Below are positions 1 to 64,000 of a stretch of DNA of 64,000 bases, in pieces. Below the pieces are notes generated by a model. It made no database searches, was not told where the DNA came from, and saw only the letters and a program-made list of their open reading frames with translations. Each line of letters begins with the position of its first letter. Position 1 is the first letter of the stretch. The DNA comes from Longimicrobiales bacterium (lineage in GTDB: Bacteria > Gemmatimonadota > Gemmatimonadetes > Longimicrobiales > Gaopeijiaceae), in NCBI GenBank assembly GCA_963664435.2, contig CAXXKM010000002.1:96001-160000 (forward strand). The letters are read 5' to 3'. A program made the position numbers and the translations under genes.

Positions 1-278
1 GAACGCGTCACCCGGCGGCCTGCCACCATGCGCGGCTCGTGGCCCAGCCGGCGCGCCAGAGCGGTTGACTGCGGCCCGCCTCCGTGCACCAGCACCAGCC
101 GCACGCCAAGGGCGTTCAGGATCCCGACCTGTTCCATCAGAGCATCGATGCGCCCGGAACTCCGCAGGATCTCGCCGCCCAGCTTGAGGACGAAGATGCG
201 TTCGCGGAAGAGGCGCACGTAGGGCGCGGCCGCGCGCAGGCCGGCAAAGCCCCGGTCGGTCGCCCGCGAGCGCTTCAA
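1..278 (-). CDS. argB: Acetylglutamate kinase, N-terminal part (runs off window edge)
   Basis: Not in the ORF track. Manual minus-strand translation from TTG 278 gives ...PYVRLFRERIFVLKLGGE...VLVHGGGPQSTALARRLGHEPRMVAGRRVT, with the KLGG, HGGG and GxRVT motifs. Start overlaps the argD stop. Confidence 0.9.
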   Translation of the reverse strand, partial: MKRSRATDRGFAGLRAAAPYVRLFRERIFVLKLGGEILRSSGRIDALMEQVGILNALGVRLVLVHGGGPQSTALARRLGHEPRMVAGRRVTR

Positions 279-1465
279 GCTGGCTCCTCCAGCAGGGCGC
301 GCAGGGCTTCGGCGAGTTGCGCTGCTTCTGACGCCCGCAGCGTAAGCGGAGGCATGACCCGCAGCCATGCCGGATCCGAGCTGGTTCCCGCAAGGATGTC
401 GCGGTCAAGCAATGCGTCGCGTATCTCGCGCGCGGTGGTTCTGCACTCGAGCCCGAGCAGCATGCCGCGGCCGCGAATCCCGAGCACGGGACCCGCAACG
501 CAGCTGCCGCGAATCTCTTGCTCGCGCATCGCCACCCGCTCCAGAAGCCCCTCGTCGCGGATGGTGTCCAGCACCGCTTCGATGACCGCGCACGCGAGCG
601 GTCCTCCCCCGAAGGTGCTCCCCATGTCCCCGATTCGCAGCTGATCGCCCAGAGCTCGCGACATGATGAGGGCGCTGCAGGGGAACCCGGCGCCGAGCGC
701 TTTCGCCGTGGTGAGCACGTCCGGAACGACGCCGGCGTGCTCGATTGCGAAGGGCTTTCCGCTCCGCCCCATCCCGCACTGCACCTCGTCCGCGATCAGC
801 AGGGCGCCGTGGCGGTCGCAGGCCGCGCGGAGGGCACGCACATAGTCCGTTTCGAGCACGTACGCGCCCGCGATGCCCTGGATGGGCTCAAGGATGACGG
901 CGGCGGTCCCGTCGTCGATGGCGGCAACCGCCCGGGCCGCGTCGTCGCGGGGTACGAACGTCACCTCGAACGGGGTGTCCGGGAAGCCGTACCAGCGCTC
1001 GCGGGCCCGCCAGGTCACGGCGGCGGCCGCAGCCGAGCGGCCGTGGAATCCGTGCTCCAAGGCCACCACGCGCCCGCGGCCCGTGCTTCTGCAGGCGAGC
1101 CGCAGTGCGTTCTCGTTGGCCTCCGCCCCCGAATTGACGAAGAAAACGCAGTCGAGATCGGCCGGCGCGAACTCGGCGAGCTTGTCCGCGGCGCGCGCCC
1201 GCACCCTCAAGGCGTTCACGTTGCTGGTGAACATCAGCTCCCCCGCCTGCCGGCGGACCGCTTCCAGCACCTTCGGATGCCCGTAGCCCAGCGCGCACAC
1301 CGCGTGTCCGCCGTAGAGATCGAGCAGCCGGCGCCCGTCCGCACACCTCAGGTACGCGCCCCGGCCCGACACCGGCTCCACCGGCAACTGGCCGTACACC
1401 TGCGCCAGATGGCGCGCTTCGGCCTGGCGCGCGTCCGGGACGAGCGTCGGGGTTGGTGCGCTCAT
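275..1465 (-). CDS. argD: Acetylornithine aminotransferase (class III PLP enzyme)
   Basis: NSGAEANE, FHGRS, EPIQG, LIADEVQCGMGRSG and TAKALGAG motifs; arg operon context. Confidence 0.9.
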   Translation of the reverse strand: MSAPTPTLVPDARQAEARHLAQVYGQLPVEPVSGRGAYLRCADGRRLLDLYGGHAVCALGYGHPKVLEAVRRQAGELMFTSNVNALRVRARAADKLAEFAPADLDCVFFVNSGAEANENALRLACRSTGRGRVVALEHGFHGRSAAAAAVTWRARERWYGFPDTPFEVTFVPRDDAARAVAAIDDGTAAVILEPIQGIAGAYVLETDYVRALRAACDRHGALLIADEVQCGMGRSGKPFAIEHAGVVPDVLTTAKALGAGFPCSALIMSRALGDQLRIGDMGSTFGGGPLACAVIEAVLDTIRDEGLLERVAMREQEIRGSCVAGPVLGIRGRGMLLGLECRTTAREIRDALLDRDILAGTSSDPAWLRVMPPLTLRASEAAQLAEALRALLEEPA

Positions 1466-1520
1466 CTCCGCGCCCGGTGAGGCTTCGCCGCCGCGGTCGA
1501 GGCTCGCCCTGGGCGGGCGT

Positions 1521-2576
1521 TCATATCCACGCCGGGGGCGGGGCGGTCAACCCAGTGGTTTCGGGAAGTCCGTGCAGGACATTCATCCATTGGATCGCCC
1601 CTCCGGCGGCGCCCTTGACCAGGTTGTCGAGCGCCACCGTCACCGCCAGCGCGCCCCGGTTGACCGCGATGGCCAGATGGGCGTGATTGCTGCCCACGAC
1701 GTCCTTCAGCCTCGGCGGAACATCGACCAGGTGCACGAACGGCGCCTTCGCATAGTGGTCCGCATAAGCGTCCCGCACCTGTCTGGCGTCGACGCCGTCG
1801 AGCAGCCGCCCGTGCATCACCATGTAGATTCCGCGCGCGAACGGCCCGGAAGCGGGGACGAAGTGCAGTCGAACGCCCCGGCCGGTCAGCGCCCGCAGGA
1901 TCCCTTCCACCTCCGGCGCATGGCGATGCGCGAGCGGCTTGTAGGCGAACATGTTGGCGTGCCGCGTGGGATGGTGGGTGGTCGGCCTGGGGACGCGGCC
2001 GGCCCCGGTACTGCCCGTCACCGCGCTGACCATCAGGCCGGGATCGACCAGTCCGGGGCGCATCAGGGGCATACTCGCGAGCAGCATGCCGGTCGCGAAG
2101 CATCCGGGATGACCAACGTGGCGGGGCTTGCGGGTGGTGGCGTGCTCCGGCAACAGACTCCGGAACATCGGCATGCGATCCGGGGCGCCGTGCTCGAGCC
2201 CGTACACGCCCTCGTACGCGTCGGCGTCGCGAAAACGAAAATCCGCCGAGACGTCGACCACGCTGGCGGCGCAGTGCCGCTCCTCGCATATGCCCAGAGC
2301 CCGGTCGACCAATCGGGCGCTGGCTCCATGGGCGGCGGTCGAGAAGATGGCGCAGCGGTCTCCGAGCGTGTCGGGAAGCTCGTCCAGGGACGTAAAGCGC
2401 AGCTCCGGCCACGCGCCGCGCAGGTTCGGGAAGACAGCTTCCACCGGCTCGCGCCTCCGGCTTCGCGACACGACCGCGGCCGGCCGGATGCACGGATGGG
2501 ACGCGAGCAGACGCAGCAACTCGCCGCCGACGTAGCCGGATCCGCCGAGCACGATGGCTGGAATCGCCTCAGGCAT
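1521..2576 (-). CDS. argC: N-acetyl-gamma-glutamyl-phosphate reductase
   Basis: GGSGYVGGE, DVSADFR, PGCFAT (catalytic Cys), GSTGAG and DNLVKGAAG motifs. Confidence 0.95.
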   Translation of the reverse strand: MPEAIPAIVLGGSGYVGGELLRLLASHPCIRPAAVVSRSRRREPVEAVFPNLRGAWPELRFTSLDELPDTLGDRCAIFSTAAHGASARLVDRALGICEERHCAASVVDVSADFRFRDADAYEGVYGLEHGAPDRMPMFRSLLPEHATTRKPRHVGHPGCFATGMLLASMPLMRPGLVDPGLMVSAVTGSTGAGRVPRPTTHHPTRHANMFAYKPLAHRHAPEVEGILRALTGRGVRLHFVPASGPFARGIYMVMHGRLLDGVDARQVRDAYADHYAKAPFVHLVDVPPRLKDVVGSNHAHLAIAVNRGALAVTVALDNLVKGAAGGAIQWMNVLHGLPETTGLTAPPPAWI

Positions 2577-3627
2577 GAGCGCCCAGCCCGATGCGGGCGG
2601 CGACGGCGTCTCCGAGCCGGGCGCCGTGCGTCATCGCGTTCACTCCGTCCAGCCCGGTCCTTTCCCTGATGATGTCGAGCCCGACCCTGTTGTCGGTAGC
2701 GGGCCCCGTGATGAGAGCAGGCGACATCCCGAACTCCTCCTCGAGCAGCCTCGCGCCCCCCCAGGCAGCGACCGGATCGGACGCGCACAGGAGCAGGCAC
2801 GAGATGTTTTCGCGCACCGCGTCGTCCCGCAGGATGGCCTCCACGCCGTATGCCCCGAGGATTCCGTCCCCCAACTCGAACACGATCGCGTCGGGCCGTT
2901 CGCTCGCGAGCAGTCGCAACATGGTGCGCGCCAGGTCGGGCGCGTTCCCGGGCCCGGTGCTGACCACGCCGAAGTCGGTGAAAATGGCGGTGTTGCGCGC
3001 GCCAGCGTCCTCCATGGCCAGGATGTCGCGCCGCAGCGAGACCCCGGTCGCCTTGAAGGCGTCGACCACATGCCCCATGTGCCGCAGGCGCCCGATCACC
3101 GCGCATGCCGCCGCCGTCTTGCCGGAGTTCATGCAGGTGCCGGCAAGGGCTACCACGGGGACGCCTTCCAGTTCCAGTCCGGGCCGGACGTCCAGCGGGT
3201 CGCCGCCCACCCGGGCCGGCACGCCCACGCGCTCGCCGAGATAGGGGAACTCCAGCACCACTCCAAGCACACGCGCGTCGAAGGGCTGTCCCAGGGAGGC
3301 GTTGACGGCGTCGCATATTCCCAGCACGCCGCCCATGTTCAGGATCTGCACGATGTCGCCCGGCCGCGTGGTCTCGGGCACGTAGCCGGAATAGCCGAAC
3401 AGCGCCTTGCGGTGGCCCAGCGCGCCCACGATCACATCCCCCCGGCGCACGCGCGCCATGCGCCCGCTGGCCAGCTCGAGCTGGTTGTAGGAGGACTTCT
3501 CGTTCAGCACCTCGACCGCGACCATCACGCCCTCCTCGCTGGGAATGCGGTCGCCCACGCGGATTTCGCGGTCGGCCCCCAGGTCCGAGGCCACGGACGC
3601 CAGCTTGTCGATGACGATGCTACGCAT
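2569..3627 (-). CDS. DUF1611/DgcN-like P-loop protein within the arg operon
   Basis: GTCMNSGKT P-loop-like motif plus KATG and ELGDG; overlaps both argR and argC. Family recognised from memory only. Confidence 0.65.
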   Translation of the reverse strand: MRSIVIDKLASVASDLGADREIRVGDRIPSEEGVMVAVEVLNEKSSYNQLELASGRMARVRRGDVIVGALGHRKALFGYSGYVPETTRPGDIVQILNMGGVLGICDAVNASLGQPFDARVLGVVLEFPYLGERVGVPARVGGDPLDVRPGLELEGVPVVALAGTCMNSGKTAAACAVIGRLRHMGHVVDAFKATGVSLRRDILAMEDAGARNTAIFTDFGVVSTGPGNAPDLARTMLRLLASERPDAIVFELGDGILGAYGVEAILRDDAVRENISCLLLCASDPVAAWGGARLLEEEFGMSPALITGPATDNRVGLDIIRERTGLDGVNAMTHGARLGDAVAARIGLGAHA

Positions 3628-4126
3628 TGATCCCGCTCCGCGGACTCGTCAGCCCGGCTTCGCGGCGCAGCCGGCCCACCAGGGCGCGCTGCTCGCTGCG
3701 GTTTCGCGTTGCGATGAAGATGGTATCGTCGCCCGACAGCGTCGCCAGGACCTCCTTCCAGCCCATCCGGTCGAGGAAGAGCGCGATGCGCTGGGCGGCG
3801 CCGGTCGCGGTGCGCACCACCGTGAGGTTCGGACCTGCCGCGTGCACCGCGCGCGCATAGCTCGAGAGGGTGCGCCGGTCCTCCTCCGAGAGGTTGAGAG
3901 ACCGCAGGCTGTAGCCATCCGCGCCCTTCATCGCTCCCAACCGGGCCAGGTCGCGGCTGATGCAGGATTGGGTCACTGCGATCCCGCGGTCCCCCAGCAG
4001 TCGCACGAGTTCCGCCTGGCTGGCCACTTCGCGGTTCTCCAGGATGTCCGCGATCACCGCCCGGCGCCGTGCCGGAGCTGTTCGTCGATCTGACATTTTG
4101 GCAGAGGGTCGCGGGGAATCCGCCAT
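3620..4126 (-). CDS. argR: Arginine repressor (start may be ATG 4096)
   Basis: SQAELVRLL...VTQSCISRDLARLG winged helix; C-terminal ATLSGDDTIFI arginine-binding motif. Confidence 0.93.
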   Translation of the reverse strand: MADSPRPSAKMSDRRTAPARRRAVIADILENREVASQAELVRLLGDRGIAVTQSCISRDLARLGAMKGADGYSLRSLNLSEEDRRTLSSYARAVHAAGPNLTVVRTATGAAQRIALFLDRMGWKEVLATLSGDDTIFIATRNRSEQRALVGRLRREAGLTSPRSGINA

Positions 4127-4200
4127 CGGGCTGCCATTTTGGCAGACGCCATATGACAGAATGGCATACTAATTGTGTTATGCACATGATATGCAGTCCT
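4090..4200. promoter_or_regulatory. Regulatory region between argR and the divergent DHS-like gene, with a palindrome pair
   Basis: CTG(A/C)CATTTTGGCAG at 4090-4104 and 4131-4145; AT-rich tract at about 4150-4195. Confidence 0.5.
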
Positions 4201-4441
4201 GCGAAATCGTCAACCCCTGCCGGTTCGACGCGGCTGCCGAATCATCATCCGATGGCCCCTTGCGCAATGCCGGTGCGAGTCCGCGAAAGGCTCCGGAATG
4301 CCCCTCGCGTGCGGCGAACCACTCGGGTCGCGCTATCCCGGACAATCTCGTGCAATTCCGGCAGCACCGGGAATGGAGAAATGCCGCCGATTCCGGCAGA
4401 TTACCGGTCCTTTCCAACCGCTTCCCGCACCCGGAGGCTTC

Positions 4442-5608
4442 GTGAGCGATCTCACCAGGCGCGACCTCCTTTCACGGCCGGTGGAGCACGTCGACATCCG
4501 CGCTTTCGACGCCCGCCCGGTCATCGACCAGTACCGGCGCACGGCCATCCAGACCCGCAACCTGGCACGTGCAGCGGACATCTGTTCCGAGATGCTCGCC
4601 GACCGGGACTGCACGGTCATCCTCACCCTCGCGGGGTCGCTCGTGTCCGCGGGCCTCAAGAAGGCGCTGGTGACGCTGATCGATTCCGGCATGGTGGATG
4701 TGGTGGTGTCGACGGGCGCCAACATGGTGGATCAGGACTTCTTCGAGGCCCTGGGGTTCCGGCACTACATGGCGCCCGGCTCGCCCGAGCATCCCGTGGT
4801 GCCCGATGAGCGCCTGCGCGAGTTGGCCATCGACCGCATCTACGACACGTACATCGATGAGAACGAATTGCGCGTTTGCGATCAGACGATGAGGCGCATC
4901 TTCGATCGGCTTCCGCCGCGCCCCCACTCCTCACGTGAAATCCTGACCGCGATGGGCCGCTTTCTCGACGGCGCCTTTCCCACGTCGGAATCCGTGGTGC
5001 TGTCGGCATACCGGCAAGGGGTGCCGATCTTCGTCCCCGCCCTCAGCGACTGCTCCGCCGGCTTCGGCATCGTCCTGCACCAGGCCTCGGCCGCGCGCGC
5101 GGGACGCGAAGCGGTGTCGCTGGACTCGGGGAAGGACTTCCTCGAACTGACCCGGATCAAGCTCGCATCCCGGGCGTCGGGACTGCTGATGCTGGGAGGA
5201 GGAGTCCCCAAGAACTTCGCCCAGGACATCGTCGTGGCCGCGGAAATGCTCCAGGAGGAGGATGCGTCCCCGGGCCGGCCGGCAGTTTCGGACGATGCAG
5301 CCTCCCCAGGGGCAGCGGATTCAACGGATGGGACCGGCGCGGCGACAGCGGCGGAGGTGACGATGCACCGGTACGCCGTGCAGCTCACGGTCGCGGACAG
5401 TCGCGACGGTGCCCTGTCCGGGTCCACACTGCGCGAGGCCACGAGCTGGGGAAAGGTGGAAACCGCGCGCGAACAGATGGTGTTCTGCGAGGCGACGCTG
5501 GGGTTTTCGCTGCTCGCCAGCGACGCCTGGCATCGCCGGGCCTGGGAAGGCCGGCCCGCACGCAGGTTCGCGGATTGGCTGGATGAGCGCGCGGGCGCGA
5601 CGATGTGA
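4442..5608 (+). CDS. Deoxyhypusine synthase-like protein (possible homospermidine synthase)
   Basis: STGAN, RIYDT, GGGVPKNF and DGALSGSTLREATSWGK (catalytic Lys); GTG start after GGAGG. Confidence 0.88.
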   Translation: MSDLTRRDLLSRPVEHVDIRAFDARPVIDQYRRTAIQTRNLARAADICSEMLADRDCTVILTLAGSLVSAGLKKALVTLIDSGMVDVVVSTGANMVDQDFFEALGFRHYMAPGSPEHPVVPDERLRELAIDRIYDTYIDENELRVCDQTMRRIFDRLPPRPHSSREILTAMGRFLDGAFPTSESVVLSAYRQGVPIFVPALSDCSAGFGIVLHQASAARAGREAVSLDSGKDFLELTRIKLASRASGLLMLGGGVPKNFAQDIVVAAEMLQEEDASPGRPAVSDDAASPGAADSTDGTGAATAAEVTMHRYAVQLTVADSRDGALSGSTLREATSWGKVETAREQMVFCEATLGFSLLASDAWHRRAWEGRPARRFADWLDERAGATM

Positions 5609-5615
5609 CGCCCGG

Positions 5616-7196
5616 CTACCCCCTCGCGATCTCCTCCGCGGCCATCAGCGACAGCGCGCAGAAGGTGAGGGTTCCGTTGGCGCAGCCGCTCGAGACGATC
5701 GTGGGCGCGCCCACCACGAACAGGTTCTCGTGGTCGTGGGTTCGCCCCCGGGCATCCACCACGCTGGTCGCCGGATCGTCGCCCATCCGGCAGCCCCCGC
5801 CGGGATGCTCGAAGAGGCGTGACGCCCGCGTGCTCATCATGCGCCCGCCCGCCGCGCGCGCGAGTTCATCGAAGCGGCCCAGGAGCGTCTCGTGCGTGTG
5901 GGGTTCCAGGTCGAGGGTGGCCTGACCCGCGGCGTAGTCGATACGGGGCATCGGATCCCCGTGGCTGTTGCGCATGGCGGAGTCGAGGGTCAGGCGGCTC
6001 TCCGGGGTGGGAATCACGTCGTAGTACGACCGGATGCGGGCCGTCGCGGTGGACCGGGTGCGCGCGCGCCAGTCCGCCATCACCTCGTCACCCCAGAGGA
6101 CCCGACCATCGTCCGCCGCAAGGCGGGCCTCCCGGCCCACGGTCGATTCCCACAGGCGGATGTCGTGACGCAGATAGCGGTCCAGCGGCCCCGGACTCGC
6201 GAAGCGGTGCGACAGCAGGCTGTTGTTGGGAAAGATCCCCGGATAGAGCCGCATGGGCAGTTCGATGAAACCGCTGGCGAACCAGTGTCCGGTCATGTAG
6301 CGGCCCACGTTGTCCGTTCTGTTGGCCAGGCCGTTGGGGAAGCGGGTGTTGGCGGACATCAGAAGGAGATGCGAACTCCACGCGTGACCGGCCGCCAGCA
6401 CGAAGGTTCGGGCCCGGAATTGTACGGGCTCGTCCGCGGCGTCCTGATGAAAGCCTGTCGCGGACGCGATGCGGTCCGAGCCCGATTCGAGCCCCAGCGA
6501 GCGAATCAGGGTGCGCTCGTTGAGGCGGATTCGCCCCGCCGCAAGCAGCCGGTCGAAGGCGAAATCCGGGGTGTACTTGGCGCCCGTCGGGCACACCGCG
6601 CAGGTGTCGCAGCGCTGGCACACGTTGCGCCCCTGCCACGGCTCGGTGTTGCGCGCCCACGGCTGGGTCCAGAAGGGGATGCCCGCCGCATCCGTCCACT
6701 CGCGCATGCGCCGGAGGTTCCACGAGAGCGGCAGCGGCGGCATCGGATACGGCTGGGAACGGGGATCGTACTCGGGCGGGCCCTGCTCCCCGGCGACGCC
6801 CATCCGCTCCTCGGCCTCCTGGTAGAAGGGCTCGAGGTCGTCGAAGGAGATGGGCCAGTCGTACCCGACCCCATAGAGGGAGCGCACCCGGAAATCCCCC
6901 GGCGAATACCGGGGCACGGCGCCCCCCCAGTGCATCGCGGCGCCCCCCAGGACCATCGACTGGTACATCTCGCCGGTGCCGGTCTGGCCGGGGATGTGGT
7001 CGTTCGGGTAGGGATTCTCGCCGTACGCGAGCATGCGCGCCCGGGTCGCCGTTCTCTCCTCGAGAGATGCCGTACGGCCCCCTGCCTCCACGACCGTGAT
7101 GGATGCCTCGGTGGTTTCGGCAAGACGCTCCGCGACCATGGCCGCGCTGATGCCGCCTCCGATGATGCAGACGTCGCTCTCGATGACCTGGCTCAT
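5616..7196 (-). CDS. GMC family FAD oxidoreductase
   Basis: DVCIIGGGISA FAD-binding motif, CQRCDTCAVCP Cys cluster, HPGGGCRMG, NGTLT. Confidence 0.9.
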   Translation of the reverse strand: MSQVIESDVCIIGGGISAAMVAERLAETTEASITVVEAGGRTASLEERTATRARMLAYGENPYPNDHIPGQTGTGEMYQSMVLGGAAMHWGGAVPRYSPGDFRVRSLYGVGYDWPISFDDLEPFYQEAEERMGVAGEQGPPEYDPRSQPYPMPPLPLSWNLRRMREWTDAAGIPFWTQPWARNTEPWQGRNVCQRCDTCAVCPTGAKYTPDFAFDRLLAAGRIRLNERTLIRSLGLESGSDRIASATGFHQDAADEPVQFRARTFVLAAGHAWSSHLLLMSANTRFPNGLANRTDNVGRYMTGHWFASGFIELPMRLYPGIFPNNSLLSHRFASPGPLDRYLRHDIRLWESTVGREARLAADDGRVLWGDEVMADWRARTRSTATARIRSYYDVIPTPESRLTLDSAMRNSHGDPMPRIDYAAGQATLDLEPHTHETLLGRFDELARAAGGRMMSTRASRLFEHPGGGCRMGDDPATSVVDARGRTHDHENLFVVGAPTIVSSGCANGTLTFCALSLMAAEEIARG

Positions 7197-7777
7197 GACG
7201 CGACTCCCGGCAGCGGGGCGGGTTCGTTTCCGGCCGAGGCGAGACCCCGGCACTGCTGTTTGGCGATGGCCCGGCCGTAGCAGATGTCGGTCGCGATCGG
7301 GGAGGCGAAGAAGTGGGCCGCGAGCGCGAGCGCGACGTGGGCGGCGTTCCCCGGCCGGCCGAGGTCGGGACCGGCCCGGCGCACATGCGGCTCCAGGACC
7401 GATCGCCGCTCGGGAACCCCGATCTCGCCGAACGAGGCCCCGAATCGCTTGCGGCTCTCGATGTCCAGCCCCCGCAGCTGCGCGGCCCAGCCCGGCCGCG
7501 GATCCGGGCCCGTGTAGACCGTCTCCGGCACCAGGTATGGGTGGGCCATCTCCGCCACCGGCTCCAGTCCTTCCGACCAGAGCTCGAAGGCGGCCACCGC
7601 CCGCTCGCGGCCGTCCGCTCCCAGCTCTTCGGGCAGCATCGTCTCCCCCACGGCACGCAACGTGGCGGGGAGGAGCGCGTCCGGACGCTCCGCCGACATC
7701 GGTGCACAACCTGGCAACGACACCACGGCGACCGAGGCCGCCGACTGTTTCAGGAAGGTTCTGCGTGACTCGGCCAT
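7193..7777 (-). CDS. Tat-exported small partner subunit (gluconate 2-dehydrogenase subunit 3-like)
   Basis: SRRTFLK twin-arginine signal; overlaps the GMC gene start. Confidence 0.7.
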   Translation of the reverse strand: MAESRRTFLKQSAASVAVVSLPGCAPMSAERPDALLPATLRAVGETMLPEELGADGRERAVAAFELWSEGLEPVAEMAHPYLVPETVYTGPDPRPGWAAQLRGLDIESRKRFGASFGEIGVPERRSVLEPHVRRAGPDLGRPGNAAHVALALAAHFFASPIATDICYGRAIAKQQCRGLASAGNEPAPLPGVAS

Positions 7778-7796
7778 CGGGGGTTCTCTCCTTGGG

Positions 7797-8540
7797 TTAC
7801 CCGGGCTGCGGGGCTTCGCCGGCTGACGGCGCGGCCAACGACAGGAAGTCCTTCGCCATCGCGGGCCCGGCGGCTTCGTCCTCGTGCTTGAAGAACACGA
7901 AGGCGTCTTTCCAGCCCTGCCGCCCGATGCGCTCCATCCATCCCCTCAGTTCATCGCGGGTGTAGCCGAGGCGGCGCATGCGCAGATAGCCCCGGGTGCC
8001 GGAAGCCAGCGGAGCGTCCGGGGGCACGCCCGGCAGCGGCTCGTCCACGTCCGCGTGCACCAGCGCGAAGTCGCGGTCGGCCAGCAGGGTTCGGACCTCG
8101 TCGTCGAACCAGGAGGGGTTGCGGAACTCGAACGCGGCGGGGGTGCCGTCGGGAAGCAGGTTCAGGAAGGCGGCCAGCCGTGACGCATCCTTCTTCATGT
8201 TGGGAGGCAGCTGGAACAGGATCACACCCAGGCGCGGCCCCAGGGTGGCGCAGGTTTCGACCAGGTAGGTGGTCTCGTCGGTGCTCGAGAGCCCGAGGCG
8301 CTTGAAGTGCGTGATCCGGCGCGACGCCTTGATCGAGAAGCGGAAGTCCTCAGGCACCTGCTCGGCCCATTTCGCCAGCAGGTCCACTTTGGGCAGCCGG
8401 TAGAAGGTGTTGTTGATCTCGACGGCGGGGAGCTCGCCGGCGTAGTGCGACAGGAAGGCCCGCTGCGGCAGCTTCTCCGGGTAGAACCGGCCCTTCCATT
8501 CCTTGTAGGCGAAGCCGCTGGTTCCCGTCCAGATGCGCAT
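7797..8540 (-). CDS. DUF72 family protein
   Basis: GTSGFAYKEWKGRFYP, VEINNTFY, LFQLPP, FEFRNPSW. Confidence 0.9.
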   Translation of the reverse strand: MRIWTGTSGFAYKEWKGRFYPEKLPQRAFLSHYAGELPAVEINNTFYRLPKVDLLAKWAEQVPEDFRFSIKASRRITHFKRLGLSSTDETTYLVETCATLGPRLGVILFQLPPNMKKDASRLAAFLNLLPDGTPAAFEFRNPSWFDDEVRTLLADRDFALVHADVDEPLPGVPPDAPLASGTRGYLRMRRLGYTRDELRGWMERIGRQGWKDAFVFFKHEDEAAGPAMAKDFLSLAAPSAGEAPQPG

Positions 8541-8799
8541 GGCGGAATGATGCACGGGAGTCGGGAGTTGCGCCAGACGAGAGGAACGGGCGTCCCCGCG
8601 AATGGGGCTTGCGTCCCGGCGATGAGACGAGCGGTCGGCGGCTCTTGTGTCCGCTCCCGTTCGCGATAGTGTTCAACGGCCACTGCATCGCGTCGCAGAG
8701 GACAAAACCAATGGGCAATGTGCAGAAACACGCCGATTTGTGGGAAAAGAGGGGCATAAATGTGGGAAAGCTGTCGGATAAGGAGACGGAGGGGTGCCG

Positions 8800-9909
8800 A
8801 TGAGCGTTGAAGTGTCCGCTGGTGAAACGGTCCTGCTGCTGGGTACGACGAAAGGGGCCTTCCTTGCGCGCGCCCGCGGCGACGACGGCGACTGCGGCTG
8901 GGATCTCGCCGGGCCCCACTTCCCGGGCGAGGAAGTGTACGCGATGGCGTACGACGACCGCGCCGGACGTTCGCGCCTGTGGGCGGCGCCGGGCAGTCCC
9001 TTCTGGGGGACGACGCTCCGTTTCTCCGACGACTTCGGGGCGAGCTGGTCCGGCAAGGACGAGCGCTCGGTCAGGTTCCCCGAGGATTCGGAGCTGTCGC
9101 TCAAGCGCATCTGGCAGATCCGGCCGGGTTCGGAGGCGGAACCCGACGTGATCCGGCTGGGCGTCGAGCCGGCGTGTCTCTTCGAGTCACGGGACGCGGG
9201 TGCGACCTGGCAGCCGGTGGAGGGCCTGCTCAACCACCCGCACCGCGAGCGCTGGCAACCGGGGGCGGGCGGGCTCTGCCTGCACACCATCGTCGGGGAC
9301 GGCGGGACGGCCGGGCGCATGATGATCGCCATCTCGGCGGCGGGGGCGTACCGGAGCGACGACGGGGGAGCCACGTGGGTGGCGCGCAACCGGGGCGTGC
9401 GGGCGGAGTTCATGCCCGACAAGCACCCCGAGTTTGGCCAGTGCGTGCACAAGATCGCGCATCATCCCTCGAACCCGGGACGGCTCTTCCTGCAGAACCA
9501 CTGGGGACTCTACCGGAGCGAGGACTGGGGGGATTCCTGGGTGGACATCGCCAACGGGGTTCCCTCGGACTTCGGCTTCGCCATGGCGATGCATCCGGCG
9601 GATCCCGAGACCGTCTACATCGTGCCCATCGAGTCGGACGGGTTCCGCTGTACGCCGGACGCGAAGCTGCGCGTGTACCGGACCCGCGACGGGGGGGCGA
9701 GCTGGCACCCGCTCACCGAGGGTCTCCCGCAGGAGAACGCATACGAGACGGTGCTGCGCGATGCGCTCGCGACGCTGGCGCCCGGGCAGGTGTTCTTCGG
9801 GACGCGCAGCGGCAAGGTGTACGCCTCGGGCGACGACGGCGACTCCTGGGAGCTGGTGCGCGACGGGCTCCCGCCGGTGGTGTGCGTGAAGGCATGCACG
9901 GCGGCGTGA
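8800..9909 (+). CDS. BNR/Asp-box repeat beta-propeller protein
   Basis: Repeated SxDxGxTW boxes; N-terminal LLGTTKGAF. Confidence 0.85.
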   Translation: MSVEVSAGETVLLLGTTKGAFLARARGDDGDCGWDLAGPHFPGEEVYAMAYDDRAGRSRLWAAPGSPFWGTTLRFSDDFGASWSGKDERSVRFPEDSELSLKRIWQIRPGSEAEPDVIRLGVEPACLFESRDAGATWQPVEGLLNHPHRERWQPGAGGLCLHTIVGDGGTAGRMMIAISAAGAYRSDDGGATWVARNRGVRAEFMPDKHPEFGQCVHKIAHHPSNPGRLFLQNHWGLYRSEDWGDSWVDIANGVPSDFGFAMAMHPADPETVYIVPIESDGFRCTPDAKLRVYRTRDGGASWHPLTEGLPQENAYETVLRDALATLAPGQVFFGTRSGKVYASGDDGDSWELVRDGLPPVVCVKACTAA

Positions 9910-10286
9910 GGATCGTGCTCCCCGAGGCGCTGAGGGAGTTGGCTGGGGGCGCGGGGATGATCGAGCTGTCCGGCGAGGAGGGGGCAGGCGGCGCACCGGC
10001 TCGAGGCGCTGCCGGCAGTTCGGCATCGGTCGGTGGCGGCGCGGGGACGGGGGACGGGGAGCGCGGCACTGCCGATGGCACTCTCGGTACGGTCGGCGGA
10101 GTGCTCGGCGCGCTGCGCGCCTTCCGTCCCGGCCTCTACGACCGCCTCATGACCGAACAGGGTGCGCTGCGGCCCCATGTGAACATCTTCGTGGACGGGG
10201 AGAACATCCGCTTCACCGGCGGCCTCGGGACGCGGGTCGGGGCCGGCAGCGAGATCTTCGTGCTTCCCGCGATCAGCGGCGGATGA
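9906..10286 (+). CDS. MoaD/ThiS ubiquitin-like protein with Gly/Ala-rich insertion
   Basis: LRPHVNIFVDGE...IFVLPAISGG-stop; GTGA overlap with the upstream stop. Confidence 0.85.
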   Translation: MRIVLPEALRELAGGAGMIELSGEEGAGGAPARGAAGSSASVGGGAGTGDGERGTADGTLGTVGGVLGALRAFRPGLYDRLMTEQGALRPHVNIFVDGENIRFTGGLGTRVGAGSEIFVLPAISGG

Positions 10287-10299
10287 GGGGGCGCTGCGC

Positions 10300-10971
10300 A
10301 TGACCCCTGCCCGTTCCTTTTCCTTCGAGGTCGCCGGCGGCTCCGTCTCGGCGTTGCTGCTGCGGCCGCGTGACGCACGGGCCCTGCTGGTCCTCGGGCA
10401 CGGTGCGGGCGCGGGCATGCGGCACGTCTTCATGGAGGAGATGGCGGAGGCGCTGGGCGAGCGCGGGGTCGCCACCTTCCGCTACCAGTTCCCCTACATG
10501 GAGGCGGGGCGGCGATATCCCAACCCGCAACGCATCCTGACCGCCACGGTGCGGCGGGCGGTGGCGGCGGCCCACGCGGCCGCGCCCGATCTGCCGCTGT
10601 TCGCGGGGGGCAAGTCGATGGGCGGCCGCATGACCTCCCTGGCGGCGGCGGACGCTCCTCTCGCGGGCGTGCGCGGGATCGCCTTCCTGGGCTTTCCCCT
10701 GCACGGCATCGGCAAGCCGCCCGGCATCGAGCGGAGCGAGCATCTCCACCGGGTCGAGCTACCCCTGCTGTTCGTCCAGGGCACGCGCGACCGGCTGGCC
10801 AACCTGGACTTCCTGTGTCCGGTGGTCGAGCAGCTGGGGTCCCGCGCGACGCTGCATGTGGTCGAGGGCGGGGACCACTCGTTCAAGGTGCTCAAGAGAA
10901 GCGGGCGCGCGCACGAGGAAGTGATGGCGGAGGTGGCCGACGCGGTGGCGGGGTGGATCCGGTCGCGGTGA
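10300..10971 (+). CDS. Alpha/beta hydrolase
   Basis: HGAGAGM, GGKSMGG nucleophile elbow, QGTRD, GGDHSF. Confidence 0.88.
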   Translation: MTPARSFSFEVAGGSVSALLLRPRDARALLVLGHGAGAGMRHVFMEEMAEALGERGVATFRYQFPYMEAGRRYPNPQRILTATVRRAVAAAHAAAPDLPLFAGGKSMGGRMTSLAAADAPLAGVRGIAFLGFPLHGIGKPPGIERSEHLHRVELPLLFVQGTRDRLANLDFLCPVVEQLGSRATLHVVEGGDHSFKVLKRSGRAHEEVMAEVADAVAGWIRSR

Positions 10972-10978
10972 CCGCCGG

Positions 10979-13513
10979 CTAGCCCAGCCAGCGCATCAAC
11001 CGTTCCAACGCGGCCACGAGGTCGGGCTCCTCTTCCAGCACCGGGGCCAGCGGGTCCCTTCCCAGTACGGCCATGCGCGCGGGCGCCGTCCGAATGGTGT
11101 GGTGTTCGATGGCCAGTCCCTTCTCCACCTCGCTCCACTCGAGCGGCATGGAAACCGGGGCGCCGGGCTTGGGCCGCACGCAGAAGGGCGCCGCGATCAG
11201 CTTGCCGTGGCCGTTCTGCAGGTAGTCCAGGTAGACCTTGCCCTCCCGGCGGCTCACCCGCCGCTCCACCGTGGCGATCTCCGGCCGCTCGACCGCGACC
11301 ACACGGCTCATCACCCCGCCGAACAGTTGTGACTGCTCGTAGGTGCACCGCCGTCCCAGCGGGATGAGGACATGCAGCCCGGACGAGCCGCTGGTCTTCA
11401 CGTAGCTCGACAGCCCCGCCTCCTCGCACACCCCGCGGATGCACCGCGCCACTTCGATCACATCGGCGAAGGAAGCCTCCTTGGGATCCAGGTCCAGCAC
11501 GCACCAGTCCGGGCGGGACGGCGTCTCCAGGCGGCTGTGCCAGATGTGGAGCGGAATGGTGCCCATGTTCGCAATGTAGAGGATGGCCTCCGGCGAATCG
11601 GCCACGAAATAGTTCAGATCGCGTCCCGAGCTCTCCGAGAAGACGGTCTCGGTGCGCAGCCACTCGGGCGCCCACTCAGGCGCGTCCTTCTGGTAGAACG
11701 ACTTGCCGTCGATGCCGTCCGGGTAGCGGGTCATGACCAGCGCGCGGTCCGCCAGATACGGAAGCAGCCAGGGCGAGATGGCGCGGTAGTAGTCGATCAG
11801 GTCGCCCTTGGTATAGCCCTCCGCGGGCCAGAACACCTTGTCCAGGTTGGTGAAGTGCACCTCGCGCGCGACGCTCGGAGCGCGCACCGGAAGGGGCTCG
11901 GGCAGCGTCTCAAGCAGTGCATCGTCCCTCTCGAGGATGCACTCCCGCGGCTGTTTGTCCTCGCGGAAGCGCACGAAGGACGGATGCCGCAGCTGGCCCG
12001 CCTCGGTGCGCTCCTTGTAACGCACCTCCGCGACCAGTTCGGGGTGAACCCAGCGCTGCGTCCGGCCGGCCACGAAGGTCCCTTCTCCCGTCGCCGGACA
12101 CTCCCCGACCTCCATCTCGATGAGCATCTCGCGGATTTCGCCGAGCTCCCCGGCCGTGAAGCCCGTGCCGACGCTGCCCGCGTGCACCAGCGTGTCGCCT
12201 TCGTAGCGCGCCAGGTGCAGCGAACTCAGCCCGGGCCGCGAATCCTCGGGCTCCGACCAGCCGACGACGACGAAGTCCCCGGCCTCCATCGCCCGGATCT
12301 TCATCCAGGAGCCCGAACGGGCCGAGACGTAAATGCTGTCCTCCCTCTTGGCGACGATGCCCTCCAGGCGCATCTGCGTGACGTGTTCGTACATCACTTC
12401 GCCCGCCTCCGCGATGTGGTCGCAGAAGTGCAGCGGCCCCGCCGGAGGGAGCACCTCGCGCAGCACTCGCTTGCGCGCCAGCAGGGGCAGGGCGCGCAGG
12501 TCAAGGTCGCCCACCGCCAGCAGGTCGAAGACGTACATGCGCGCCGGAAGCTCGACCGCCGCGCGCTGGATGTCGGCGTGGTTCTGCAGGCGGCCCCGCT
12601 TCTGCAGCCGGGCGAAGCTGGGCAGGCCCGCGGCGTCGTGGACCACCACCTCGCCGTCGACGATCACATGGCCGAACGGGAGACCGCGCACGGCCCGGGC
12701 GATCTCCGGGAAGGTCGCGGTGAGATCGTTGCCGTTTCTGGACCAGAGCACCGCCTCGCCCGCCTTGCGGGCGGCGATGATGCGGTAGCCGTCGTACTTG
12801 ATTTCGAACACCCATCCCCGGCGCGTGAACGGGGTTTCCCGCGAGGCTGCGAGCATCGGGCGCACCGCGCGGGAGTCGACGCGGCCCTCGCGCGCGCCCA
12901 GCTCCCGGGCCAGTTTCTCGACTGCGGCCTGGCGCCGCTCCGGGTGCGCGACCTCGTCCACCGCGAGCCCCGAATAGACGGATTCCACCGGATAGGCCTC
13001 GGTGCCGCGCTCATCCACCCAGGCATCCGTCTCCTTGATCAGGAGCCACGAGTTCTCGGACTGGCGCGTCTTCACCAGAGTCCAGCGGCCGTTCAGCTTG
13101 AAGCCGCGCAGATCGAAGAGCAGCTTCCCGCTTTCGAGCCCGGCGCGCGGGTCCTCGACCGGCACCCACACCCCCTTGTCCCAGAGGATGACCGAGCCCG
13201 CTCCGTAGTTGCCCTCCGGAATCACGCCTTCGAATTCCGCATAATCAAGCGGATGGTCCTCGACGTGGACGGCCATGCGCTTGTCCTGCGGATTGGGCGA
13301 TGGCCCTCTGGGCACGGCCCACGAGAGGAGCACCCCGTCCAACTCCAGCCGGAAATCCCAGTGCAGGCGCGTGGCGTCGTGCTGCTGAACGACGAACAGG
13401 CGGCTCCCGGCGAGCGCCGCGCCGCCGAAGGGCTCCGGAGTGCGGGAGGCCTGCCGCTTGGCGCGGTACTCGGCGAGCTTGTCGCCGGACGTCTTGCCGA
13501 GCCCCGGAGTCAT
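10979..13513 (-). CDS. ligD: DNA ligase D (phosphoesterase, ligase and polymerase domains)
   Basis: HDATRLHWDFRLE, EIKYDGYR, EGIVAK, TNLDKVFWP, DLDP, KTSGSSGLH. Confidence 0.95.
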   Translation of the reverse strand: MTPGLGKTSGDKLAEYRAKRQASRTPEPFGGAALAGSRLFVVQQHDATRLHWDFRLELDGVLLSWAVPRGPSPNPQDKRMAVHVEDHPLDYAEFEGVIPEGNYGAGSVILWDKGVWVPVEDPRAGLESGKLLFDLRGFKLNGRWTLVKTRQSENSWLLIKETDAWVDERGTEAYPVESVYSGLAVDEVAHPERRQAAVEKLARELGAREGRVDSRAVRPMLAASRETPFTRRGWVFEIKYDGYRIIAARKAGEAVLWSRNGNDLTATFPEIARAVRGLPFGHVIVDGEVVVHDAAGLPSFARLQKRGRLQNHADIQRAAVELPARMYVFDLLAVGDLDLRALPLLARKRVLREVLPPAGPLHFCDHIAEAGEVMYEHVTQMRLEGIVAKREDSIYVSARSGSWMKIRAMEAGDFVVVGWSEPEDSRPGLSSLHLARYEGDTLVHAGSVGTGFTAGELGEIREMLIEMEVGECPATGEGTFVAGRTQRWVHPELVAEVRYKERTEAGQLRHPSFVRFREDKQPRECILERDDALLETLPEPLPVRAPSVAREVHFTNLDKVFWPAEGYTKGDLIDYYRAISPWLLPYLADRALVMTRYPDGIDGKSFYQKDAPEWAPEWLRTETVFSESSGRDLNYFVADSPEAILYIANMGTIPLHIWHSRLETPSRPDWCVLDLDPKEASFADVIEVARCIRGVCEEAGLSSYVKTSGSSGLHVLIPLGRRCTYEQSQLFGGVMSRVVAVERPEIATVERRVSRREGKVYLDYLQNGHGKLIAAPFCVRPKPGAPVSMPLEWSEVEKGLAIEHHTIRTAPARMAVLGRDPLAPVLEEEPDLVAALERLMRWLG

Positions 13514-13655
13514 GCGAACGCGGAGCCCGGCCGGAGCCCGCGCGACCCCGAAGAGGCGGGACAGCCCGCCGCGGCCCTCACCTTCCGGTTGCCTGCCCCG
13601 TCAACCATCATGTAACCTCCCCTGCCAGTTTCGGATACCGATTCCCGGGGACATC

Positions 13656-14480
13656 ATGGCCGCACGAGCGATCGGAACCTCCAGCATTTCCTTCGGTCTC
13701 GTCACGATCCCGGTCAAGCTGTTCGCGACGAGCAAGTCGAGCGCGCGCGTCAGCTTCAACTGGGTCGACCGCAAGACCGGGGTGCGGGTGCGTCAGCAGT
13801 ACTTCAACCCCGAAAACGGGGAAGTCGTGCCCAAGGAAGACATGGTCAAGGGATACCAGTTCGCCAAGAACCAGTTCGTGCTCTTCGAGCCCGACGAGCT
13901 GAAGGTGCTGGAGCAGCCCAAGACCGATTCCATCGAGATCGCCGAGTTCGTGCCGGCGGAGGAAGTGGAGCGCGTGTACCAGGACCGGGCCTACTACCTC
14001 GGGCCGGACCGGGGCGGCGCCCGCGCCTACCGCCTGCTCGCGGCCGCGCTGGAGCAGACCGGCCGCGTCGCCGTGGCCCGCTTCGCCACCCGCGGCAAGC
14101 AGTACCTGGTCATGGTGCGCCCGTACAAGAGCGGGCTCATGCTCGAACAGATGCGCTACGAGGCCGAAGTCCGCGCCTGGGAGGAAGTGCCCGTCGAAGA
14201 GGGGGACATCAACCCTGCGGAACTCGACCTGGCGGTCCAGATGATCGAGCAGAAAACCGCGGATGAATTTCAGCCCTCCGACTACAGGGATGAAGTGCGC
14301 GAGCGCCAGCTCGAACTCATCCAGCAGAAGATCGACGGCGAGCAGATCACGGTCGCGCCTTCGGCCGAGCCGCAGGCCCAGATCATCGACCTCATGGCGG
14401 CGCTGAAGGCGAGCATCGCGGGCGAGGGCGGGGAAGCGGCGGACGCCGGGCAACCCGTGCGGAAGGCAGCCTCTGGCTGA
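13656..14480 (+). CDS. ku: Ku protein (NHEJ)
   Basis: RAIGTSSISFGLVTIPVKL, VKGYQ, IIDLMAALKAS; divergent from ligD. Confidence 0.95.
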   Translation: MAARAIGTSSISFGLVTIPVKLFATSKSSARVSFNWVDRKTGVRVRQQYFNPENGEVVPKEDMVKGYQFAKNQFVLFEPDELKVLEQPKTDSIEIAEFVPAEEVERVYQDRAYYLGPDRGGARAYRLLAAALEQTGRVAVARFATRGKQYLVMVRPYKSGLMLEQMRYEAEVRAWEEVPVEEGDINPAELDLAVQMIEQKTADEFQPSDYRDEVRERQLELIQQKIDGEQITVAPSAEPQAQIIDLMAALKASIAGEGGEAADAGQPVRKAASG

Positions 14481-14599
14481 GATACGTCACGCGACGGGGT
14501 GACGGCTCCCGCCCTCACTGCGGTTCCGGCATGACGCGCTTGAGGTACTGATCGAACAAGGGTACGGTGAAGGCCGTGTCGCCGTGAGCCGGACTAATC

Positions 14600-15572
14600 C
14601 TAGTCGATCCCCCCGCCCGGCTGCGCGGCGCTCTCCACCCGTATCGACAGGATGTCGATGTCGTGGTACTGCTGGTGGCGTATGGATGAGGCGTAGTGGC
14701 GGAGAAGCCTTAGCGGGATTTCCGACCCGGAGCTCGGACCTCCCTCGCTCAGCATCACCAGCTGGTCCTCGATGTTGGTTTCGTCGGTGGTCGCGATGAA
14801 CTCGAGGTCGGCCGCGTCCCCGTCGTTGCCAGCGATGAGAAGCAGGCGCCGCTCCTCTCCCTCGGTCTCCTCGTCTCCGCGCATGAGGATCTGGACGGTC
14901 TCCTCGCCCACGGCGCGCAGGCGCCGCTCCATGTCCTCGCCCCAGCGCTTGCGTGCAGCGAACTTCACCATGAAGTCATCGATCTCGGACCAGATCGCCG
15001 GCGTCATCCGGGTCTTCAGACGCGACCGCCGTCCCCCGACCAGCTCTTCGAACATCGCCAGCAGGATGACGGTGAAGCCGCCGACGGTCATGCCGTTGCC
15101 GAGAATCTCGCCCCATATGCCCGGGAAGTACTCCGGGTAGATCCAATCGAACTGAAACGCGAGGCCGATCCAGAACGCTACGCCCACCACGAGGCCCTTG
15201 CGGAAGTCCAGGCCCTCCTGCAGCAGGATCTTCATTCCGAAGACGAAGATCAGGGCCACGATGATGATGAAGTATGCCGCGACCACGGGCCCCGGGATCG
15301 CGATGATCAGGTTGATGAACTTCGGCAGAAACGCGAGCGACACGAAGACGATGCCGACGCAGACACCGATCCGGCGGGCGGCGACGCCGGTGAGTTCGGC
15401 GACGCTGATGCTCATGCCGTAGGTGGTGTTCGGAACCGTTCCCGTGAGGCCGGAGAGCAGGTTGCCCAGCCCATCGGCGGAGATCGCCCCCTGGATGGAG
15501 CGGAAGTCGATCGCGCGCGGCCTGCGCCACGACACTCGCTGGATGGCGATGGCGTCCCCGAGCGTGTCCAGC
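14600..15572 (-). pseudogene. 3' half of a split NCS2 (xanthine/uracil) permease with a C-terminal soluble domain
   Basis: ADGLGNLLSGLTGTVPNTTY NCS2 region; joins in frame to 45262-46052 across the GTGTCCAGC repeat. Confidence 0.88.
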
Positions 15573-15666
15573 AAGCACTATGAAGTTTGTATCGTGTTGT
15601 GCCTGTTTGTGTTAGGTATTCGGCGGACGAAATTACCGCTGTTTGATTCCCGCCGATTGCGAAATC

Positions 15667-16664
15667 TCAGGCGCGAGCCCTCGGGCGGCTTTCCAGAGCC
15701 GTCCTGAGCCGTCCCGCGTCGGGCCTCTGGTAGCACCTGAGCACCGTGTGTGCGTTCTTCCAGCCGCCAAGCTCGCAGAGCACCTTGAGCGGCAGTTCCA
15801 TGAGGTCGCTGGCAAACTTGCGCCTCAGCGAGTGCCAACTCCGCCCCCGCTTCGGCTCCAGCCCCGCGAGGGTCTGCGCCCTGCACCACAGGCGGTAGGC
15901 CCATGCGCGGCCCATGCACCGGGAGGCATCCTCCGCCGCGGGCAGCACTGGAGCGTCGCCCGTTCCCGCGCCCAAGCTCCGTGCCTCCTCCAAGGCCGCG
16001 ACCGCCTCGTCGGTCACCGGCGTGGTGTGTTCGTAACCGGTCTTCTCGTGCTCGGCCCTCCACCGGATGGTCCTGCCCTCAAGGTCGATGTCCGTCCACC
16101 TCAGTTGACGGATCGCCCCGATCCGGTGCCCCGTCTCGTGGGCGAGCACCAGCGCGACGTGGAATCGCCAATCGACCCGCCGAGAGACCCCGAGCAGCGC
16201 CCGGTACTCGTCGTCGGTGAGGACGACCCGGTTGGGGTTCTTCTCCGTGGGCTTCCTGAGGCCCTTCAGCGGATTCCTGTCGAGGAGCAGGCGGCCCCGG
16301 TCGTCCCTAGACCTTGCGGCCCAGTTGAGGACCGCGACCAGGAACGTCAGGTCGTGTTCGACCATCCGGTCGGACACGGGCTTGCCGCTGGGGCCGATCC
16401 TCCCGGCGCGGCGCTCCTGGATGAACCGGTCCCAATCGCGCCGCGACAGAGTCGCCGGGTCCCGGTCCCCGCCGAAGAACTGGAGGAACATGGTTGTCGC
16501 GGTCCTGTCCCGGCACCGGACCCGCTCCGTTTTGGAGGGCGTCACCTCCTCTCCGTAGATTTCAAAAAGCGTACCCAGAGTGAGCGGCTCGGGCTCGGCG
16601 TCCTTCTTGCCGTTCATCTCCGGCGTCGCGAAATCGGCGGCGGCCTCGTCGGCCTGCCGCTTCG
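15667..16664 (-). pseudogene. Outer-element tyrosine integrase, C-terminal part
   Basis: GHRIGAI, EHEK, WHSLRR, LGGWK and RCYQ catalytic motifs; missing N-terminus found at 33333-33509. Confidence 0.9.
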
Positions 16665-16761
16665 ACATGAGCTAGCAGATTCACATCTTACTGTGATCGT
16701 TGAGCTTACGGGATTCGGAGATGTCGTTCCCGCTGTTTGATTCCCGCCGAATCGACCGGGA

Positions 16762-17925
16762 TCAGGTGCGGAGCCTCGGGCGGCTTTCCAGAGCCTTCCT
16801 GAGTTGTCCCGTGTCGGCCTGCTGGTAGCAGCGCAAAACCGTCTGGGCCTCCTTCCAGCCACCGAGTTCGCAGAGCACCTTCAGCGGAAGGTCCATGAGG
16901 TCGGACGCGAATTTCCGCCTCAGCGAGTGCCAACCACGCCCGCGCTTGCGTCCCAGCCCCGCAACGTCTTCGGCTCTGTTCCACCAGTAGCGGACCGGCG
17001 ACTTGCCCATGCACTTCGAGGCATCCCTGGACGCGGGCAACACCGGCGCGTCTCCGTTTCCGGGCTTCCTGCGCTGCGCCTCTTCCAAGGCGGCGAGCGC
17101 CTCGGCGGTCACGGGCGTGCGGTGCTCGTATCCGCTCTTCTCGTGCTCGGCGCGCCACAGGATCGTCCTGTCCTCGAAGTCGATGTCAGTCCACCTGAGG
17201 TTGCGGATGGCACCGATCCGGTGACCGGTTTCGTGAGCGAGCACGAGCGCGACGTGGAACCGCCAGTCGACCCGGCGGGACACTCGTAGCATCGCGTCGT
17301 ATTCCTCGTCGGAAAGGACGATCCGCGTCGGGTTCTTCTCCCTGGGCAGCTTGAGCCCTCGCAGCGGATTCGAGTCGAGCAGCAGACGGCCCTGCTCGTC
17401 CCTCGATTTGGAAGCCCAGTTGAGGACCGCGATCAGGAACTTCAGGTCGTTCTCGATCGTCCGATTCAACACCGGCCGGCCGCTCGGTCCGAGCCTGCCC
17501 GCGCGGCGCTCCCGGATGAACCGGTCCCAGTCCCGCTTCGACAGCGTCTCGGGTCTTCGGTTTGGCCCGAGGAAGTCGAGGAACATCCGCATCTGCATTC
17601 CGTCCCGCTGCCGAGTCTTCTCGCTCTTGGTGGGCGTCACCTCCTCGCCGTAGATTTCAAAAAGCGTTTCCAGAGTGAGCGGCTCGGGCTCGGCTTCCGC
17701 CTTGCCGTTGGGCTCGTGGACCGCGAAGCCAGCCGCAACCTCGTCCGCCTGCCTCTTGGCCCTCGGCCAGTCACGGTGCCCCAGCGACCTCGTGAGCCTG
17801 CGCCCGTTATCGCGCCACTCGATCTGGTATCGGCCGGTCTTGGGATCGGCGAACACCCTCACCCGGTTGCGGCCCCATTCGCCGGCGCTGTAGCTGCGCC
17901 GACTTCGTTTCGTGCGTGCCATCAT
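16762..17925 (-). CDS. Intact tyrosine recombinase/integrase (387 aa)
   Basis: R-K-HxxR-W-Y catalytic set; N-terminal RVRVF...YQIEWRDNGRRLTRSLG resembles an arm-binding domain; highly similar to the outer integrase. Confidence 0.92.
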   Translation of the reverse strand: MMARTKRSRRSYSAGEWGRNRVRVFADPKTGRYQIEWRDNGRRLTRSLGHRDWPRAKRQADEVAAGFAVHEPNGKAEAEPEPLTLETLFEIYGEEVTPTKSEKTRQRDGMQMRMFLDFLGPNRRPETLSKRDWDRFIRERRAGRLGPSGRPVLNRTIENDLKFLIAVLNWASKSRDEQGRLLLDSNPLRGLKLPREKNPTRIVLSDEEYDAMLRVSRRVDWRFHVALVLAHETGHRIGAIRNLRWTDIDFEDRTILWRAEHEKSGYEHRTPVTAEALAALEEAQRRKPGNGDAPVLPASRDASKCMGKSPVRYWWNRAEDVAGLGRKRGRGWHSLRRKFASDLMDLPLKVLCELGGWKEAQTVLRCYQQADTGQLRKALESRPRLRT

Positions 17926-18598
17926 TCGATTCCTCTCGCGATGGACCGCACGATCTGCGCGAAGGAAACTTGGCACACGGCGGGCTTCTTGACCAGCGCG
18001 GGGAGATGCTCTCCCGAGCCGATCCGAAGGGCGGATTCTGCGCGGTTCGGGGCCGTAGCGCGGGTGTCCGTTCGACATCTGAGGCGGGCGGACAAGAAAT
18101 CGTGTTTCCAACGGACAGTCTGCGGACCCGCCATATCGTTGGACGGCTTGCGTTTGTGCCTCGGCAAGATGAGCGGTCGCGGCACGCGGGCGCTGGCGGC
18201 CGTGGCTGGAGCGACCCGCCACTTTCGATGCCCGGCGTGCCATCGAGGAGTTCGCCATCGGACACGCCGATGCCGTCCTCCGCGTGGAGGTCGCTCCAGT
18301 CCAGCAATCCCTTTCGGGGAAGGGCGGCCCGAGATCCGCAGATGATGGTCGCCGATGGTTTGGAGGCCGCCTTGAGCCTTCCAGCCGTGGTAAGGCGCTC
18401 GCGCCCGCCGTTGTGCGCACCGTACCAAGGAGCGGGTGGACCGGCCCGCCTCGCCGGGTCGATCTTGCAGACAAACGCGAACGGTGCCGAATCTTGGTGG
18501 GACGTGGGAAGCGGCGGCAGGCCGCCCCCTTCCCACCGTTGCCGCATCCCACCGCAAGGCGGAGGGAGAGAGACCCATCCCCGCAAGGAGGAACCGCC

Positions 18599-20299
18599 AT
18601 GACCGAAGAGCCCGCGATCAAACCGAGAACTCCCGACCAGATCTTCCACATCCTGAGCGAGGACTTCCGCCGGCGCGTGGTGAAGCGCGCCCTGAAGCAC
18701 CGTTCCGGGTCCAAGGCGCTCCGGCGACAACGCGGGGCCGCCCTGCGGCGTCTCCGGGTGGACGGATACCGGGACGCCAGCCGCGCGCCCCGGCCGAAGC
18801 TCCTCCAGCCCGTGCTGGAGGCGATCAAACATCACGACCGGGACCTCGCGCGCGCCGTTCTCAATCATTGGGTGGACTCGCACGGCACGCTTCGCGATCA
18901 AGCCGCCGGGCACCTCGCAAGCCGGGGCACGCCCGTGCCCGAGCCACCGGACGCGTGCTTCGATGGCTTCTGGACGCGCGAGCAATGGCGGAGCGAACGG
19001 CAGGCACTGGCGGCGGCGGTCGACGAGGCCGTCGACCGCGACTCGGCCGGTCTGATGCTCTGTCTCCGCGCGCGCCGGTTCCCCGCGCCGCCGCCACTGG
19101 TGTCGCCGCTCTTCCGGGACTGGCTCGACATCCTGCAAGACCTCCCTCCCAACGCGCCCGAGTGGGAGGAAGCGGACGCCCTCATCAAATGGATGGAGGA
19201 CATCCGGCGCGAGAAGGAGCGCGAACTCATCGGCTGGTGCCGGGAGCAGATCGCGAGCCTTTGCCGCTCCCTTCAAGAGCGGTTCGGCGAGGAACTGCGC
19301 TACCTCGGGATCGACCCGGATCCCTGGCCCGGACTGGTCGAGAGTCGGCCCGCGCTGATCGGGTCGGCGCTTCCGTTGCTCATCTACTTGGAAGTCACCT
19401 TCGAGGAGTACGCGCCGATTCGTCCCCAAGCCGCCTCGCGAGCCGAGGAGCTTGAGCGGTCCCTGAAGCGCGGCGAATGCGAGGACGCCATTCTCGGAGC
19501 GGTCGATGCGTGGCGGGAGCGGGTTGCCCAGCCCGACCCGCCGGACGAGGACGCCACGGGGGAGATGGCCGACGCCGACAGGGCGCGTCCGGCCTCCGGG
19601 ACGGCGGACGGCACGGATGCGGAGACCGAACCTGCCTCCGGAGCGTCCGTGAAAGAGGACGATTCAACCCGGCGCGAGATCGAGGCCCTTCGTGAGGACC
19701 GCGAGCGCCTCGAAGCGGACAACCGAACGCTCCGGGAGGGGAAGGCGCTGGGAGACGAGGAGGCCGGACGGCTCCGGGAGGAGGTTGCGCGAAGCCGTAG
19801 GATGGAGGAGCACTGGCGGCGCGCCTACGTCGAGGAGCGCAGGCAGGCCCGGACGAATGAGCGTGAGCCGGTGGCCGCGGAGCCCGTGGGGAGCGTCCGC
19901 GAAGCCATCGCGCAGGCGCGGAAGATGTTCCCCGACAGGCTGCTCATCAAGCTCAACTCCCGATCGAACGAGGACACGCCGTTCGCGAATCCCACCGAGG
20001 TGTTCGACGCGCTGGCGTGGCTCGCCACGGCGTACCGGAACGGCCCGACCGACCGGATAGGGGAAACCTGCCCTGGCTGGTTCTACAAGTCGAACCAGTC
20101 GGCTGTCACGATGGGACGGTTCCCGGACTGGTACCGGACCAGTGTCAACGGAACGGCTTGGAAGCTGGCCGCCCACCTCGGCAAGGGGACCAGTCACGAC
20201 CCGCACCACACGATCCGGATCGCCTTCGCCTGGGACGAGCAGAACGAACGCGTCATCGTCGGGTTCGTCGGCCTGCACCAGAGGAACCGGGCCTCGTAG
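18599..20299 (+). CDS. Hypothetical protein with coiled coil and possible RelE-like C-terminal domain
   Basis: AAGGAGGA RBS; coiled coil REIEALREDRERLEADN; C-terminal HLGKG...TIRIAFAWD...VIVGFVGLH. Confidence 0.7.
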   Translation: MTEEPAIKPRTPDQIFHILSEDFRRRVVKRALKHRSGSKALRRQRGAALRRLRVDGYRDASRAPRPKLLQPVLEAIKHHDRDLARAVLNHWVDSHGTLRDQAAGHLASRGTPVPEPPDACFDGFWTREQWRSERQALAAAVDEAVDRDSAGLMLCLRARRFPAPPPLVSPLFRDWLDILQDLPPNAPEWEEADALIKWMEDIRREKERELIGWCREQIASLCRSLQERFGEELRYLGIDPDPWPGLVESRPALIGSALPLLIYLEVTFEEYAPIRPQAASRAEELERSLKRGECEDAILGAVDAWRERVAQPDPPDEDATGEMADADRARPASGTADGTDAETEPASGASVKEDDSTRREIEALREDRERLEADNRTLREGKALGDEEAGRLREEVARSRRMEEHWRRAYVEERRQARTNEREPVAAEPVGSVREAIAQARKMFPDRLLIKLNSRSNEDTPFANPTEVFDALAWLATAYRNGPTDRIGETCPGWFYKSNQSAVTMGRFPDWYRTSVNGTAWKLAAHLGKGTSHDPHHTIRIAFAWDEQNERVIVGFVGLHQRNRAS

Positions 20300-20753
20300 G
20301 TTGGAGCGGTGATCGATGGCTTCACGGCTCGGCTGCCGCGAGGCCTGTTTTGACCGCCGGAAGCCCGTGCCGATGCCGATCCACGAGTGTACATGGTGCT
20401 TTGCGGGTCGCCGGACACGAAATCGCGCCTGCGATGTACATGCTTCGGGTTCCATATGCTGCTGGCGCGCTTGCGGTTGCGTCACGGCTGGCGGGGCGCC
20501 GATGTCGATCCGCGCTCCTTGGACGTGGCTGGGAGAGACCCCCCACTTCGGCATGCCTCAATCGGCACCGGGGGGGATGGGGCCGGACACCCCATCCCCC
20601 CGCCGCTACGGGGTCTCTCCCAGCCAGCAGTCCCCTTGTGGGGAAGGCGTTTGGCAGCCGTCGTCCACGCCCGCCTCGGATGTCTCGAAGCCGCCGAGGC
20701 GCTTTGGCCGGCCGGTCAGGGGCGCGTGGTGCTCTCGACCCGTCTCGTTGCGC

Positions 20754-21401
20754 TCAGCCGCGCGCCGCCTCCATGATCTCGGCCACATAGTCATCCAACC
20801 GGGCCATCACCTCGATCACTTCCGCCTTGCTCTCCGCAGTCGCGAGTTCCTTGGCCAGATCAAGCAGCAGACGGCGGACCGCAACCGGGTCGCCCGCCTG
20901 CGGCGGCGGCGCATCCTCGGGGGCAGTCTCTTCAACCGCTGGGACCTCCGGCTCCGGCGGCGTCTTGGGCTCGGGCGCGGCGGCCCTTGCGAGGCGCGCC
21001 TTCACTTGCAGGGGATACCTCGCGTGGAACTGCCGGGCCGAGAGCTCCGCAACGGAGGGGTCGATCTCGCGGGCACCCGCGAACAGGTCCGCGTTCGACA
21101 CGTTCGGGTCCACTTCGAGCGTCCGCTCCACGAACTCCATGACCGCGGCGCCATCGCCCGATGCCGCGGGCGCGGGGACAGGCTCCGGGACCGCTTTGCG
21201 CTGCCGCGCGGGCTGCCGCTGCTCCGCCATCCGCCGCGTCACCGGCAACCGATACCTGGCGTGAAACTGTTGCGGCCTAAGCTCCCCGATCGACTCGTCA
21301 ATCTCGCAGGCACCCGCGAACAGGGCGGCGTTCTTCACGCCGGGGTCCTTCCTCATTTCCTGTTCCACATACTGCATGACGGCATCATGCAAGCAGCCCA
21401 T
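20754..21401 (-). CDS. Hypothetical protein with an internally duplicated ~55-aa domain
   Basis: VMQYVEQEMRKDPGVKNAALFAGACEIDESIGELRPQQFHARY versus VMEFVERTLEVDPNVSNADLFAGAREIDPSVAELSARQFHARY. Confidence 0.8.
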   Translation of the reverse strand: MGCLHDAVMQYVEQEMRKDPGVKNAALFAGACEIDESIGELRPQQFHARYRLPVTRRMAEQRQPARQRKAVPEPVPAPAASGDGAAVMEFVERTLEVDPNVSNADLFAGAREIDPSVAELSARQFHARYPLQVKARLARAAAPEPKTPPEPEVPAVEETAPEDAPPPQAGDPVAVRRLLLDLAKELATAESKAEVIEVMARLDDYVAEIMEAARG

Positions 21402-21720
21402 GTCCGTTACCCTCTCTGGAGGCGGGTCCGCGTTCGCTGGATGCGGATGAGTCGGCGGTTATTCGACCAAGAATACTCGACGGGTGGTCGGGCAGGGTCA
21501 ATGTTCGCGGGCGTTTGCGAGCGGCTGCGCCGGTCACCTGAAATAGCGCCAGTGATGCGCCGGTGCCGGGAGGACGCTCTGCAACCTCACCGTCCGCGAC
21601 CGACGCCGGGTCGCCGCCCGAGACCGCTGGCGCCCCGAGGCGCAGCGCCGACAGGATCAGCAGCAGCCCGGCAGCGCCGAGGACGACGACCGCACCGACG
21701 CGCCACATCCGCTCGACCAT
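21385..21720 (-). CDS. Possible small membrane-anchored protein
   Basis: One hydrophobic stretch (VGAVVVLGAAGLLLILSAL); otherwise featureless. Confidence 0.25.
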   Translation of the reverse strand: MVERMWRVGAVVVLGAAGLLLILSALRLGAPAVSGGDPASVADGEVAERPPGTGASLALFQVTGAAARKRPRTLTLPDHPSSILGRITADSSASSERGPASREGNGHGLLA

Positions 21721-21783
21721 CACCCCGCCGACTCCCCAACCAGAGACGTCATCCGATCCGGCCAGTCGGCGGGGTAGATCTTC

Positions 21784-22040
21784 GCCTTCCCGCAGGGATA
21801 ATCCTTGGGGGAGCGACCCCGGGAGGGGGCGGGGACGAGCGTGCGAAAACGCGCACGGCCCCGCGCCCGAACCGGGCACCTGTGCCCCTGGGGTCGCTAC
21901 CCTCCACGCCCCAAGCCGCTCCTGTGCCACGGCCGACCGCGCGGCGAAGCTGCAAGACGTTGCCGCGCCACCGGATATGCAAGCCGGTCGGTGCGCATCA
22001 CGGGAGCGCCAAAATGTGCATTGACCCCCATTGTCTCTTG
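21784..22040. repeat. Non-coding repeat B, copy 1 (inner element)
   Basis: Colinear with 36154-36410: GCCTTCCCGCAGGGAT, AGCGACCC...GGGTCGCT, TTGCCGCGCCA, CATTGACCCCC. Confidence 0.8.
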
Positions 22041-22065
22041 CACACCTCCGGTACGGCCCCGGACA

Positions 22066-23903
22066 TCAGGTCTCCCAGTAGAATCGAGCCCACGCCAGCC
22101 GATCCGTCATCCATGTGTCGACGCGTTCGGTCAGCCCCCGGCCCGCACGCCTGCGCGCACGATCCTCAAGGACGATGGCGCGCTCCAAGGCGGCCTGCAA
22201 GCCGCTGTATTCGTCGAGGGTGCGGACATCCCCCCCGAGGATGGCTTGCTCGATCCGGGCGAGGTCGCGCCGGGTCTCCTCGTCGATTTCGGACGGGCGC
22301 GGATACCGCGACCAGTTGGCCAGCACCCTGCTCGTCCTACCGTACTCCTTCCATCGCCGGACGACCGCCACCACTTCGATCTTGACGCCCAGGTCCCAGA
22401 GCGCCTTCCAGAGGTCGCCGTGCTTCGCACCGCACGAACGGAGCGCGTCGTCTTCGTCTACGCCGAGCCGGGGGTCTCGACAGCTGCCTTCACCGCCTCG
22501 TCGAGATGAGGGCTCTGCATTGATTCCGGCCTGTCCGGCGGAAGGATCCACGGCTATCGGTATGGCGTTCGAGCCGGTTTCGAAGGGACGGATCCTGACC
22601 GCCGATCGGTCGGGGTCGGTGGCATACCGCGCGTGCACATCGACATTGAGGTGCATGTGCACAGAATCGCCGCCTCCATGTGCGCGGCAGCGGTGCCGCA
22701 TGTCGCTGCCCGCGTTGCGGTTGTACCCTGCCCGCACGAACGGCGGTGCCGTTCCGGAGAGTGCGGTCGTGGCGGGAGCGACCCTGCCCTTCGGGTGCCT
22801 GGTACGGCACGGCGACGGCCGGGATGTGCGCTGCCATCCCAACCCCGCCTGGGGTCGCCCGGTCCATCCATCCCGTGCGGGAAGCCCAACGGCCAGCCGG
22901 GACGGGCGCATCCCGGATCCTTGCTTGGCCATACGCGAGCGCCGGACAACTCGTCGGCGGCAGTTCCGGGGACGGCCTCCGCGCCGTCTATGTGGAGGAG
23001 CGCCAAGGGGTGCCCGAAGGCTTCTCCGAGGCGAAAGATGAAGCGTGCGCCGCGGCTCATCGTCCGAACGTGAGACCCGCCGCGAGGGTGGGGGAGGTCT
23101 CCCCGGCGTCGTCTTCGACGGCGCCCACGCCCTGCCGGACGGACGAATCACACGGCGCGTCCAACGGCAACTCCGCGCCGTTTGCCGTCGGGGGTTAGAG
23201 GGGGCACGGCCCCCCGCCAGCCTCTCCTGGGGCACGCGGAGTGTGGCCACGGGGAGTATGCTGGCTTGTCGCCATAACAGCGCCCGACGACCCCGTCGGC
23301 GGCTGCCGCCAATACAGTGACGGCGCACCACCGCAAGCGCTCCGGGGAGCCCGTTCAGACGGGCCTCGCGAAGCGCGGCCAACGGTGGGATGGTGGCCAG
23401 CAATGCTGCGCCATCCATGTACGCCCGAAGCCAAAGCGGCGACCGATCCCGCCAGCCGCGCCCCGGTAGACCCGGACGGGCAGCAGGGAGCGGTGGATGC
23501 CGAGCGCCTCGAAGGCGCTCACCTTCTCCGACTCGGTCGGAAGCCAGGGCAGGCCCGGATGCTCGATCACGTAGTCGAACGAGAGCAGGCGGCGAACGAC
23601 CACCTCGGTCGAGGTGATTCTGCGGTGGCGGACGTCCTCGGCACCGAGCGCCCGGTAGATGCCGCGCGCGCAGACCCGGCAGACCTTCAGGCCCCGGACC
23701 GTCTCCTCGGCCACCAGCCTTCGCTCCGTCAGGGCCTGCACGAGCCGGAGCACCTTGAAGCGGCTGGCCCCGAGCCAATCCGAAAGCTGCGCGCGGGTGA
23801 ACACGCCGCCGTGCAGGCTCGCCAGCGCGATCCACTCGGCCCGTTCACCCGTCAGGCCGAAGGGCTCAAGCGCCCGTTCCCGTTCCTTCAGATGGGCGAT
23901 CAT
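22066..23903 (-). pseudogene. Disrupted wHTH / replication-relaxation-like gene
   Basis: N-part MIAHLKERERALEPFGL...VYRGAAGG (23903 to ~23440) and C-part ALRSCGAKHGDLWKAL...RLAWARF (~22446-22066), separated by ~1 kb. Family is tentative. Confidence 0.5.
22600..22880. repeat. Structured non-coding repeat A, copy 1 (inner element)
   Basis: Colinear with 33940-34225; several hairpins. Confidence 0.85.
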
Positions 23904-24586
23904 CGGCGGTTTCCCTCTTCCGAGCCTTCTCGGCTCGGCGAACCGCCGCGACCCGGAACGCACCGACATTGGGGGACGCTCCTCGGCCAGGCTCTTCATG
24001 CAGGTGGACCCGAACACGGTGCCGGCAAGCCGCGCAAGAGAGTAGGAAGTCGGATATTTCCCACGTCTCGACGGGGCAACGGGTTGCCGGATCCGGGTTG
24101 GGCCACGCGTCGCCAGTGGCCACTCGATGCGTGCTCTGCATCCCCGCGGAGGAGTTCCCTCGTCTGCACGTCGAACCTGTGTTTCAGCGTCTCCATCCCC
24201 GAACGGTGAAGGGTCGCTGGCAGGCGAGTCAACTCGCGGATAATCGCCTATTGTCCGATAACGTTCGAGGATGTTCGATAACGTAAAGCAGTCGAAGGTC
24301 GGTGCCGCCAGCAGCGTGGAAAACGCCCCCACGCCCGGTATCGGAGCGGAACCCGCGCCCTGGGATTCGGCCATTGTTGCTTGCAAGTGCCCGTGACGAC
24401 GGATTCCGTGCGGTCAACTGCTCTCGACCACTGCCGATAAACCCCCTTGGTGTGAGGGGAAATTCCCTCGCAAGTGGGGTGTCGGGCACTCTATTCGGCT
24501 CGGTGGCAATGGCCCAACGTTGTTGCGTCAATTGGCCGCGGTTCTTCGCGGCCTTCACAACCAACCCTCAGAACAGGAGGATTCCA

Positions 24587-24874
24587 ATGATGAGGGCACT
24601 TTCCTTCCTGGCACTGGCCGCGCTCTTCGTGACGGGTGTGGCCGTGGGCGGGACCGTCGGGCCTGTGCCCGCCTACGCGCAGTCCGCCGAGACCTGCGAG
24701 CAGGACGAGTGCGATCCGGCTCCCTGGTGGCAGTTCTGGACCAGTGACCAGTACGTCATGAACGCTGGCTACAACACTGGTTGCGACTGGATCGGCGACG
24801 GTGAGTGTGCCACCTACTCCTGCGGTCAGGCCTTGCCTGGCGGCGGCAACGGCGGCGAAGAGGACGACGATTAG
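24587..24874 (+). CDS. Small secreted Cys-rich peptide (95 aa)
   Basis: AGGAGG RBS at 24575; signal peptide ending AYA-Q; five Cys; acidic Gly-rich tail. Confidence 0.85.
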   Translation: MMRALSFLALAALFVTGVAVGGTVGPVPAYAQSAETCEQDECDPAPWWQFWTSDQYVMNAGYNTGCDWIGDGECATYSCGQALPGGGNGGEEDDD

Positions 24875-24882
24875 GGTCCGCC

Positions 24883-24932
24883 TCGAATCAGGGGGAGGCG
24901 GGCGCGGGCTGGCCTGCTGCCCCCTGATTCGA
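24883..24932 (+). terminator. Stem-loop after the peptide gene (no U tract)
   Basis: TCGAATCAGGGGG / CCCCCTGATTCGA, perfect 13-bp stem. Confidence 0.6.
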
Positions 24933-24973
24933 CCGCGCTCTAGGGAGGAACAAAGGATGAAAGGAGACAATGG

Positions 24974-27298
24974 ATGATCAGCATAGCCGCAACAGTGTTA
25001 GCCGTAGCCGTGCAACAGGCGGCGGTGACCGGAGTGGTCCGTGACAGCACGGACTTGGAGCCGGTCGCTTTCGCGCGGGTGACGGTCGAGATCACGGAGG
25101 TTCCACCAACGGAAACGGTCACCGACAGATTCGGTGCCTTCGCGATAGCGGGACTCGATGCTAGCGATGCCGTCGGCATCGTCACCGTGGAGGCTTTTGG
25201 ATATGCGCCCTGGCGAATGGAATTGGGGCAGGCTTTGGACGGGGAACTCACGATCCTGCTTCAACCGCAGCCGATCGCGCTTGAGGAGATTCGCATCAAT
25301 GCACGTCGGGCGGCCGACCCCTTGTCGTCATCTCCGGGAGCCTTCGTGGTCGACCGGGAACTGGTGCGCGCACAGCCCGTCATACTGGAGACAGACGTAC
25401 TCCGCGCCACGTCCCTTTCCCCCGCCGCATCACCGGCGTCCGACTGGGTGGCGGCACCGTTCATTCGGGGCGGAGTGAGCGAGGGCACGCCGGTCTTCCT
25501 GGACGGAGTGCGGCTTTTCAATCCGTTCCATGTCGGGGGATTCGTGGCGGCGCTCAACGCCGAGGCCGTCAATCGCGTGACGTTGCTCACGGGATCGTCG
25601 AGCGAAGCGCTGGCGGTGGGGTCGCTCTCTGGCGCCATCGACGTGGCCACTCGGGATGGATCGCGGGACAGCTTCCGCTCGAGCGGCTCATTGGGGATCG
25701 CTTCGCTGCGTATGTCCGCCGAGGGACCGGTGGGAGGGTCGGCGTCGTTCCTCGTGGACGCCAGACGCTCGTACATCGACCTCCTCACCGCGGGGCTGGG
25801 AGCGGTTATGGACAACCCCACGGTGCCATACTCCTTCGGCGACGTTCATGGAAAGTTCACGAAGGACCTCGGGGGCGTCCGCCGACTCTCGTTGACGGGC
25901 TACTGGAACGACGAAGGTCTCGATTCGAGGCCCCAAGACATCCCCGAGGGAGACGCGGCGCTCGGACGCGCCTCACGGGCGACCTGGGGGAACATGGCGC
26001 TGGCCGCGCACTACCGGGACCGACTCGGCTCGGCCACCCTGATCGACTTGAGCGTCGGGCACAGCCGGTTCTCGGGCGACTACACGGTGTTTCGGGGAAA
26101 GGCGATGGACGCCGACACTTCCTCGATCGTCCGTGGCATGATGGGCGAGTACCGGGCCGAAGTGCGCCTCAGGCAACAGTCCGGCAAGCTGACGCTCGAC
26201 GGAGGCTTGCAGGCGACCCGTTTCGAGGCGGCTCACAGCGCGGTCGGCAGGGAGTGGGACGGCAGCGACCCATACGACCTCTTCGAGGCGTTCGATCTCT
26301 CGCCCGCGTCGACGAGGGTCGCTGCATTCGGCAGCGCGAAGGCAACCCTGGGCGGCGGGTTTGCGGTTGGAGGGGGCCTTCGCGCCGACCACTTCTTTGG
26401 CGTCGAGGGGGCGCTGTCGCCCTTCGCGGAGGTGTCGTACCAACGGCCCCGGTGGAAGGCTTGGCTCTCCTCCAGCAGGTCACATCAGGCGCTGTCGTCG
26501 ATCCGCAGCGAAGAACCGGTGTCGTCGAGCTATCTGGCGTACGACCTCCTGGCTCCGGTCCAGGAGGGTCCGCTTCTAAGGAACTCGGAAGTGTCCGGTG
26601 GCTGGGAGGGCGGCACCCACGGCGTGCGCGTTCGGGTGGAGGCCTTCGCCCGGCGGATGGACAATCTCCGCCTTCCCGCCCTGAACAACAATCCCATCGA
26701 GTCACTCATGCTCGTCGAGCCGTCCAAGCGCGAGCTGGGAAGCGGCACGGCCAAGGGGCTGGAGTCCACCTGGAGCTGGTCTCCGGCCAGCGGCGGGGCA
26801 ACCGTGGTCGGCAGCTACCGTTGGGCCAAAGTGACCAGAACTGTTGGTAGCCGCACCTATACGCCGAGGTTTCACAGAGATCACGAAGGCGAGTTGAGTG
26901 CGAGCCTGCAACGTGGCGGTTCGACCTGGTCGGTGCGCTTTTCGGCGCGCAGCGGACAGCCGACGACGCCCATCGTGGCCTTCTTGCCGTTCGTCGCCTA
27001 CCTGTCCCCCGACGCGCGGTTGGGCGGTCTCTACGACGATGTCCTGAACTTCGCCGGAGAGTACAACTCCGCGACGCTGCCGCCCTACCTGCGGATCGAT
27101 GTGGGCTGGCGGGGCTCGAAGGACGTGGACTGGTTCGGCGGCGGCACGCTGACGCCCTTCGCTTCCATCGCCAATCTCTTCAGCCTACCCAACGTCGTTG
27201 GCGTCGCGCCGGAGCAGCGCACCGACGGCGTGACTGAGCGCGTGTACGCCCCACAGCTACCAATGGTCCCGTTCCTGGGCCTCGAATTCCGGTTCTAG
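24974..27298 (+). CDS. TonB-dependent receptor
   Basis: N-terminal VTGVVRDS...TDRFGAF domain, plug IRGG...LDGVRLFNPFH, LPPYLRID, C-terminal Phe. Confidence 0.9.
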   Translation: MISIAATVLAVAVQQAAVTGVVRDSTDLEPVAFARVTVEITEVPPTETVTDRFGAFAIAGLDASDAVGIVTVEAFGYAPWRMELGQALDGELTILLQPQPIALEEIRINARRAADPLSSSPGAFVVDRELVRAQPVILETDVLRATSLSPAASPASDWVAAPFIRGGVSEGTPVFLDGVRLFNPFHVGGFVAALNAEAVNRVTLLTGSSSEALAVGSLSGAIDVATRDGSRDSFRSSGSLGIASLRMSAEGPVGGSASFLVDARRSYIDLLTAGLGAVMDNPTVPYSFGDVHGKFTKDLGGVRRLSLTGYWNDEGLDSRPQDIPEGDAALGRASRATWGNMALAAHYRDRLGSATLIDLSVGHSRFSGDYTVFRGKAMDADTSSIVRGMMGEYRAEVRLRQQSGKLTLDGGLQATRFEAAHSAVGREWDGSDPYDLFEAFDLSPASTRVAAFGSAKATLGGGFAVGGGLRADHFFGVEGALSPFAEVSYQRPRWKAWLSSSRSHQALSSIRSEEPVSSSYLAYDLLAPVQEGPLLRNSEVSGGWEGGTHGVRVRVEAFARRMDNLRLPALNNNPIESLMLVEPSKRELGSGTAKGLESTWSWSPASGGATVVGSYRWAKVTRTVGSRTYTPRFHRDHEGELSASLQRGGSTWSVRFSARSGQPTTPIVAFLPFVAYLSPDARLGGLYDDVLNFAGEYNSATLPPYLRIDVGWRGSKDVDWFGGGTLTPFASIANLFSLPNVVGVAPEQRTDGVTERVYAPQLPMVPFLGLEFRF

Positions 27299-27331
27299 GG
27301 ATCACCATACGATTTGAGAAAGGATCTCGTC

Positions 27332-28291
27332 ATGTATGACAATTCGGAAGGAAAAACTCGGCACCACGGGGCCAACCGCCGTGGGCGGGCCGCGCCAAGG
27401 CTCATCGCCGCATTGACGGCGCTTGGCGGCCTGGCCGCCGGCGCGTGCGACTACACGCACCCGACGGAAGTCTTCGTCCCCGACGAAAACGCCATAGCGA
27501 TCGCCGCCGTGATCAGTGCGGGGTTCGACACCGCCACGTTGCTTGCCACCTACCCACACCGCGACACCTTGGGAGATCCACCGGTGGTCGGTGCCCAGCT
27601 GTCCGGTCCGGGATGGACGGCCACCTTTGTCCAGGATGCCGATTCGCATACGCCAAAGGGGCTTTGGGCGTGCGGTCTGATATCCGGGTCGGTGGCCTGG
27701 AAGGGGCCTGTATCCTGCTTGCGTGCCCAGCTTCCAGAGCCAATCGAGGTTGGTGTCCAGTACACCCTTTCGGGTACTACGGAACTCGGCGGCTTCTCAG
27801 GAACTGCCGCCGTTCCGGTCGCTCCCGTGCTTGTCGAGCCATCCGTGCAGTTCGTTGCCGCGCCAACCGCTGACACCTTCGGCGTTGATGTGCGATACGA
27901 GACCCCCGCCGGGGTGGAGTTCATCGTGGCGGAGGCCGCCAATGTCGTGCAGGTCGTCGTGGACAGCGCGGGCAACGTGAGCGAGGAGCCCCGATGGATC
28001 AAGCACCTCGTCCCCAGGGAGCTGAACCCGGCAGCTGAGCACGCCCGCATCATCGTCAGGGGGTATGACGCCAGTTCGCCTCAGAATGTCTGGCGGCCTC
28101 CCGAATTCCGCCTCGACCTCCACCTCGTCGGCTTCGACGAGAACTTCGCCCGCTTCGCCCGGCTCCGTTACGACCGCTTGGTGATCCAGCCGTGGCCCAG
28201 CTTCGGGCTCAGCGGCGACGAAGGCATCTTCGGCTACTTCGGAGCCGCGTCCCGTTCAAACCCAGTTCAAGTGATTGTGAGGCCACAATGA
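27332..28291 (+). CDS. TBDR-associated lipoprotein (DUF4249-like)
   Basis: Lipobox LAAGAC; C-terminal GIFGYFGA; directly follows the TBDR. Confidence 0.7.
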   Translation: MYDNSEGKTRHHGANRRGRAAPRLIAALTALGGLAAGACDYTHPTEVFVPDENAIAIAAVISAGFDTATLLATYPHRDTLGDPPVVGAQLSGPGWTATFVQDADSHTPKGLWACGLISGSVAWKGPVSCLRAQLPEPIEVGVQYTLSGTTELGGFSGTAAVPVAPVLVEPSVQFVAAPTADTFGVDVRYETPAGVEFIVAEAANVVQVVVDSAGNVSEEPRWIKHLVPRELNPAAEHARIIVRGYDASSPQNVWRPPEFRLDLHLVGFDENFARFARLRYDRLVIQPWPSFGLSGDEGIFGYFGAASRSNPVQVIVRPQ

Positions 28292-29514
28292 AGACTCGAT
28301 TCCTACCACCACCCCGATTCTTCCCAGTGTTCCTGAGCGTGGTCGCGCTTGGGTTCGCGGCGGGCGCTTGTGACGGTCCGCGCAACAACGAAACGGTGCA
28401 TCCGTTGCCCGGTCGGATTCCCGGCGGCGAGTGGGCCACGCCGATCACGCGCGATAGCGTTCCGGCGGACATGACACCCGAACGACTGGCGAAGTGGACC
28501 GCCGCGCGCGACGCGATCCGCAACGCAGGTGTATTGGTCGAGATCGGCGCCGCAGGGATGGATGACGCTGAACATTCGGATCCCTCGGTCTTCGGAAGCG
28601 TCGCCGATGTAGCGGTCGACACAGCCGGTCTTGTCTACGTTCTCGACGAGCAAGCGCAAGAGGTGCGGGCATTCGATTTCCTCGGCCGCTTCGTCCACAA
28701 ATTCGGCGGGTTCGGAGACGGACCATCTGAACTTCGGCACGCGATCGGCATCGAACTGCTCGGCGATGGGCGGATATTGGTCGCGTCGCGCGACCAGCGC
28801 GTCAAGATGTTCGCGCCCACCGAGCACGGATGGAGCGCGACCCAGACGATTGAAGCCCCGGTCGGCCCCCGCGCGGTCTGCTCGATGCGCGATGGGCGAG
28901 TCTTCATCAACGGCTACCGCCAGGATGCAAACACGCTCGTCCATCAACTGCGACTTGGAGCCGACTCGGTTGCGCCAGCCTTCGGCGAAGGCTACCGGGA
29001 CGAGAACTGGCTCATACAGATGTCGCTCGCCGAGGGCGCTTTGGCCTGCGCGAACGGTGGACACGGCGTGGTGGTGCTTGGCCATCGCGCCATTCCGCTG
29101 ATCCGGGCCTTCGACTCGCTTGACGGCTCGCTCGTGTGGGCCTCGAAGCTCGAATCGTTTTCGGGGCTGCCCGTCTACCAAGGGGTCAACGAGAGAGGAC
29201 GAAACTACGTTCGCAAGGGACGCCCGGCTGAATGGGATGTCCTGGGCTCGGTTCACCCCGTTGCAGAAGGCCACCTGCTGGTTCAGGTAGGCCACGCCAG
29301 CATGGTTCGACGGACAGTTGCCATCGAGAGTTACCTGCTGGACTCCGAGTCCGGTGCCGGAGCCTTTCTCGGCGATGAGGTGCCGAGGGCCATTCCCTTC
29401 GAGGGAGGATATGTCGCGCTGTACGAGGATCCGTACCCCCGGATCGAGGTGCGGACCTTCGGTGATTCCCAATTGATCAGGATGGCCTCCGCGCCGAAGG
29501 GGGTGACGCAATGA
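28288..29514 (+). CDS. 6-bladed beta-propeller lipoprotein
   Basis: Lipobox AAGAC; DVAVD...VYVLD...FGGFGDGPSEL NHL-like repeats; ATGA overlap. Confidence 0.8.
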   Translation: MKTRFLPPPRFFPVFLSVVALGFAAGACDGPRNNETVHPLPGRIPGGEWATPITRDSVPADMTPERLAKWTAARDAIRNAGVLVEIGAAGMDDAEHSDPSVFGSVADVAVDTAGLVYVLDEQAQEVRAFDFLGRFVHKFGGFGDGPSELRHAIGIELLGDGRILVASRDQRVKMFAPTEHGWSATQTIEAPVGPRAVCSMRDGRVFINGYRQDANTLVHQLRLGADSVAPAFGEGYRDENWLIQMSLAEGALACANGGHGVVVLGHRAIPLIRAFDSLDGSLVWASKLESFSGLPVYQGVNERGRNYVRKGRPAEWDVLGSVHPVAEGHLLVQVGHASMVRRTVAIESYLLDSESGAGAFLGDEVPRAIPFEGGYVALYEDPYPRIEVRTFGDSQLIRMASAPKGVTQ

Positions 29515-30146
29515 GTCGCAAGACAAGGACATGGATCGCCGGTGCGGTGTTCACGGTGGGATCGGTTGCGGGGGTCGCTCTTGCCACTCTGGGTCTGATA
29601 CCCACGGTGGACATCGAGCTTGCCGTGCCAGCGCGCGAAGCGCGGGAATACCGGCCCGGCAGCGTAGCCGCAATTGGCGTTGAAGACGAGATCGTGCTCG
29701 TGTTTCTCGGATCGTCGTCGTGTGGTTGGTCGAATCTACCCGAGGTATCGCGCGCGGTGAGAGATGCGAAGATCCTCGTCGCCGGACACGCTCGGGACGG
29801 CGGGATGCGTTTTTCCGCTCTGGGAATCGCTCTGGACGTGGACGCCTCGCGCGGCTGGGCGCATCTTCGCAAGGCGGGCTTGTTCGATGAGGTTGCGGCA
29901 GGCATGGGTTGGGCCAACAGCGGAGCCGAAAAGTATGTCTTCGGTACCTTGGCTGGCCCGGCGTCGACGCCGCAGCTACTTGTCGTCCAACGCTCTCTGC
30001 GCACCGGCCCAGGGGGACGCCCGGAGGCGGAATCCGAGCGGGTCTTGGTGAGGAGGACCGGCTCGAACGCAATCTTGAGTTGGGTGTCGCAGGGAGCCGC
30101 ATACGAGGGCCGCCCCAGCGAAGTGCGGGCTGTCGGCGGGATGTGA
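29511..30146 (+). CDS. Membrane-anchored thioredoxin-like protein (CxxS)
   Basis: N-terminal TM helix; IVLVFLGSSSCGWS; STPQLLVV cis-Pro-like loop. Confidence 0.55.
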   Translation: MSRKTRTWIAGAVFTVGSVAGVALATLGLIPTVDIELAVPAREAREYRPGSVAAIGVEDEIVLVFLGSSSCGWSNLPEVSRAVRDAKILVAGHARDGGMRFSALGIALDVDASRGWAHLRKAGLFDEVAAGMGWANSGAEKYVFGTLAGPASTPQLLVVQRSLRTGPGGRPEAESERVLVRRTGSNAILSWVSQGAAYEGRPSEVRAVGGM

Positions 30147-30288
30147 TCCCATGGGACTCGTGAGATCGAATCAGCGGAGACGCGGCGATGGAAGGCGGGA
30201 TCGCCGGCCGACCCGGCGTCCTCCGGCAGTCCTCTCGCTTCAGATCCTCGGGTGTGGCATGCTGCCGATTGGATTGCTACAATGCGTC

Positions 30289-31302
30289 ATGCTCGCGGAC
30301 AACCTGCTCCGAGAAGTCCTCAACGCGTCGCCGGACGCCATCCTGGTCGTCGATGACACTGGCGTGATCCGGGATGTCAACGCGCGCGCTACGACCATGT
30401 TCGAATGGGATCGCGATGAGTTGGTCGGGGTGAGTATCGATCTCCTGGTGCCCTTCCAACACCGTGCTCGCCACGCGGATCTCAGGGCGGAATACGCGCT
30501 CCGACCCCGTGCTCGGCCAATGGGACACGGCTTGCTCCTGCATGGGGAACGAAGAGACGGCGGTCAGTTCCCGGTGGAAATCGCTCTCACGCCCTGGCAA
30601 CCCGCCGGTGATGAACCGATGGTTGTCTGCACGGTTCGAGACCTGTCCCGATTTGACCGTTGGCGCAGCATGTCCATGGCGAGGGTGGAGGCTGCGGAAG
30701 CGGAGCGGACGCGAATCGCTGCCGAGTTGCACGACGACATCGTCCAACGGATGGTCTTCATCAAGCACCGCTTCACGACCTTGCAGAACACGGCGGGCTT
30801 GTCGGCAGACGACGACCGTCTGCTGGAGCTGAGCTCAGCGATTGATCATACCATCGCGTCAATTGAGCGGATCTGCCGAGGTCTGACACCGCTGGAACTC
30901 AAGCATTTCGGACTGAGCTTCGCGTTGAGGATACTGTTTCGCGAGTATTCCGAAGCCGGGTTCGCGGTTCACGGTAACCTCATGGATGTTGGGCGGGACT
31001 TGGACCCGGCGAAGGCACTTGCCCTGTTTCGGATCGTCCAAGAGTCACTCTCCAATGCGCGCGAGCATTCGGGAGCCGACGAAGCTCTCGTCACCATGAC
31101 CCGCGATTCCGACTGGATCGAAGTCGAAGTGAGGGACGATGGTGTCGGTTTCGACACGGCCGCTGTCGCCTCGTCGGGGAGCGGCATCGGCCTCCTCGGG
31201 ATGAGTGAACGGGCCGCCATGATCGGCGGCGTCTTCGAGGTGCGCAGCATCCGCGGCGATGGCACTAGTGTTGTGCCGCTAAAGCGGTGTTGGCACGGTT
31301 GA
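30289..31302 (+). CDS. Cytoplasmic PAS sensor histidine kinase (HisKA_3), C-terminus truncated by IS630
   Basis: PAS (SPDAILVVD...FPVEIAL), RIAAELHDD, QESLSNAREH, DDGVGF, GIGLLGMSER; native tail lies at 32417-32473. Confidence 0.88.
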   Translation: MLADNLLREVLNASPDAILVVDDTGVIRDVNARATTMFEWDRDELVGVSIDLLVPFQHRARHADLRAEYALRPRARPMGHGLLLHGERRDGGQFPVEIALTPWQPAGDEPMVVCTVRDLSRFDRWRSMSMARVEAAEAERTRIAAELHDDIVQRMVFIKHRFTTLQNTAGLSADDDRLLELSSAIDHTIASIERICRGLTPLELKHFGLSFALRILFREYSEAGFAVHGNLMDVGRDLDPAKALALFRIVQESLSNAREHSGADEALVTMTRDSDWIEVEVRDDGVGFDTAAVASSGSGIGLLGMSERAAMIGGVFEVRSIRGDGTSVVPLKRCWHG

Positions 31303-32358
31303 CCTTAGCCAGGATGTCGCGAACGGTGGCGGTCCAGACGAAGGGTTTCGGGGCGCGGTTCCTGTGGTCGATGTAGGACGTGATCGCGTGGACGAGCTGG
31401 CCGACGCTGTGGACGGCGAGGCGTTTGAGCTGGCGCTGCGTGAGTTCGGAGAAGAAGCGCTCGACGAGATTGAGCCACGAGGACGAGGTGGGCACGAAGT
31501 GGAAGTGGACTCGGGGGTGCCGGTCCAGCCAGTCCTTCACTCGGGCATGCTTGTGGGTGGCGTAGTTGTCGAGGATGAAGTGCAGGTCGAGTAGTGCAGG
31601 TCGAGTTCCGGGTCGCATTGTTTTTCGACGGTGCGCAGGAAGCGGAGGAACTCCTGGTGCCGGTGACGGGGCAGACACTGGTGGATGACCTCTCCGGTGG
31701 CGACGTCCAGCGCCGCGAACAGCGTCGTGGTCCCGTGGCGCTTGTAGTCGTGCGTCATGGTGCCCGCCCGTCCCTTCTTGAGCGGCAACCCCGGCTGGGT
31801 CCGGTCCAGGGCCTGGATCTGGCTCTTCTCGTCGAAGGAGAAGACGATCGCCCGCTCCGGCGGCGCCACGTAGAGCCCCACCACGTCGCGGAGCTTCTCG
31901 ACGAAGCGGGGATCGGTGGAGAGCTTGAAGTAGCGCACCCTGTGGGGCTTCAGTCCGTGGGCGTTCCAGATCCGCCCCACCTGGCTGTGATGCAGCCCCA
32001 TGCCCTCGGCCATCAGGCGGGTGCTCCAGTGCGTCCCCCGCGGCGGTTTCTCCTCGAGCGTGCGGCGCACGACCTCGGCCTCGACTTCGGGCGTGATCGT
32101 ACTTCGCGGCCGACCGGGGCGGGACCGATCCTCAAGTCCCGCGAGCCCCTCTTCGTCGTACCGGTCCAGCCATCTTTGCACGGTCGGCAGCGAGACGCCG
32201 ATCTCGCGGGCCAGCGTCCGGCCCGGCAAACCTCCGGCCGAACCCAGTATGATCCGGGCGCGCTCCACGCGCCGCTGCGGGGTCGTGCGGGCTCGAACCC
32301 ATCCCTCGAGCTCCTTGCGGTCCCCGGGTCGCAATCGAATCCTTCGCAGAGCAGGCAT
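31265..32358 (-). pseudogene. IS630 transposase, frameshifted
   Basis: DEKSQIQALDR, HDYKRHGT, DNYATHK and WLNLVE motifs split across two frames by a 14-bp tandem duplication at 31579-31606. Confidence 0.9.
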
Positions 32359-32418
32359 GCATGGAAGATAGCGGCTTCTCCATGCGTTAACCCTGCCACT
32401 TATGCGACACTACACTAG
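31265..32418 (-). mobile_element. IS630-family insertion sequence (~1.15 kb)
   Basis: CTAG at both ends; imperfect terminal inverted repeats CTAGTGTTGTGCCGCTAAAG and CTAGTGTAGTGTCGCATAAG (reverse complement). Confidence 0.93.
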
Positions 32419-32469
32419 GATACGATTTCGCGTTCCGGTTGCCGAGCGGGCTACGGCAGAGGAAGACCT

Positions 32470-33123
32470 GTGAGCTGGGACACGAAGGTGCTCATTGTTG
32501 ACGACCATGAGATGGTTCGGGCGGGTCTTCGGGCGATCATCGAGAGTACCGGTCGAATGCAGGTGGTTGGCGAGGCGGCCGATGGCGAAGAGGCAATTCG
32601 ATTGGCACAGAGGCTCGATCCCGACGTGATCCTGATGGACATCGACATGCCTCGCTTGGACGGTATCGAGGCGACTCGGCGGATTAGCGCGCTGGACCTT
32701 GGCACAGGGATCCTGATCCTCACCAGGCACGACCACGAGGAGTACCTTGAACCCATCATGTCGGCGGGCGCGATGGGGTTCATTAGGAAGAGCCGGGGGC
32801 CTGAAGACTTGATCCGAGCCGTAGATCTGATCGCCGCCGGACGGACAACGATGCCACGCGAGGCAACCCAGCTTTACATGCGGAGACGGCAGGAATTCGA
32901 CGCTCAGCCGGAATCCCCGCTGACCTCCCTGAGCGATCAGGAACGCGAAATCCTGAGACTCACCGCCAGAGGTTTCACAGCGAGCCAGATCGCCGACAAA
33001 CTGTCCCTGGCGCGAAAGACCATCGAGAACTATCGCGCCCGCCTGAAGGAAAAACTCAAACTGCGCGACCGGTCGGATTGGGTCGACTTGGCACTCAAGT
33101 CGGGTTTGCTGCTGAAAGACTAG
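32470..33123 (+). CDS. NarL/LuxR-family response regulator
   Basis: VDDHEMVRAG, DIDMP, LSDQEREIL...IADKLSLARKTIENYR. Confidence 0.93.
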   Translation: MSWDTKVLIVDDHEMVRAGLRAIIESTGRMQVVGEAADGEEAIRLAQRLDPDVILMDIDMPRLDGIEATRRISALDLGTGILILTRHDHEEYLEPIMSAGAMGFIRKSRGPEDLIRAVDLIAAGRTTMPREATQLYMRRRQEFDAQPESPLTSLSDQEREILRLTARGFTASQIADKLSLARKTIENYRARLKEKLKLRDRSDWVDLALKSGLLLKD

Positions 33124-33332
33124 AACAGCGGGGGCCACCTCAACGGCCGGAGCCTTCACGACAGTAGGGCCAGCAACGGCTCGATGCGACTGCAGAGTCC
33201 CGCTAATTGACTGCGACTTCGCCGCTGTTTCTGTACGGTGGAATCAGGAATGGGTTAGCGTCAAGGGTGGCAGATCGTGCAGTCCGAGTTGAACTTACGT
33301 GATTCCTTGCCGTGATTCGGTTCCCCGTGAAT

Positions 33333-33509
33333 CTGCCGCTTCGCGCGAGCCCAATCGCGATGTCCAAGCGACCGGGTGAGCCTTCGCCCGTTCTCTCGCC
33401 ACTCTATCTGGTAGAGGCCGGTTTTCCGGTCGGGGAACACCCTGACCCGGTTCCGGCCCCATTCACCGGCGCCGTAGGAGCGCCGACTTCGTTTCGTGCG
33501 TGCCATCAT
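33333..33509 (-). pseudogene. Outer-element integrase, N-terminal 59 codons
   Basis: MMARTKRSRRSYGAGEWGRNR...DWARAKRQ, near-identical to the inner integrase N-terminus; homology ends at the 11-bp repeat. Confidence 0.92.
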
Positions 33510-33939
33510 TCGATTCCTCTCGGTGATGGACCGCACGATCTGCGCGAACGAAAGGTCGCGGAGAGAAAGCTCCTCCGCCAGTCGTGCCCGGACCGATGCG
33601 TTACCTTTCCGGGGGAGGTGCGTATATGCGCGACCCGCCCCCGCCGAGGGCGCGATCACGACTGGTTGGGTGGTTGCGGTCGCCGTCGTGGGGGTGAGCG
33701 GCCGCTCGGTGGGTCGAGACTCTGCCCCGCGTTTGCGGGGTTTCCGTGGAGCCAGATGTGTTTTTGTTTCACGAAAACCTCTGGCCGGGGGTATCCCCCG
33801 GACCCCCGCAACGACGTTCCGCGCGCCACCAAGGGGAGGCCGCCCGGACATGGTTCGTCCCCGGAAACCCGAGGCCGAGCGCAGGACCCGCACGATCGGC
33901 GTGCGCGAGGAGCATGCCTACATGCGCTTGAGACTTTGA

Positions 33940-34225
33940 CTTCTGATCGGCCGGCCGGTGGCGTACCGCGCGTGCACATCGACATCGGGGTGCATGTGCA
34001 CGGAATCACCGAGTCCATGTGCGCGGGCAAGGACTCCGTATGTGGCTGCCCGCGTTGCGGTTGCACCACGGCCGCACGAACGGCGGTGCCGTTCCAGAGT
34101 GTGCGGCCGTGGCGGGAGTGACCCCGGTGTTCGGCATGCCTCACACGCCACGGCGATGGTTGGGATGTGCACGCCATCCCACCCCCGCCTCGGGGTCACT
34201 CCCGGCCATCAATCCTTGCAGGAAG
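33940..34225. repeat. Structured non-coding repeat A, copy 2 (outer element)
   Basis: Colinear with 22600-22880; perfect 13-bp helix 34114-34126 / 34191-34203. Confidence 0.85.
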
Positions 34226-34264
34226 GCAGACTGCGACGCCTTAAGGACTCGGCCACGTCGACGG

Positions 34265-35308
34265 TCATCCCCAGCATTCGTTCAACGCCTGTTCAGCGCC
34301 GATGGACGGGATCCCCGGAACCGGCTCGTCGGTGACCAGGGTTACGCCCGTGTCGTGGAAATCCAGGCCGGGCGTGTTCTCAGGCCTTGCGCCCGTTGTC
34401 AGGAACTCTACAACGGCTTCGATTCCTAGGGAGGCCATTCTCAGTGGATACTGCATCGACGTGGCCCCGATCTCGCCAGCCGCCACGTTCCGGACACCTT
34501 CGCAGCCACCGTCGATGGTGAGGATGAGAACATCGTCCTGCACGCCCAGCCCCCGGAGCGCCGCGGAGGCTCCGGCGGCGGCCGGTTCATTGATCGCGTA
34601 CACCACGTTGATCGCCGGATCATCCCGCATCAGGCGTTCCATGGCGGCTCGCCCGCCTTCCTCGGTGCCCATGGTGGGGGCGCTCCCCACGATGCGGGGG
34701 TCGTCTTCGTCGTACATCCTGTTCGGGTCCTTGATGTCGATGCCGAAGCCGTCGAGGAAGCCTTGGTTGCGCAGGACCTCGACCGTGACCTGCGTCCCCG
34801 CGCCGTCCAGCGTAGCGATCCTCGCGTCGGCGGCGGAAGCACCCAGCCGGCCCCGAGCCCACATGCCGATCAACTCCCCGGCCCGGAAGTTGTCGGTGGC
34901 GAACGTTCCGTCCACCGCGTCCGCCGGATCGAAGGGCGTGTCGAGCGCGATGACGAGCACGCCGGCCCGCCGCGTCCGATCGACCGCGTCCAGCAGCGCC
35001 ACGGGATCCGACGGCGTGATCAGAATCCCCCTCGCGTCCGCGGCCAGGAGATTCTCGATGGCCCGAACCTGAGTGTCCGTGTCCCCGTCGAATCTCCCGG
35101 CGAAGGCGCGCAGTTCGACGCCGAGTACACCGGCGCGCTCGATTGCGCCCTCCCTCATCGTCACGAAGAACGGATTGTCCTCGGTCTTGGTGATCAGGCC
35201 GACAACCGGTTCCGCCTCGCCGGGTCCCGTGACGCATCCGGCAACGAGCGACACGAGCAGTCCGCAGATCAATCGCGCCCCTCCGAGCAAGCCCTTTGTG
35301 GATTCCAT
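34265..35308 (-). CDS. Sugar ABC transporter substrate-binding lipoprotein (FrcB/RbsB-like)
   Basis: Lipobox LVAGC; LITKTEDNPFFV, TDNFRAGELIG, NEPAAAG, IDGGCEG. Confidence 0.88.
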   Translation of the reverse strand: MESTKGLLGGARLICGLLVSLVAGCVTGPGEAEPVVGLITKTEDNPFFVTMREGAIERAGVLGVELRAFAGRFDGDTDTQVRAIENLLAADARGILITPSDPVALLDAVDRTRRAGVLVIALDTPFDPADAVDGTFATDNFRAGELIGMWARGRLGASAADARIATLDGAGTQVTVEVLRNQGFLDGFGIDIKDPNRMYDEDDPRIVGSAPTMGTEEGGRAAMERLMRDDPAINVVYAINEPAAAGASAALRGLGVQDDVLILTIDGGCEGVRNVAAGEIGATSMQYPLRMASLGIEAVVEFLTTGARPENTPGLDFHDTGVTLVTDEPVPGIPSIGAEQALNECWG

Positions 35309-35623
35309 TCGGTTCTCACGATTAGGGACAACAGCTTCGCGGCCCTGGCGGCCTGAGGAGGGCGAACAGCTCTCGGAGCTGCCCGTCCGCAAGCACCACG
35401 AATCATGGCCCGGAAGTCGAGAATCGGGAAGCGCCGCGACTCGCCGACCGGCTCGCGGAGTTCGCATGGAACGCCGGGACGGGTCGCTACCCGCTCCCTC
35501 GCGGATACTGCTTGTCAACGAAGCCGAGTGCGGCGAGCATTCCTGGCGGGTGGTAGCGACAGGGACCCGGCCGGAGGGAATGGCCACCTCCGGAGCACGT
35601 GAACCGGCGGAAGGAGCATCGAG

Positions 35624-36079
35624 ATGCGAAAGCTGCTGCTGGCTTGTCTGGCTCTGGTGCCTTCGCAGGTTCAGGCGCAGGAAACGGACGAGGCACGGGA
35701 AGTGCCGAGCCGTTTCGTTCTCGAAGCCGGGATCGTCGGCGGCAACAGCGTCGCGTGTCCCGGACACTACGTCGGCGTCAGCGGGCGCGTCGCCGGGCCG
35801 GTGTCGCTGTACGGGATGGTGGAGCACTACCGGTGCGCCGACTTGGCCGGGTCCGCCAACCGGATCGGCGCGTCGGTCCTCCTCGGGCGTTCCGGTTGGG
35901 TCGTTCGCCCGGCGTTGCGCGCGGGCATCGAGTACGACGGCGGAGGCGTTTCGCCGACCGCCGGTGCGAGCCTGACGTTCGGACGGCGCTACGGAGCGCG
36001 CTTCATCCTCCACGTCGGAGACGGGTCCGACGATACCAACATCGTGCTCTTCCAAATGGGCGGTTACATTTCGTTCTGA
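35624..36079 (+). CDS. Small outer-membrane beta-barrel-like protein
   Basis: Signal peptide ending VQA-Q, alternating beta strands, C-terminal YISF. Confidence 0.65.
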   Translation: MRKLLLACLALVPSQVQAQETDEAREVPSRFVLEAGIVGGNSVACPGHYVGVSGRVAGPVSLYGMVEHYRCADLAGSANRIGASVLLGRSGWVVRPALRAGIEYDGGGVSPTAGASLTFGRRYGARFILHVGDGSDDTNIVLFQMGGYISF

Positions 36080-36153
36080 GCCCCGATTGACGTTCCCGGC
36101 GGCGACGGGTTCGGTGCTCGAGTGCAGACAAGCACCGGGACGGGGGCTGTACT

Positions 36154-36410
36154 GCCTTCCCGCAGGGATCGCTGGTTCGGTAGCGACCCGTAAGGGGTCG
36201 GGGAAGGGGTGCGCAAACACACCTGCCCCCGAACCCGTAGCAGGCCCTCGGACTGCCGGGTCGCTACGGTCACGCCTTGAGCGGCCAGTGCGCCACGGGC
36301 GCACGGGCGGCGAGGCCGAAAAGCGTTGCCGCGCCAGCGGATAAGCGGGAAGGCCGGTGCGTAGCGCCGGATCGCCAAGGTGCGCATTGACCCCCCATGT
36401 CGTTTGCGCG
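36154..36410. repeat. Non-coding repeat B, copy 2 (outer element)
   Basis: Colinear with 21784-22040. Confidence 0.8.
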
Positions 36411-36798
36411 TTTCAGTACGGCTCTAGAGGCGGGAGCGCCAAAAAAACCCCGGCGAACCGTTGCGTTCGCCGCTGGCCCACCGGGGATCCGGCCCTTGCG
36501 GACGAAGCCGCCTCGTATCCTTACGCCGTCTGCCCCGCCCGGGTTTCGGAGTATGCGGCCATCCGAGCCGCTGGCGGGGCTGGCCCCGGCGACCCGGATC
36601 ATGCTTTCAAGGGCCGACCTCCGGTGTCTTCGGCGACCGCTGCGGACAGATCAGCTTGGCGATAGAAGAGGGGAGGGCGTGAGCCGCGCGACTGACGTTC
36701 CGCGAGCGACTTGCATGGCGCGGACGGAGCCTGCCATTGTCCTTCCCTTGCCATTGTCCTTCCCTCGCTCGCCTTCCCGGAGGAGATTTCGAGGCAGC

Positions 36799-38808
36799 AT
36801 GCGCTCCCAAGCATGGGTCGTCCTCGCCCTCGGGGTACTGGTCGCCGCGTGCGATAGCCCACTGGCGCCCGCGGCTTGCGGTGCGCTGCCCCAGTTGACG
36901 GTCCACGTGGGGGACACGTCCGGCGTCACCGCCTGCTTCAATGACGTGAACGGCGATGCGTTGAGTTACGCGGTCGGGTCATCGAACCCCTCGGTGGCCA
37001 CGGTCTCGGTTGCGGGGGCGGAGGTGACGGTGCGCGCCATCGCCCCGGGCACCGCGACGGTCATGCTGACGGCCACCGATCCGGCGGGGCTTGGAGATCA
37101 GCAGAGTTTCGAGGTCGTCGTGCCGAACCGGGCGCCGCGGGCAGTGGCCACGGTCCCGGAGCAAAGGGTCGAGGCGGGCGCGGAGGTAGTCGTCGATCTT
37201 GCGTCCTGGTTCGAGGAGCCGGACGGCGAGCACCTTCGCTTCCGGGTGACGGTCTCGGACGCCGAAGTCGCGGGCGTGGCCGTCTCGGGCAATCGGGCGA
37301 CGTTGGCGGCGCGGGCGAGGGGCACCGCCTCCGTCGCCGTCACGGCGACGGATCCCGGGGGCCTGGCGGCTGTTCAGGTGTTCGGTTTCGAGGTACCCAA
37401 CCGGGAACCGGTCGCGCTGGGCGTGATCGAGGGTCAAGTCATGCGGCGCGGAGAGACGCGCGTGATCGACCTTGCGCCGTTTTTCGCCGATCCAGACGGA
37501 GAGCCGCTGCGCTACGCTTCGTCGTCGTCGAGTCCCGGCGCGGTTGCGGCGACCGTCTTGGGCGAGTCCGTGCGCCTGACCGCTTTCGGGGCGGGGCGGG
37601 CGGCGATCACGGTGACCGCGCGCGACCCCGACGGCCTGACGGCGGCTCACATGTTCGGCGCGGAAGCTCGGAACCGGGCACCGATTACGACCGGTGCCCT
37701 GCCGGATGTCGATTTGGGTGCGGGCGATACGATCCGGCTGGATCTTGCGGGCCGCTTCTCGGATCCGGACGGGGACACGTTGACCTATGTGGCATCGTCT
37801 TCGGACTCTGCGGTCGCGTCGGTGGAGGTGCGTGGAGAGACCCTGCTGCTTTGGGGAGTGCGCGAGGGGCGGGTCACGGTCACCGTCCTGGCTTCAGACT
37901 CGGGCGACTTATCGGCCGCGCTGTCCTTCCAAGCGACGGTGGCAGGCGGCCCCGGGGACCCTAGGTCCTTCCAGATCGAAATCCGCTTCGCCACGGTGCT
38001 GACGGCCGCGCAAGAGAAGGCGTTCCAGAGAATGGCGGCGCGGTGGATGGAGATACTGGAAGACACGGAGTTGCCGGACATGCCGGTGCCGGAAGGCGTT
38101 GTCACGTGCCGATCCCCGGCCAGGACGCACGAGCAAGACGTGAGTGTCGTCGATGACCTGATGATCGTGGCGTCAGTCGAGGAGATAGACGGCGTCGGCG
38201 GGACGATCGGTCGAGCCGGACCGTGCGGGACTCGCGCGGGATCGATGCTTCCATGGTTCGGCGTGATGGAGTTTGACGCGGCGGACATGGCCTGGATGGA
38301 GGCGGAAGGGATTCTGGAATCCGTGATTCTCCACGAGATGGGCCATGTGCTCGGCATCGGCCCGTTGTGGGACGGGTTCGGGCTCCTGCGCAATCCATCG
38401 CTGCCTGTGGAGCGGGAGGTGGACACGCATTTCGCGGGAGCGCTTGCGATCCGGGCGTTCGACGAAGCGGGCGGGACCTCCTACACCGCCGGTTCCAAGG
38501 TCCCGGTGGAGAACAAGGGGATCCGCCGCGGCAGGGACGACGTGCATTGGCGCAAGAACGTATTCGGCAACGAACTGATGAATCCGAGCGCCGAGCCCGT
38601 GATGCCCCTCAGCGCGGTAACGATCGCGTCGCTCTCGGATATGGGGTACGCCGCGCGAACGGACCTCGCCGACGCCTACCGTCTTCCGGGCGCGGCCGCG
38701 TTGCGTGCGCATCGAAGCCGCGCCGTCCCTCTCGGCGAAGACGTGATCCGCGGCCCCATCGAGGTCCGCGACCGGCATGGCCGGGTGGTGGGGATCATTC
38801 GCCCCTGA
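36799..38808 (+). CDS. Lipoprotein with Ig/cadherin-like repeats and a leishmanolysin-like zinc metalloprotease domain
   Basis: Lipobox LVAAC; repeats NRAP...F.DPDGD.L.Y; ILHEMGHVLGIG...HW...ELM. Confidence 0.85.
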   Translation: MRSQAWVVLALGVLVAACDSPLAPAACGALPQLTVHVGDTSGVTACFNDVNGDALSYAVGSSNPSVATVSVAGAEVTVRAIAPGTATVMLTATDPAGLGDQQSFEVVVPNRAPRAVATVPEQRVEAGAEVVVDLASWFEEPDGEHLRFRVTVSDAEVAGVAVSGNRATLAARARGTASVAVTATDPGGLAAVQVFGFEVPNREPVALGVIEGQVMRRGETRVIDLAPFFADPDGEPLRYASSSSSPGAVAATVLGESVRLTAFGAGRAAITVTARDPDGLTAAHMFGAEARNRAPITTGALPDVDLGAGDTIRLDLAGRFSDPDGDTLTYVASSSDSAVASVEVRGETLLLWGVREGRVTVTVLASDSGDLSAALSFQATVAGGPGDPRSFQIEIRFATVLTAAQEKAFQRMAARWMEILEDTELPDMPVPEGVVTCRSPARTHEQDVSVVDDLMIVASVEEIDGVGGTIGRAGPCGTRAGSMLPWFGVMEFDAADMAWMEAEGILESVILHEMGHVLGIGPLWDGFGLLRNPSLPVEREVDTHFAGALAIRAFDEAGGTSYTAGSKVPVENKGIRRGRDDVHWRKNVFGNELMNPSAEPVMPLSAVTIASLSDMGYAARTDLADAYRLPGAAALRAHRSRAVPLGEDVIRGPIEVRDRHGRVVGIIRP

Positions 38809-38962
38809 TGGACGGTGCGCCGATCCGATCCGGGCCGGGGTCGTTCGCGGGCGACAAGATGCGAAGCCCACCGAGTGCTTGTAGATTGTAGTGGGTACCG
38901 GTTTGGGGGCGTTGCGCCACCCCCGGACCACCAAGCGTCGTTTGCCACCACTGGACCACAAC

Positions 38963-41900
38963 ATGACCCTCGCTTCAGCTACCCCCCCCCCCCCGAAACA
39001 TATGTAGCGGCTGTACTTAGAAGGCGTCCGGCCCGGTTCGCGCTTCGGACGGCAATCCTGCTGGCACTCTGGGTGGTGGCGTGCGAGAACCCCTTGGGTC
39101 CGGATCCCTGCGGCCCGATCCCGGAGGTGACGGTGCATGTCGGCGAGACGTCCCACGTCACCCCCTGCTTCAACGACCCGAACGGCGACATGCTGGTCTA
39201 TGCGGCCGCGTCGTCGAACCCTTCGGTCGCCTCCGCCTCGGTCTCCGGCACCTCGGTCACCGTAACCGGGGTTGCGCCCGGCAGCGCCTCGGTCACGCTG
39301 ACGGCCCGTGACCCCGGAGGGCTCCAGGGCCAGCAGAGCTTCACGGTCACGGTTCCCAACCGGGCGCCTCAGCCGAGGGGCACGCCGCCCGGCGTTACCG
39401 AGCGGGTCGGCGCCATCGCGACGGTCGACATGGCCGAGTACTTCACGGATCCGGACGGGGAAGCGCTCACCTACACGGCGAGCCCTTCGGATCCCGAGGT
39501 GGCGGGCGTGAGCGTTGCGGGTTCGGTGGTCACGGTCACCGCTTTGGCGAAGGGCAGTGCCACCGTGACGGTGACCGCACGCGATCCCGGGGGCCTCTCG
39601 GCCACGCAGTCCTTCCCGTTCGCGGTTCCCAACCGGCCGCCTGTTGCGGTGGGAACGCTTCAGCCGCAAACGATCGAGGTGGGCCAGTCCGTCACTCTCG
39701 ACGTGGTCGCTTCGTTCAGCGACCCGGACGGCGACGACCTGAGCTACACGGCCGCCTCATCGGCACCGTCGGTTGCGCGCACGAGCGTGGCGGGCAGCGT
39801 GGTCACGATCACCGCGGAAGGAAAGGGAACGGCCACGGTCACGATCACGGCGAGCGACGACGAGCCGGCAAGCGCGATTCAACAGGTGAGCGTGACGGTG
39901 TCCAACCGGCCGCCCGTGGCAGTGGGAACGCTTCAGCCGCAAATGATCGAGGTGGGCCAGTCGGCCACCCTCGACGTGTCCGCTTCGTTCAGCGATCCTG
40001 ACGGCGACGACTTGAGCTACACGGCCGCCTCATCGGTCCCGTCGGTTGCGCGCACGAGCGTGGCGGGCAGCGTGGTCACCATCATTGCGGAAGGACCGGG
40101 AGCGGCCACGGTCACGATCACGGCGAGTGACGACGAGCCGGCGACGGCGACCCAGCAGGTGAGCGTCACGGTGCCCCAGCCGAACCGGCCGCCACGCCCG
40201 GAGGGCACCGTCCCGGACCAGTCCATCGAAGCGGGCCGCCGTGCCACTGTGAACGCCGGGCGGTACTTCAGCGATCCTGACGGGGACGCGTTGACCTACT
40301 CGGCCTCGTCGTCCAACGGGACGGTGGCCGGTGTCTCGGTGTCGGACTCGACCGTGACGATCACAGCTGCGAGTCCCGGGACCGCGACGATCACGGTTAC
40401 AGCCCAGGACCCCGAGGGCCTCAGCGCGGCGCAGGACATCCGGGTCGACGTGGAGTCGGCGGGCGCGCCGGATCTGGAGTTCACCGGCGTCACCCCGACA
40501 TCGGTGACGGGGTCGCCGGGCGGGTCGGTGCAGGCCGCATTCACGCTTCGGAACGCGGGCGACGCGACCGCGCCCGCCACGACGATCCGCCTTTACGAAT
40601 CGTCCGACCCATCCATATCGACCAGTGACACGGAGATCGCGAGCGATCGAACCTCTGGGCTTCCGGCGGGGCAGAGCCGGACAATCACCGGAACGGTCAA
40701 CCTGTCGAGCCAAGCCTCCGGCACCTTCTACTTCGGGATTTGCGCCGACGCCGTTTCCGGCGAATCCGACACGGGCAACAACTGCTCGACCGGTGTCAGG
40801 GTGACGGTCACGGGTTCCGGCGCGCCGGATCTGGAGTTCACCAATGTCACGCCGACCTCGGTGACGGGGTCGGTCGGCGGGTCGGTTCAGGCCGATTTCA
40901 CGATCCGGAACACCGGCGACGCGCCGGCGCCGGCCACAACGATCCGCCTCTACCAGTCAGGCAACTCGACAATCTCGACGACGGACGACGAGATCGGTCG
41001 AACGGCCTTCGCCGGCCTCGCCGCTGGGCAGAGCCGGACGATTACCGGGACCGTGGCGAACCTGACCGCAGGCTCCTTCTACTTCGGCATCTGCATCGAT
41101 GCGGTGTCCGGCGAATCCGACACGGCCAACAACTGCTCGCGGGGCGTCCGCGTGACCGTCGGCGGGTCCGGCGGCCCCGATCTGGTGGTGAGTCTCTCCA
41201 GATCGAGCGTCACGGTGTCGCGCGGAAGCAGCTTTTCGTACGAACTGACGGTGCGCAACCAAGGCGACGAGGCGGCGGCGGCCACCCTCGTACGGACCCT
41301 GATTTCGGCCGACGCGACCATTTCCACCAACGACACCGACGTCGGCGCCGCTGCGGTGCCTTCCCTGAACCCGTCCGAGGAAGTGAGCGGCGAGGCCTTG
41401 ATCGAGATCGACGCCGGTGCTCCGTTGGGCACCGTCTATGTCGGGGAATGTGTCGACGCCGTTTCCGGCGAATCGGACACGAGCAACAACTGCTCGTCGG
41501 CGATAAGGGTCACGATACGGACCAACGGTGGCGGCAGCGACACGACGTACACGACGGGGCAGACGATCGAGACCCTCCCGACCGGATTCTGGACTCCGGA
41601 CACCTCGGGCGGCGGCATTTCCTTCCGGTACTCCAGCGGCGTAGCGACCGTGGAGTTCACCGGCACCAGTTCGTACATCGTCGAGGGCAACATCCGCTAC
41701 AGCTGTCTGACCAGCACGGGGTGCGAAATCGTGAACCGGCGGGTCACCCAGGGCAGCATCCGGGCCAGCAGGCAGTCGAGCGGCAGCCTGACGGTCGAAC
41801 CGCAATGGGATGGCCTGCTGCACTCTACGCGAGCGGAATGGACGGTCATCCGCCCGCGCCCCGGCGACGATCCGTCCGCGCTCCGCCTTCCGGTCGAGGG

Positions 41901-42006
41901 CGTCCTGCGCGTCAAGCCGGGCACCGAGCCGCAAGACGATGAAACCAGTCCGGTGAGGCGCGCGGTGACAGGCGGGACAATCTCCTCGTCCTCGGGCATT
42001 CGCTAG
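38963..42006 (+). CDS. Large Ig-repeat / CARDB-like surface lipoprotein; likely start out of frame across a C13 tract
   Basis: Lipobox WVVAC; five Ig-like repeats; three PDL...D.VSGESDT.NNCS repeats; ATG 38963 is separated from the body by poly-C 38982-38994. Confidence 0.8.
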
Positions 42007-42036
42007 AGCAGAACCCCCTGAAATGAAAGGCAAACG

Positions 42037-42675
42037 ATGAAGAAACGCATCCCCATCCTGCTGGCTCTTGCCGGCCTCATTCTGATCGCCGCTCCCCTGA
42101 CGGCCCAGAAGACCCTCGGTCTGCGGGGCGGAGCCGGCTTCGCCTCCGTTTCCGTCGAGGAAGTGGGTCTCGATTCCGGATCCCGCAGCGGCATCGTCGT
42201 GAGCGCGGACCTGACCATTCCCGGACCCGGACTGTTCGACATCAGGGTCGGCGGCGCCTACGTGCAGAAAGGCGGAGGGTTCGGTGCCGATGAGCTCGAA
42301 GGATTGAGCGTCGGGCTCAACATCGACTACGCCCAGTTCTCGGGGTTGGCGCGCATCGGCACACACGCCGAGGGCGGACTGTTCGTGGGCGTGATGGCCG
42401 GTCCATGGATCGCGTTGCGGCTCTCCTGCAATCTGGAGGCTTCCGCTCCGGGGGAGGGCGTCAACATCAGTTCGAGTTGCTCCGACGCAGAGCTTGAGAC
42501 CAAGGCCCTGGACTACGGGATCGCCCTGGGCGCGGGCGCGGACTTCCCCATGGCCGGGATGCGCTTGGGCGTTGACGTGCTCTACTCGCTCGGCCTTGCG
42601 CCGGTGGCCGAGGACGACGACGCCATGACGCGGCACTTGGCCATCCAAGCGGGGATCAACATCCCGATCGGGTAG
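42037..42675 (+). CDS. Outer-membrane beta-barrel (porin-like) protein
   Basis: Signal peptide; GLRGGAGF, YVQKG, DYGIALGAG, DVLYSLGL. Confidence 0.8.
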   Translation: MKKRIPILLALAGLILIAAPLTAQKTLGLRGGAGFASVSVEEVGLDSGSRSGIVVSADLTIPGPGLFDIRVGGAYVQKGGGFGADELEGLSVGLNIDYAQFSGLARIGTHAEGGLFVGVMAGPWIALRLSCNLEASAPGEGVNISSSCSDAELETKALDYGIALGAGADFPMAGMRLGVDVLYSLGLAPVAEDDDAMTRHLAIQAGINIPIG

Positions 42676-42786
42676 TGGGCTGCGGCAGGCCCCGACACGG
42701 GGCAAAACGCACATGTTGAGTTGTCGGGCGGGCCGAATCGCCGGGACGAAGTGTTCCAACTGCCCGACAGCGCAAGGAAGCATTTC

Positions 42787-43596
42787 ATGATGATGTCGAT
42801 GATCAAAGCCGCCCGTGGACCGGCCAGCGTTCTGGTGCTGCTCGCACTGGCGGCCTCGCTGAGCGGTTGTTCCACACTCTTCATTCAGGAACCGCCTCGA
42901 ACGGGAATCGCCGCGCCCGGTTTGGCTGCGAGCGCGCCCCAATGCACGACGACTTCGATCTTGCCCGGAGCCTATCTTGCGGGTGCCACATTGCTGGGCA
43001 TCGTCGGCGTGACGGGCCTTGCCGTTGCTGCGGCGGGTGGATTGGAACCGGGAGGGGAGGGGGTGACAGCGGCGCTCACCGGTGCGGGCATGGGACTTGC
43101 CGGAGGGGTTGCCGGCTACAATCAAGCCAAAACCGGGCTTGAACGCATCAACGAATGCCGCGCGCTGCACCGGCGGTGGCAGAGCCAGCGCCTGAAAGAA
43201 CTGAGCCCCGGAGCGGCGCCGTCTCCGACAATTCCGGCGGATGGGGCCTGGTGCAGGGACTTGAGATTTCGGGATGTGCTCCCTCTCGCAGGGGACGTCT
43301 TAGGTGGGTCAGTGTGGCTGTTGGGCGGCCTTGCGGGGAGTGTGGGGGACGCGGAACGGACTTCCGGGGAAAAGGTGGGCGTCGCTGCAATCTCGGTCGC
43401 AGTCGGAGGCGCCTTTCTTTACTCGGGACGGATCGGCCGCAAGCGCTTGGAGCGAGGGTGTATGCCCACACTCCGCGATCCCTACAAGAGCGGCATCCGG
43501 AGCGTCGCGCCGGATTCCCTTCTGCCGTTGCGGGTAACTCCTGACACGCTCGTGGCTCCCGACCCGGGAGCCAGACAGAAGGGATCGGTCGGCTGA
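42787..43596 (+). CDS. Hypothetical membrane lipoprotein
   Basis: Lipobox LSGC; two similar Gly-rich hydrophobic hairpins, each followed by a basic Cys-containing motif. Confidence 0.55.
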   Translation: MMMSMIKAARGPASVLVLLALAASLSGCSTLFIQEPPRTGIAAPGLAASAPQCTTTSILPGAYLAGATLLGIVGVTGLAVAAAGGLEPGGEGVTAALTGAGMGLAGGVAGYNQAKTGLERINECRALHRRWQSQRLKELSPGAAPSPTIPADGAWCRDLRFRDVLPLAGDVLGGSVWLLGGLAGSVGDAERTSGEKVGVAAISVAVGGAFLYSGRIGRKRLERGCMPTLRDPYKSGIRSVAPDSLLPLRVTPDTLVAPDPGARQKGSVG

Positions 43597-43871
43597 GTGG
43601 TTGCGGGGCCGCCGCCGGCCCCCATCTCCAGGCCAGTCTGGCTCCGAGAACGGTCAGGCTGCCTTCGCGCGTTCCGAAGCGCTGGCCTCACTCCCGATGG
43701 GTTTGATGCAGTCCTTGGAAGGCTGTGAGCGTCGGACCTACGACCCGGACACCAACAAGTGCAGTCTGACAGTTCGATACTTGAAGATTCGAGACGACAG
43801 GAAGACGCGGATCACGTTCTGGACGAGGGCCAGCGGCTTCTGCTACTTCCAAGGCACGGTGACCACGTAGC

Positions 43872-44786
43872 TCACGCGGGGTTGCCCGGTGCGGCCGCGT
43901 AGCGGAAGCCCGTCACCTCTTCGGTGACCCTCCAGAGGCGGCGCGCCAAGTCGTCGCTGCGGGCCGGTCCGCGGACGGGGATGCGGCGGGCCGGTCCCCT
44001 CAGCCCGAACCGGGGTCCGAAGAAGTCCAGCTTCCCGGCCGACGGATCGGTGGCGGCGCGCAGTTGTGGACGCACGCCGACATCGACCGGGGCGGCCAAC
44101 AGGCGGGCGAGCCGTCCGCCGATTCCGACCGACTGCTGGCGCTCGGTCCCGGTCAGGCCCGGATGGGCCGCGAGCGACAGGGCCGCCGCGCCCGCGGCGT
44201 CTAACCGTCCCTGAAGCTCCCGCGCGAACAACAGGTTGGCCAGCTTGCTGTCGCCGTACGCCTTGCCGCGGCTGTACGGACGCCCGCGCCAGTCCAGATC
44301 GCCGAAGTCGATGACGCCGGCCCGGTACGCGCCGCTGGTCACCGTGACCACGCGCGCGCCCGGCGTTGCCACCAGCAGCCCGAACAGATGTCCCGTGAGC
44401 AGGAAGTGGCCGTAGTGGTTCGTGGCCATGTGCATCTCGTGGCCGAGCGGCGTCCGTTGCAGTTCGGCGAGATTCACCACGCCCGCGTTGTTCAGCAGGA
44501 TGTCGAGGCGACCCGTTCGGGCGGCGACGCGTCCGGCAAAGCGCTCGATGCCCACCGGATCGGTGAGGTCCAGCGCGAAGCCCTCGACCCTCGCGCCCGG
44601 CAGGTCGGACAGAACCGCTCCGACGGCCGCCTGCCCCTTGGCCGCGCTGCGGCTGGACAGGAAGACCCGCGCGCCCCTGCGGGCCAACTCGCGAACGGAT
44701 CTGAAGCCGAGCCCCGTGTTGCCTCCGGTCACGACGGCCGTGCGGCCGCGAAGAGGCGGAATGTCTTCAAGTGTCCAGCCGGGCAT
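43872..44786 (-). CDS. Short-chain dehydrogenase/reductase
   Basis: TGGNTGLG, NNAG, YGDSK, AHPG. Confidence 0.92.
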   Translation of the reverse strand: MPGWTLEDIPPLRGRTAVVTGGNTGLGFRSVRELARRGARVFLSSRSAAKGQAAVGAVLSDLPGARVEGFALDLTDPVGIERFAGRVAARTGRLDILLNNAGVVNLAELQRTPLGHEMHMATNHYGHFLLTGHLFGLLVATPGARVVTVTSGAYRAGVIDFGDLDWRGRPYSRGKAYGDSKLANLLFARELQGRLDAAGAAALSLAAHPGLTGTERQQSVGIGGRLARLLAAPVDVGVRPQLRAATDPSAGKLDFFGPRFGLRGPARRIPVRGPARSDDLARRLWRVTEEVTGFRYAAAPGNPA

Positions 44787-45261
44787 CGGGTTTCTCCGGG
44801 CAGGCAAGGCGTCGGGCCGCGTGTCGTCACTCGGGCCGCCGAACCTCGGCGGCCCGGGAATCTAGCGAAACCGCCCGGTTCGCTTCCACAAGCCTCTCCG
44901 TTCAGGGAGCCGGGCCGGGCGACGTCGCGATGATGCATCCCATCGGAGGGTCGGCGCATCGGTGTCCGCGTCCGGTGCTCCGCCCACCGCCGAATGATAG
45001 CGATCCACGCCGATCGCGGGCTGGCCGTCTTGGCCGTCGAGGTCGATCCGATTGCCGGTGAGGGAGACGGTCGGCAACGTCGGCTTCCGGGACCTTGGTC
45101 AGAGGCGGGGCGGGCGCGGGAGTCCCGCCATTCAAGTACGTTTTTCCCGCTTTGGCGGCACGGTCCAGCAAGGTCCAGTACAACGACAGGAAACGCAGAT
45201 CGTGCAGTCCTGTATGTAGTTAGAAGATCTACTGCCGTGATCCGGACCTCAGGTGCTCCGT

Positions 45262-46052
45262 GTGTCCAGCGCGCCCACCAGCGTCACCATGATGAAGGAC
45301 GGCAGGAGCGCCCAGAACTCCGGTCTGAAGCTGAGGTCGACGCCGGGATAGGCCCGTGGGGGCAACCCGATCCAGGCAGCTTCCGCAACCGCGGATGTGT
45401 CGTACAGGCCGAATCCCAGCCGGGCGGTCAGGCAGCCCGCGACGATGCCGATGGCCGGTGCCCACAGGCGCAGTGCCCCGGAGGCCCGAAGCGGGACGAG
45501 GATCATGACCAGCAGCGTCACCCCCGCGATGACCGGGCCCGCGGCGGGCGAAACATCCGGGGGCACCTCGCCCAGCTTGCGAACGATGAGGGGCGAGAGG
45601 GTGATCGGGATGAGGAGCAGCACGGTGCCGGCGACCATGGGCGTAAAGATTCGCCTGAGGAGCGCCATCCTCGCCGCCAGGACGAACTGAATCAGGGCGG
45701 ACGCGATGATCAGGGTCGCGAGCATGCCCGGTCCGCCCTGCTCGAGCGCCGTCACGCTCACGGCGAGGAAGGCGCTCGTGCTCCCCATCACGAGGATGTA
45801 GCCGGCGCCGATGCGGCCCACCTTGCGCGCCTGAATCGCCGTCGTCACCCCGCTGACCACCAGCGCCGCGCACACCGCCCACGACAGGTAGTCGTCGCCC
45901 ATGCCGGCGACGGTGATCATCACCGTGGGCGTCAGGATGACGCTCGCGATGCAGAGGATGGCGTACTGGATGCCCAGCCCGGCCGTGATCGGCAGGGGGG
46001 GACGCTCGTCGGGTTCGTAGCGGACGTCCTGCCGGTCGATCGCCGAACTCAC
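45262..46052 (-). pseudogene. 5' half of the split NCS2 permease
   Basis: VRYEPDERPP...GLGIQY NCS2 N-terminus; ends at VGALDT on the 9-bp repeat. Confidence 0.88.
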
Positions 46053-46137
46053 TGGTCCCCTCCCGTGCTCTCGAGAAATGGACTACGGCCGCAGGTCAGC
46101 GACGCGGCGGTACTGTCTCCCCTTCAGCGGGTCGGGA

Positions 46138-47451
46138 TCATTTCGCCCCGGCCAGCTCTCCGCCGTCCCGCACGACCGCTCGGACGCCCCAGGCCACCGC
46201 CAGGTGTGCCGGCACCGCGACAACCAGGTAGTAACCGTTCACCTGGTCGATCCCCGGGACAACCTGCATCACGAGGCCCAGGACCGACACCCCGGCCGCC
46301 AGCAGCGCCGCGCGGACCGCGAGCCGGCGCCACCTGCCCGCAAACACTGCCGGAACCAGCGCGCCCGCGAGCACCAGCGACAGCGGGTTCGCCTGGAGGA
46401 AATTCTCGTTCCAGTGCATGAACTCGTGGCTGGTGAAGTGCGACACGATCATCACCAGGCCGGACAGTCCCGCCGCCAGGGACCAGATGCCGGCGGCCAG
46501 CAGGAAGGTCGGCTCCGCGACTCGCCGCAACGTGTGCCGGCCGGCGCGGCTCGTGCGCCCGCCCTTCCCCGAACGCGGCGAAAACGCCAGCGCCGCCGAG
46601 CCCGCCAGCAACCCGGCAAGCAGTATCCCGACCAGGGTGAACCGGATGAAGTGCGCGGGGGGGGCCACCAGTGGGCGGGGTCGGGAACTCTCGTCCAGCA
46701 CGACTTCGGACGCCACCAGGTCCGTCTCGCGCAGGAAGTCCCGCAGCATCATCGGGATAAACATCTCCTCCCAGGCGGTGCCCGGGCGATCACCGCGACC
46801 GCCCATGAAGAAGTCCAGCGACACGTAGATCAGTGGATTGCCGGCCGTGAGCCGCCGGGTGTGGAAGCGGTACGTCTCGCCGGGAGCCTCCGCGAACTGC
46901 TCCCGCAGGCTGCCGGCCACGATGGTGTCGAGGAGGTCGCGCACGCGCGTCGAACAATTGTCGAGGAAGTACTGGTAGCGGTAGTACGCGTTCTCCGGAC
47001 GCGCGTTGAAGCCGGCCATGTCGAGAAGCATCAGACGCTGAGCCGGGGTCAGATCGAGTGCCTGCTCCACCACGCCGCGATCCGTGGCCACATAGTGCGC
47101 GATCATGCCCTCGGAGGAGAGGCCGGCCATCCAGTACTGCCAGTCTCCCAGGAGGAAACGCCAGAAGAAGCCCTCCTGAGTGACGTCGAACATTCCCCAG
47201 TTGTACGCGACGTCCAGGCCCCGGGCCGGATCCTGGATGCGGATGGCGTTGTGGCCGAACATCTCGTAGACAACCGGCCCGGCCCCGATGGTGATGAGCG
47301 AGACGTGGAGTTCGGACCCGGGCTCGGGATCCGCGACCTCCTGGTCTTCGGGCGCAGGCTCCCGAATCCCGGCCATCGCCGACGCGGGCGGAGCGGTCCC
47401 CAGCGTGCCGACCGCCAGCCAGCCCACCAATACCAGGTCCCTTCCACGCAT
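46138..47451 (-). CDS. DUF4105 / Lnb-like membrane protein
   Basis: FGHNAIRI, YNWG, YQYFLDNCSTR; C-terminal TM helices. Confidence 0.8.
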   Translation of the reverse strand: MRGRDLVLVGWLAVGTLGTAPPASAMAGIREPAPEDQEVADPEPGSELHVSLITIGAGPVVYEMFGHNAIRIQDPARGLDVAYNWGMFDVTQEGFFWRFLLGDWQYWMAGLSSEGMIAHYVATDRGVVEQALDLTPAQRLMLLDMAGFNARPENAYYRYQYFLDNCSTRVRDLLDTIVAGSLREQFAEAPGETYRFHTRRLTAGNPLIYVSLDFFMGGRGDRPGTAWEEMFIPMMLRDFLRETDLVASEVVLDESSRPRPLVAPPAHFIRFTLVGILLAGLLAGSAALAFSPRSGKGGRTSRAGRHTLRRVAEPTFLLAAGIWSLAAGLSGLVMIVSHFTSHEFMHWNENFLQANPLSLVLAGALVPAVFAGRWRRLAVRAALLAAGVSVLGLVMQVVPGIDQVNGYYLVVAVPAHLAVAWGVRAVVRDGGELAGAK

Positions 47452-47776
47452 TTCGCTCGATTTCGGCACTGGCGACGATCTCGTTGGCGAGGACAGGGTT
47501 TCGCTTCTCCGTTGCGCGGTACACCATCTTCCGCCCGCTGCTCCCCGGGCGACAGGTCGGATCCGCACACGCAAGATGGTCCCGCGACCATGACGGCGGA
47601 AAGGCCGCGCCGAAACGCGACGAGCATGCGAGTTTCACCGGTGGAGGCAGCCCGCGCCGCCGAGCCGGTAGCCCCGAGCGCGTCCACGGCCTAGACTGCC
47701 GGAGGTACGATCGTCCGCCCCGCCCCCCGGCGGCCGGCGCGGCCCGCACGACCACCGAGAACCAGGGAGAACCCCG

Positions 47777-50407
47777 ATGCCCGCGGTCCCACTGCCCCAC
47801 CGCCGCCCCCGCCCCCACCGCACCAGCCCGACCGCGACGGTGATCCTCGGCGCCCTGCTCGCAGCCGTCGCGACCACGGCGTGCGATCCCGGCGGAGGCG
47901 CGCCCGCGGGAGAAGCCCCGCCCGCGAGACCCGACTTTGCGAACTCGCCGCGCCCCTACGCGGCGTCCTCGCACGGCGGCAACTACATGCAGAACTACTA
48001 CTTCCCGCCCGCCCCAAGCTCCACCCCGTGGTATCCCGCCTGGGCGCCCGACGGCGGGAGCATCGCGGTGGGGATGAGCGGCTCGATCTGGAGCGTCGAC
48101 CCGGCGACCGGGATCGCGACCGAGTTGGTGCGCTCGGAGGACTACCTCTCCTCGCCAAACTGGTCCCCCGACGGCCGCTGGCTGGTGTACACCGCCGACG
48201 CGGGCGGCGGCCCCATCCAGCTCGAAGTGCTGGACACCGGCACCGGGGAGATCCACCGCCTCACCGACGACGCCGAAATCTACGTCGATCCCCGCTTCTC
48301 CCCCGACGGCACGCGCCTGGCCTACGTCTCCACCCGCCCCAGCGGCTTCTTCAACATCTACATCCGCGAGATCGCGAACGGCGCGTGGGCCGGAGACGAG
48401 ATCGCGGTCAGCTACGACAACAGCTTTGGGCGCGACCGGCTCTATTTCGGGCCCTGGGACATGCACATCTCGCCCTCCTGGCTGCCCTCGGGCGAAGAGC
48501 TGCTCATCGTCTCGAACCGCGACGTACCCCTCGGCAGCGGCAACGTCTTCCGCATTCCGGCGCGGGAGAACGGCATCGACAGCCGTGTCGCGGTGCTGGA
48601 GGAGCAGAGCCTCTACCGGACCCAGCCTGACGTCTCCATCGACGGACGCCGCTTCGTCTATTCGTCCACGGCCGGGGCCGCCGACCAGTTCAACAACCTC
48701 TACGTCCAGCCCACGACCGGGGGCGAACCCTACAAGCTCACCTTCTTCGAGCACGACGCCTTCCATCCACGCTGGTCCCCGGACGGCGAGTGGATCGCCT
48801 TCATCAGCAACGAGGGGGGACTGCCACAGCTCGCGCTGCTCGAGACCTACGGCGGGGCGCTGCGCACCGTCGACATCGCGGAGCGCCGCTGGATGGAGGC
48901 GATGGGCACCCTCACGGTGACCACGCTGGGCACGGACGGCGAACCGGTCGGTTCACGCATTCACCTCACCGCCTCCGACGGCAAGCACTACACCCCGCCC
49001 GATGCCTATTCCCGCATCAGCCGGGAGCGCGACCACATCTTCCATCACACCGGAACGTTCGAGGTCGAGCTGCCCCCCGGCACGGCGCACATGACGGTCG
49101 TCCGCGGCTTCGAGCACGTGCCTCAGGAACTGGAGGTAGAGATCGTCGCGGGCGGAGAACACAGCATGAGCGTCCAGCTGGCGGAGATATCCGACCTGAG
49201 CGACCAGGGCTGGTACTCCGGGTCGACCCACGTGCACATGAACTACGCCGGAAACCTCCACAACACCCTCGAGAACCTCATGATGATGTCCGAGGCCGAG
49301 GATCAGGACGTGGTGGCCGAACAAGTCGCCAACAAGGACAACCGCATCCTCGACCACCAGTTCTTCGTGCCCGGCGGCGGCGCCCACCCCCTGTCCCGCC
49401 CCGACATGGTGCTGGTGGTGGGCCAGGAGTACCGCCCGCCTTTCTACGGCCACGTCTTCATGTTCGGCATGAGGGACCACCTCATCTCCCCGTACGTGAC
49501 CGGATACGAGCAGACCGCGATCGAGAGCCTGTATCCCTCCAACACCGACATGTTCAGGAAGGCCAAGGCGCAGGGCGCGACCACCGCCTACGTGCACTCC
49601 TTCTACAACGGCGACCCGCTGGAAGGGAACCTGGGAGGCGCCAAGGGCTTCATCGTGGACGCGGCTCTGGAAACCGCGGACGCCGTCGAGTGGTCCACCC
49701 CGCAGGACGGCTACCCGCCCGTCTACGCGGTCTGGAGCAATGATCTGCGTTCCTACGTGGTGGGCGGCGAGGACTCCATCTCCAACCTGCATGCCACGCC
49801 GCTGGTCGGCTCGATGCGCTCCTACATCCGCACGCCGGACGGCCAGCTGTCGATGGAGGGCTGGTTCGAGGGCATGCGCGCCGGCAACTCCTTCGTCTCC
49901 AGCGGTCCCCTCCTGGACGTCACCGTGGACGGACGCATCGCGGGCGAGGACCTGGAGATGGCCTCCGGCGGCGAGGTGACGGTGGCGATCCGCGCGTGGG
50001 GGGTCGTGCCCATGCGCACCGCGGTCATCGTGATGAACGGAGAGGTCGTCGAGGAGATTCCGTTCGAGGGCGACCGGCTGTCGCTCGATGTCGAGCGCAC
50101 GGTTTCGGTCGAGCGGAGCGGCTGGATCCACGTTCGCGTCCAGGGCGACCCCGGGGACCGCGCCCCGCTGGACACCTCCTATCCGCTCGCGCTCACCAAC
50201 CCGGTGTGGATCACCGTCGCGGGCGCGCCCATCCGCAGCCGGAGCGCGGCCGACTACGCCCTGCGCTGGATCGACAAGCTGCAGGCGATGGCGGAGGAGT
50301 GGCCCGGCTGGCGCTCGGACGCCGAGAAGGCGCACGTGTACGCCCAGTTCGACGAGGCGCGCGCCATCTACCGGGCCCGGGGGGAGGAGGCGGCGCCCGG
50401 AACCTGA
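47777..50407 (+). CDS. TolB/PD40-repeat protein fused to a PHP-like (CehA/McbA-like) metallohydrolase
   Basis: P.WSPDG repeats; GWYSGSTHVH; lipobox-like TTAC. Confidence 0.8.
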   Translation: MPAVPLPHRRPRPHRTSPTATVILGALLAAVATTACDPGGGAPAGEAPPARPDFANSPRPYAASSHGGNYMQNYYFPPAPSSTPWYPAWAPDGGSIAVGMSGSIWSVDPATGIATELVRSEDYLSSPNWSPDGRWLVYTADAGGGPIQLEVLDTGTGEIHRLTDDAEIYVDPRFSPDGTRLAYVSTRPSGFFNIYIREIANGAWAGDEIAVSYDNSFGRDRLYFGPWDMHISPSWLPSGEELLIVSNRDVPLGSGNVFRIPARENGIDSRVAVLEEQSLYRTQPDVSIDGRRFVYSSTAGAADQFNNLYVQPTTGGEPYKLTFFEHDAFHPRWSPDGEWIAFISNEGGLPQLALLETYGGALRTVDIAERRWMEAMGTLTVTTLGTDGEPVGSRIHLTASDGKHYTPPDAYSRISRERDHIFHHTGTFEVELPPGTAHMTVVRGFEHVPQELEVEIVAGGEHSMSVQLAEISDLSDQGWYSGSTHVHMNYAGNLHNTLENLMMMSEAEDQDVVAEQVANKDNRILDHQFFVPGGGAHPLSRPDMVLVVGQEYRPPFYGHVFMFGMRDHLISPYVTGYEQTAIESLYPSNTDMFRKAKAQGATTAYVHSFYNGDPLEGNLGGAKGFIVDAALETADAVEWSTPQDGYPPVYAVWSNDLRSYVVGGEDSISNLHATPLVGSMRSYIRTPDGQLSMEGWFEGMRAGNSFVSSGPLLDVTVDGRIAGEDLEMASGGEVTVAIRAWGVVPMRTAVIVMNGEVVEEIPFEGDRLSLDVERTVSVERSGWIHVRVQGDPGDRAPLDTSYPLALTNPVWITVAGAPIRSRSAADYALRWIDKLQAMAEEWPGWRSDAEKAHVYAQFDEARAIYRARGEEAAPGT

Positions 50408-50415
50408 GCGTCGCC

Positions 50416-52146
50416 CTACCCCTCGGGCGTCGCGTACCTGACCTCGCCGCCGACGATCGTGTACACGACCTCGGTGGCGGGGATGTCGTCCTCGGGGATC
50501 GTCAGGATGTCCTGCGAGAGCACGACGATGTCGGCGAGCTTGCCGGGGGTGAGCGAGCCCTTCAGGTGCTCCTCGAACGCTGCGTAGGCGTTGTTGATCG
50601 TGTAGCTCTCGAGCGCCTCCTCGCGCGTCATGCGGTGCTCGCCGGAGAGGACCTCTCCGTTGTTCATGCGCCGGCTCACCGATGAGAAGAAGCTCGCGAT
50701 CGGCGAAATGTGCTCCACGGGCACGTCGGTGCCGTTCGCGATCATGACGCCGGCATCCAGGATGTCCCGCCACACGTAGGAGGTTGCGATCATCCGCGCC
50801 TGCCCCAGGCGGTCCGCCAGCCAGGGTCCGTCGGAGGTGGCGTGCACGCCCTGCATCGACGCGATCACGTCCAGTTCGGCGAAACGCCCGACGTCGGCCG
50901 GGTTGAGGTGCTGCGCGTGCTCGATGCGCCAGCGCAGATCGGTGGCGTCGGGGTTGGCCGCGAACACCTGCTCGTAGATGTCGAGCACCTCGCGGTTGGC
51001 GCGGTCGCCGATGGCGTGGGTGTTGACCTGGAAGCCGTGCCGGATCGCCACCTCGGCGGTGCCGGTGATGTCCTCCACGGTCTCGAGCACCAGCCCCGGG
51101 TTGTCCATGTCGACGTAGTTCTCGAGCAGCCAGGCCCCGTGCGACCCGAGCGCCCCGTCGATCTGGCGCTTGATGGAGCGGACGGACAGGAAGTCGTTGC
51201 CCTCGGGGATGGTGCGGTAGTCGGGAAGCTTCTCGTCCATCACCTCGTTCGACTCGCGCACCATCACGTACAGGCGGACCGGGAGCGCTCCCTCCGCCGC
51301 GAGCGCGCGCAGCCGATCGATGGTTGCGAAGTCGCTGCCGGCGTCCTGGAAGCTGGTAACCCCGTAGGCCAGAGCCTCCGCGCCGGCGAGTTCGACCGCC
51401 CGCCGGAACTCGGCGTCCACGTCCTCGGCGGAGCGTCCCTCGCCGGCACGCGCGATGGCGTCGCCCACCAGGCGCTGGGCGGTCTCGCGCATCAGGCCGG
51501 TGGGCGCGCCCGATGCGTCCCGCACGATGGTGCCGCCGGGCGGGTCGGCGGTGTTCTCGTCGATCCCGGCGAGCTGCATCGCCAGCGCGTTGGCGAAGGA
51601 GGCGTGGCCGCTCGCATGCCCCAGGTTGACCGGGTTCTCGGGGCTGGCCGCGGAAAGGTCGGTGTGCAGCGGCACTCCGTCGACGTTGGGCTCGGGGGTC
51701 GAGGTCCACTTCTCCTGGTGCCAGCCGCGTCCGGTCACCCACTCGCCCGGCGCCGCCCGGCTGGCCGCGTCGCCCACCATCTGAACGATGTCGTCCCAGC
51801 TGGTGGCCGTGGTGAGGTCCAGGATCATCTTCGCGCGGCCCAGGCTCATGTAGTGGCCGTGGCCCTCGATGAAGCCGGGAATCACCAGCCTGCCGTCGAG
51901 CTCGATGACCTCGGTCGAGGGGCCGACGTAGCCGGCGATCTCCTCGTTCGTCCCCACCGCCGTGATGGTGTACCCGGTCACCGCGAGCGCCTCCGCCTCC
52001 GGCAGGGCGTCGTCGACGGTCACGACCTTGCCGCCCATCAGCACCAGATCCGCCTGCTCGGCGGGGCCCGGCTCGCAGGCGGCGATCAGGACACCCGCCA
52101 GGAACGCCGACCGCGTGAGCGGAACAACCAGGGACAGCTTGCTCAT
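50416..52146 (-). CDS. Amidohydrolase (YtcJ-like)
   Basis: PGFIEGHGH, THAIGDRAN, RIEHAQ, GKLADIVVL. Confidence 0.9.
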   Translation of the reverse strand: MSKLSLVVPLTRSAFLAGVLIAACEPGPAEQADLVLMGGKVVTVDDALPEAEALAVTGYTITAVGTNEEIAGYVGPSTEVIELDGRLVIPGFIEGHGHYMSLGRAKMILDLTTATSWDDIVQMVGDAASRAAPGEWVTGRGWHQEKWTSTPEPNVDGVPLHTDLSAASPENPVNLGHASGHASFANALAMQLAGIDENTADPPGGTIVRDASGAPTGLMRETAQRLVGDAIARAGEGRSAEDVDAEFRRAVELAGAEALAYGVTSFQDAGSDFATIDRLRALAAEGALPVRLYVMVRESNEVMDEKLPDYRTIPEGNDFLSVRSIKRQIDGALGSHGAWLLENYVDMDNPGLVLETVEDITGTAEVAIRHGFQVNTHAIGDRANREVLDIYEQVFAANPDATDLRWRIEHAQHLNPADVGRFAELDVIASMQGVHATSDGPWLADRLGQARMIATSYVWRDILDAGVMIANGTDVPVEHISPIASFFSSVSRRMNNGEVLSGEHRMTREEALESYTINNAYAAFEEHLKGSLTPGKLADIVVLSQDILTIPEDDIPATEVVYTIVGGEVRYATPEG

Positions 52147-52196
52147 GGGAACTCCGGACAAGGATGGAGAGACAAACGGGAGGGCAGGGATCGGGT

Positions 52197-52253
52197 CTGC
52201 CAAAATGGCAGATTCATGGCATGTCGCGGGCTCGAGGTCTGCCAAAATGGCAG
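52197..52253. promoter_or_regulatory. Pair of CTGCCAAAATGGCAG palindromes
   Basis: 52197-52211 and 52239-52253; same motif as 4090-4145. Confidence 0.55.
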
Positions 52254-52280
52254 ACGGCGCGTTGTTCCCTCAGGATAGCG

Positions 52281-53036
52281 TCAGGGCACCATGCGGTCCA
52301 GAAACGCGCGCTCGTCCACCGTGAGGCTGCGGGCGCCGAAGGTCTGCACCTTGCGGAGCAGCGCGATGACCTCGGCGCGGTTGAGTTCGTGCAACTCGTC
52401 CACCGGGATGAGTTCCCACTTGCGCCGCATCTCCGCGTCGGGCCTGGCCTTGACCACCCCCTGCATGCGCCGCCGAACCATCCGGCGCCGGCGTTCCCGG
52501 GCCCAGAGGTAGACCAGCGCGCCGGCGAAACCGCCGAGGTGCGCGAAGTGCGCCACGCCGTCGTTTACCTGAGTGATGCCCGCGAACAGGCTGAAGCCCG
52601 CGAGGAAGAGGATCAGCCAGCGCGCCCGGATGGGCAGGATGCCCCAGATGTAGACCGGCTCCCGGGGCCAGTAGCGGGCGAAGCCCAGCAGGACCGCGAA
52701 CACCGCGCCCGAGGCGCCCACGACCGGCGCCATGGGGGGCAGGAAGGAGAAGAGCGCGCCCCCCAGACCGCCGAACAGGTAGAGCCTGAGGAAGTGCGCC
52801 GACCCCATGCGCGACTCCAGCCGCGGCCCGAAGAAGTAGAGCCCCAGCATGTTGAGCGCGAGATGCCAGAAGCCCGCGTGGAGGAACATGTAGGTGAGGA
52901 GCGTCCACGGCCGGAACAGGGCGAACTGGGGCACCAGGGTGAGGGCCCAGAAGCCGTCGGATCGCGGCCCCGCGACCGCAAAGAGCAGAAAGACCACCGC
53001 GTTGGCGGTGATCAGTCGTCTTACCCACGGTGTCAT
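52281..53036 (-). CDS. Rhomboid intramembrane serine protease
   Basis: HLALNM, GASG, AHFAHLGG. Confidence 0.92.
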   Translation of the reverse strand: MTPWVRRLITANAVVFLLFAVAGPRSDGFWALTLVPQFALFRPWTLLTYMFLHAGFWHLALNMLGLYFFGPRLESRMGSAHFLRLYLFGGLGGALFSFLPPMAPVVGASGAVFAVLLGFARYWPREPVYIWGILPIRARWLILFLAGFSLFAGITQVNDGVAHFAHLGGFAGALVYLWARERRRRMVRRRMQGVVKARPDAEMRRKWELIPVDELHELNRAEVIALLRKVQTFGARSLTVDERAFLDRMVP

Positions 53037-53238
53037 CTCGGGCCGGCTCTTCCGTCCGCGGTTTCGTGAGGGCTGGGAAGCGGCGCGGCGTGGGGCTGCT
53101 GCCATGGGACCGCGCCCGCGCCATCAGTACCAGCGCCCGACTCCACGGGTTCCGGGATTCGCGCGGCGGGTCTGGTGATTCGGCGGCGCACGCGTGCATA
53201 TTCCGGGTTCGAAGTCCGCATCGAAACTGGAGAGCCGG

Positions 53239-54972
53239 ATGATGAACTCGAAGTCGCGCTGGACGCTCCCGCTGTTGGTGGCCCTGACCGCCTGTCAGGG
53301 AGGCGAAGTACCCCCGGGAACGGGAGATGACGCCCCGGGGACCCTCGGCTTGCGCTCACACGACGGCATGGTGTCGTCGACCAACATCATTGCCAGCGAG
53401 GTGGGCGCCGAGGTGCTGGCGGCCGGAGGCAACGCCGTCGACGCCGCAATCGCCACCGGCCTGGCCCTGGCCGTGGTCCACCCGAGTGCCGGAAACATCG
53501 GGGGCGGGGGCTTCATGGTGATCCGGAGCCCCGACGGGAGCGCGACCGCCATCGACTTCCGCGAAAAGGCGCCCCTCGCCGCGCATCCCGAGATGTTCAC
53601 CGACGAGGACGGCGAGTACTCCTTCGACATCCACCACGGCAGTCATGTCGCCGTGGGCGTCCCGGGCACGGTGGCCGGCTTCGCCCTCGCGCACGAGCGC
53701 TACGGCAGCGGGATGCCCTGGCCGGACCTGGTGGCGCCCGCGGTCGGGCTGGCCGGCGACGGCTTCACCCTCAGCCCGGCGCTGGCGCGCTCGCTGGCCT
53801 CCGTCCTCCCGCGCATGGAGCCCTATCCCGCCAGCGTCGCCCAGTTCTCGAAGGACGGCGTTCCGTACGAAGAGGGAGAGCTGTTCCGGCAACCCGACCT
53901 GGCGCGCACCCTCGGGCTCATCCGCGACCAGGGCAGGGACGGGTTCTACCGGGGCGAGACCGCGCGTCTCCTCGCCGAGGAGATGGTGCGCGGCGGCGGC
54001 ATGATCACGGAGGAGGACCTGGCCCGCTACGAGGCACAGGAGCGGACCCCCATCCACGGGACCTACAGGGGTTACGACCTGGTCTCGATGCCGCCCCCCT
54101 CGAGCGGCGGCACCGCGATCGTCCAGATGCTGAACATCCTGGAAGGCTTCGACATGGCGTCGATGGGGCACAATTCCGCGGCCTACATTCACCATCTCAC
54201 CGAGGCGATGCGCCTCGCGTACCGCGACCGGGCCCAGTTCCTGGCCGACACCGATTTCGTCGACGTGCCCCTGGACCGGCTCACCAGCAAGGACTACGCG
54301 GACGAGCTGCGGGGCAGGATCCACGCCGACCAGGCCGGCCACTCCGAGCCGTCCCAGCTGGTGATGGCCGAAGAGAGCGACGAGACCACCCACTACTCGG
54401 TGGTCGACCGCGGCGGCATGGCGGTTTCGGTCACCTACACGCTGGAGCAGGGCTACGGGTCGAAGATCACCGTTCCCGGGGCGGGCTTCCTCCTCAACAA
54501 CGAGATGGGCGACTTCAACGGAAAGCCCGGCCTTACCAACGAGCGCGGACTGATCGGCACCGAGGCCAACCTGGCGCGGCCCGAGCAGCGCATGCTCTCC
54601 AGCATGAGCCCCTCCGTGCTGTCGCGCGACGGCGAGCTGGTGGCGGTCATCGGAACCCCGGGCGGGCGCACCATCATCAATACCGTGATGCAGCTGGTGC
54701 TCAACATCGTCGATCACGGCATGACCATCGAGGAAGCGGTGGCGGCGCCCCGGATCCATCACCAGTGGCTCCCGAACAACGTGCGCATCGAGCAGGGCGG
54801 CGTTTCGGATGCGGGTGTCGCGGCGCTCGAGGCGATGGGCCACGAGGTCCAGGTGAGGGGGAGCCAGGGGCGGGCCAGTTCGATCGGGGTCGATCCGGAG
54901 ACGGGCGAGTTCGTCGGCGCCCCCGATCCCCGCAGTCCGGACGGAGGGGCGGCGGCACCCTCGGGCAGCTGA
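53239..54972 (+). CDS. ggt: Gamma-glutamyltransferase
   Basis: GGNAVDAA, DFREKAP, ETTHYSV (nucleophile Thr), NNEMGDF, LSSMSP. Confidence 0.95.
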   Translation: MMNSKSRWTLPLLVALTACQGGEVPPGTGDDAPGTLGLRSHDGMVSSTNIIASEVGAEVLAAGGNAVDAAIATGLALAVVHPSAGNIGGGGFMVIRSPDGSATAIDFREKAPLAAHPEMFTDEDGEYSFDIHHGSHVAVGVPGTVAGFALAHERYGSGMPWPDLVAPAVGLAGDGFTLSPALARSLASVLPRMEPYPASVAQFSKDGVPYEEGELFRQPDLARTLGLIRDQGRDGFYRGETARLLAEEMVRGGGMITEEDLARYEAQERTPIHGTYRGYDLVSMPPPSSGGTAIVQMLNILEGFDMASMGHNSAAYIHHLTEAMRLAYRDRAQFLADTDFVDVPLDRLTSKDYADELRGRIHADQAGHSEPSQLVMAEESDETTHYSVVDRGGMAVSVTYTLEQGYGSKITVPGAGFLLNNEMGDFNGKPGLTNERGLIGTEANLARPEQRMLSSMSPSVLSRDGELVAVIGTPGGRTIINTVMQLVLNIVDHGMTIEEAVAAPRIHHQWLPNNVRIEQGGVSDAGVAALEAMGHEVQVRGSQGRASSIGVDPETGEFVGAPDPRSPDGGAAAPSGS

Positions 54973-55135
54973 CGGCTCCAGCCGCCGGGCGACGACGTCC
55001 CGACGTGCGTTTTCCGAGACAGAGTTCGTGGGCGCCGGGGCAGCGGTGCGTTCGAAAAGCTGACTTCGGCGCCACTCTCATGCGTCCGCCGGAGAAGTCC
55101 GACACGCGGAGCCCGGGACCGGTCGGATCCTGTTC

Positions 55136-56332
55136 GTGAAGGACCCGAACGCACCTGCCCACCCGTACCTCATCGTTTTCGCCCTCTGGCTGCTCGTGTT
55201 CTCGGCGAGCAGTCAGACGATGGTCATTGCCCCGATCCTGCCCCTGATCCGGGAAGAGCTGGGTATCGCCGATGCCTTTCTGGGCACCCTGGTCACGGTC
55301 TACAGCCTGATGGTGGGGATCATGGCGGTCATCTCCGGCCCGATCTCCGACCGCGTCGGGCGGCGCCGCATCCTGCTGCTGGGGTCCGGGGCAATGACCT
55401 GCACCCTCGCCCTGCACGCCTTCGTCGACTCCTATCCGGAGTTCCTGGTGGTGCGCGTGCTCGCGGGCGCCGCGGGGGGCGTGCTCTCCGGCGCGGCGGT
55501 GTCCTACGTCGGCGACTACTTCCCCTACAGGCGGCGCGGATGGGCGACGGGCTGGGTCATGAGCGGATCGGCCGTCGGCCTCATCATCGGCATTCCGGTG
55601 GGCGTCCTGCTGGCGGGCGATTTCGGCTTCCGCAGCCCCTTCTACTTCTTCGGCATCATGATGGCGCTGACCTTCCTGCTGGTGTACGCGCGGGTGCCGC
55701 AGCCGCCGGTGAAGCGCCGGCGTTCGCGGCTGACGGTCAACCGGGCGATCGCGGGCTACGTCGTCATGCTGCGCCGCCCGGAGATCGCCTTTGCGGCGCT
55801 CGCCTTCTTCACCGTGTCGCTGGGGGTCGCTCTCTTCGTGGTCTATTTCCCCACGTGGCTGGAGAGCTTCCACGACGCCACCTCCGAACAGATCGCGTCG
55901 CTGTTCCTGGTGGCCGGCGTGGCCAACGTCATCGCGGGTCCCCAGGCCGGCAAGCTGTCCGATCGGGTGGGCCGCAGGGTGATGGTGATCTCCTCGTGCG
56001 TGGGGCTCTCGGTGGTCATGCTCGCGACGGTGCCGCTCATCACCAGCCTGTGGGTCGCCTATCCGCTCTACGCCCTGATGATGATGCTCATCGCGATGCG
56101 CACGAGCCCGTACTCGGCCCTACTGACGGCGCTCGTCCCGGCCAGCCGACGCGGCTCCCTCATGAGCCTGACGGTCGCGCTCGGGCAGGTGGGATTCGCG
56201 CTGGGCGCGATGGTGGCGGGGTACTCCTACTCGAACCTGGGATTCGCCGGCAACACGGTCATCGGGGCGGTGGCGGTGCTCTTCATGGGATGGATCGTGT
56301 GGGCCAGGCTGCCCGAGCCGGAGCGGAGGTGA
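55136..56332 (+). CDS. MFS transporter
   Basis: GPISDRVGRR and GKLSDRVGRR motif A; about 12 TM segments. Confidence 0.92.
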   Translation: MKDPNAPAHPYLIVFALWLLVFSASSQTMVIAPILPLIREELGIADAFLGTLVTVYSLMVGIMAVISGPISDRVGRRRILLLGSGAMTCTLALHAFVDSYPEFLVVRVLAGAAGGVLSGAAVSYVGDYFPYRRRGWATGWVMSGSAVGLIIGIPVGVLLAGDFGFRSPFYFFGIMMALTFLLVYARVPQPPVKRRRSRLTVNRAIAGYVVMLRRPEIAFAALAFFTVSLGVALFVVYFPTWLESFHDATSEQIASLFLVAGVANVIAGPQAGKLSDRVGRRVMVISSCVGLSVVMLATVPLITSLWVAYPLYALMMMLIAMRTSPYSALLTALVPASRRGSLMSLTVALGQVGFALGAMVAGYSYSNLGFAGNTVIGAVAVLFMGWIVWARLPEPERR

Positions 56333-56333
56333 C

Positions 56334-59300
56334 CTAAGGCTCGTCCTCCACGAACCCGCGGTAACCGAGTGGGCGACGCCGCGGCCAGACCTCGTCCAGG
56401 GTCCCGGCCTCGAAGAGCCGCCCGTTGACCATGACCTGCTCGACGGACACGGAATTGCGCAGATCGTCGAGCGGGTCGCGCGACAGGATCGCCAGGTCGG
56501 CCAGCTTCCCGGGCTCCAGGGATCCGAGTTCCGTCTCGAGCCCGATGCCGTTCGCGCCGAAGATGGTGGCGGACCTGAGGGCGTCGTGGTTCGACATTCC
56601 GCCTGAGGCCACCATCCAGAGCTCCCAGTGGAAGCCCAGGCCCTGCAGCTGGCCGTGGCTTCCGACGCCCGCGAAGCCGCCGTCGGCCACGACGTCGGCG
56701 AGGAAGCGGGCGTGGTCCTCGAAGACGAACTCCTCGTCCATGGCCCAGGCGACGGCCCCGGCGGCTCCCGCGCGTCGCCGGGTGCGGGCATCGAGGGTCT
56801 CGTGCGGGGTGAAGCGCGCCAGTCGCTCGTTGTCGTGGACGCCTCCGCGCGTAAACCAGTAGATCTCGCCCATTGGGCCGCCGAAGGAGACGATGAGGGT
56901 CGGCGTGTTCACGACCTTCGTCTCGGAGAAAAGCCGCACGACATCCCGATAGAGGGGATAGACGGGCAGGTTGTGCTCGATGCCGGGATAGCCGTCGATG
57001 GCGTGGGTCAGGTCGAGCTGGAAGTCCAGTCCCGCCTCGGTGGTGGGCATGAGCTCCAGTTCGCGCGCCGCCATCACCAGCCACTGCCTCTGCTGGCGGT
57101 TGCCCGCGAGGTACATCTTGAAGGTCCTGGTGCCGTAGTACTCCGAGTACCGCCTGAGGATGTCGCGCGCGTGGTCGAGGTCGCGGATCCCCTCGCGTGC
57201 CTGGTAGTTGCCGAAGACCCCCGGCCCGGTGGAATAGATGCGCGGGCCCAGGATGTCGCCCGAGCGCACCCGGTCCGCGTAGGTGAGAACATCCGAAACG
57301 CCGGTCTGGGGGTCGCGCGTGGTGGTGACCCCGAAGGCCAGGTTGGCGAGGTAACCCCAGGGCTGCGTGGTGTGGACGCCCGCGGGCGGCCGGAGGTGGG
57401 CGTGGGTATCGACGAAGCCGGGGAGGATGGTCATGCCGCTCACGTCGCGGACTTCCGCGTCCTCCGGGACATCCAGCGAGCCGGACGGGCCGAGCGCGGC
57501 GATGCGGTTGCCATCGACGAGGATGTCGCCCCGTTCGATGACCTCCTCGCCCCGCATGGTGATGAGGCGGGCGCCGCTCAGCAGCAGTCTTCCCGTGGGA
57601 AGGTCGCGGGGCGCGTCGAGGGCCACGCGCACTTCCACGGGCTGGTAGCGGGCGTCGTCGGAGTCGTCCCGCTCAGGGTCGTCTCCGGCAGCTTCAGGGT
57701 CGTCTTCGGCGGGGTCTGCGGGCTCGTCCGGGCCCGGGTCGGCGGCGGCGGGGTCCCCGGCCCCGTCCTCTTCCGCGGCCCCGGCTGCTTCCACGCTGTC
57801 CGCGAAGGCCTCGGCATCATCGATGTCGTAACGGAAATAGGCGTTGCCCAGCGCCCAGACCGCCCCCTCGCCATCGCTGTTCCACGACAGGAACTCGCCG
57901 CCAAAATCGGTGATCCGGGTGACGGGAACCGGTGCGCCGGAAGGATTGCGGACCGAGACCGTGGGCGCCTCGCCGCCCACCTGCGGCACGGTCACCAGGT
58001 AGAGGTCGTTGCCGACCCTGGCCAGCGCGCGGCCTCCGGCGGGGGACATGCGGATCGAGGAGGCGTTGGCGGGAGGGCCGCCGCGGTTGGCCGAGAATCC
58101 CGTGACCTTGAGATGCTCCCTCTCGTCGGTGCCGTCCCAGCGCACCGAGACCAGTCCGCGCGCGCCGGCGTGCAGGTAGATGCGGTCGGACTGGTCGGTC
58201 CTGAAGTGCGGCCGGGAGCGGCCCAGCGCCTCCGCCACGACGGTGGGAGCACCTGCGGCGGCCGATCCGTACCAGACGATGTCGGTCTGGCTGCCGCCCC
58301 CCGCGCCGGGCAGGCGGCTGCGCACGGGGGACTGCAGCACGACGATCCGGTCGCCGTCGGGCGACCACGCGGGAGACTGGAGGTAGCGGGACGCCTGCGA
58401 GAGCTGCCGCGCGTCGCCGTCATCGGCCGACACCGCCCACAGGCGCCCGCCTCCCGGCTCCAGCCAGCTCACCGCCGCGAGGGTTTCGCCGTCGGGCGAC
58501 CAGGCCGGGTGAGACAGCGCGCCCTCGATTCCCGCGCCGACACGCCGCGGCTCGCCCCCGTCGGCGTCCATCACATACAGATCGCCGAGCGCTGTGAAGG
58601 CGACTTCGCCGCCGTCGGGCGAGAGCGCCACGTCGCGGATCTGGCGCACGAGGAAGGTCGGCGTGTCCTCGACCGGGTAGTCGAAGTCCAGGCGCGGCCC
58701 CGCGTGGACCACCACGTCGGCCGCGAAGGGGATCGCGGCCGGCTCGCTCCCGTCCAGCGGCACCCGCCAGATCCGCCCGCCATACGAGGCCACGAGCGCC
58801 GAGCCGTCGGGCATGAACGCGTAGCCCGGAAGCAGGTCGAGGGTCGCGCGGCTCTCCATGTCGTCGCGCTGCACCGGGAAGACCAGCCAGCGCTCGTCGC
58901 CGGTGGCGAGGTCACGGGCGCGCAGCCCGGTGGCGTCCTCGTGCCGGGAACCGTACACCAGCGTGCCGCCGTCGGGCGACACGGCCGGGCGGAACCCCGA
59001 CCCGTAGCGGCCCGTCACGGTCGCCTGCCGCCCGGTCTCGCGGTCGTAGCGAATGAGCTGGTACTTGGGGAAGGCCGCGTCGTAGGTCCAGTCGCGCGTC
59101 CCCTGCGCCAGGTAGATGTAGCGACCCGACGGATCGAACGCGGGACCGATGGCCTTGAGTTGCTCGGGCTCGTCGATCAGCGCGATTCCACTTCCACCGC
59201 CGCGGTGGAAGAGCCACGGCTTGGCGGCCCCGCCCAGCGGGCTGAAGGTGCGCGACGCCACCAGGTAGTCGCCGTCCGGCGACCACTCGGGCGACGTGTA

Positions 59301-59741
59301 CAGGTTGTCGTTGCCGCGCGTGATCTGCGTGGTGTCGGAACCGTCCGCGCTCAGGACCCAGAGGTTCTGCCCACCGCTCCGGTCCGAGACGAAAACGATT
59401 TCGCTCCCGTCCGGGCTGAAGCGCGGCTGGCTCTCGAACGCGGGGCCCGTGAGCAGCGGCGCCGCCGTCCCGCCCTCGATGGGCAGGGTGTAGAGGTCGC
59501 CGAGCAGGTCGAAGACCAGCGTCCGCCCGTCCGGGCTCACATCGACCGACATCCACGAGCCCTCTTCCGTGCGGAAGCGGACCTCGCGGGTCGGCTCCAG
59601 CGGGAGGGATTCGGTGGCGAGAGAGTCGGCAGCGCCGGCGGGTTGCTCCTGGGCGCGCGCCGCGTGCGGAGCAGGAAATGCCAGGCAGGCAGCCAGGATT
59701 GCCGCCGCCATCGTATCTCTCGAAAAAACACTGGACATCAT
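56334..59741 (-). CDS. PD40-repeat amidohydrolase
   Basis: SPDG repeats; PGFVDTHAH; GSHGQLQG; GKLADL. Start uncertain. Confidence 0.88.
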   Translation of the reverse strand: MMSSVFSRDTMAAAILAACLAFPAPHAARAQEQPAGAADSLATESLPLEPTREVRFRTEEGSWMSVDVSPDGRTLVFDLLGDLYTLPIEGGTAAPLLTGPAFESQPRFSPDGSEIVFVSDRSGGQNLWVLSADGSDTTQITRGNDNLYTSPEWSPDGDYLVASRTFSPLGGAAKPWLFHRGGGSGIALIDEPEQLKAIGPAFDPSGRYIYLAQGTRDWTYDAAFPKYQLIRYDRETGRQATVTGRYGSGFRPAVSPDGGTLVYGSRHEDATGLRARDLATGDERWLVFPVQRDDMESRATLDLLPGYAFMPDGSALVASYGGRIWRVPLDGSEPAAIPFAADVVVHAGPRLDFDYPVEDTPTFLVRQIRDVALSPDGGEVAFTALGDLYVMDADGGEPRRVGAGIEGALSHPAWSPDGETLAAVSWLEPGGGRLWAVSADDGDARQLSQASRYLQSPAWSPDGDRIVVLQSPVRSRLPGAGGGSQTDIVWYGSAAAGAPTVVAEALGRSRPHFRTDQSDRIYLHAGARGLVSVRWDGTDEREHLKVTGFSANRGGPPANASSIRMSPAGGRALARVGNDLYLVTVPQVGGEAPTVSVRNPSGAPVPVTRITDFGGEFLSWNSDGEGAVWALGNAYFRYDIDDAEAFADSVEAAGAAEEDGAGDPAAADPGPDEPADPAEDDPEAAGDDPERDDSDDARYQPVEVRVALDAPRDLPTGRLLLSGARLITMRGEEVIERGDILVDGNRIAALGPSGSLDVPEDAEVRDVSGMTILPGFVDTHAHLRPPAGVHTTQPWGYLANLAFGVTTTRDPQTGVSDVLTYADRVRSGDILGPRIYSTGPGVFGNYQAREGIRDLDHARDILRRYSEYYGTRTFKMYLAGNRQQRQWLVMAARELELMPTTEAGLDFQLDLTHAIDGYPGIEHNLPVYPLYRDVVRLFSETKVVNTPTLIVSFGGPMGEIYWFTRGGVHDNERLARFTPHETLDARTRRRAGAAGAVAWAMDEEFVFEDHARFLADVVADGGFAGVGSHGQLQGLGFHWELWMVASGGMSNHDALRSATIFGANGIGLETELGSLEPGKLADLAILSRDPLDDLRNSVSVEQVMVNGRLFEAGTLDEVWPRRRPLGYRGFVEDEP

Positions 59742-60147
59742 CGGGCTCGCAGGAATCGGGGTGGACGGGAATACCGCGGGAGGGCGGGCCGGGGGAATCG
59801 CCCAAAGGTTTGCACCACAGGCACGCGCGGCAACCGGCATCGGAGCCGCACGCGGCCACCGGAGATTGACTTATGTTCCACACCTGGCCGCGCCCGGGAC
59901 ATCAGGCCGGCGCCGGCTACCCCTGCAACCAGGAATCGATGAATTGACTACCGGACGGGTGGTCTCGACCCCCATCTCCCGCTTCGACCCCGAAGTGCCG
60001 CCTGAATCCGCGGAGGGGTTGCGAAGATACTTCTACGGCTTCGCGCACGCGGCGCGCATGCTGCACTACCGGCGACAGTCTCACGGCTAGACCAGCCGCG
60101 TCCGATCCGCGGCGGAAGATCCGCGGAGAACCGGCGGCGCCGAGCCT

Positions 60148-61485
60148 TTACGCGCCCCCGAGCGCCCCGTACACCAGCGCCCGCAGCTTCTGGTGATCGT
60201 CCAGGCCGGCGGCGGGGATGACCTGGGTGAAGTAGACGACCACCAGCCGCTCCACCGGGTCCACCCAATAGGCGGTGTGGTAGGCGCCGCCCCAGCCGTA
60301 GTCCCCGAGCGAGCCCGGCTCACCGGCCTCCCCCAGGTCGAGGCGCACGCTGAAGCCCAACCCGAACCCCATCCCCGGCGCGAACAGGTCGCCCACGTGG
60401 TTGCTGGTCATCAGCGCGACGCTCGCCGGAGAGAGGATGCGCGCGTCGCCGAGCGTGCCACCGTTCAGCATCGTCTGCAGAAAGCGGGCGTAGTCGCGCG
60501 CGGTGGAGAGCAGGCCGGCGCCGCCCGAGAAGCTCATCCGCGGCCCGTCCACGTACTGCCCCTGCGCATCCATTCCCTCGCCGTCGCCGGCCCGCACCAG
60601 CGCCCCCGGGATTCTGCGGTTGTAGACCGTCGCAAGCCGGTCCCGTTTCTCCGGCGGCAGGTAGAAGTGGGTGTCGCGCATGTCCAGCGGCTCGAAGATG
60701 CGCGAGTGCAGGAACGCCTCCAGGGACTGGCCCGAGACCTCCTCGACCAGCGCTCCCAGGATGTCGGTGTTGTAGCCGTAGACGAAGCGCTCCCCGGGCT
60801 GGGCCTGGAAGGGGAGCGACCCCATGCGATCGACCGTCGCGCGCACGAGTTCATCGCGGTGGGCGAAATACCACCCGGTGATCTCCGCCTCCCTCCAGCG
60901 ATCCGCCCCCGGCCCGCCCATGCCGTAGGCGATCCCCGCCGTATGGGTGAGGAGGTCGCGAACGGTGATCGGCCGTTGCGCCGCCACGACGTCGTACCCG
61001 CCGTCCGGCAGCGGTTCGGCCACGCTGGTCTCCGTGAACGCCGGCAGATACCGCCCGACCGGATCGGAGATCAGCAGCGCGCCTTCCTCCTGCAGCATCA
61101 ACACGGCCACGCTCACGATGGCCTTGGTCTGCGAGGCGATGCGGAAGATCGCATCCGGCCCCAGCGTCGCGCGCGCCTCGAGGTCGGCGAACCCGGTGGC
61201 GTGCTCGTACACCACCGCGCCGTCGCGAAGCACGGCGACGACCGCGCCCGGCAACCGCCCGTCGACGACGTACTCGTCCAGCATCGCGCCGACGCGCTCC
61301 AGGCGGCCGGGCGCGAACCCCGCCTCGGCGGGTGCGACGCGGGGAAGCTCCTGCGCGCGCGCCGCGGCCGGGCCCAGCGTCGCGAGGGCCGGGAGGGCGG
61401 CGTGCCCTGCGCACATCGCAAGGGAGAGCAACACCGCGGTTGCGCGCTTCGGTAGACGGCTGGCGGAGCGGCAGGAGCGAATCAT
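60148..61485 (-). CDS. Serine hydrolase (beta-lactamase class C-like)
   Basis: FRIASQTK (SxxK), LLTHTAG, Y.YN, WGG. Confidence 0.9.
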   Translation of the reverse strand: MIRSCRSASRLPKRATAVLLSLAMCAGHAALPALATLGPAAARAQELPRVAPAEAGFAPGRLERVGAMLDEYVVDGRLPGAVVAVLRDGAVVYEHATGFADLEARATLGPDAIFRIASQTKAIVSVAVLMLQEEGALLISDPVGRYLPAFTETSVAEPLPDGGYDVVAAQRPITVRDLLTHTAGIAYGMGGPGADRWREAEITGWYFAHRDELVRATVDRMGSLPFQAQPGERFVYGYNTDILGALVEEVSGQSLEAFLHSRIFEPLDMRDTHFYLPPEKRDRLATVYNRRIPGALVRAGDGEGMDAQGQYVDGPRMSFSGGAGLLSTARDYARFLQTMLNGGTLGDARILSPASVALMTSNHVGDLFAPGMGFGLGFSVRLDLGEAGEPGSLGDYGWGGAYHTAYWVDPVERLVVVYFTQVIPAAGLDDHQKLRALVYGALGGA

Positions 61486-61630
61486 GTCGGCGGATCCTTT
61501 CATGGGATATCTGGACGGGAGACGCATCCGCCGAAGCTTCCGGACGCGGGCGCGTGCGGGGAAATTGCGGGCCCAACGCGCGGCGGTTGGCGACGGACGA
61601 CGAGACCGTGATATTGGTTCGCTACGGATC

Positions 61631-63463
61631 ATGCCCGCAAATCACGCGGCGGAGATCGGCTTCCTCGCCGCCCCGGAGGATATCAGCGTGGATTCCAGAC
61701 GGCCCGTCGGCACATCGATTACGCTCTTCGCCGTGGCCGCCCTGGTCGCCGGCGCCTGCGCCCCCGCCACCCCGCCCGCGGTCGACCCCCCCGCCCCCGA
61801 ACTCGCCCCGGACGTTCCCCTCGAGCCCGGGGCCGTCATGAGCGTCCCGGAGCCGGATCCCGTTGACGCCGGGCGAGCCCCCCTGCCCGGCGAGTACACG
61901 GGCGCCTTCGACGTCCTCCACTACGACCTGGAGCTGTCGCTCCACGAGGACCGAAGCGACTTCGACGCCCGCGCGCGCATCGTGGTCTCGCCCCCCGCCG
62001 ACCCGGATACGCCGATGGAGTTCGACCTGGTGGGGCTGGCCGTTCACGCCATCGAGGTCGACGGCGTCCGCACCCCGTTCGAGTACGCCGACGGCAAGCT
62101 GCGCGTCTTCGCGCCCCCGAACGCGCCCGGCACCGTGGAGGTGGCCGTGGCCTACGGCGGCACCCCCGACGACGGCCTCATCCTGCGCGACAACGTGCAC
62201 GGCGACCCCGCGGCCTTCGCCGACAACTGGCCCAACCGGGCGCGCTTCTGGTTCCCGTCGGTCGACCATCCGAGCGACAAGGCGACGGTGGAATACACCA
62301 TCCACGCGCCCGCCGCGTGGCAGGTGATCGCCAACGGCACCATCGCCGCTCCCCCCGCCCCCACGTCCGACGACGACCTCGGGGGCGCGGCCGGCCGGCG
62401 CACCTGGCGCTGGACCACCTCGGTGCCCATCCCCAGCTACACCATGGTGGTCGGCGGCGCCGACCTCGCCGTCCGGCAGGTGGGACTGGCCGCATGCGAC
62501 AACTCCCCCGTCTCCCCGCGCAGCGACGGCTGCACCCGCGTCAGCTACTGGGTCTACCCGCAGGACACCGAGAACGCCGCCCGCATCTTCCGCCGCGCGG
62601 CCGAGATGGTCGACTTCTTCACCGACCTCATCGGCCCCTTCCCCTACGAGAAGATGGCCAACGTCCAGAGCGCCACCCGCTTCGGCGGCATGGAGAACGC
62701 CTCGGCCATCTTCTACAGCGAACGCAGCATCGCCGAGGGCCGCGACATGGAGGGCACCGTCTCGCACGAGATCGCCCACCAGTGGTTCGGCGACAGCGTC
62801 ACGGAGTCGGAGTGGTACGACCTGTGGCTCTCCGAGGGCTTCGCCACCTACTTCGGGGCACTCTTCTTCGAAGAGGCCGACGGACCCGAGGACTTCCGCG
62901 AAAGGATGGAGAACAGCCGCCAGCGCGTGCTCGCCTCGAGCGACGTCAACCGGCCCGTGGTCGATCCCGAGGAGGGCAACCTCTTCAACCTGCTGAACGC
63001 CAACAACTATCCGAAGGGCGGATGGGTGCTGCACATGCTGAGGGGCATGCTGGGAGACGACGTCTTTTTCGCGGGCATCCGCAGCTACTACGCGCGCTTC
63101 CGCGACGGCGTGGCGAGCACCTCGGACTTCCGCGCCGTCATGGAAGAGGCGTCCGGCTCCGACCTGGGCTGGTTCTTCGAGCAGTGGCTCTACCGGCCCG
63201 GATATCCGGTGGTCGCCGCCGAGACCACCTGGGACGCGGAGGCCGGCGAGGCGGTGGTCACCATCCGCCAGACGCAACAGGCCGACTGGCCCGCCTTCCG
63301 GCTGCCGCTGGACATCGAGTTCGAGGTTGGCGGCAACGCCGAACGCAGCCGCGTCGAGGTCACCGGCCGGGAACAGACGTTCCGCATCCCGCTCGAAGCC
63401 GCGCCTTCCGCAACGACCCTCGACCCTGAGGGCCATCTGCTCATGCAGACGGGCGGCAACTGA
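61631..63463 (+). CDS. M1 family aminopeptidase
   Basis: GGMEN, HEIAHQWFG...WLSEGFATY, YPKG. Start uncertain. Confidence 0.92.
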   Translation: MPANHAAEIGFLAAPEDISVDSRRPVGTSITLFAVAALVAGACAPATPPAVDPPAPELAPDVPLEPGAVMSVPEPDPVDAGRAPLPGEYTGAFDVLHYDLELSLHEDRSDFDARARIVVSPPADPDTPMEFDLVGLAVHAIEVDGVRTPFEYADGKLRVFAPPNAPGTVEVAVAYGGTPDDGLILRDNVHGDPAAFADNWPNRARFWFPSVDHPSDKATVEYTIHAPAAWQVIANGTIAAPPAPTSDDDLGGAAGRRTWRWTTSVPIPSYTMVVGGADLAVRQVGLAACDNSPVSPRSDGCTRVSYWVYPQDTENAARIFRRAAEMVDFFTDLIGPFPYEKMANVQSATRFGGMENASAIFYSERSIAEGRDMEGTVSHEIAHQWFGDSVTESEWYDLWLSEGFATYFGALFFEEADGPEDFRERMENSRQRVLASSDVNRPVVDPEEGNLFNLLNANNYPKGGWVLHMLRGMLGDDVFFAGIRSYYARFRDGVASTSDFRAVMEEASGSDLGWFFEQWLYRPGYPVVAAETTWDAEAGEAVVTIRQTQQADWPAFRLPLDIEFEVGGNAERSRVEVTGREQTFRIPLEAAPSATTLDPEGHLLMQTGGN

Positions 63464-63580
63464 AAGGGCCGGGACCGGCACCTGACCAGTAAACACTTGT
63501 ATTCGCGGCCCGGATGCGCGACCATGGCAGTTTCCGCCTTACCTACCAGAAGGCAAACATGAAATGAATGGAGACGGCTA

Positions 63581-64000
63581 TTGGCCGGGACCACACATCT
63601 CAGGTTTGAGCGCGACATCGCCGAGCTGCAGCGGCAGATCGATGGTCTTCGCGCGCTGGCAGACGAGAAGGGCATCGACGTGGTGCGGGAAATCGAGGTC
63701 CTTCGCAGCCGACTTGCGGCCATGACCGAGGAGACCTATCGGAACCTCGCCCCCATGGAGCGGGTGCAGGTGGCCCGCCATCCCAATCGCCCGTACATGC
63801 TCGACTATGTGGAGCGCCTCTTCACCGACTGGATCGAACTCCACGGTGACCGGAGCTATCGGGACGATCAGGCCATCGTGGCGGGCTGGGCGTGCCTGGA
63901 CGGACAGTCCCTCATGGTCATCGGCCAGCAGAAGGGCCGGGCCATGAAGGAGAACCTGCGCCGCAATTTCGGCATGCCCCACCCCGAGGGATACCGTAAG
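63581..64000 (+). CDS. accA: Acetyl-CoA carboxylase carboxyltransferase alpha (partial)
   Basis: Manual translation from TTG 63581 gives ...VQVARHPNRPY...ELHGDR...RNFGMPHPEGYRK. Confidence 0.93.
   Translation, partial: MAGTTHLRFERDIAELQRQIDGLRALADEKGIDVVREIEVLRSRLAAMTEETYRNLAPMERVQVARHPNRPYMLDYVERLFTDWIELHGDRSYRDDQAIVAGWACLDGQSLMVIGQQKGRAMKENLRRNFGMPHPEGYRK

Follow-up and report, generated by a model that had tools for sequence, protein, structure and literature searches.

How does one mobile element come to lie inside the integrase gene of its own relative, and what kind of element does so? This question was raised by a 64,000-nucleotide stretch of a Longimicrobiales genome (the window), in which a preliminary description had proposed an outer tyrosine-recombinase element splitting an NCS2 permease gene, and an inner one splitting the integrase gene of the outer. 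The features of the locus are as follows.

14600–15572, minus strand: C-terminal part of the split NCS2/xanthine-uracil permease, the target gene of the outer element (Pfam Xan_ur_permease, E 1.8e-26)
15564–15572, unstranded: left copy of the outer repeat GTGTCCAGC, with a predicted 7-bp crossover at 15564–15570 (GTGTCCA)
15573–15666, minus strand: I-end (integrase-proximal end) of the outer element, a degenerate tRNA-half-like segment followed by the double GCGGGAA/T motif (15636–15658)
15667–16664, minus strand: C-terminal fragment of the outer integrase, residues ~56–387, catalytic domain intact (Pfam Phage_integrase, E 6.7e-19)
16654–16664, unstranded: left copy of the inner repeat CTGCCGCTTCG, stem CTGC plus 7-bp crossover CGCTTCG (16658–16664)
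16665–16761, minus strand: I-end of the inner element, with the double GCGGGAA motif at 16730–16752
16762–17925, minus strand: intact inner integrase P0001, 387 aa (Pfam, PHROG, structure model)
17943–17958, minus strand: conserved 16-nt motif GCAGATCGTGC(A/G)GTCC, immediately 5' of the inner integrase start
18284–33269, unstranded: cargo of the inner element (Pfam, defence-system and NCBIfam scans)
33270–33332, plus strand: R-end (far end) of the inner element, with the 16-nt motif (33270–33285), the CCGTGATTCGG box and a 13-nt spacer
33333–33343, unstranded: right copy of the inner repeat CTGCCGCTTCG (sequence match)
33344–33509, minus strand: N-terminal fragment of the outer integrase, residues 1 to ~55, arm-binding-type domain (sister comparison)
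33935–34215, unstranded: conserved non-coding repeat of ~280 nt that folds strongly, 5' of the outer integrase
34265–45194, unstranded: cargo of the outer element (Pfam, NCBIfam scans)
45195–45261, plus strand: R-end (far end) of the outer element, with the 16-nt motif at 45195–45210
45262–45270, unstranded: right copy of the outer repeat GTGTCCAGC (sequence match)
45271–46052, minus strand: N-terminal part of the split permease (in-silico excision and intact alleles)

The positions first given for the outer repeat proved right: GTGTCCAGC lies at 15564 and 45262, its copies 29,698 bp apart. This 9-mer is on its own weak evidence, since it occurs six times in the window against 0.73 expected. 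When the outer element was excised in silico, VGALDTLGD came to lie within a single open frame of 594 codons between stops, which gives a permease of 584 aa when read from the GTG at 46052. Its C-terminal part is 92–94% identical to intact alleles of same-genus genomes, and the proposed search for empty sites found 12 same-genus genomes with open frames of at least 599 aa, two of which run uninterrupted across the site. The inner repeat CTGCCGCTTCG occurs twice in the window (0.05 copies expected), at 16654 and 33333, with a spacing of 16,679 bp. Once the inner element was removed, a single open frame could be read through WARAKRQADE; starting at the ATG at 33509 it encodes 387 aa, indeed the length of the intact inner integrase. 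An uninterrupted sister of the outer element was found in the same genome (C3:59452-72494), matching it in two blocks at 100% (1,106 nt) and 99.97% (11,946 nt); the 11 nt that these blocks have in common on the sister are exactly the inner repeat, and the C-terminal integrase fragment is 100% identical to the sister's intact gene. The supposed sibling relationship of the two elements also held, with the C- and N-terminal fragments of the outer integrase 72% and 81% identical to the inner integrase, and the element ends aligning at 76–81% column identity with motifs in common. Both integrases lie at the left end in the same orientation (minus strand), as described before. The outer integrase has its own 16-nt motif upstream of its start (33528–33543), and the same GCAGATCGTGC(A/G)GTCC motif, in reverse orientation, marks every far end of the family elements. 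We also considered whether the inner-element end supplies an in-frame ATG to the truncated outer integrase as a designed feature. This idea was dropped, because the equivalent triplet is not conserved, being ATG in two insertions of this genome, TTG in genomes L014, L015 and L017, and CTG in L021.

Both integrases carry the PF00589 tyrosine recombinase domain (57.9–68.8 bits against a cut-off of 27.1), and the match to the PHROG 1 integrase reached E 2.7e-50. Six residues, R236, K263, H333, R336, W357 and Y367, were invariant in 27/27 aligned relatives, and we take them to be the catalytic R-K-H-R-H/W-Y set by the usual motif pattern. A structure model of moderate quality (pLDDT 67.6, with the C-terminal 70 residues poor) predicted an N-terminal domain of four strands and a helix (strands 12–47, helix 53–64, pLDDT 75–83). 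Its top solved match was full-length lambda integrase (1z1g, E 3.4e-7), at about 17% sequence identity, and no Pfam arm-domain family was matched at E up to 0.01. According to this model, the family integrase is lambda-like, with an N-terminal arm-type domain.

We then looked at the family across the 4.5-Mb genome. The integrase gene has 33 matches, about 23 of them near full length (69–100% identity) and about nine partial. Collecting homologues and mapping their boundaries, as had been suggested, yielded 23 elements of 4–50 kb each, about 9.6% of the genome, which share end motifs and register. They have a common layout: the lambda-like integrase gene occupies one end, conserved arm motifs mark both, and the 7-bp crossover recurs at each junction in fixed register. 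Conserved motifs at fixed distances mark 41 far ends and 26 integrase-proximal ends; every copy has the double GCGGGAA/T close to the integrase end, together with the 16-nt motif both at the far end and 5' of the integrase gene, and these are candidate arm-type integrase-binding sites. Eighteen of the 26 proximal ends pair with a far end on the same contig through an identical repeat of at least 7 nt at the predicted register; at a fixed register a given pair would match over 7 nt by chance with a probability of about 6e-5. Eight were unpaired on their own contig. Five of these found partners later, three across the ends of contigs C1 and C2 and two flanking tRNA-Val; among the remaining three, one has a probable partner (C2:410352 with C2:426691) and two have none. 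About 15 far ends are likewise partnerless, and together with the unpaired proximal ends this suggests that rearrangements or decayed copies are common.

The integrase is the sole gene common to all 18 same-contig mapped elements compared. A DDE transposon with target-site duplication, which would have terminal inverted repeats and a transposase common to its copies, was rejected on this ground, the IS630-like remnant being cargo, and the repeats were discarded as target duplications in favour of a 7-bp crossover at fixed register, lengthened by chance or by half-site extension. No excision factor (Xis) was found: neither the region upstream of the integrase nor the far end has a small gene common to the elements, and gene clusters present in at least ten elements turned out to be shadow frames of the integrase gene. 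The assembled contigs of public sequencing runs, which are broken at the family repeats, contained neither an excised circle nor an attP junction of either window element, and gave no clean empty site. One contig of run X2 matches 15000–15572 and then diverges, which is not decisive. In runs X15 and X19, position 16664 is joined to 33370 through 26 letters of other sequence; this resembles an unsplit sibling integrase and is not decisive either.

The cargo of the two elements comprises the proteins below, besides several unknowns in the inner element.

18284–20299: HEC-07-like protein, inner cargo
24974–27298: TonB-plug/CarboxypepD_reg receptor-like protein, inner cargo
30151–31302: PAS histidine kinase, inner cargo
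31537–32358, minus strand: IS630-like transposase remnant, inner cargo
32470–33123: LuxR-type response regulator, inner cargo
34265–36304, minus strand: periplasmic sugar-binding protein, outer cargo
36397–38808: large Ig/PKD/CARDB-repeat protein with a leishmanolysin-like part, outer cargo
38815–42006: second large Ig/PKD/CARDB-repeat protein, outer cargo
42037–42675: OMP beta-barrel, outer cargo
42721–43596: unknown protein, outer cargo
43872–44807, minus strand: short-chain dehydrogenase, outer cargo

When the inner cargo was scanned for defence systems and NCBIfam families, only a partial HEC-07-like match and generic families came up. The ~280-nt folded repeat has a second copy at 22595–22880, inside the inner element, and an Rfam search gave no match. 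The preliminary description had reported no conjugation genes; this is correct for the cargo of the two window elements, where Pfam, defence-system and NCBIfam scans found none. In about nine siblings, tRNA-targeting ones included, a relaxase-like gene of 533 aa lies directly upstream of the integrase. A MobA/VirD2 relaxase nuclease domain was matched in 8/8 copies tested (best E 4e-7), and one copy scanned in full scored 22.7 bits, under the Pfam cut-off of 24.6. For this relaxase-like protein, a profile search of solved structures gave no meaningful match and PHROGs gave none; the gene is absent from both window elements.

Where do these elements insert? We counted 49 different heptamers over 89 distinct junctions. 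On the target side a weak GC(A/T)G comes after the heptamer, with C at +2 in 71/89 and G at +1 in 52/89. Within the heptamer, C is found at position 1 in 64, G at position 2 in 66 and G at position 7 in 58 of the 89, and the middle is free. About half of the mapped insertions lie in coding sequence, and the suggestion of an integrase-driven, cargo-carrying family entering coding genes is supported; a palindromic repeat and insertion sequences are targets as well. The suspected disabling of relatives is not a one-off, as sibling integrase genes have been struck repeatedly, at codons 48, 56 and 85. Three family members sit in tRNA anticodon loops, in tRNA-Val(TAC) and a tRNA-Pro-like gene, and the element-borne half restores the gene. 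The earlier statement that tRNA targets are missing is thus valid for the window's two elements, whose sites are a permease gene and an integrase gene, and not for the family. Scored as a tRNA 3' half at a fixed register, the 35 nt preceding the crossover reach p<0.05 at 20/26 ends and p<0.001 at 9/26, although these scores stem from related sequences and are not independent. Non-tRNA members keep this degenerate tRNA half beside the crossover, which makes anticodon-loop integrases, later retargeted, the probable ancestors of the family.

These could still be ordinary site-specific islands, numerous and sometimes nested, each with one fixed attB and with targeting that is neither relaxed nor re-programmable. 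Such behaviour is seen in the CGCAGTA lineage, which many genomes have in the same two conserved gene contexts; two other same-genus genomes likewise have the permease site filled, and the three tRNA-targeting members use their genes classically. However, GTGTCCA is used at different loci, a permease gene in the case of the outer element and the 3' end of an IS1595-type transposase gene in that of the sister, 99.97% identical to it, and the CGCGTAG lineage has 16 distinct, unrelated flanks. Inner-lineage members (at least 87% identity) lie in integrase genes at five of ten distinct junctions and in unrelated sequence at the other five. We consider fixed sites an unlikely explanation. There is a slim chance of Tn916/CTnDOT-style transposition, in which mismatched crossovers are tolerated, the heptamer of the previous site is carried on and heptamers drift with use. 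Such drift would fit the inner-lineage heptamers CGAAGCG, CGAAGAA and CGAAACG, which follow the local sequence of the occupied integrase gene, a 94%-identical relative (L023) with the same site in opposite orientation and its heptamer flipped, and the conserved outer positions and free middle seen over the 89 junctions. Mismatch-tolerant exchange usually leaves unlike ends, as in the coupling sequences of Tn916/CTnDOT-type conjugative transposons, which also carry conjugation genes, so that the identical heptamers at both junctions in 23/23 mapped pairs count against it. That mis-joined repeats in a metagenome-derived genome created the apparent nesting is hardly credible: the genome is in three contigs with one nest across two contig ends, a head-to-tail end junction starts contig C3, and the short-read contigs of public runs break at family repeats, but the junction bases equal the intact sister copy and intact permease alleles nucleotide for nucleotide, the identical nested junction occurs in the independently assembled L014, L015, L017 and L021, and the same truncated permease is present in a same-genus genome.

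Taken together, the two elements are likely members of a single family of integrative islands with a lambda-like tyrosine integrase, heptamer-matched targeting and a tRNA-relic core. The attP would consist of arm-type motifs on either side of a core of short stem, 7-bp crossover and second stem, the core being what probably remains of a tRNA anticodon stem-loop. The integrase would exchange strands at both edges of the 7-bp crossover with a chromosomal site that has an equal heptamer and a weak GC(A/T)G half-site, and consequently the heptamer would appear at both junctions. Since sub-lineages differ mainly in the heptamer, each would have its own small set of possible sites, among coding genes, a palindromic repeat, insertion sequences and sibling integrase genes. 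In the window, the outer element would first have entered the permease gene at GTGTCCA, and the inner element would then have entered codons 56–58 of the outer integrase at CGCTTCG, which would have cut off the arm-binding domain from the remainder of the protein, so that the outer element no longer has an integrase of its own. The positions of strand exchange, the need for heptamer identity, the binding of the arm motifs by the integrase and the mode of movement between cells are what we infer from the sequences.

The family consists of integrative elements of intermediate specificity, a kind already known. XerT of Helicobacter pylori is a Xer-like enzyme. The minimal target of the XerT elements ICEHptfs3/4 (TnPZ) is a heptanucleotide at both junctions (PMC4234485), and these elements have many alternative sites, 'intermediate integration specificity' and one element inside another (PMC4234485; PMC2731543). 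Tyrosine recombinase, heptamer and nesting are thus shared, whereas all the Helicobacter elements use one fixed AAGAATG and carry type IV secretion genes; here we found at least 49 heptamers among close relatives, window elements lacking conjugation genes, and an integrase with a modelled N-terminal arm-type domain. In SSV-type 'suicidal' archaeal integrases, integration likewise leaves the integrase gene in N- and C-terminal pieces (PMC7253208). There the element's own gene is split, with attP inside it, whereas here attP is found about 100 nt past the stop codon, and the splitter is a different element with its own ends and intact integrase. The lambda Int/attP system resembles the family in its three-domain fold (by the model), repeated motifs on both arms and a 7-bp crossover, and differs in the low identity (~17%), in its phage gene set, in that no Xis was found here, and in having one target instead of many. 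In the anticodon-loop class, reportedly defined by Williams in 2002, the 7-nt crossover is said to be the anticodon loop, with symmetric stem flanks and an element-borne tRNA half that restores the gene. Such restoration was seen directly in our three tRNA-targeting members; unlike that class, the window elements and most siblings lie in coding genes, repeats and other mobile elements, with only a degenerate tRNA-half arm. With the relaxase-like gene beside the integrase, about nine siblings resemble integrative and mobilizable elements, which the window elements do not. The family has so far been found in Gemmatimonadota only (Longimicrobiales, Candidatus Palauibacter-type sponge associates), and it is undescribed, judging solely from a search that found no literature on Palauibacter integrases or Longimicrobiales mobile genetic elements.

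A bolder and rather doubtful reading is that of a re-programmable integrase combined with parasitism, where one scaffold (70–96% identical copies) serves at least 49 crossovers and at least three sub-lineages are specialised on siblings. If so, few base changes in attP would be enough to redirect insertion. At least three sub-lineages would have specialised independently in conserved codon blocks (48, 56, 85) at the 5' end of sibling integrase genes. They would be parasites of their own relatives, using harmless landing sites that multiply with the competitor while its arm-binding domain is severed from the catalytic body. More generally, the family illustrates how a classical tRNA-targeting integrase can come near to a transposon when nothing but the crossover of its attachment site is altered. 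The dozens of natural, closely related integrase/attachment-site pairs with differing heptamers could be tested as orthogonal or retargetable tools. For the annotation of sponge symbionts, it matters that such islands make up about a tenth of a genome, disrupt host genes and have receptors, regulators, surface proteins and defence-like genes among their cargo. The family offers a clear case of mobile elements repeatedly inactivating one another's integrase.

Removal of the two nested elements of the window in silico restored both genes that they split. As had been described, the outer repeat GTGTCCAGC lies at 15564 and 45262, and the inner repeat CTGCCGCTTCG at 16654 and 33333. The 9-mer GTGTCCAGC is little proof alone, because it occurs in 6 copies in the window against 0.73 expected, while the 11-mer CTGCCGCTTCG occurs there just twice. 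When 15573-45270 was removed, the permease reopened as one open frame across VGALDTLGD, with 594 codons from stop to stop and 584 aa from the GTG at 46052. Likewise, without 16665-33343 the outer integrase reads as one frame through WARAKRQADE; counted from the ATG at 33509 it has 387 aa, and the intact inner integrase is also 387 aa long. The proposed sibling relation held, with 72% identity between the two integrases over the C-terminal fragment and 81% over the N-terminal fragment. We further found that the left ends of the two elements align with common motifs, as do the right ends.

Features of the window
13440-14480: Ku-domain gene (Pfam Ku, E 1.3e-47), adjoining the interrupted permease
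15573-45261: outer element, in the NCS2 permease gene
16665-33332: inner element, in the integrase gene of the outer element
16762-17925, minus strand: intact inner integrase
22595-22880 and 33935-34215: copies of a conserved repeat of about 280 nt, with weaker copies at about 18129-18227 and 20451-20633
31537-32358: IS630-like transposase remnant within the inner element
31579: 14 nt absent from metagenome contigs of three runs (polymorphism or frameshift difference)
39169-40328 and 40462-41542: tandem units of 273 nt and 351-357 nt (61-92% identity) in the large Ig/CARDB-repeat protein gene of the outer element
564, 44771, 48229 and 50167: extra copies of GTGTCCAGC, possibly from codon or peptide bias

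The end of the inner element gives the truncated outer integrase an in-frame ATG (M-S-K-R-Q..., window 16662-16668). It lies 97 nt past the stop of the inner integrase, and the arm-less outer integrase could be co-transcribed with the inner one. This ATG is probably incidental, since the equivalent triplet in other such insertions is ATG, TTG or CTG.

An allele without each insertion was recovered, as the preliminary description had anticipated. The genome holding the window measures 4.51 Mb in three contigs (C1-C3; 68% G+C), and a sister of the outer element occupies C3:59452-72494. To the left block of the outer element (window 15559-16664) the sister is 100% identical over 1,106 nt, and to the right block (33333-45278) 99.97% identical over 11,946 nt; the two blocks overlap on it by exactly the 11-nt repeat. 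The sister is an uninterrupted allele of the outer integrase, which shows that the inner element inserted precisely. In the case of the permease, an open frame of at least 599 aa, 88-94% identical, was found in 12 of 18 sampled same-genus genomes, two of which are uninterrupted across the site as GGGCGCGCTGGA(C/T)ACGCTCGGGGA. The truncated permease also occurs in two other same-genus genomes. One same-genus genome (G005) holds three copies of the truncated C-terminal part (at 10317, 4665799 and 4807516 of its contig C1), each matching from fragment residue 1; the occupied locus has apparently been duplicated there along with host flank.

In order to define the family layout, we aligned the DNA downstream of every integrase copy and around every copy of the far-end motif. 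The genome of the window gave 33 integrase matches, 23 of them near full length (69-100% identity) and the others fragments. Collecting the homologues and mapping their boundaries, as had been suggested, yielded 41 far ends and 26 integrase-proximal ends genome-wide.

Layout of the elements, in the orientation of the window
1-4: target; 4-nt stem; 7-nt crossover; 4-nt stem (usually NTGY)
5-7: about 35 nt; TAAG box; double GCGGGAA/T motif
8-9: integrase, stop to start; 16-nt motif GCAGATCGTGC(A/G)GTCC
10-12: cargo; 16-nt motif again, in opposite orientation; CCGTGATTCG box
13-16: 13-nt spacer; stem CYGC; 7-nt crossover; target

In both window elements the crossover starts 67 nt past the first base of the far-end motif, and on the other side its distance from the integrase-end motifs does not differ between the two. 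On the same contig and in correct orientation, 18 of the proximal ends have a far-end partner that carries an identical repeat of 7-15 nt in register; the elements so defined measure 4-43 kb. Three further pairs join the end of C1 to the end of C2, and two further elements flank tRNA-Val. The repeat is as short as 7 nt in 8 of the 21 listed pairs; the 9- and 11-nt repeats of the window are therefore the crossover (GTGTCCA and CGCTTCG) plus extra identity of the neighbouring stem. Top-level mapped elements make up 431 kb, roughly 9.6% of the genome with one probable pair included, and the sole gene common to all 18 compared elements is the integrase. At C3 about 790-880, at the start of the contig and beside an integrase fragment (residues 286-387), a far end abuts an integrase-proximal end head to tail, like an attP junction with a core about 3 nt short; this may reflect tandem copies, a fused circle or the edge of an assembly. 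A BLAST search of the genome with the repeat of about 280 nt gave 11 matches, most of which precede a family integrase by 0.2-3.5 kb. Substitutions within the repeat lack codon periodicity (29, 28 and 25 variable columns by codon phase), its consensus is predicted to fold strongly (-125 kcal/mol) with compensatory change in only 2 of 96 pairs, and nothing in Rfam matched it. The repeat may be a regulatory RNA, or it may serve the elements as a DNA site.

The integrase matches Pfam Phage_integrase and PHROG 1 'integrase' (E 2.7e-50, residues 12-380), and reached none of the curated NCBIfam families. R236, K263, H333, R336, W357 and Y367 are invariant in all 27 aligned relatives. Its AlphaFold model (mean pLDDT 67.6, poor beyond residue 320) has an N-terminal domain of a four-strand sheet and a helix (residues 12-64), followed by helical middle and catalytic domains. 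The top solved-structure matches are full-length lambda integrase chains (E 3.4e-7), followed by XerA and the Tn1549 integrase. On this model, the inner insertion cut the outer integrase within helix 53-64 and so parted its arm-type domain from the other domains.

Some members adjoin tRNA genes: three, all more distant, with 69-71% identity. The gene for tRNA-Val(TAC), C3:1152266-1152340, lies between two head-to-head family elements (region C3:1131960-1202470, with locus L104 at its centre). One supplies the 3' half, and past its far end lies the 3' half that was displaced; the other does the same for the 5' half, the crossover being the anticodon loop in both. From this arrangement, the present gene seems to have been put together from two mobile elements. 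An anticodon-loop crossover with an element-borne tRNA half is a classical mode of island integration, the class reportedly defined by Williams in 2002. In non-tRNA members, the 35 nt between TAAG box and crossover align column-wise with the tRNA half of the tRNA-targeting members. From 23 tRNAs of this genome we built a matrix of the 3' halves and scored this segment with it, keeping the register fixed. Against 200,000 random 35-mers of the genome, 20 of 26 ends scored higher than 95% and 9 of 26 higher than 99.9%, the copies being related and the tests not independent. Zero shift was the best register for most scored ends. The segment is probably a decayed tRNA half, now a putative core-type binding site. 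By descent and layout, the family belongs with the lambda-like, anticodon-loop integrases.

To describe target choice, we pooled 80 loci from other genomes with the copies of this genome, giving 100 junctions, 89 of them distinct. These hold 49 different heptamers, with C at position 1 in 64/89, G at 2 in 66/89, G at 7 in 58/89 and a free middle; the target side continues with G (52/89), C (71/89), A/T and G (45/89). Lineages, named by heptamer, differ in their sites. The CGCGTAG lineage has 16 distinct, unrelated flanks, the CGCAGTA lineage occupies two conserved gene contexts in many genomes, and the CGT(A/T)ACG lineage lands in a perfect or near-perfect 23-nt palindrome, AACCCTGACGT(A/T)ACGTCAGGGTT, with about nine further copies in this genome at up to 3 mismatches. 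The palindrome often lies a few codons from a gene end and looks REP- or terminator-like.

Examples of the 23-nt palindrome in the genome of the window
C1: 121686 and 888648
C2: 230888 and 945678
C3: 891905 and 1457563

The outer element and its sister both have GTGTCCA and left-hand GAGC, the former in the permease gene and the latter at the 3' end of an IS1595-type transposase gene. About 10 of 21 reconstructed empty sites lie well within a frame of coding-like base composition. Target choice fits an intermediate specificity of heptamer plus a few flanking bases.

Integrase genes themselves are recurrent targets. A 93%-identical relative of the inner element (C1:1570118-1572355) interrupts a second integrase of this genome at residue 56, and the heptamer of this relative, CGAAGAA, matches the local KKQ codons. 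That element holds a third just upstream of its integrase, making a three-deep nest that runs from C1:1570012 and from C2:1086157 to the respective contig ends. The integrase ends lie on C1 and the far ends on C2, and the heptamers TGGCCCA, CGAAGAA and TGTCCGC match across, which implies that these two contig ends adjoin in the real chromosome. The integrase C2:830956-832107 has another element, C2:832105-839147, inserted between its start codon and the 16-nt motif. Of the 80 loci from other genomes, 12 show part of a second integrase gene just beyond the end of the first.

Second-integrase pieces, by numbered integrase locus
From residue 48: L036
From residue 56: L014, L015, L017, L021
From residue 85: L022, L031, L032
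Reverse orientation: L023, L030, L037, L078

At L023 the site is the one used by the inner lineage, with the orientation opposite and the heptamer flipped. Among the ten distinct junctions of the inner lineage (those at 87% identity or above plus two of this genome), five are in an integrase gene and five in unrelated sequence; as integrase genes are well under 1% of the genome, this is strong enrichment. It may reflect selection, through safe landing sites and removal of competitors, or may arise only from conserved integrase codons that resemble the preferred core of the family.

The 166 confirmed relatives were reduced to 80 loci, and every one of these derives from a Gemmatimonadota record (Longimicrobiales, Candidatus Palauibacter and 'Gemmatimonadetes' bins) or from a sponge-metagenome bin that is labelled Gammaproteobacteria and holds short contigs. 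When the phylum was sampled evenly (151 genomes), 23 genomes had a match at E 1e-80 or better. Close relatives occur in 14, from two families and three genera; 13 of these have at least three matches among the up to 12 scored per genome, with up to 65 first-look candidates, and the remaining nine of the 23 hold just one or two homologues at 44-50% identity. Most of the public runs in which the left part of the locus occurs bear the label of a sponge metagenome. The two window elements hold no phage or conjugation genes, as had been noted, and no relaxase genes. In about nine siblings, two of them tRNA-targeting, a 533-aa gene lies directly upstream of the integrase (C2:836197-837795 at L105, and about nine other places beside family integrases). 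All eight tested copies matched the MobA/VirD2 relaxase nuclease domain, with a best E of 4e-7 and a limit of 0.01, and the one copy scanned in full scores just under the Pfam cut-off. The consensus has an N-terminal Tyr and an H-x-H motif, which we take to be relaxase motifs. With this relaxase-like gene, part of the family may be mobilizable.

The recombinase of ICEHptfs/TnPZ of H. pylori is Xer-type, unlike the integrase of this family. ICEHptfs/TnPZ is otherwise the closest working analogue: its minimal target is a heptanucleotide, it has more than 40 sites, and its elements are found nested; it differs by one fixed motif, in contrast to the many heptamers here, and by its conjugation genes (PMC4234485). 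A Tn916-type element was ruled out by identical junction heptamers in 23 of 23 pairs. A DDE transposon was rejected, as was a self-splitting integrase of the SSV type (PMC7253208). Our search for literature on these bacteria with integrases or mobile elements found none.

In summary, the family is real and well supported, and is apparently undescribed so far. Its interest lies in the many heptamers served by one integrase scaffold and in the tRNA relic, and further in the load that it places on the genome and in the repeated striking of sibling integrases.
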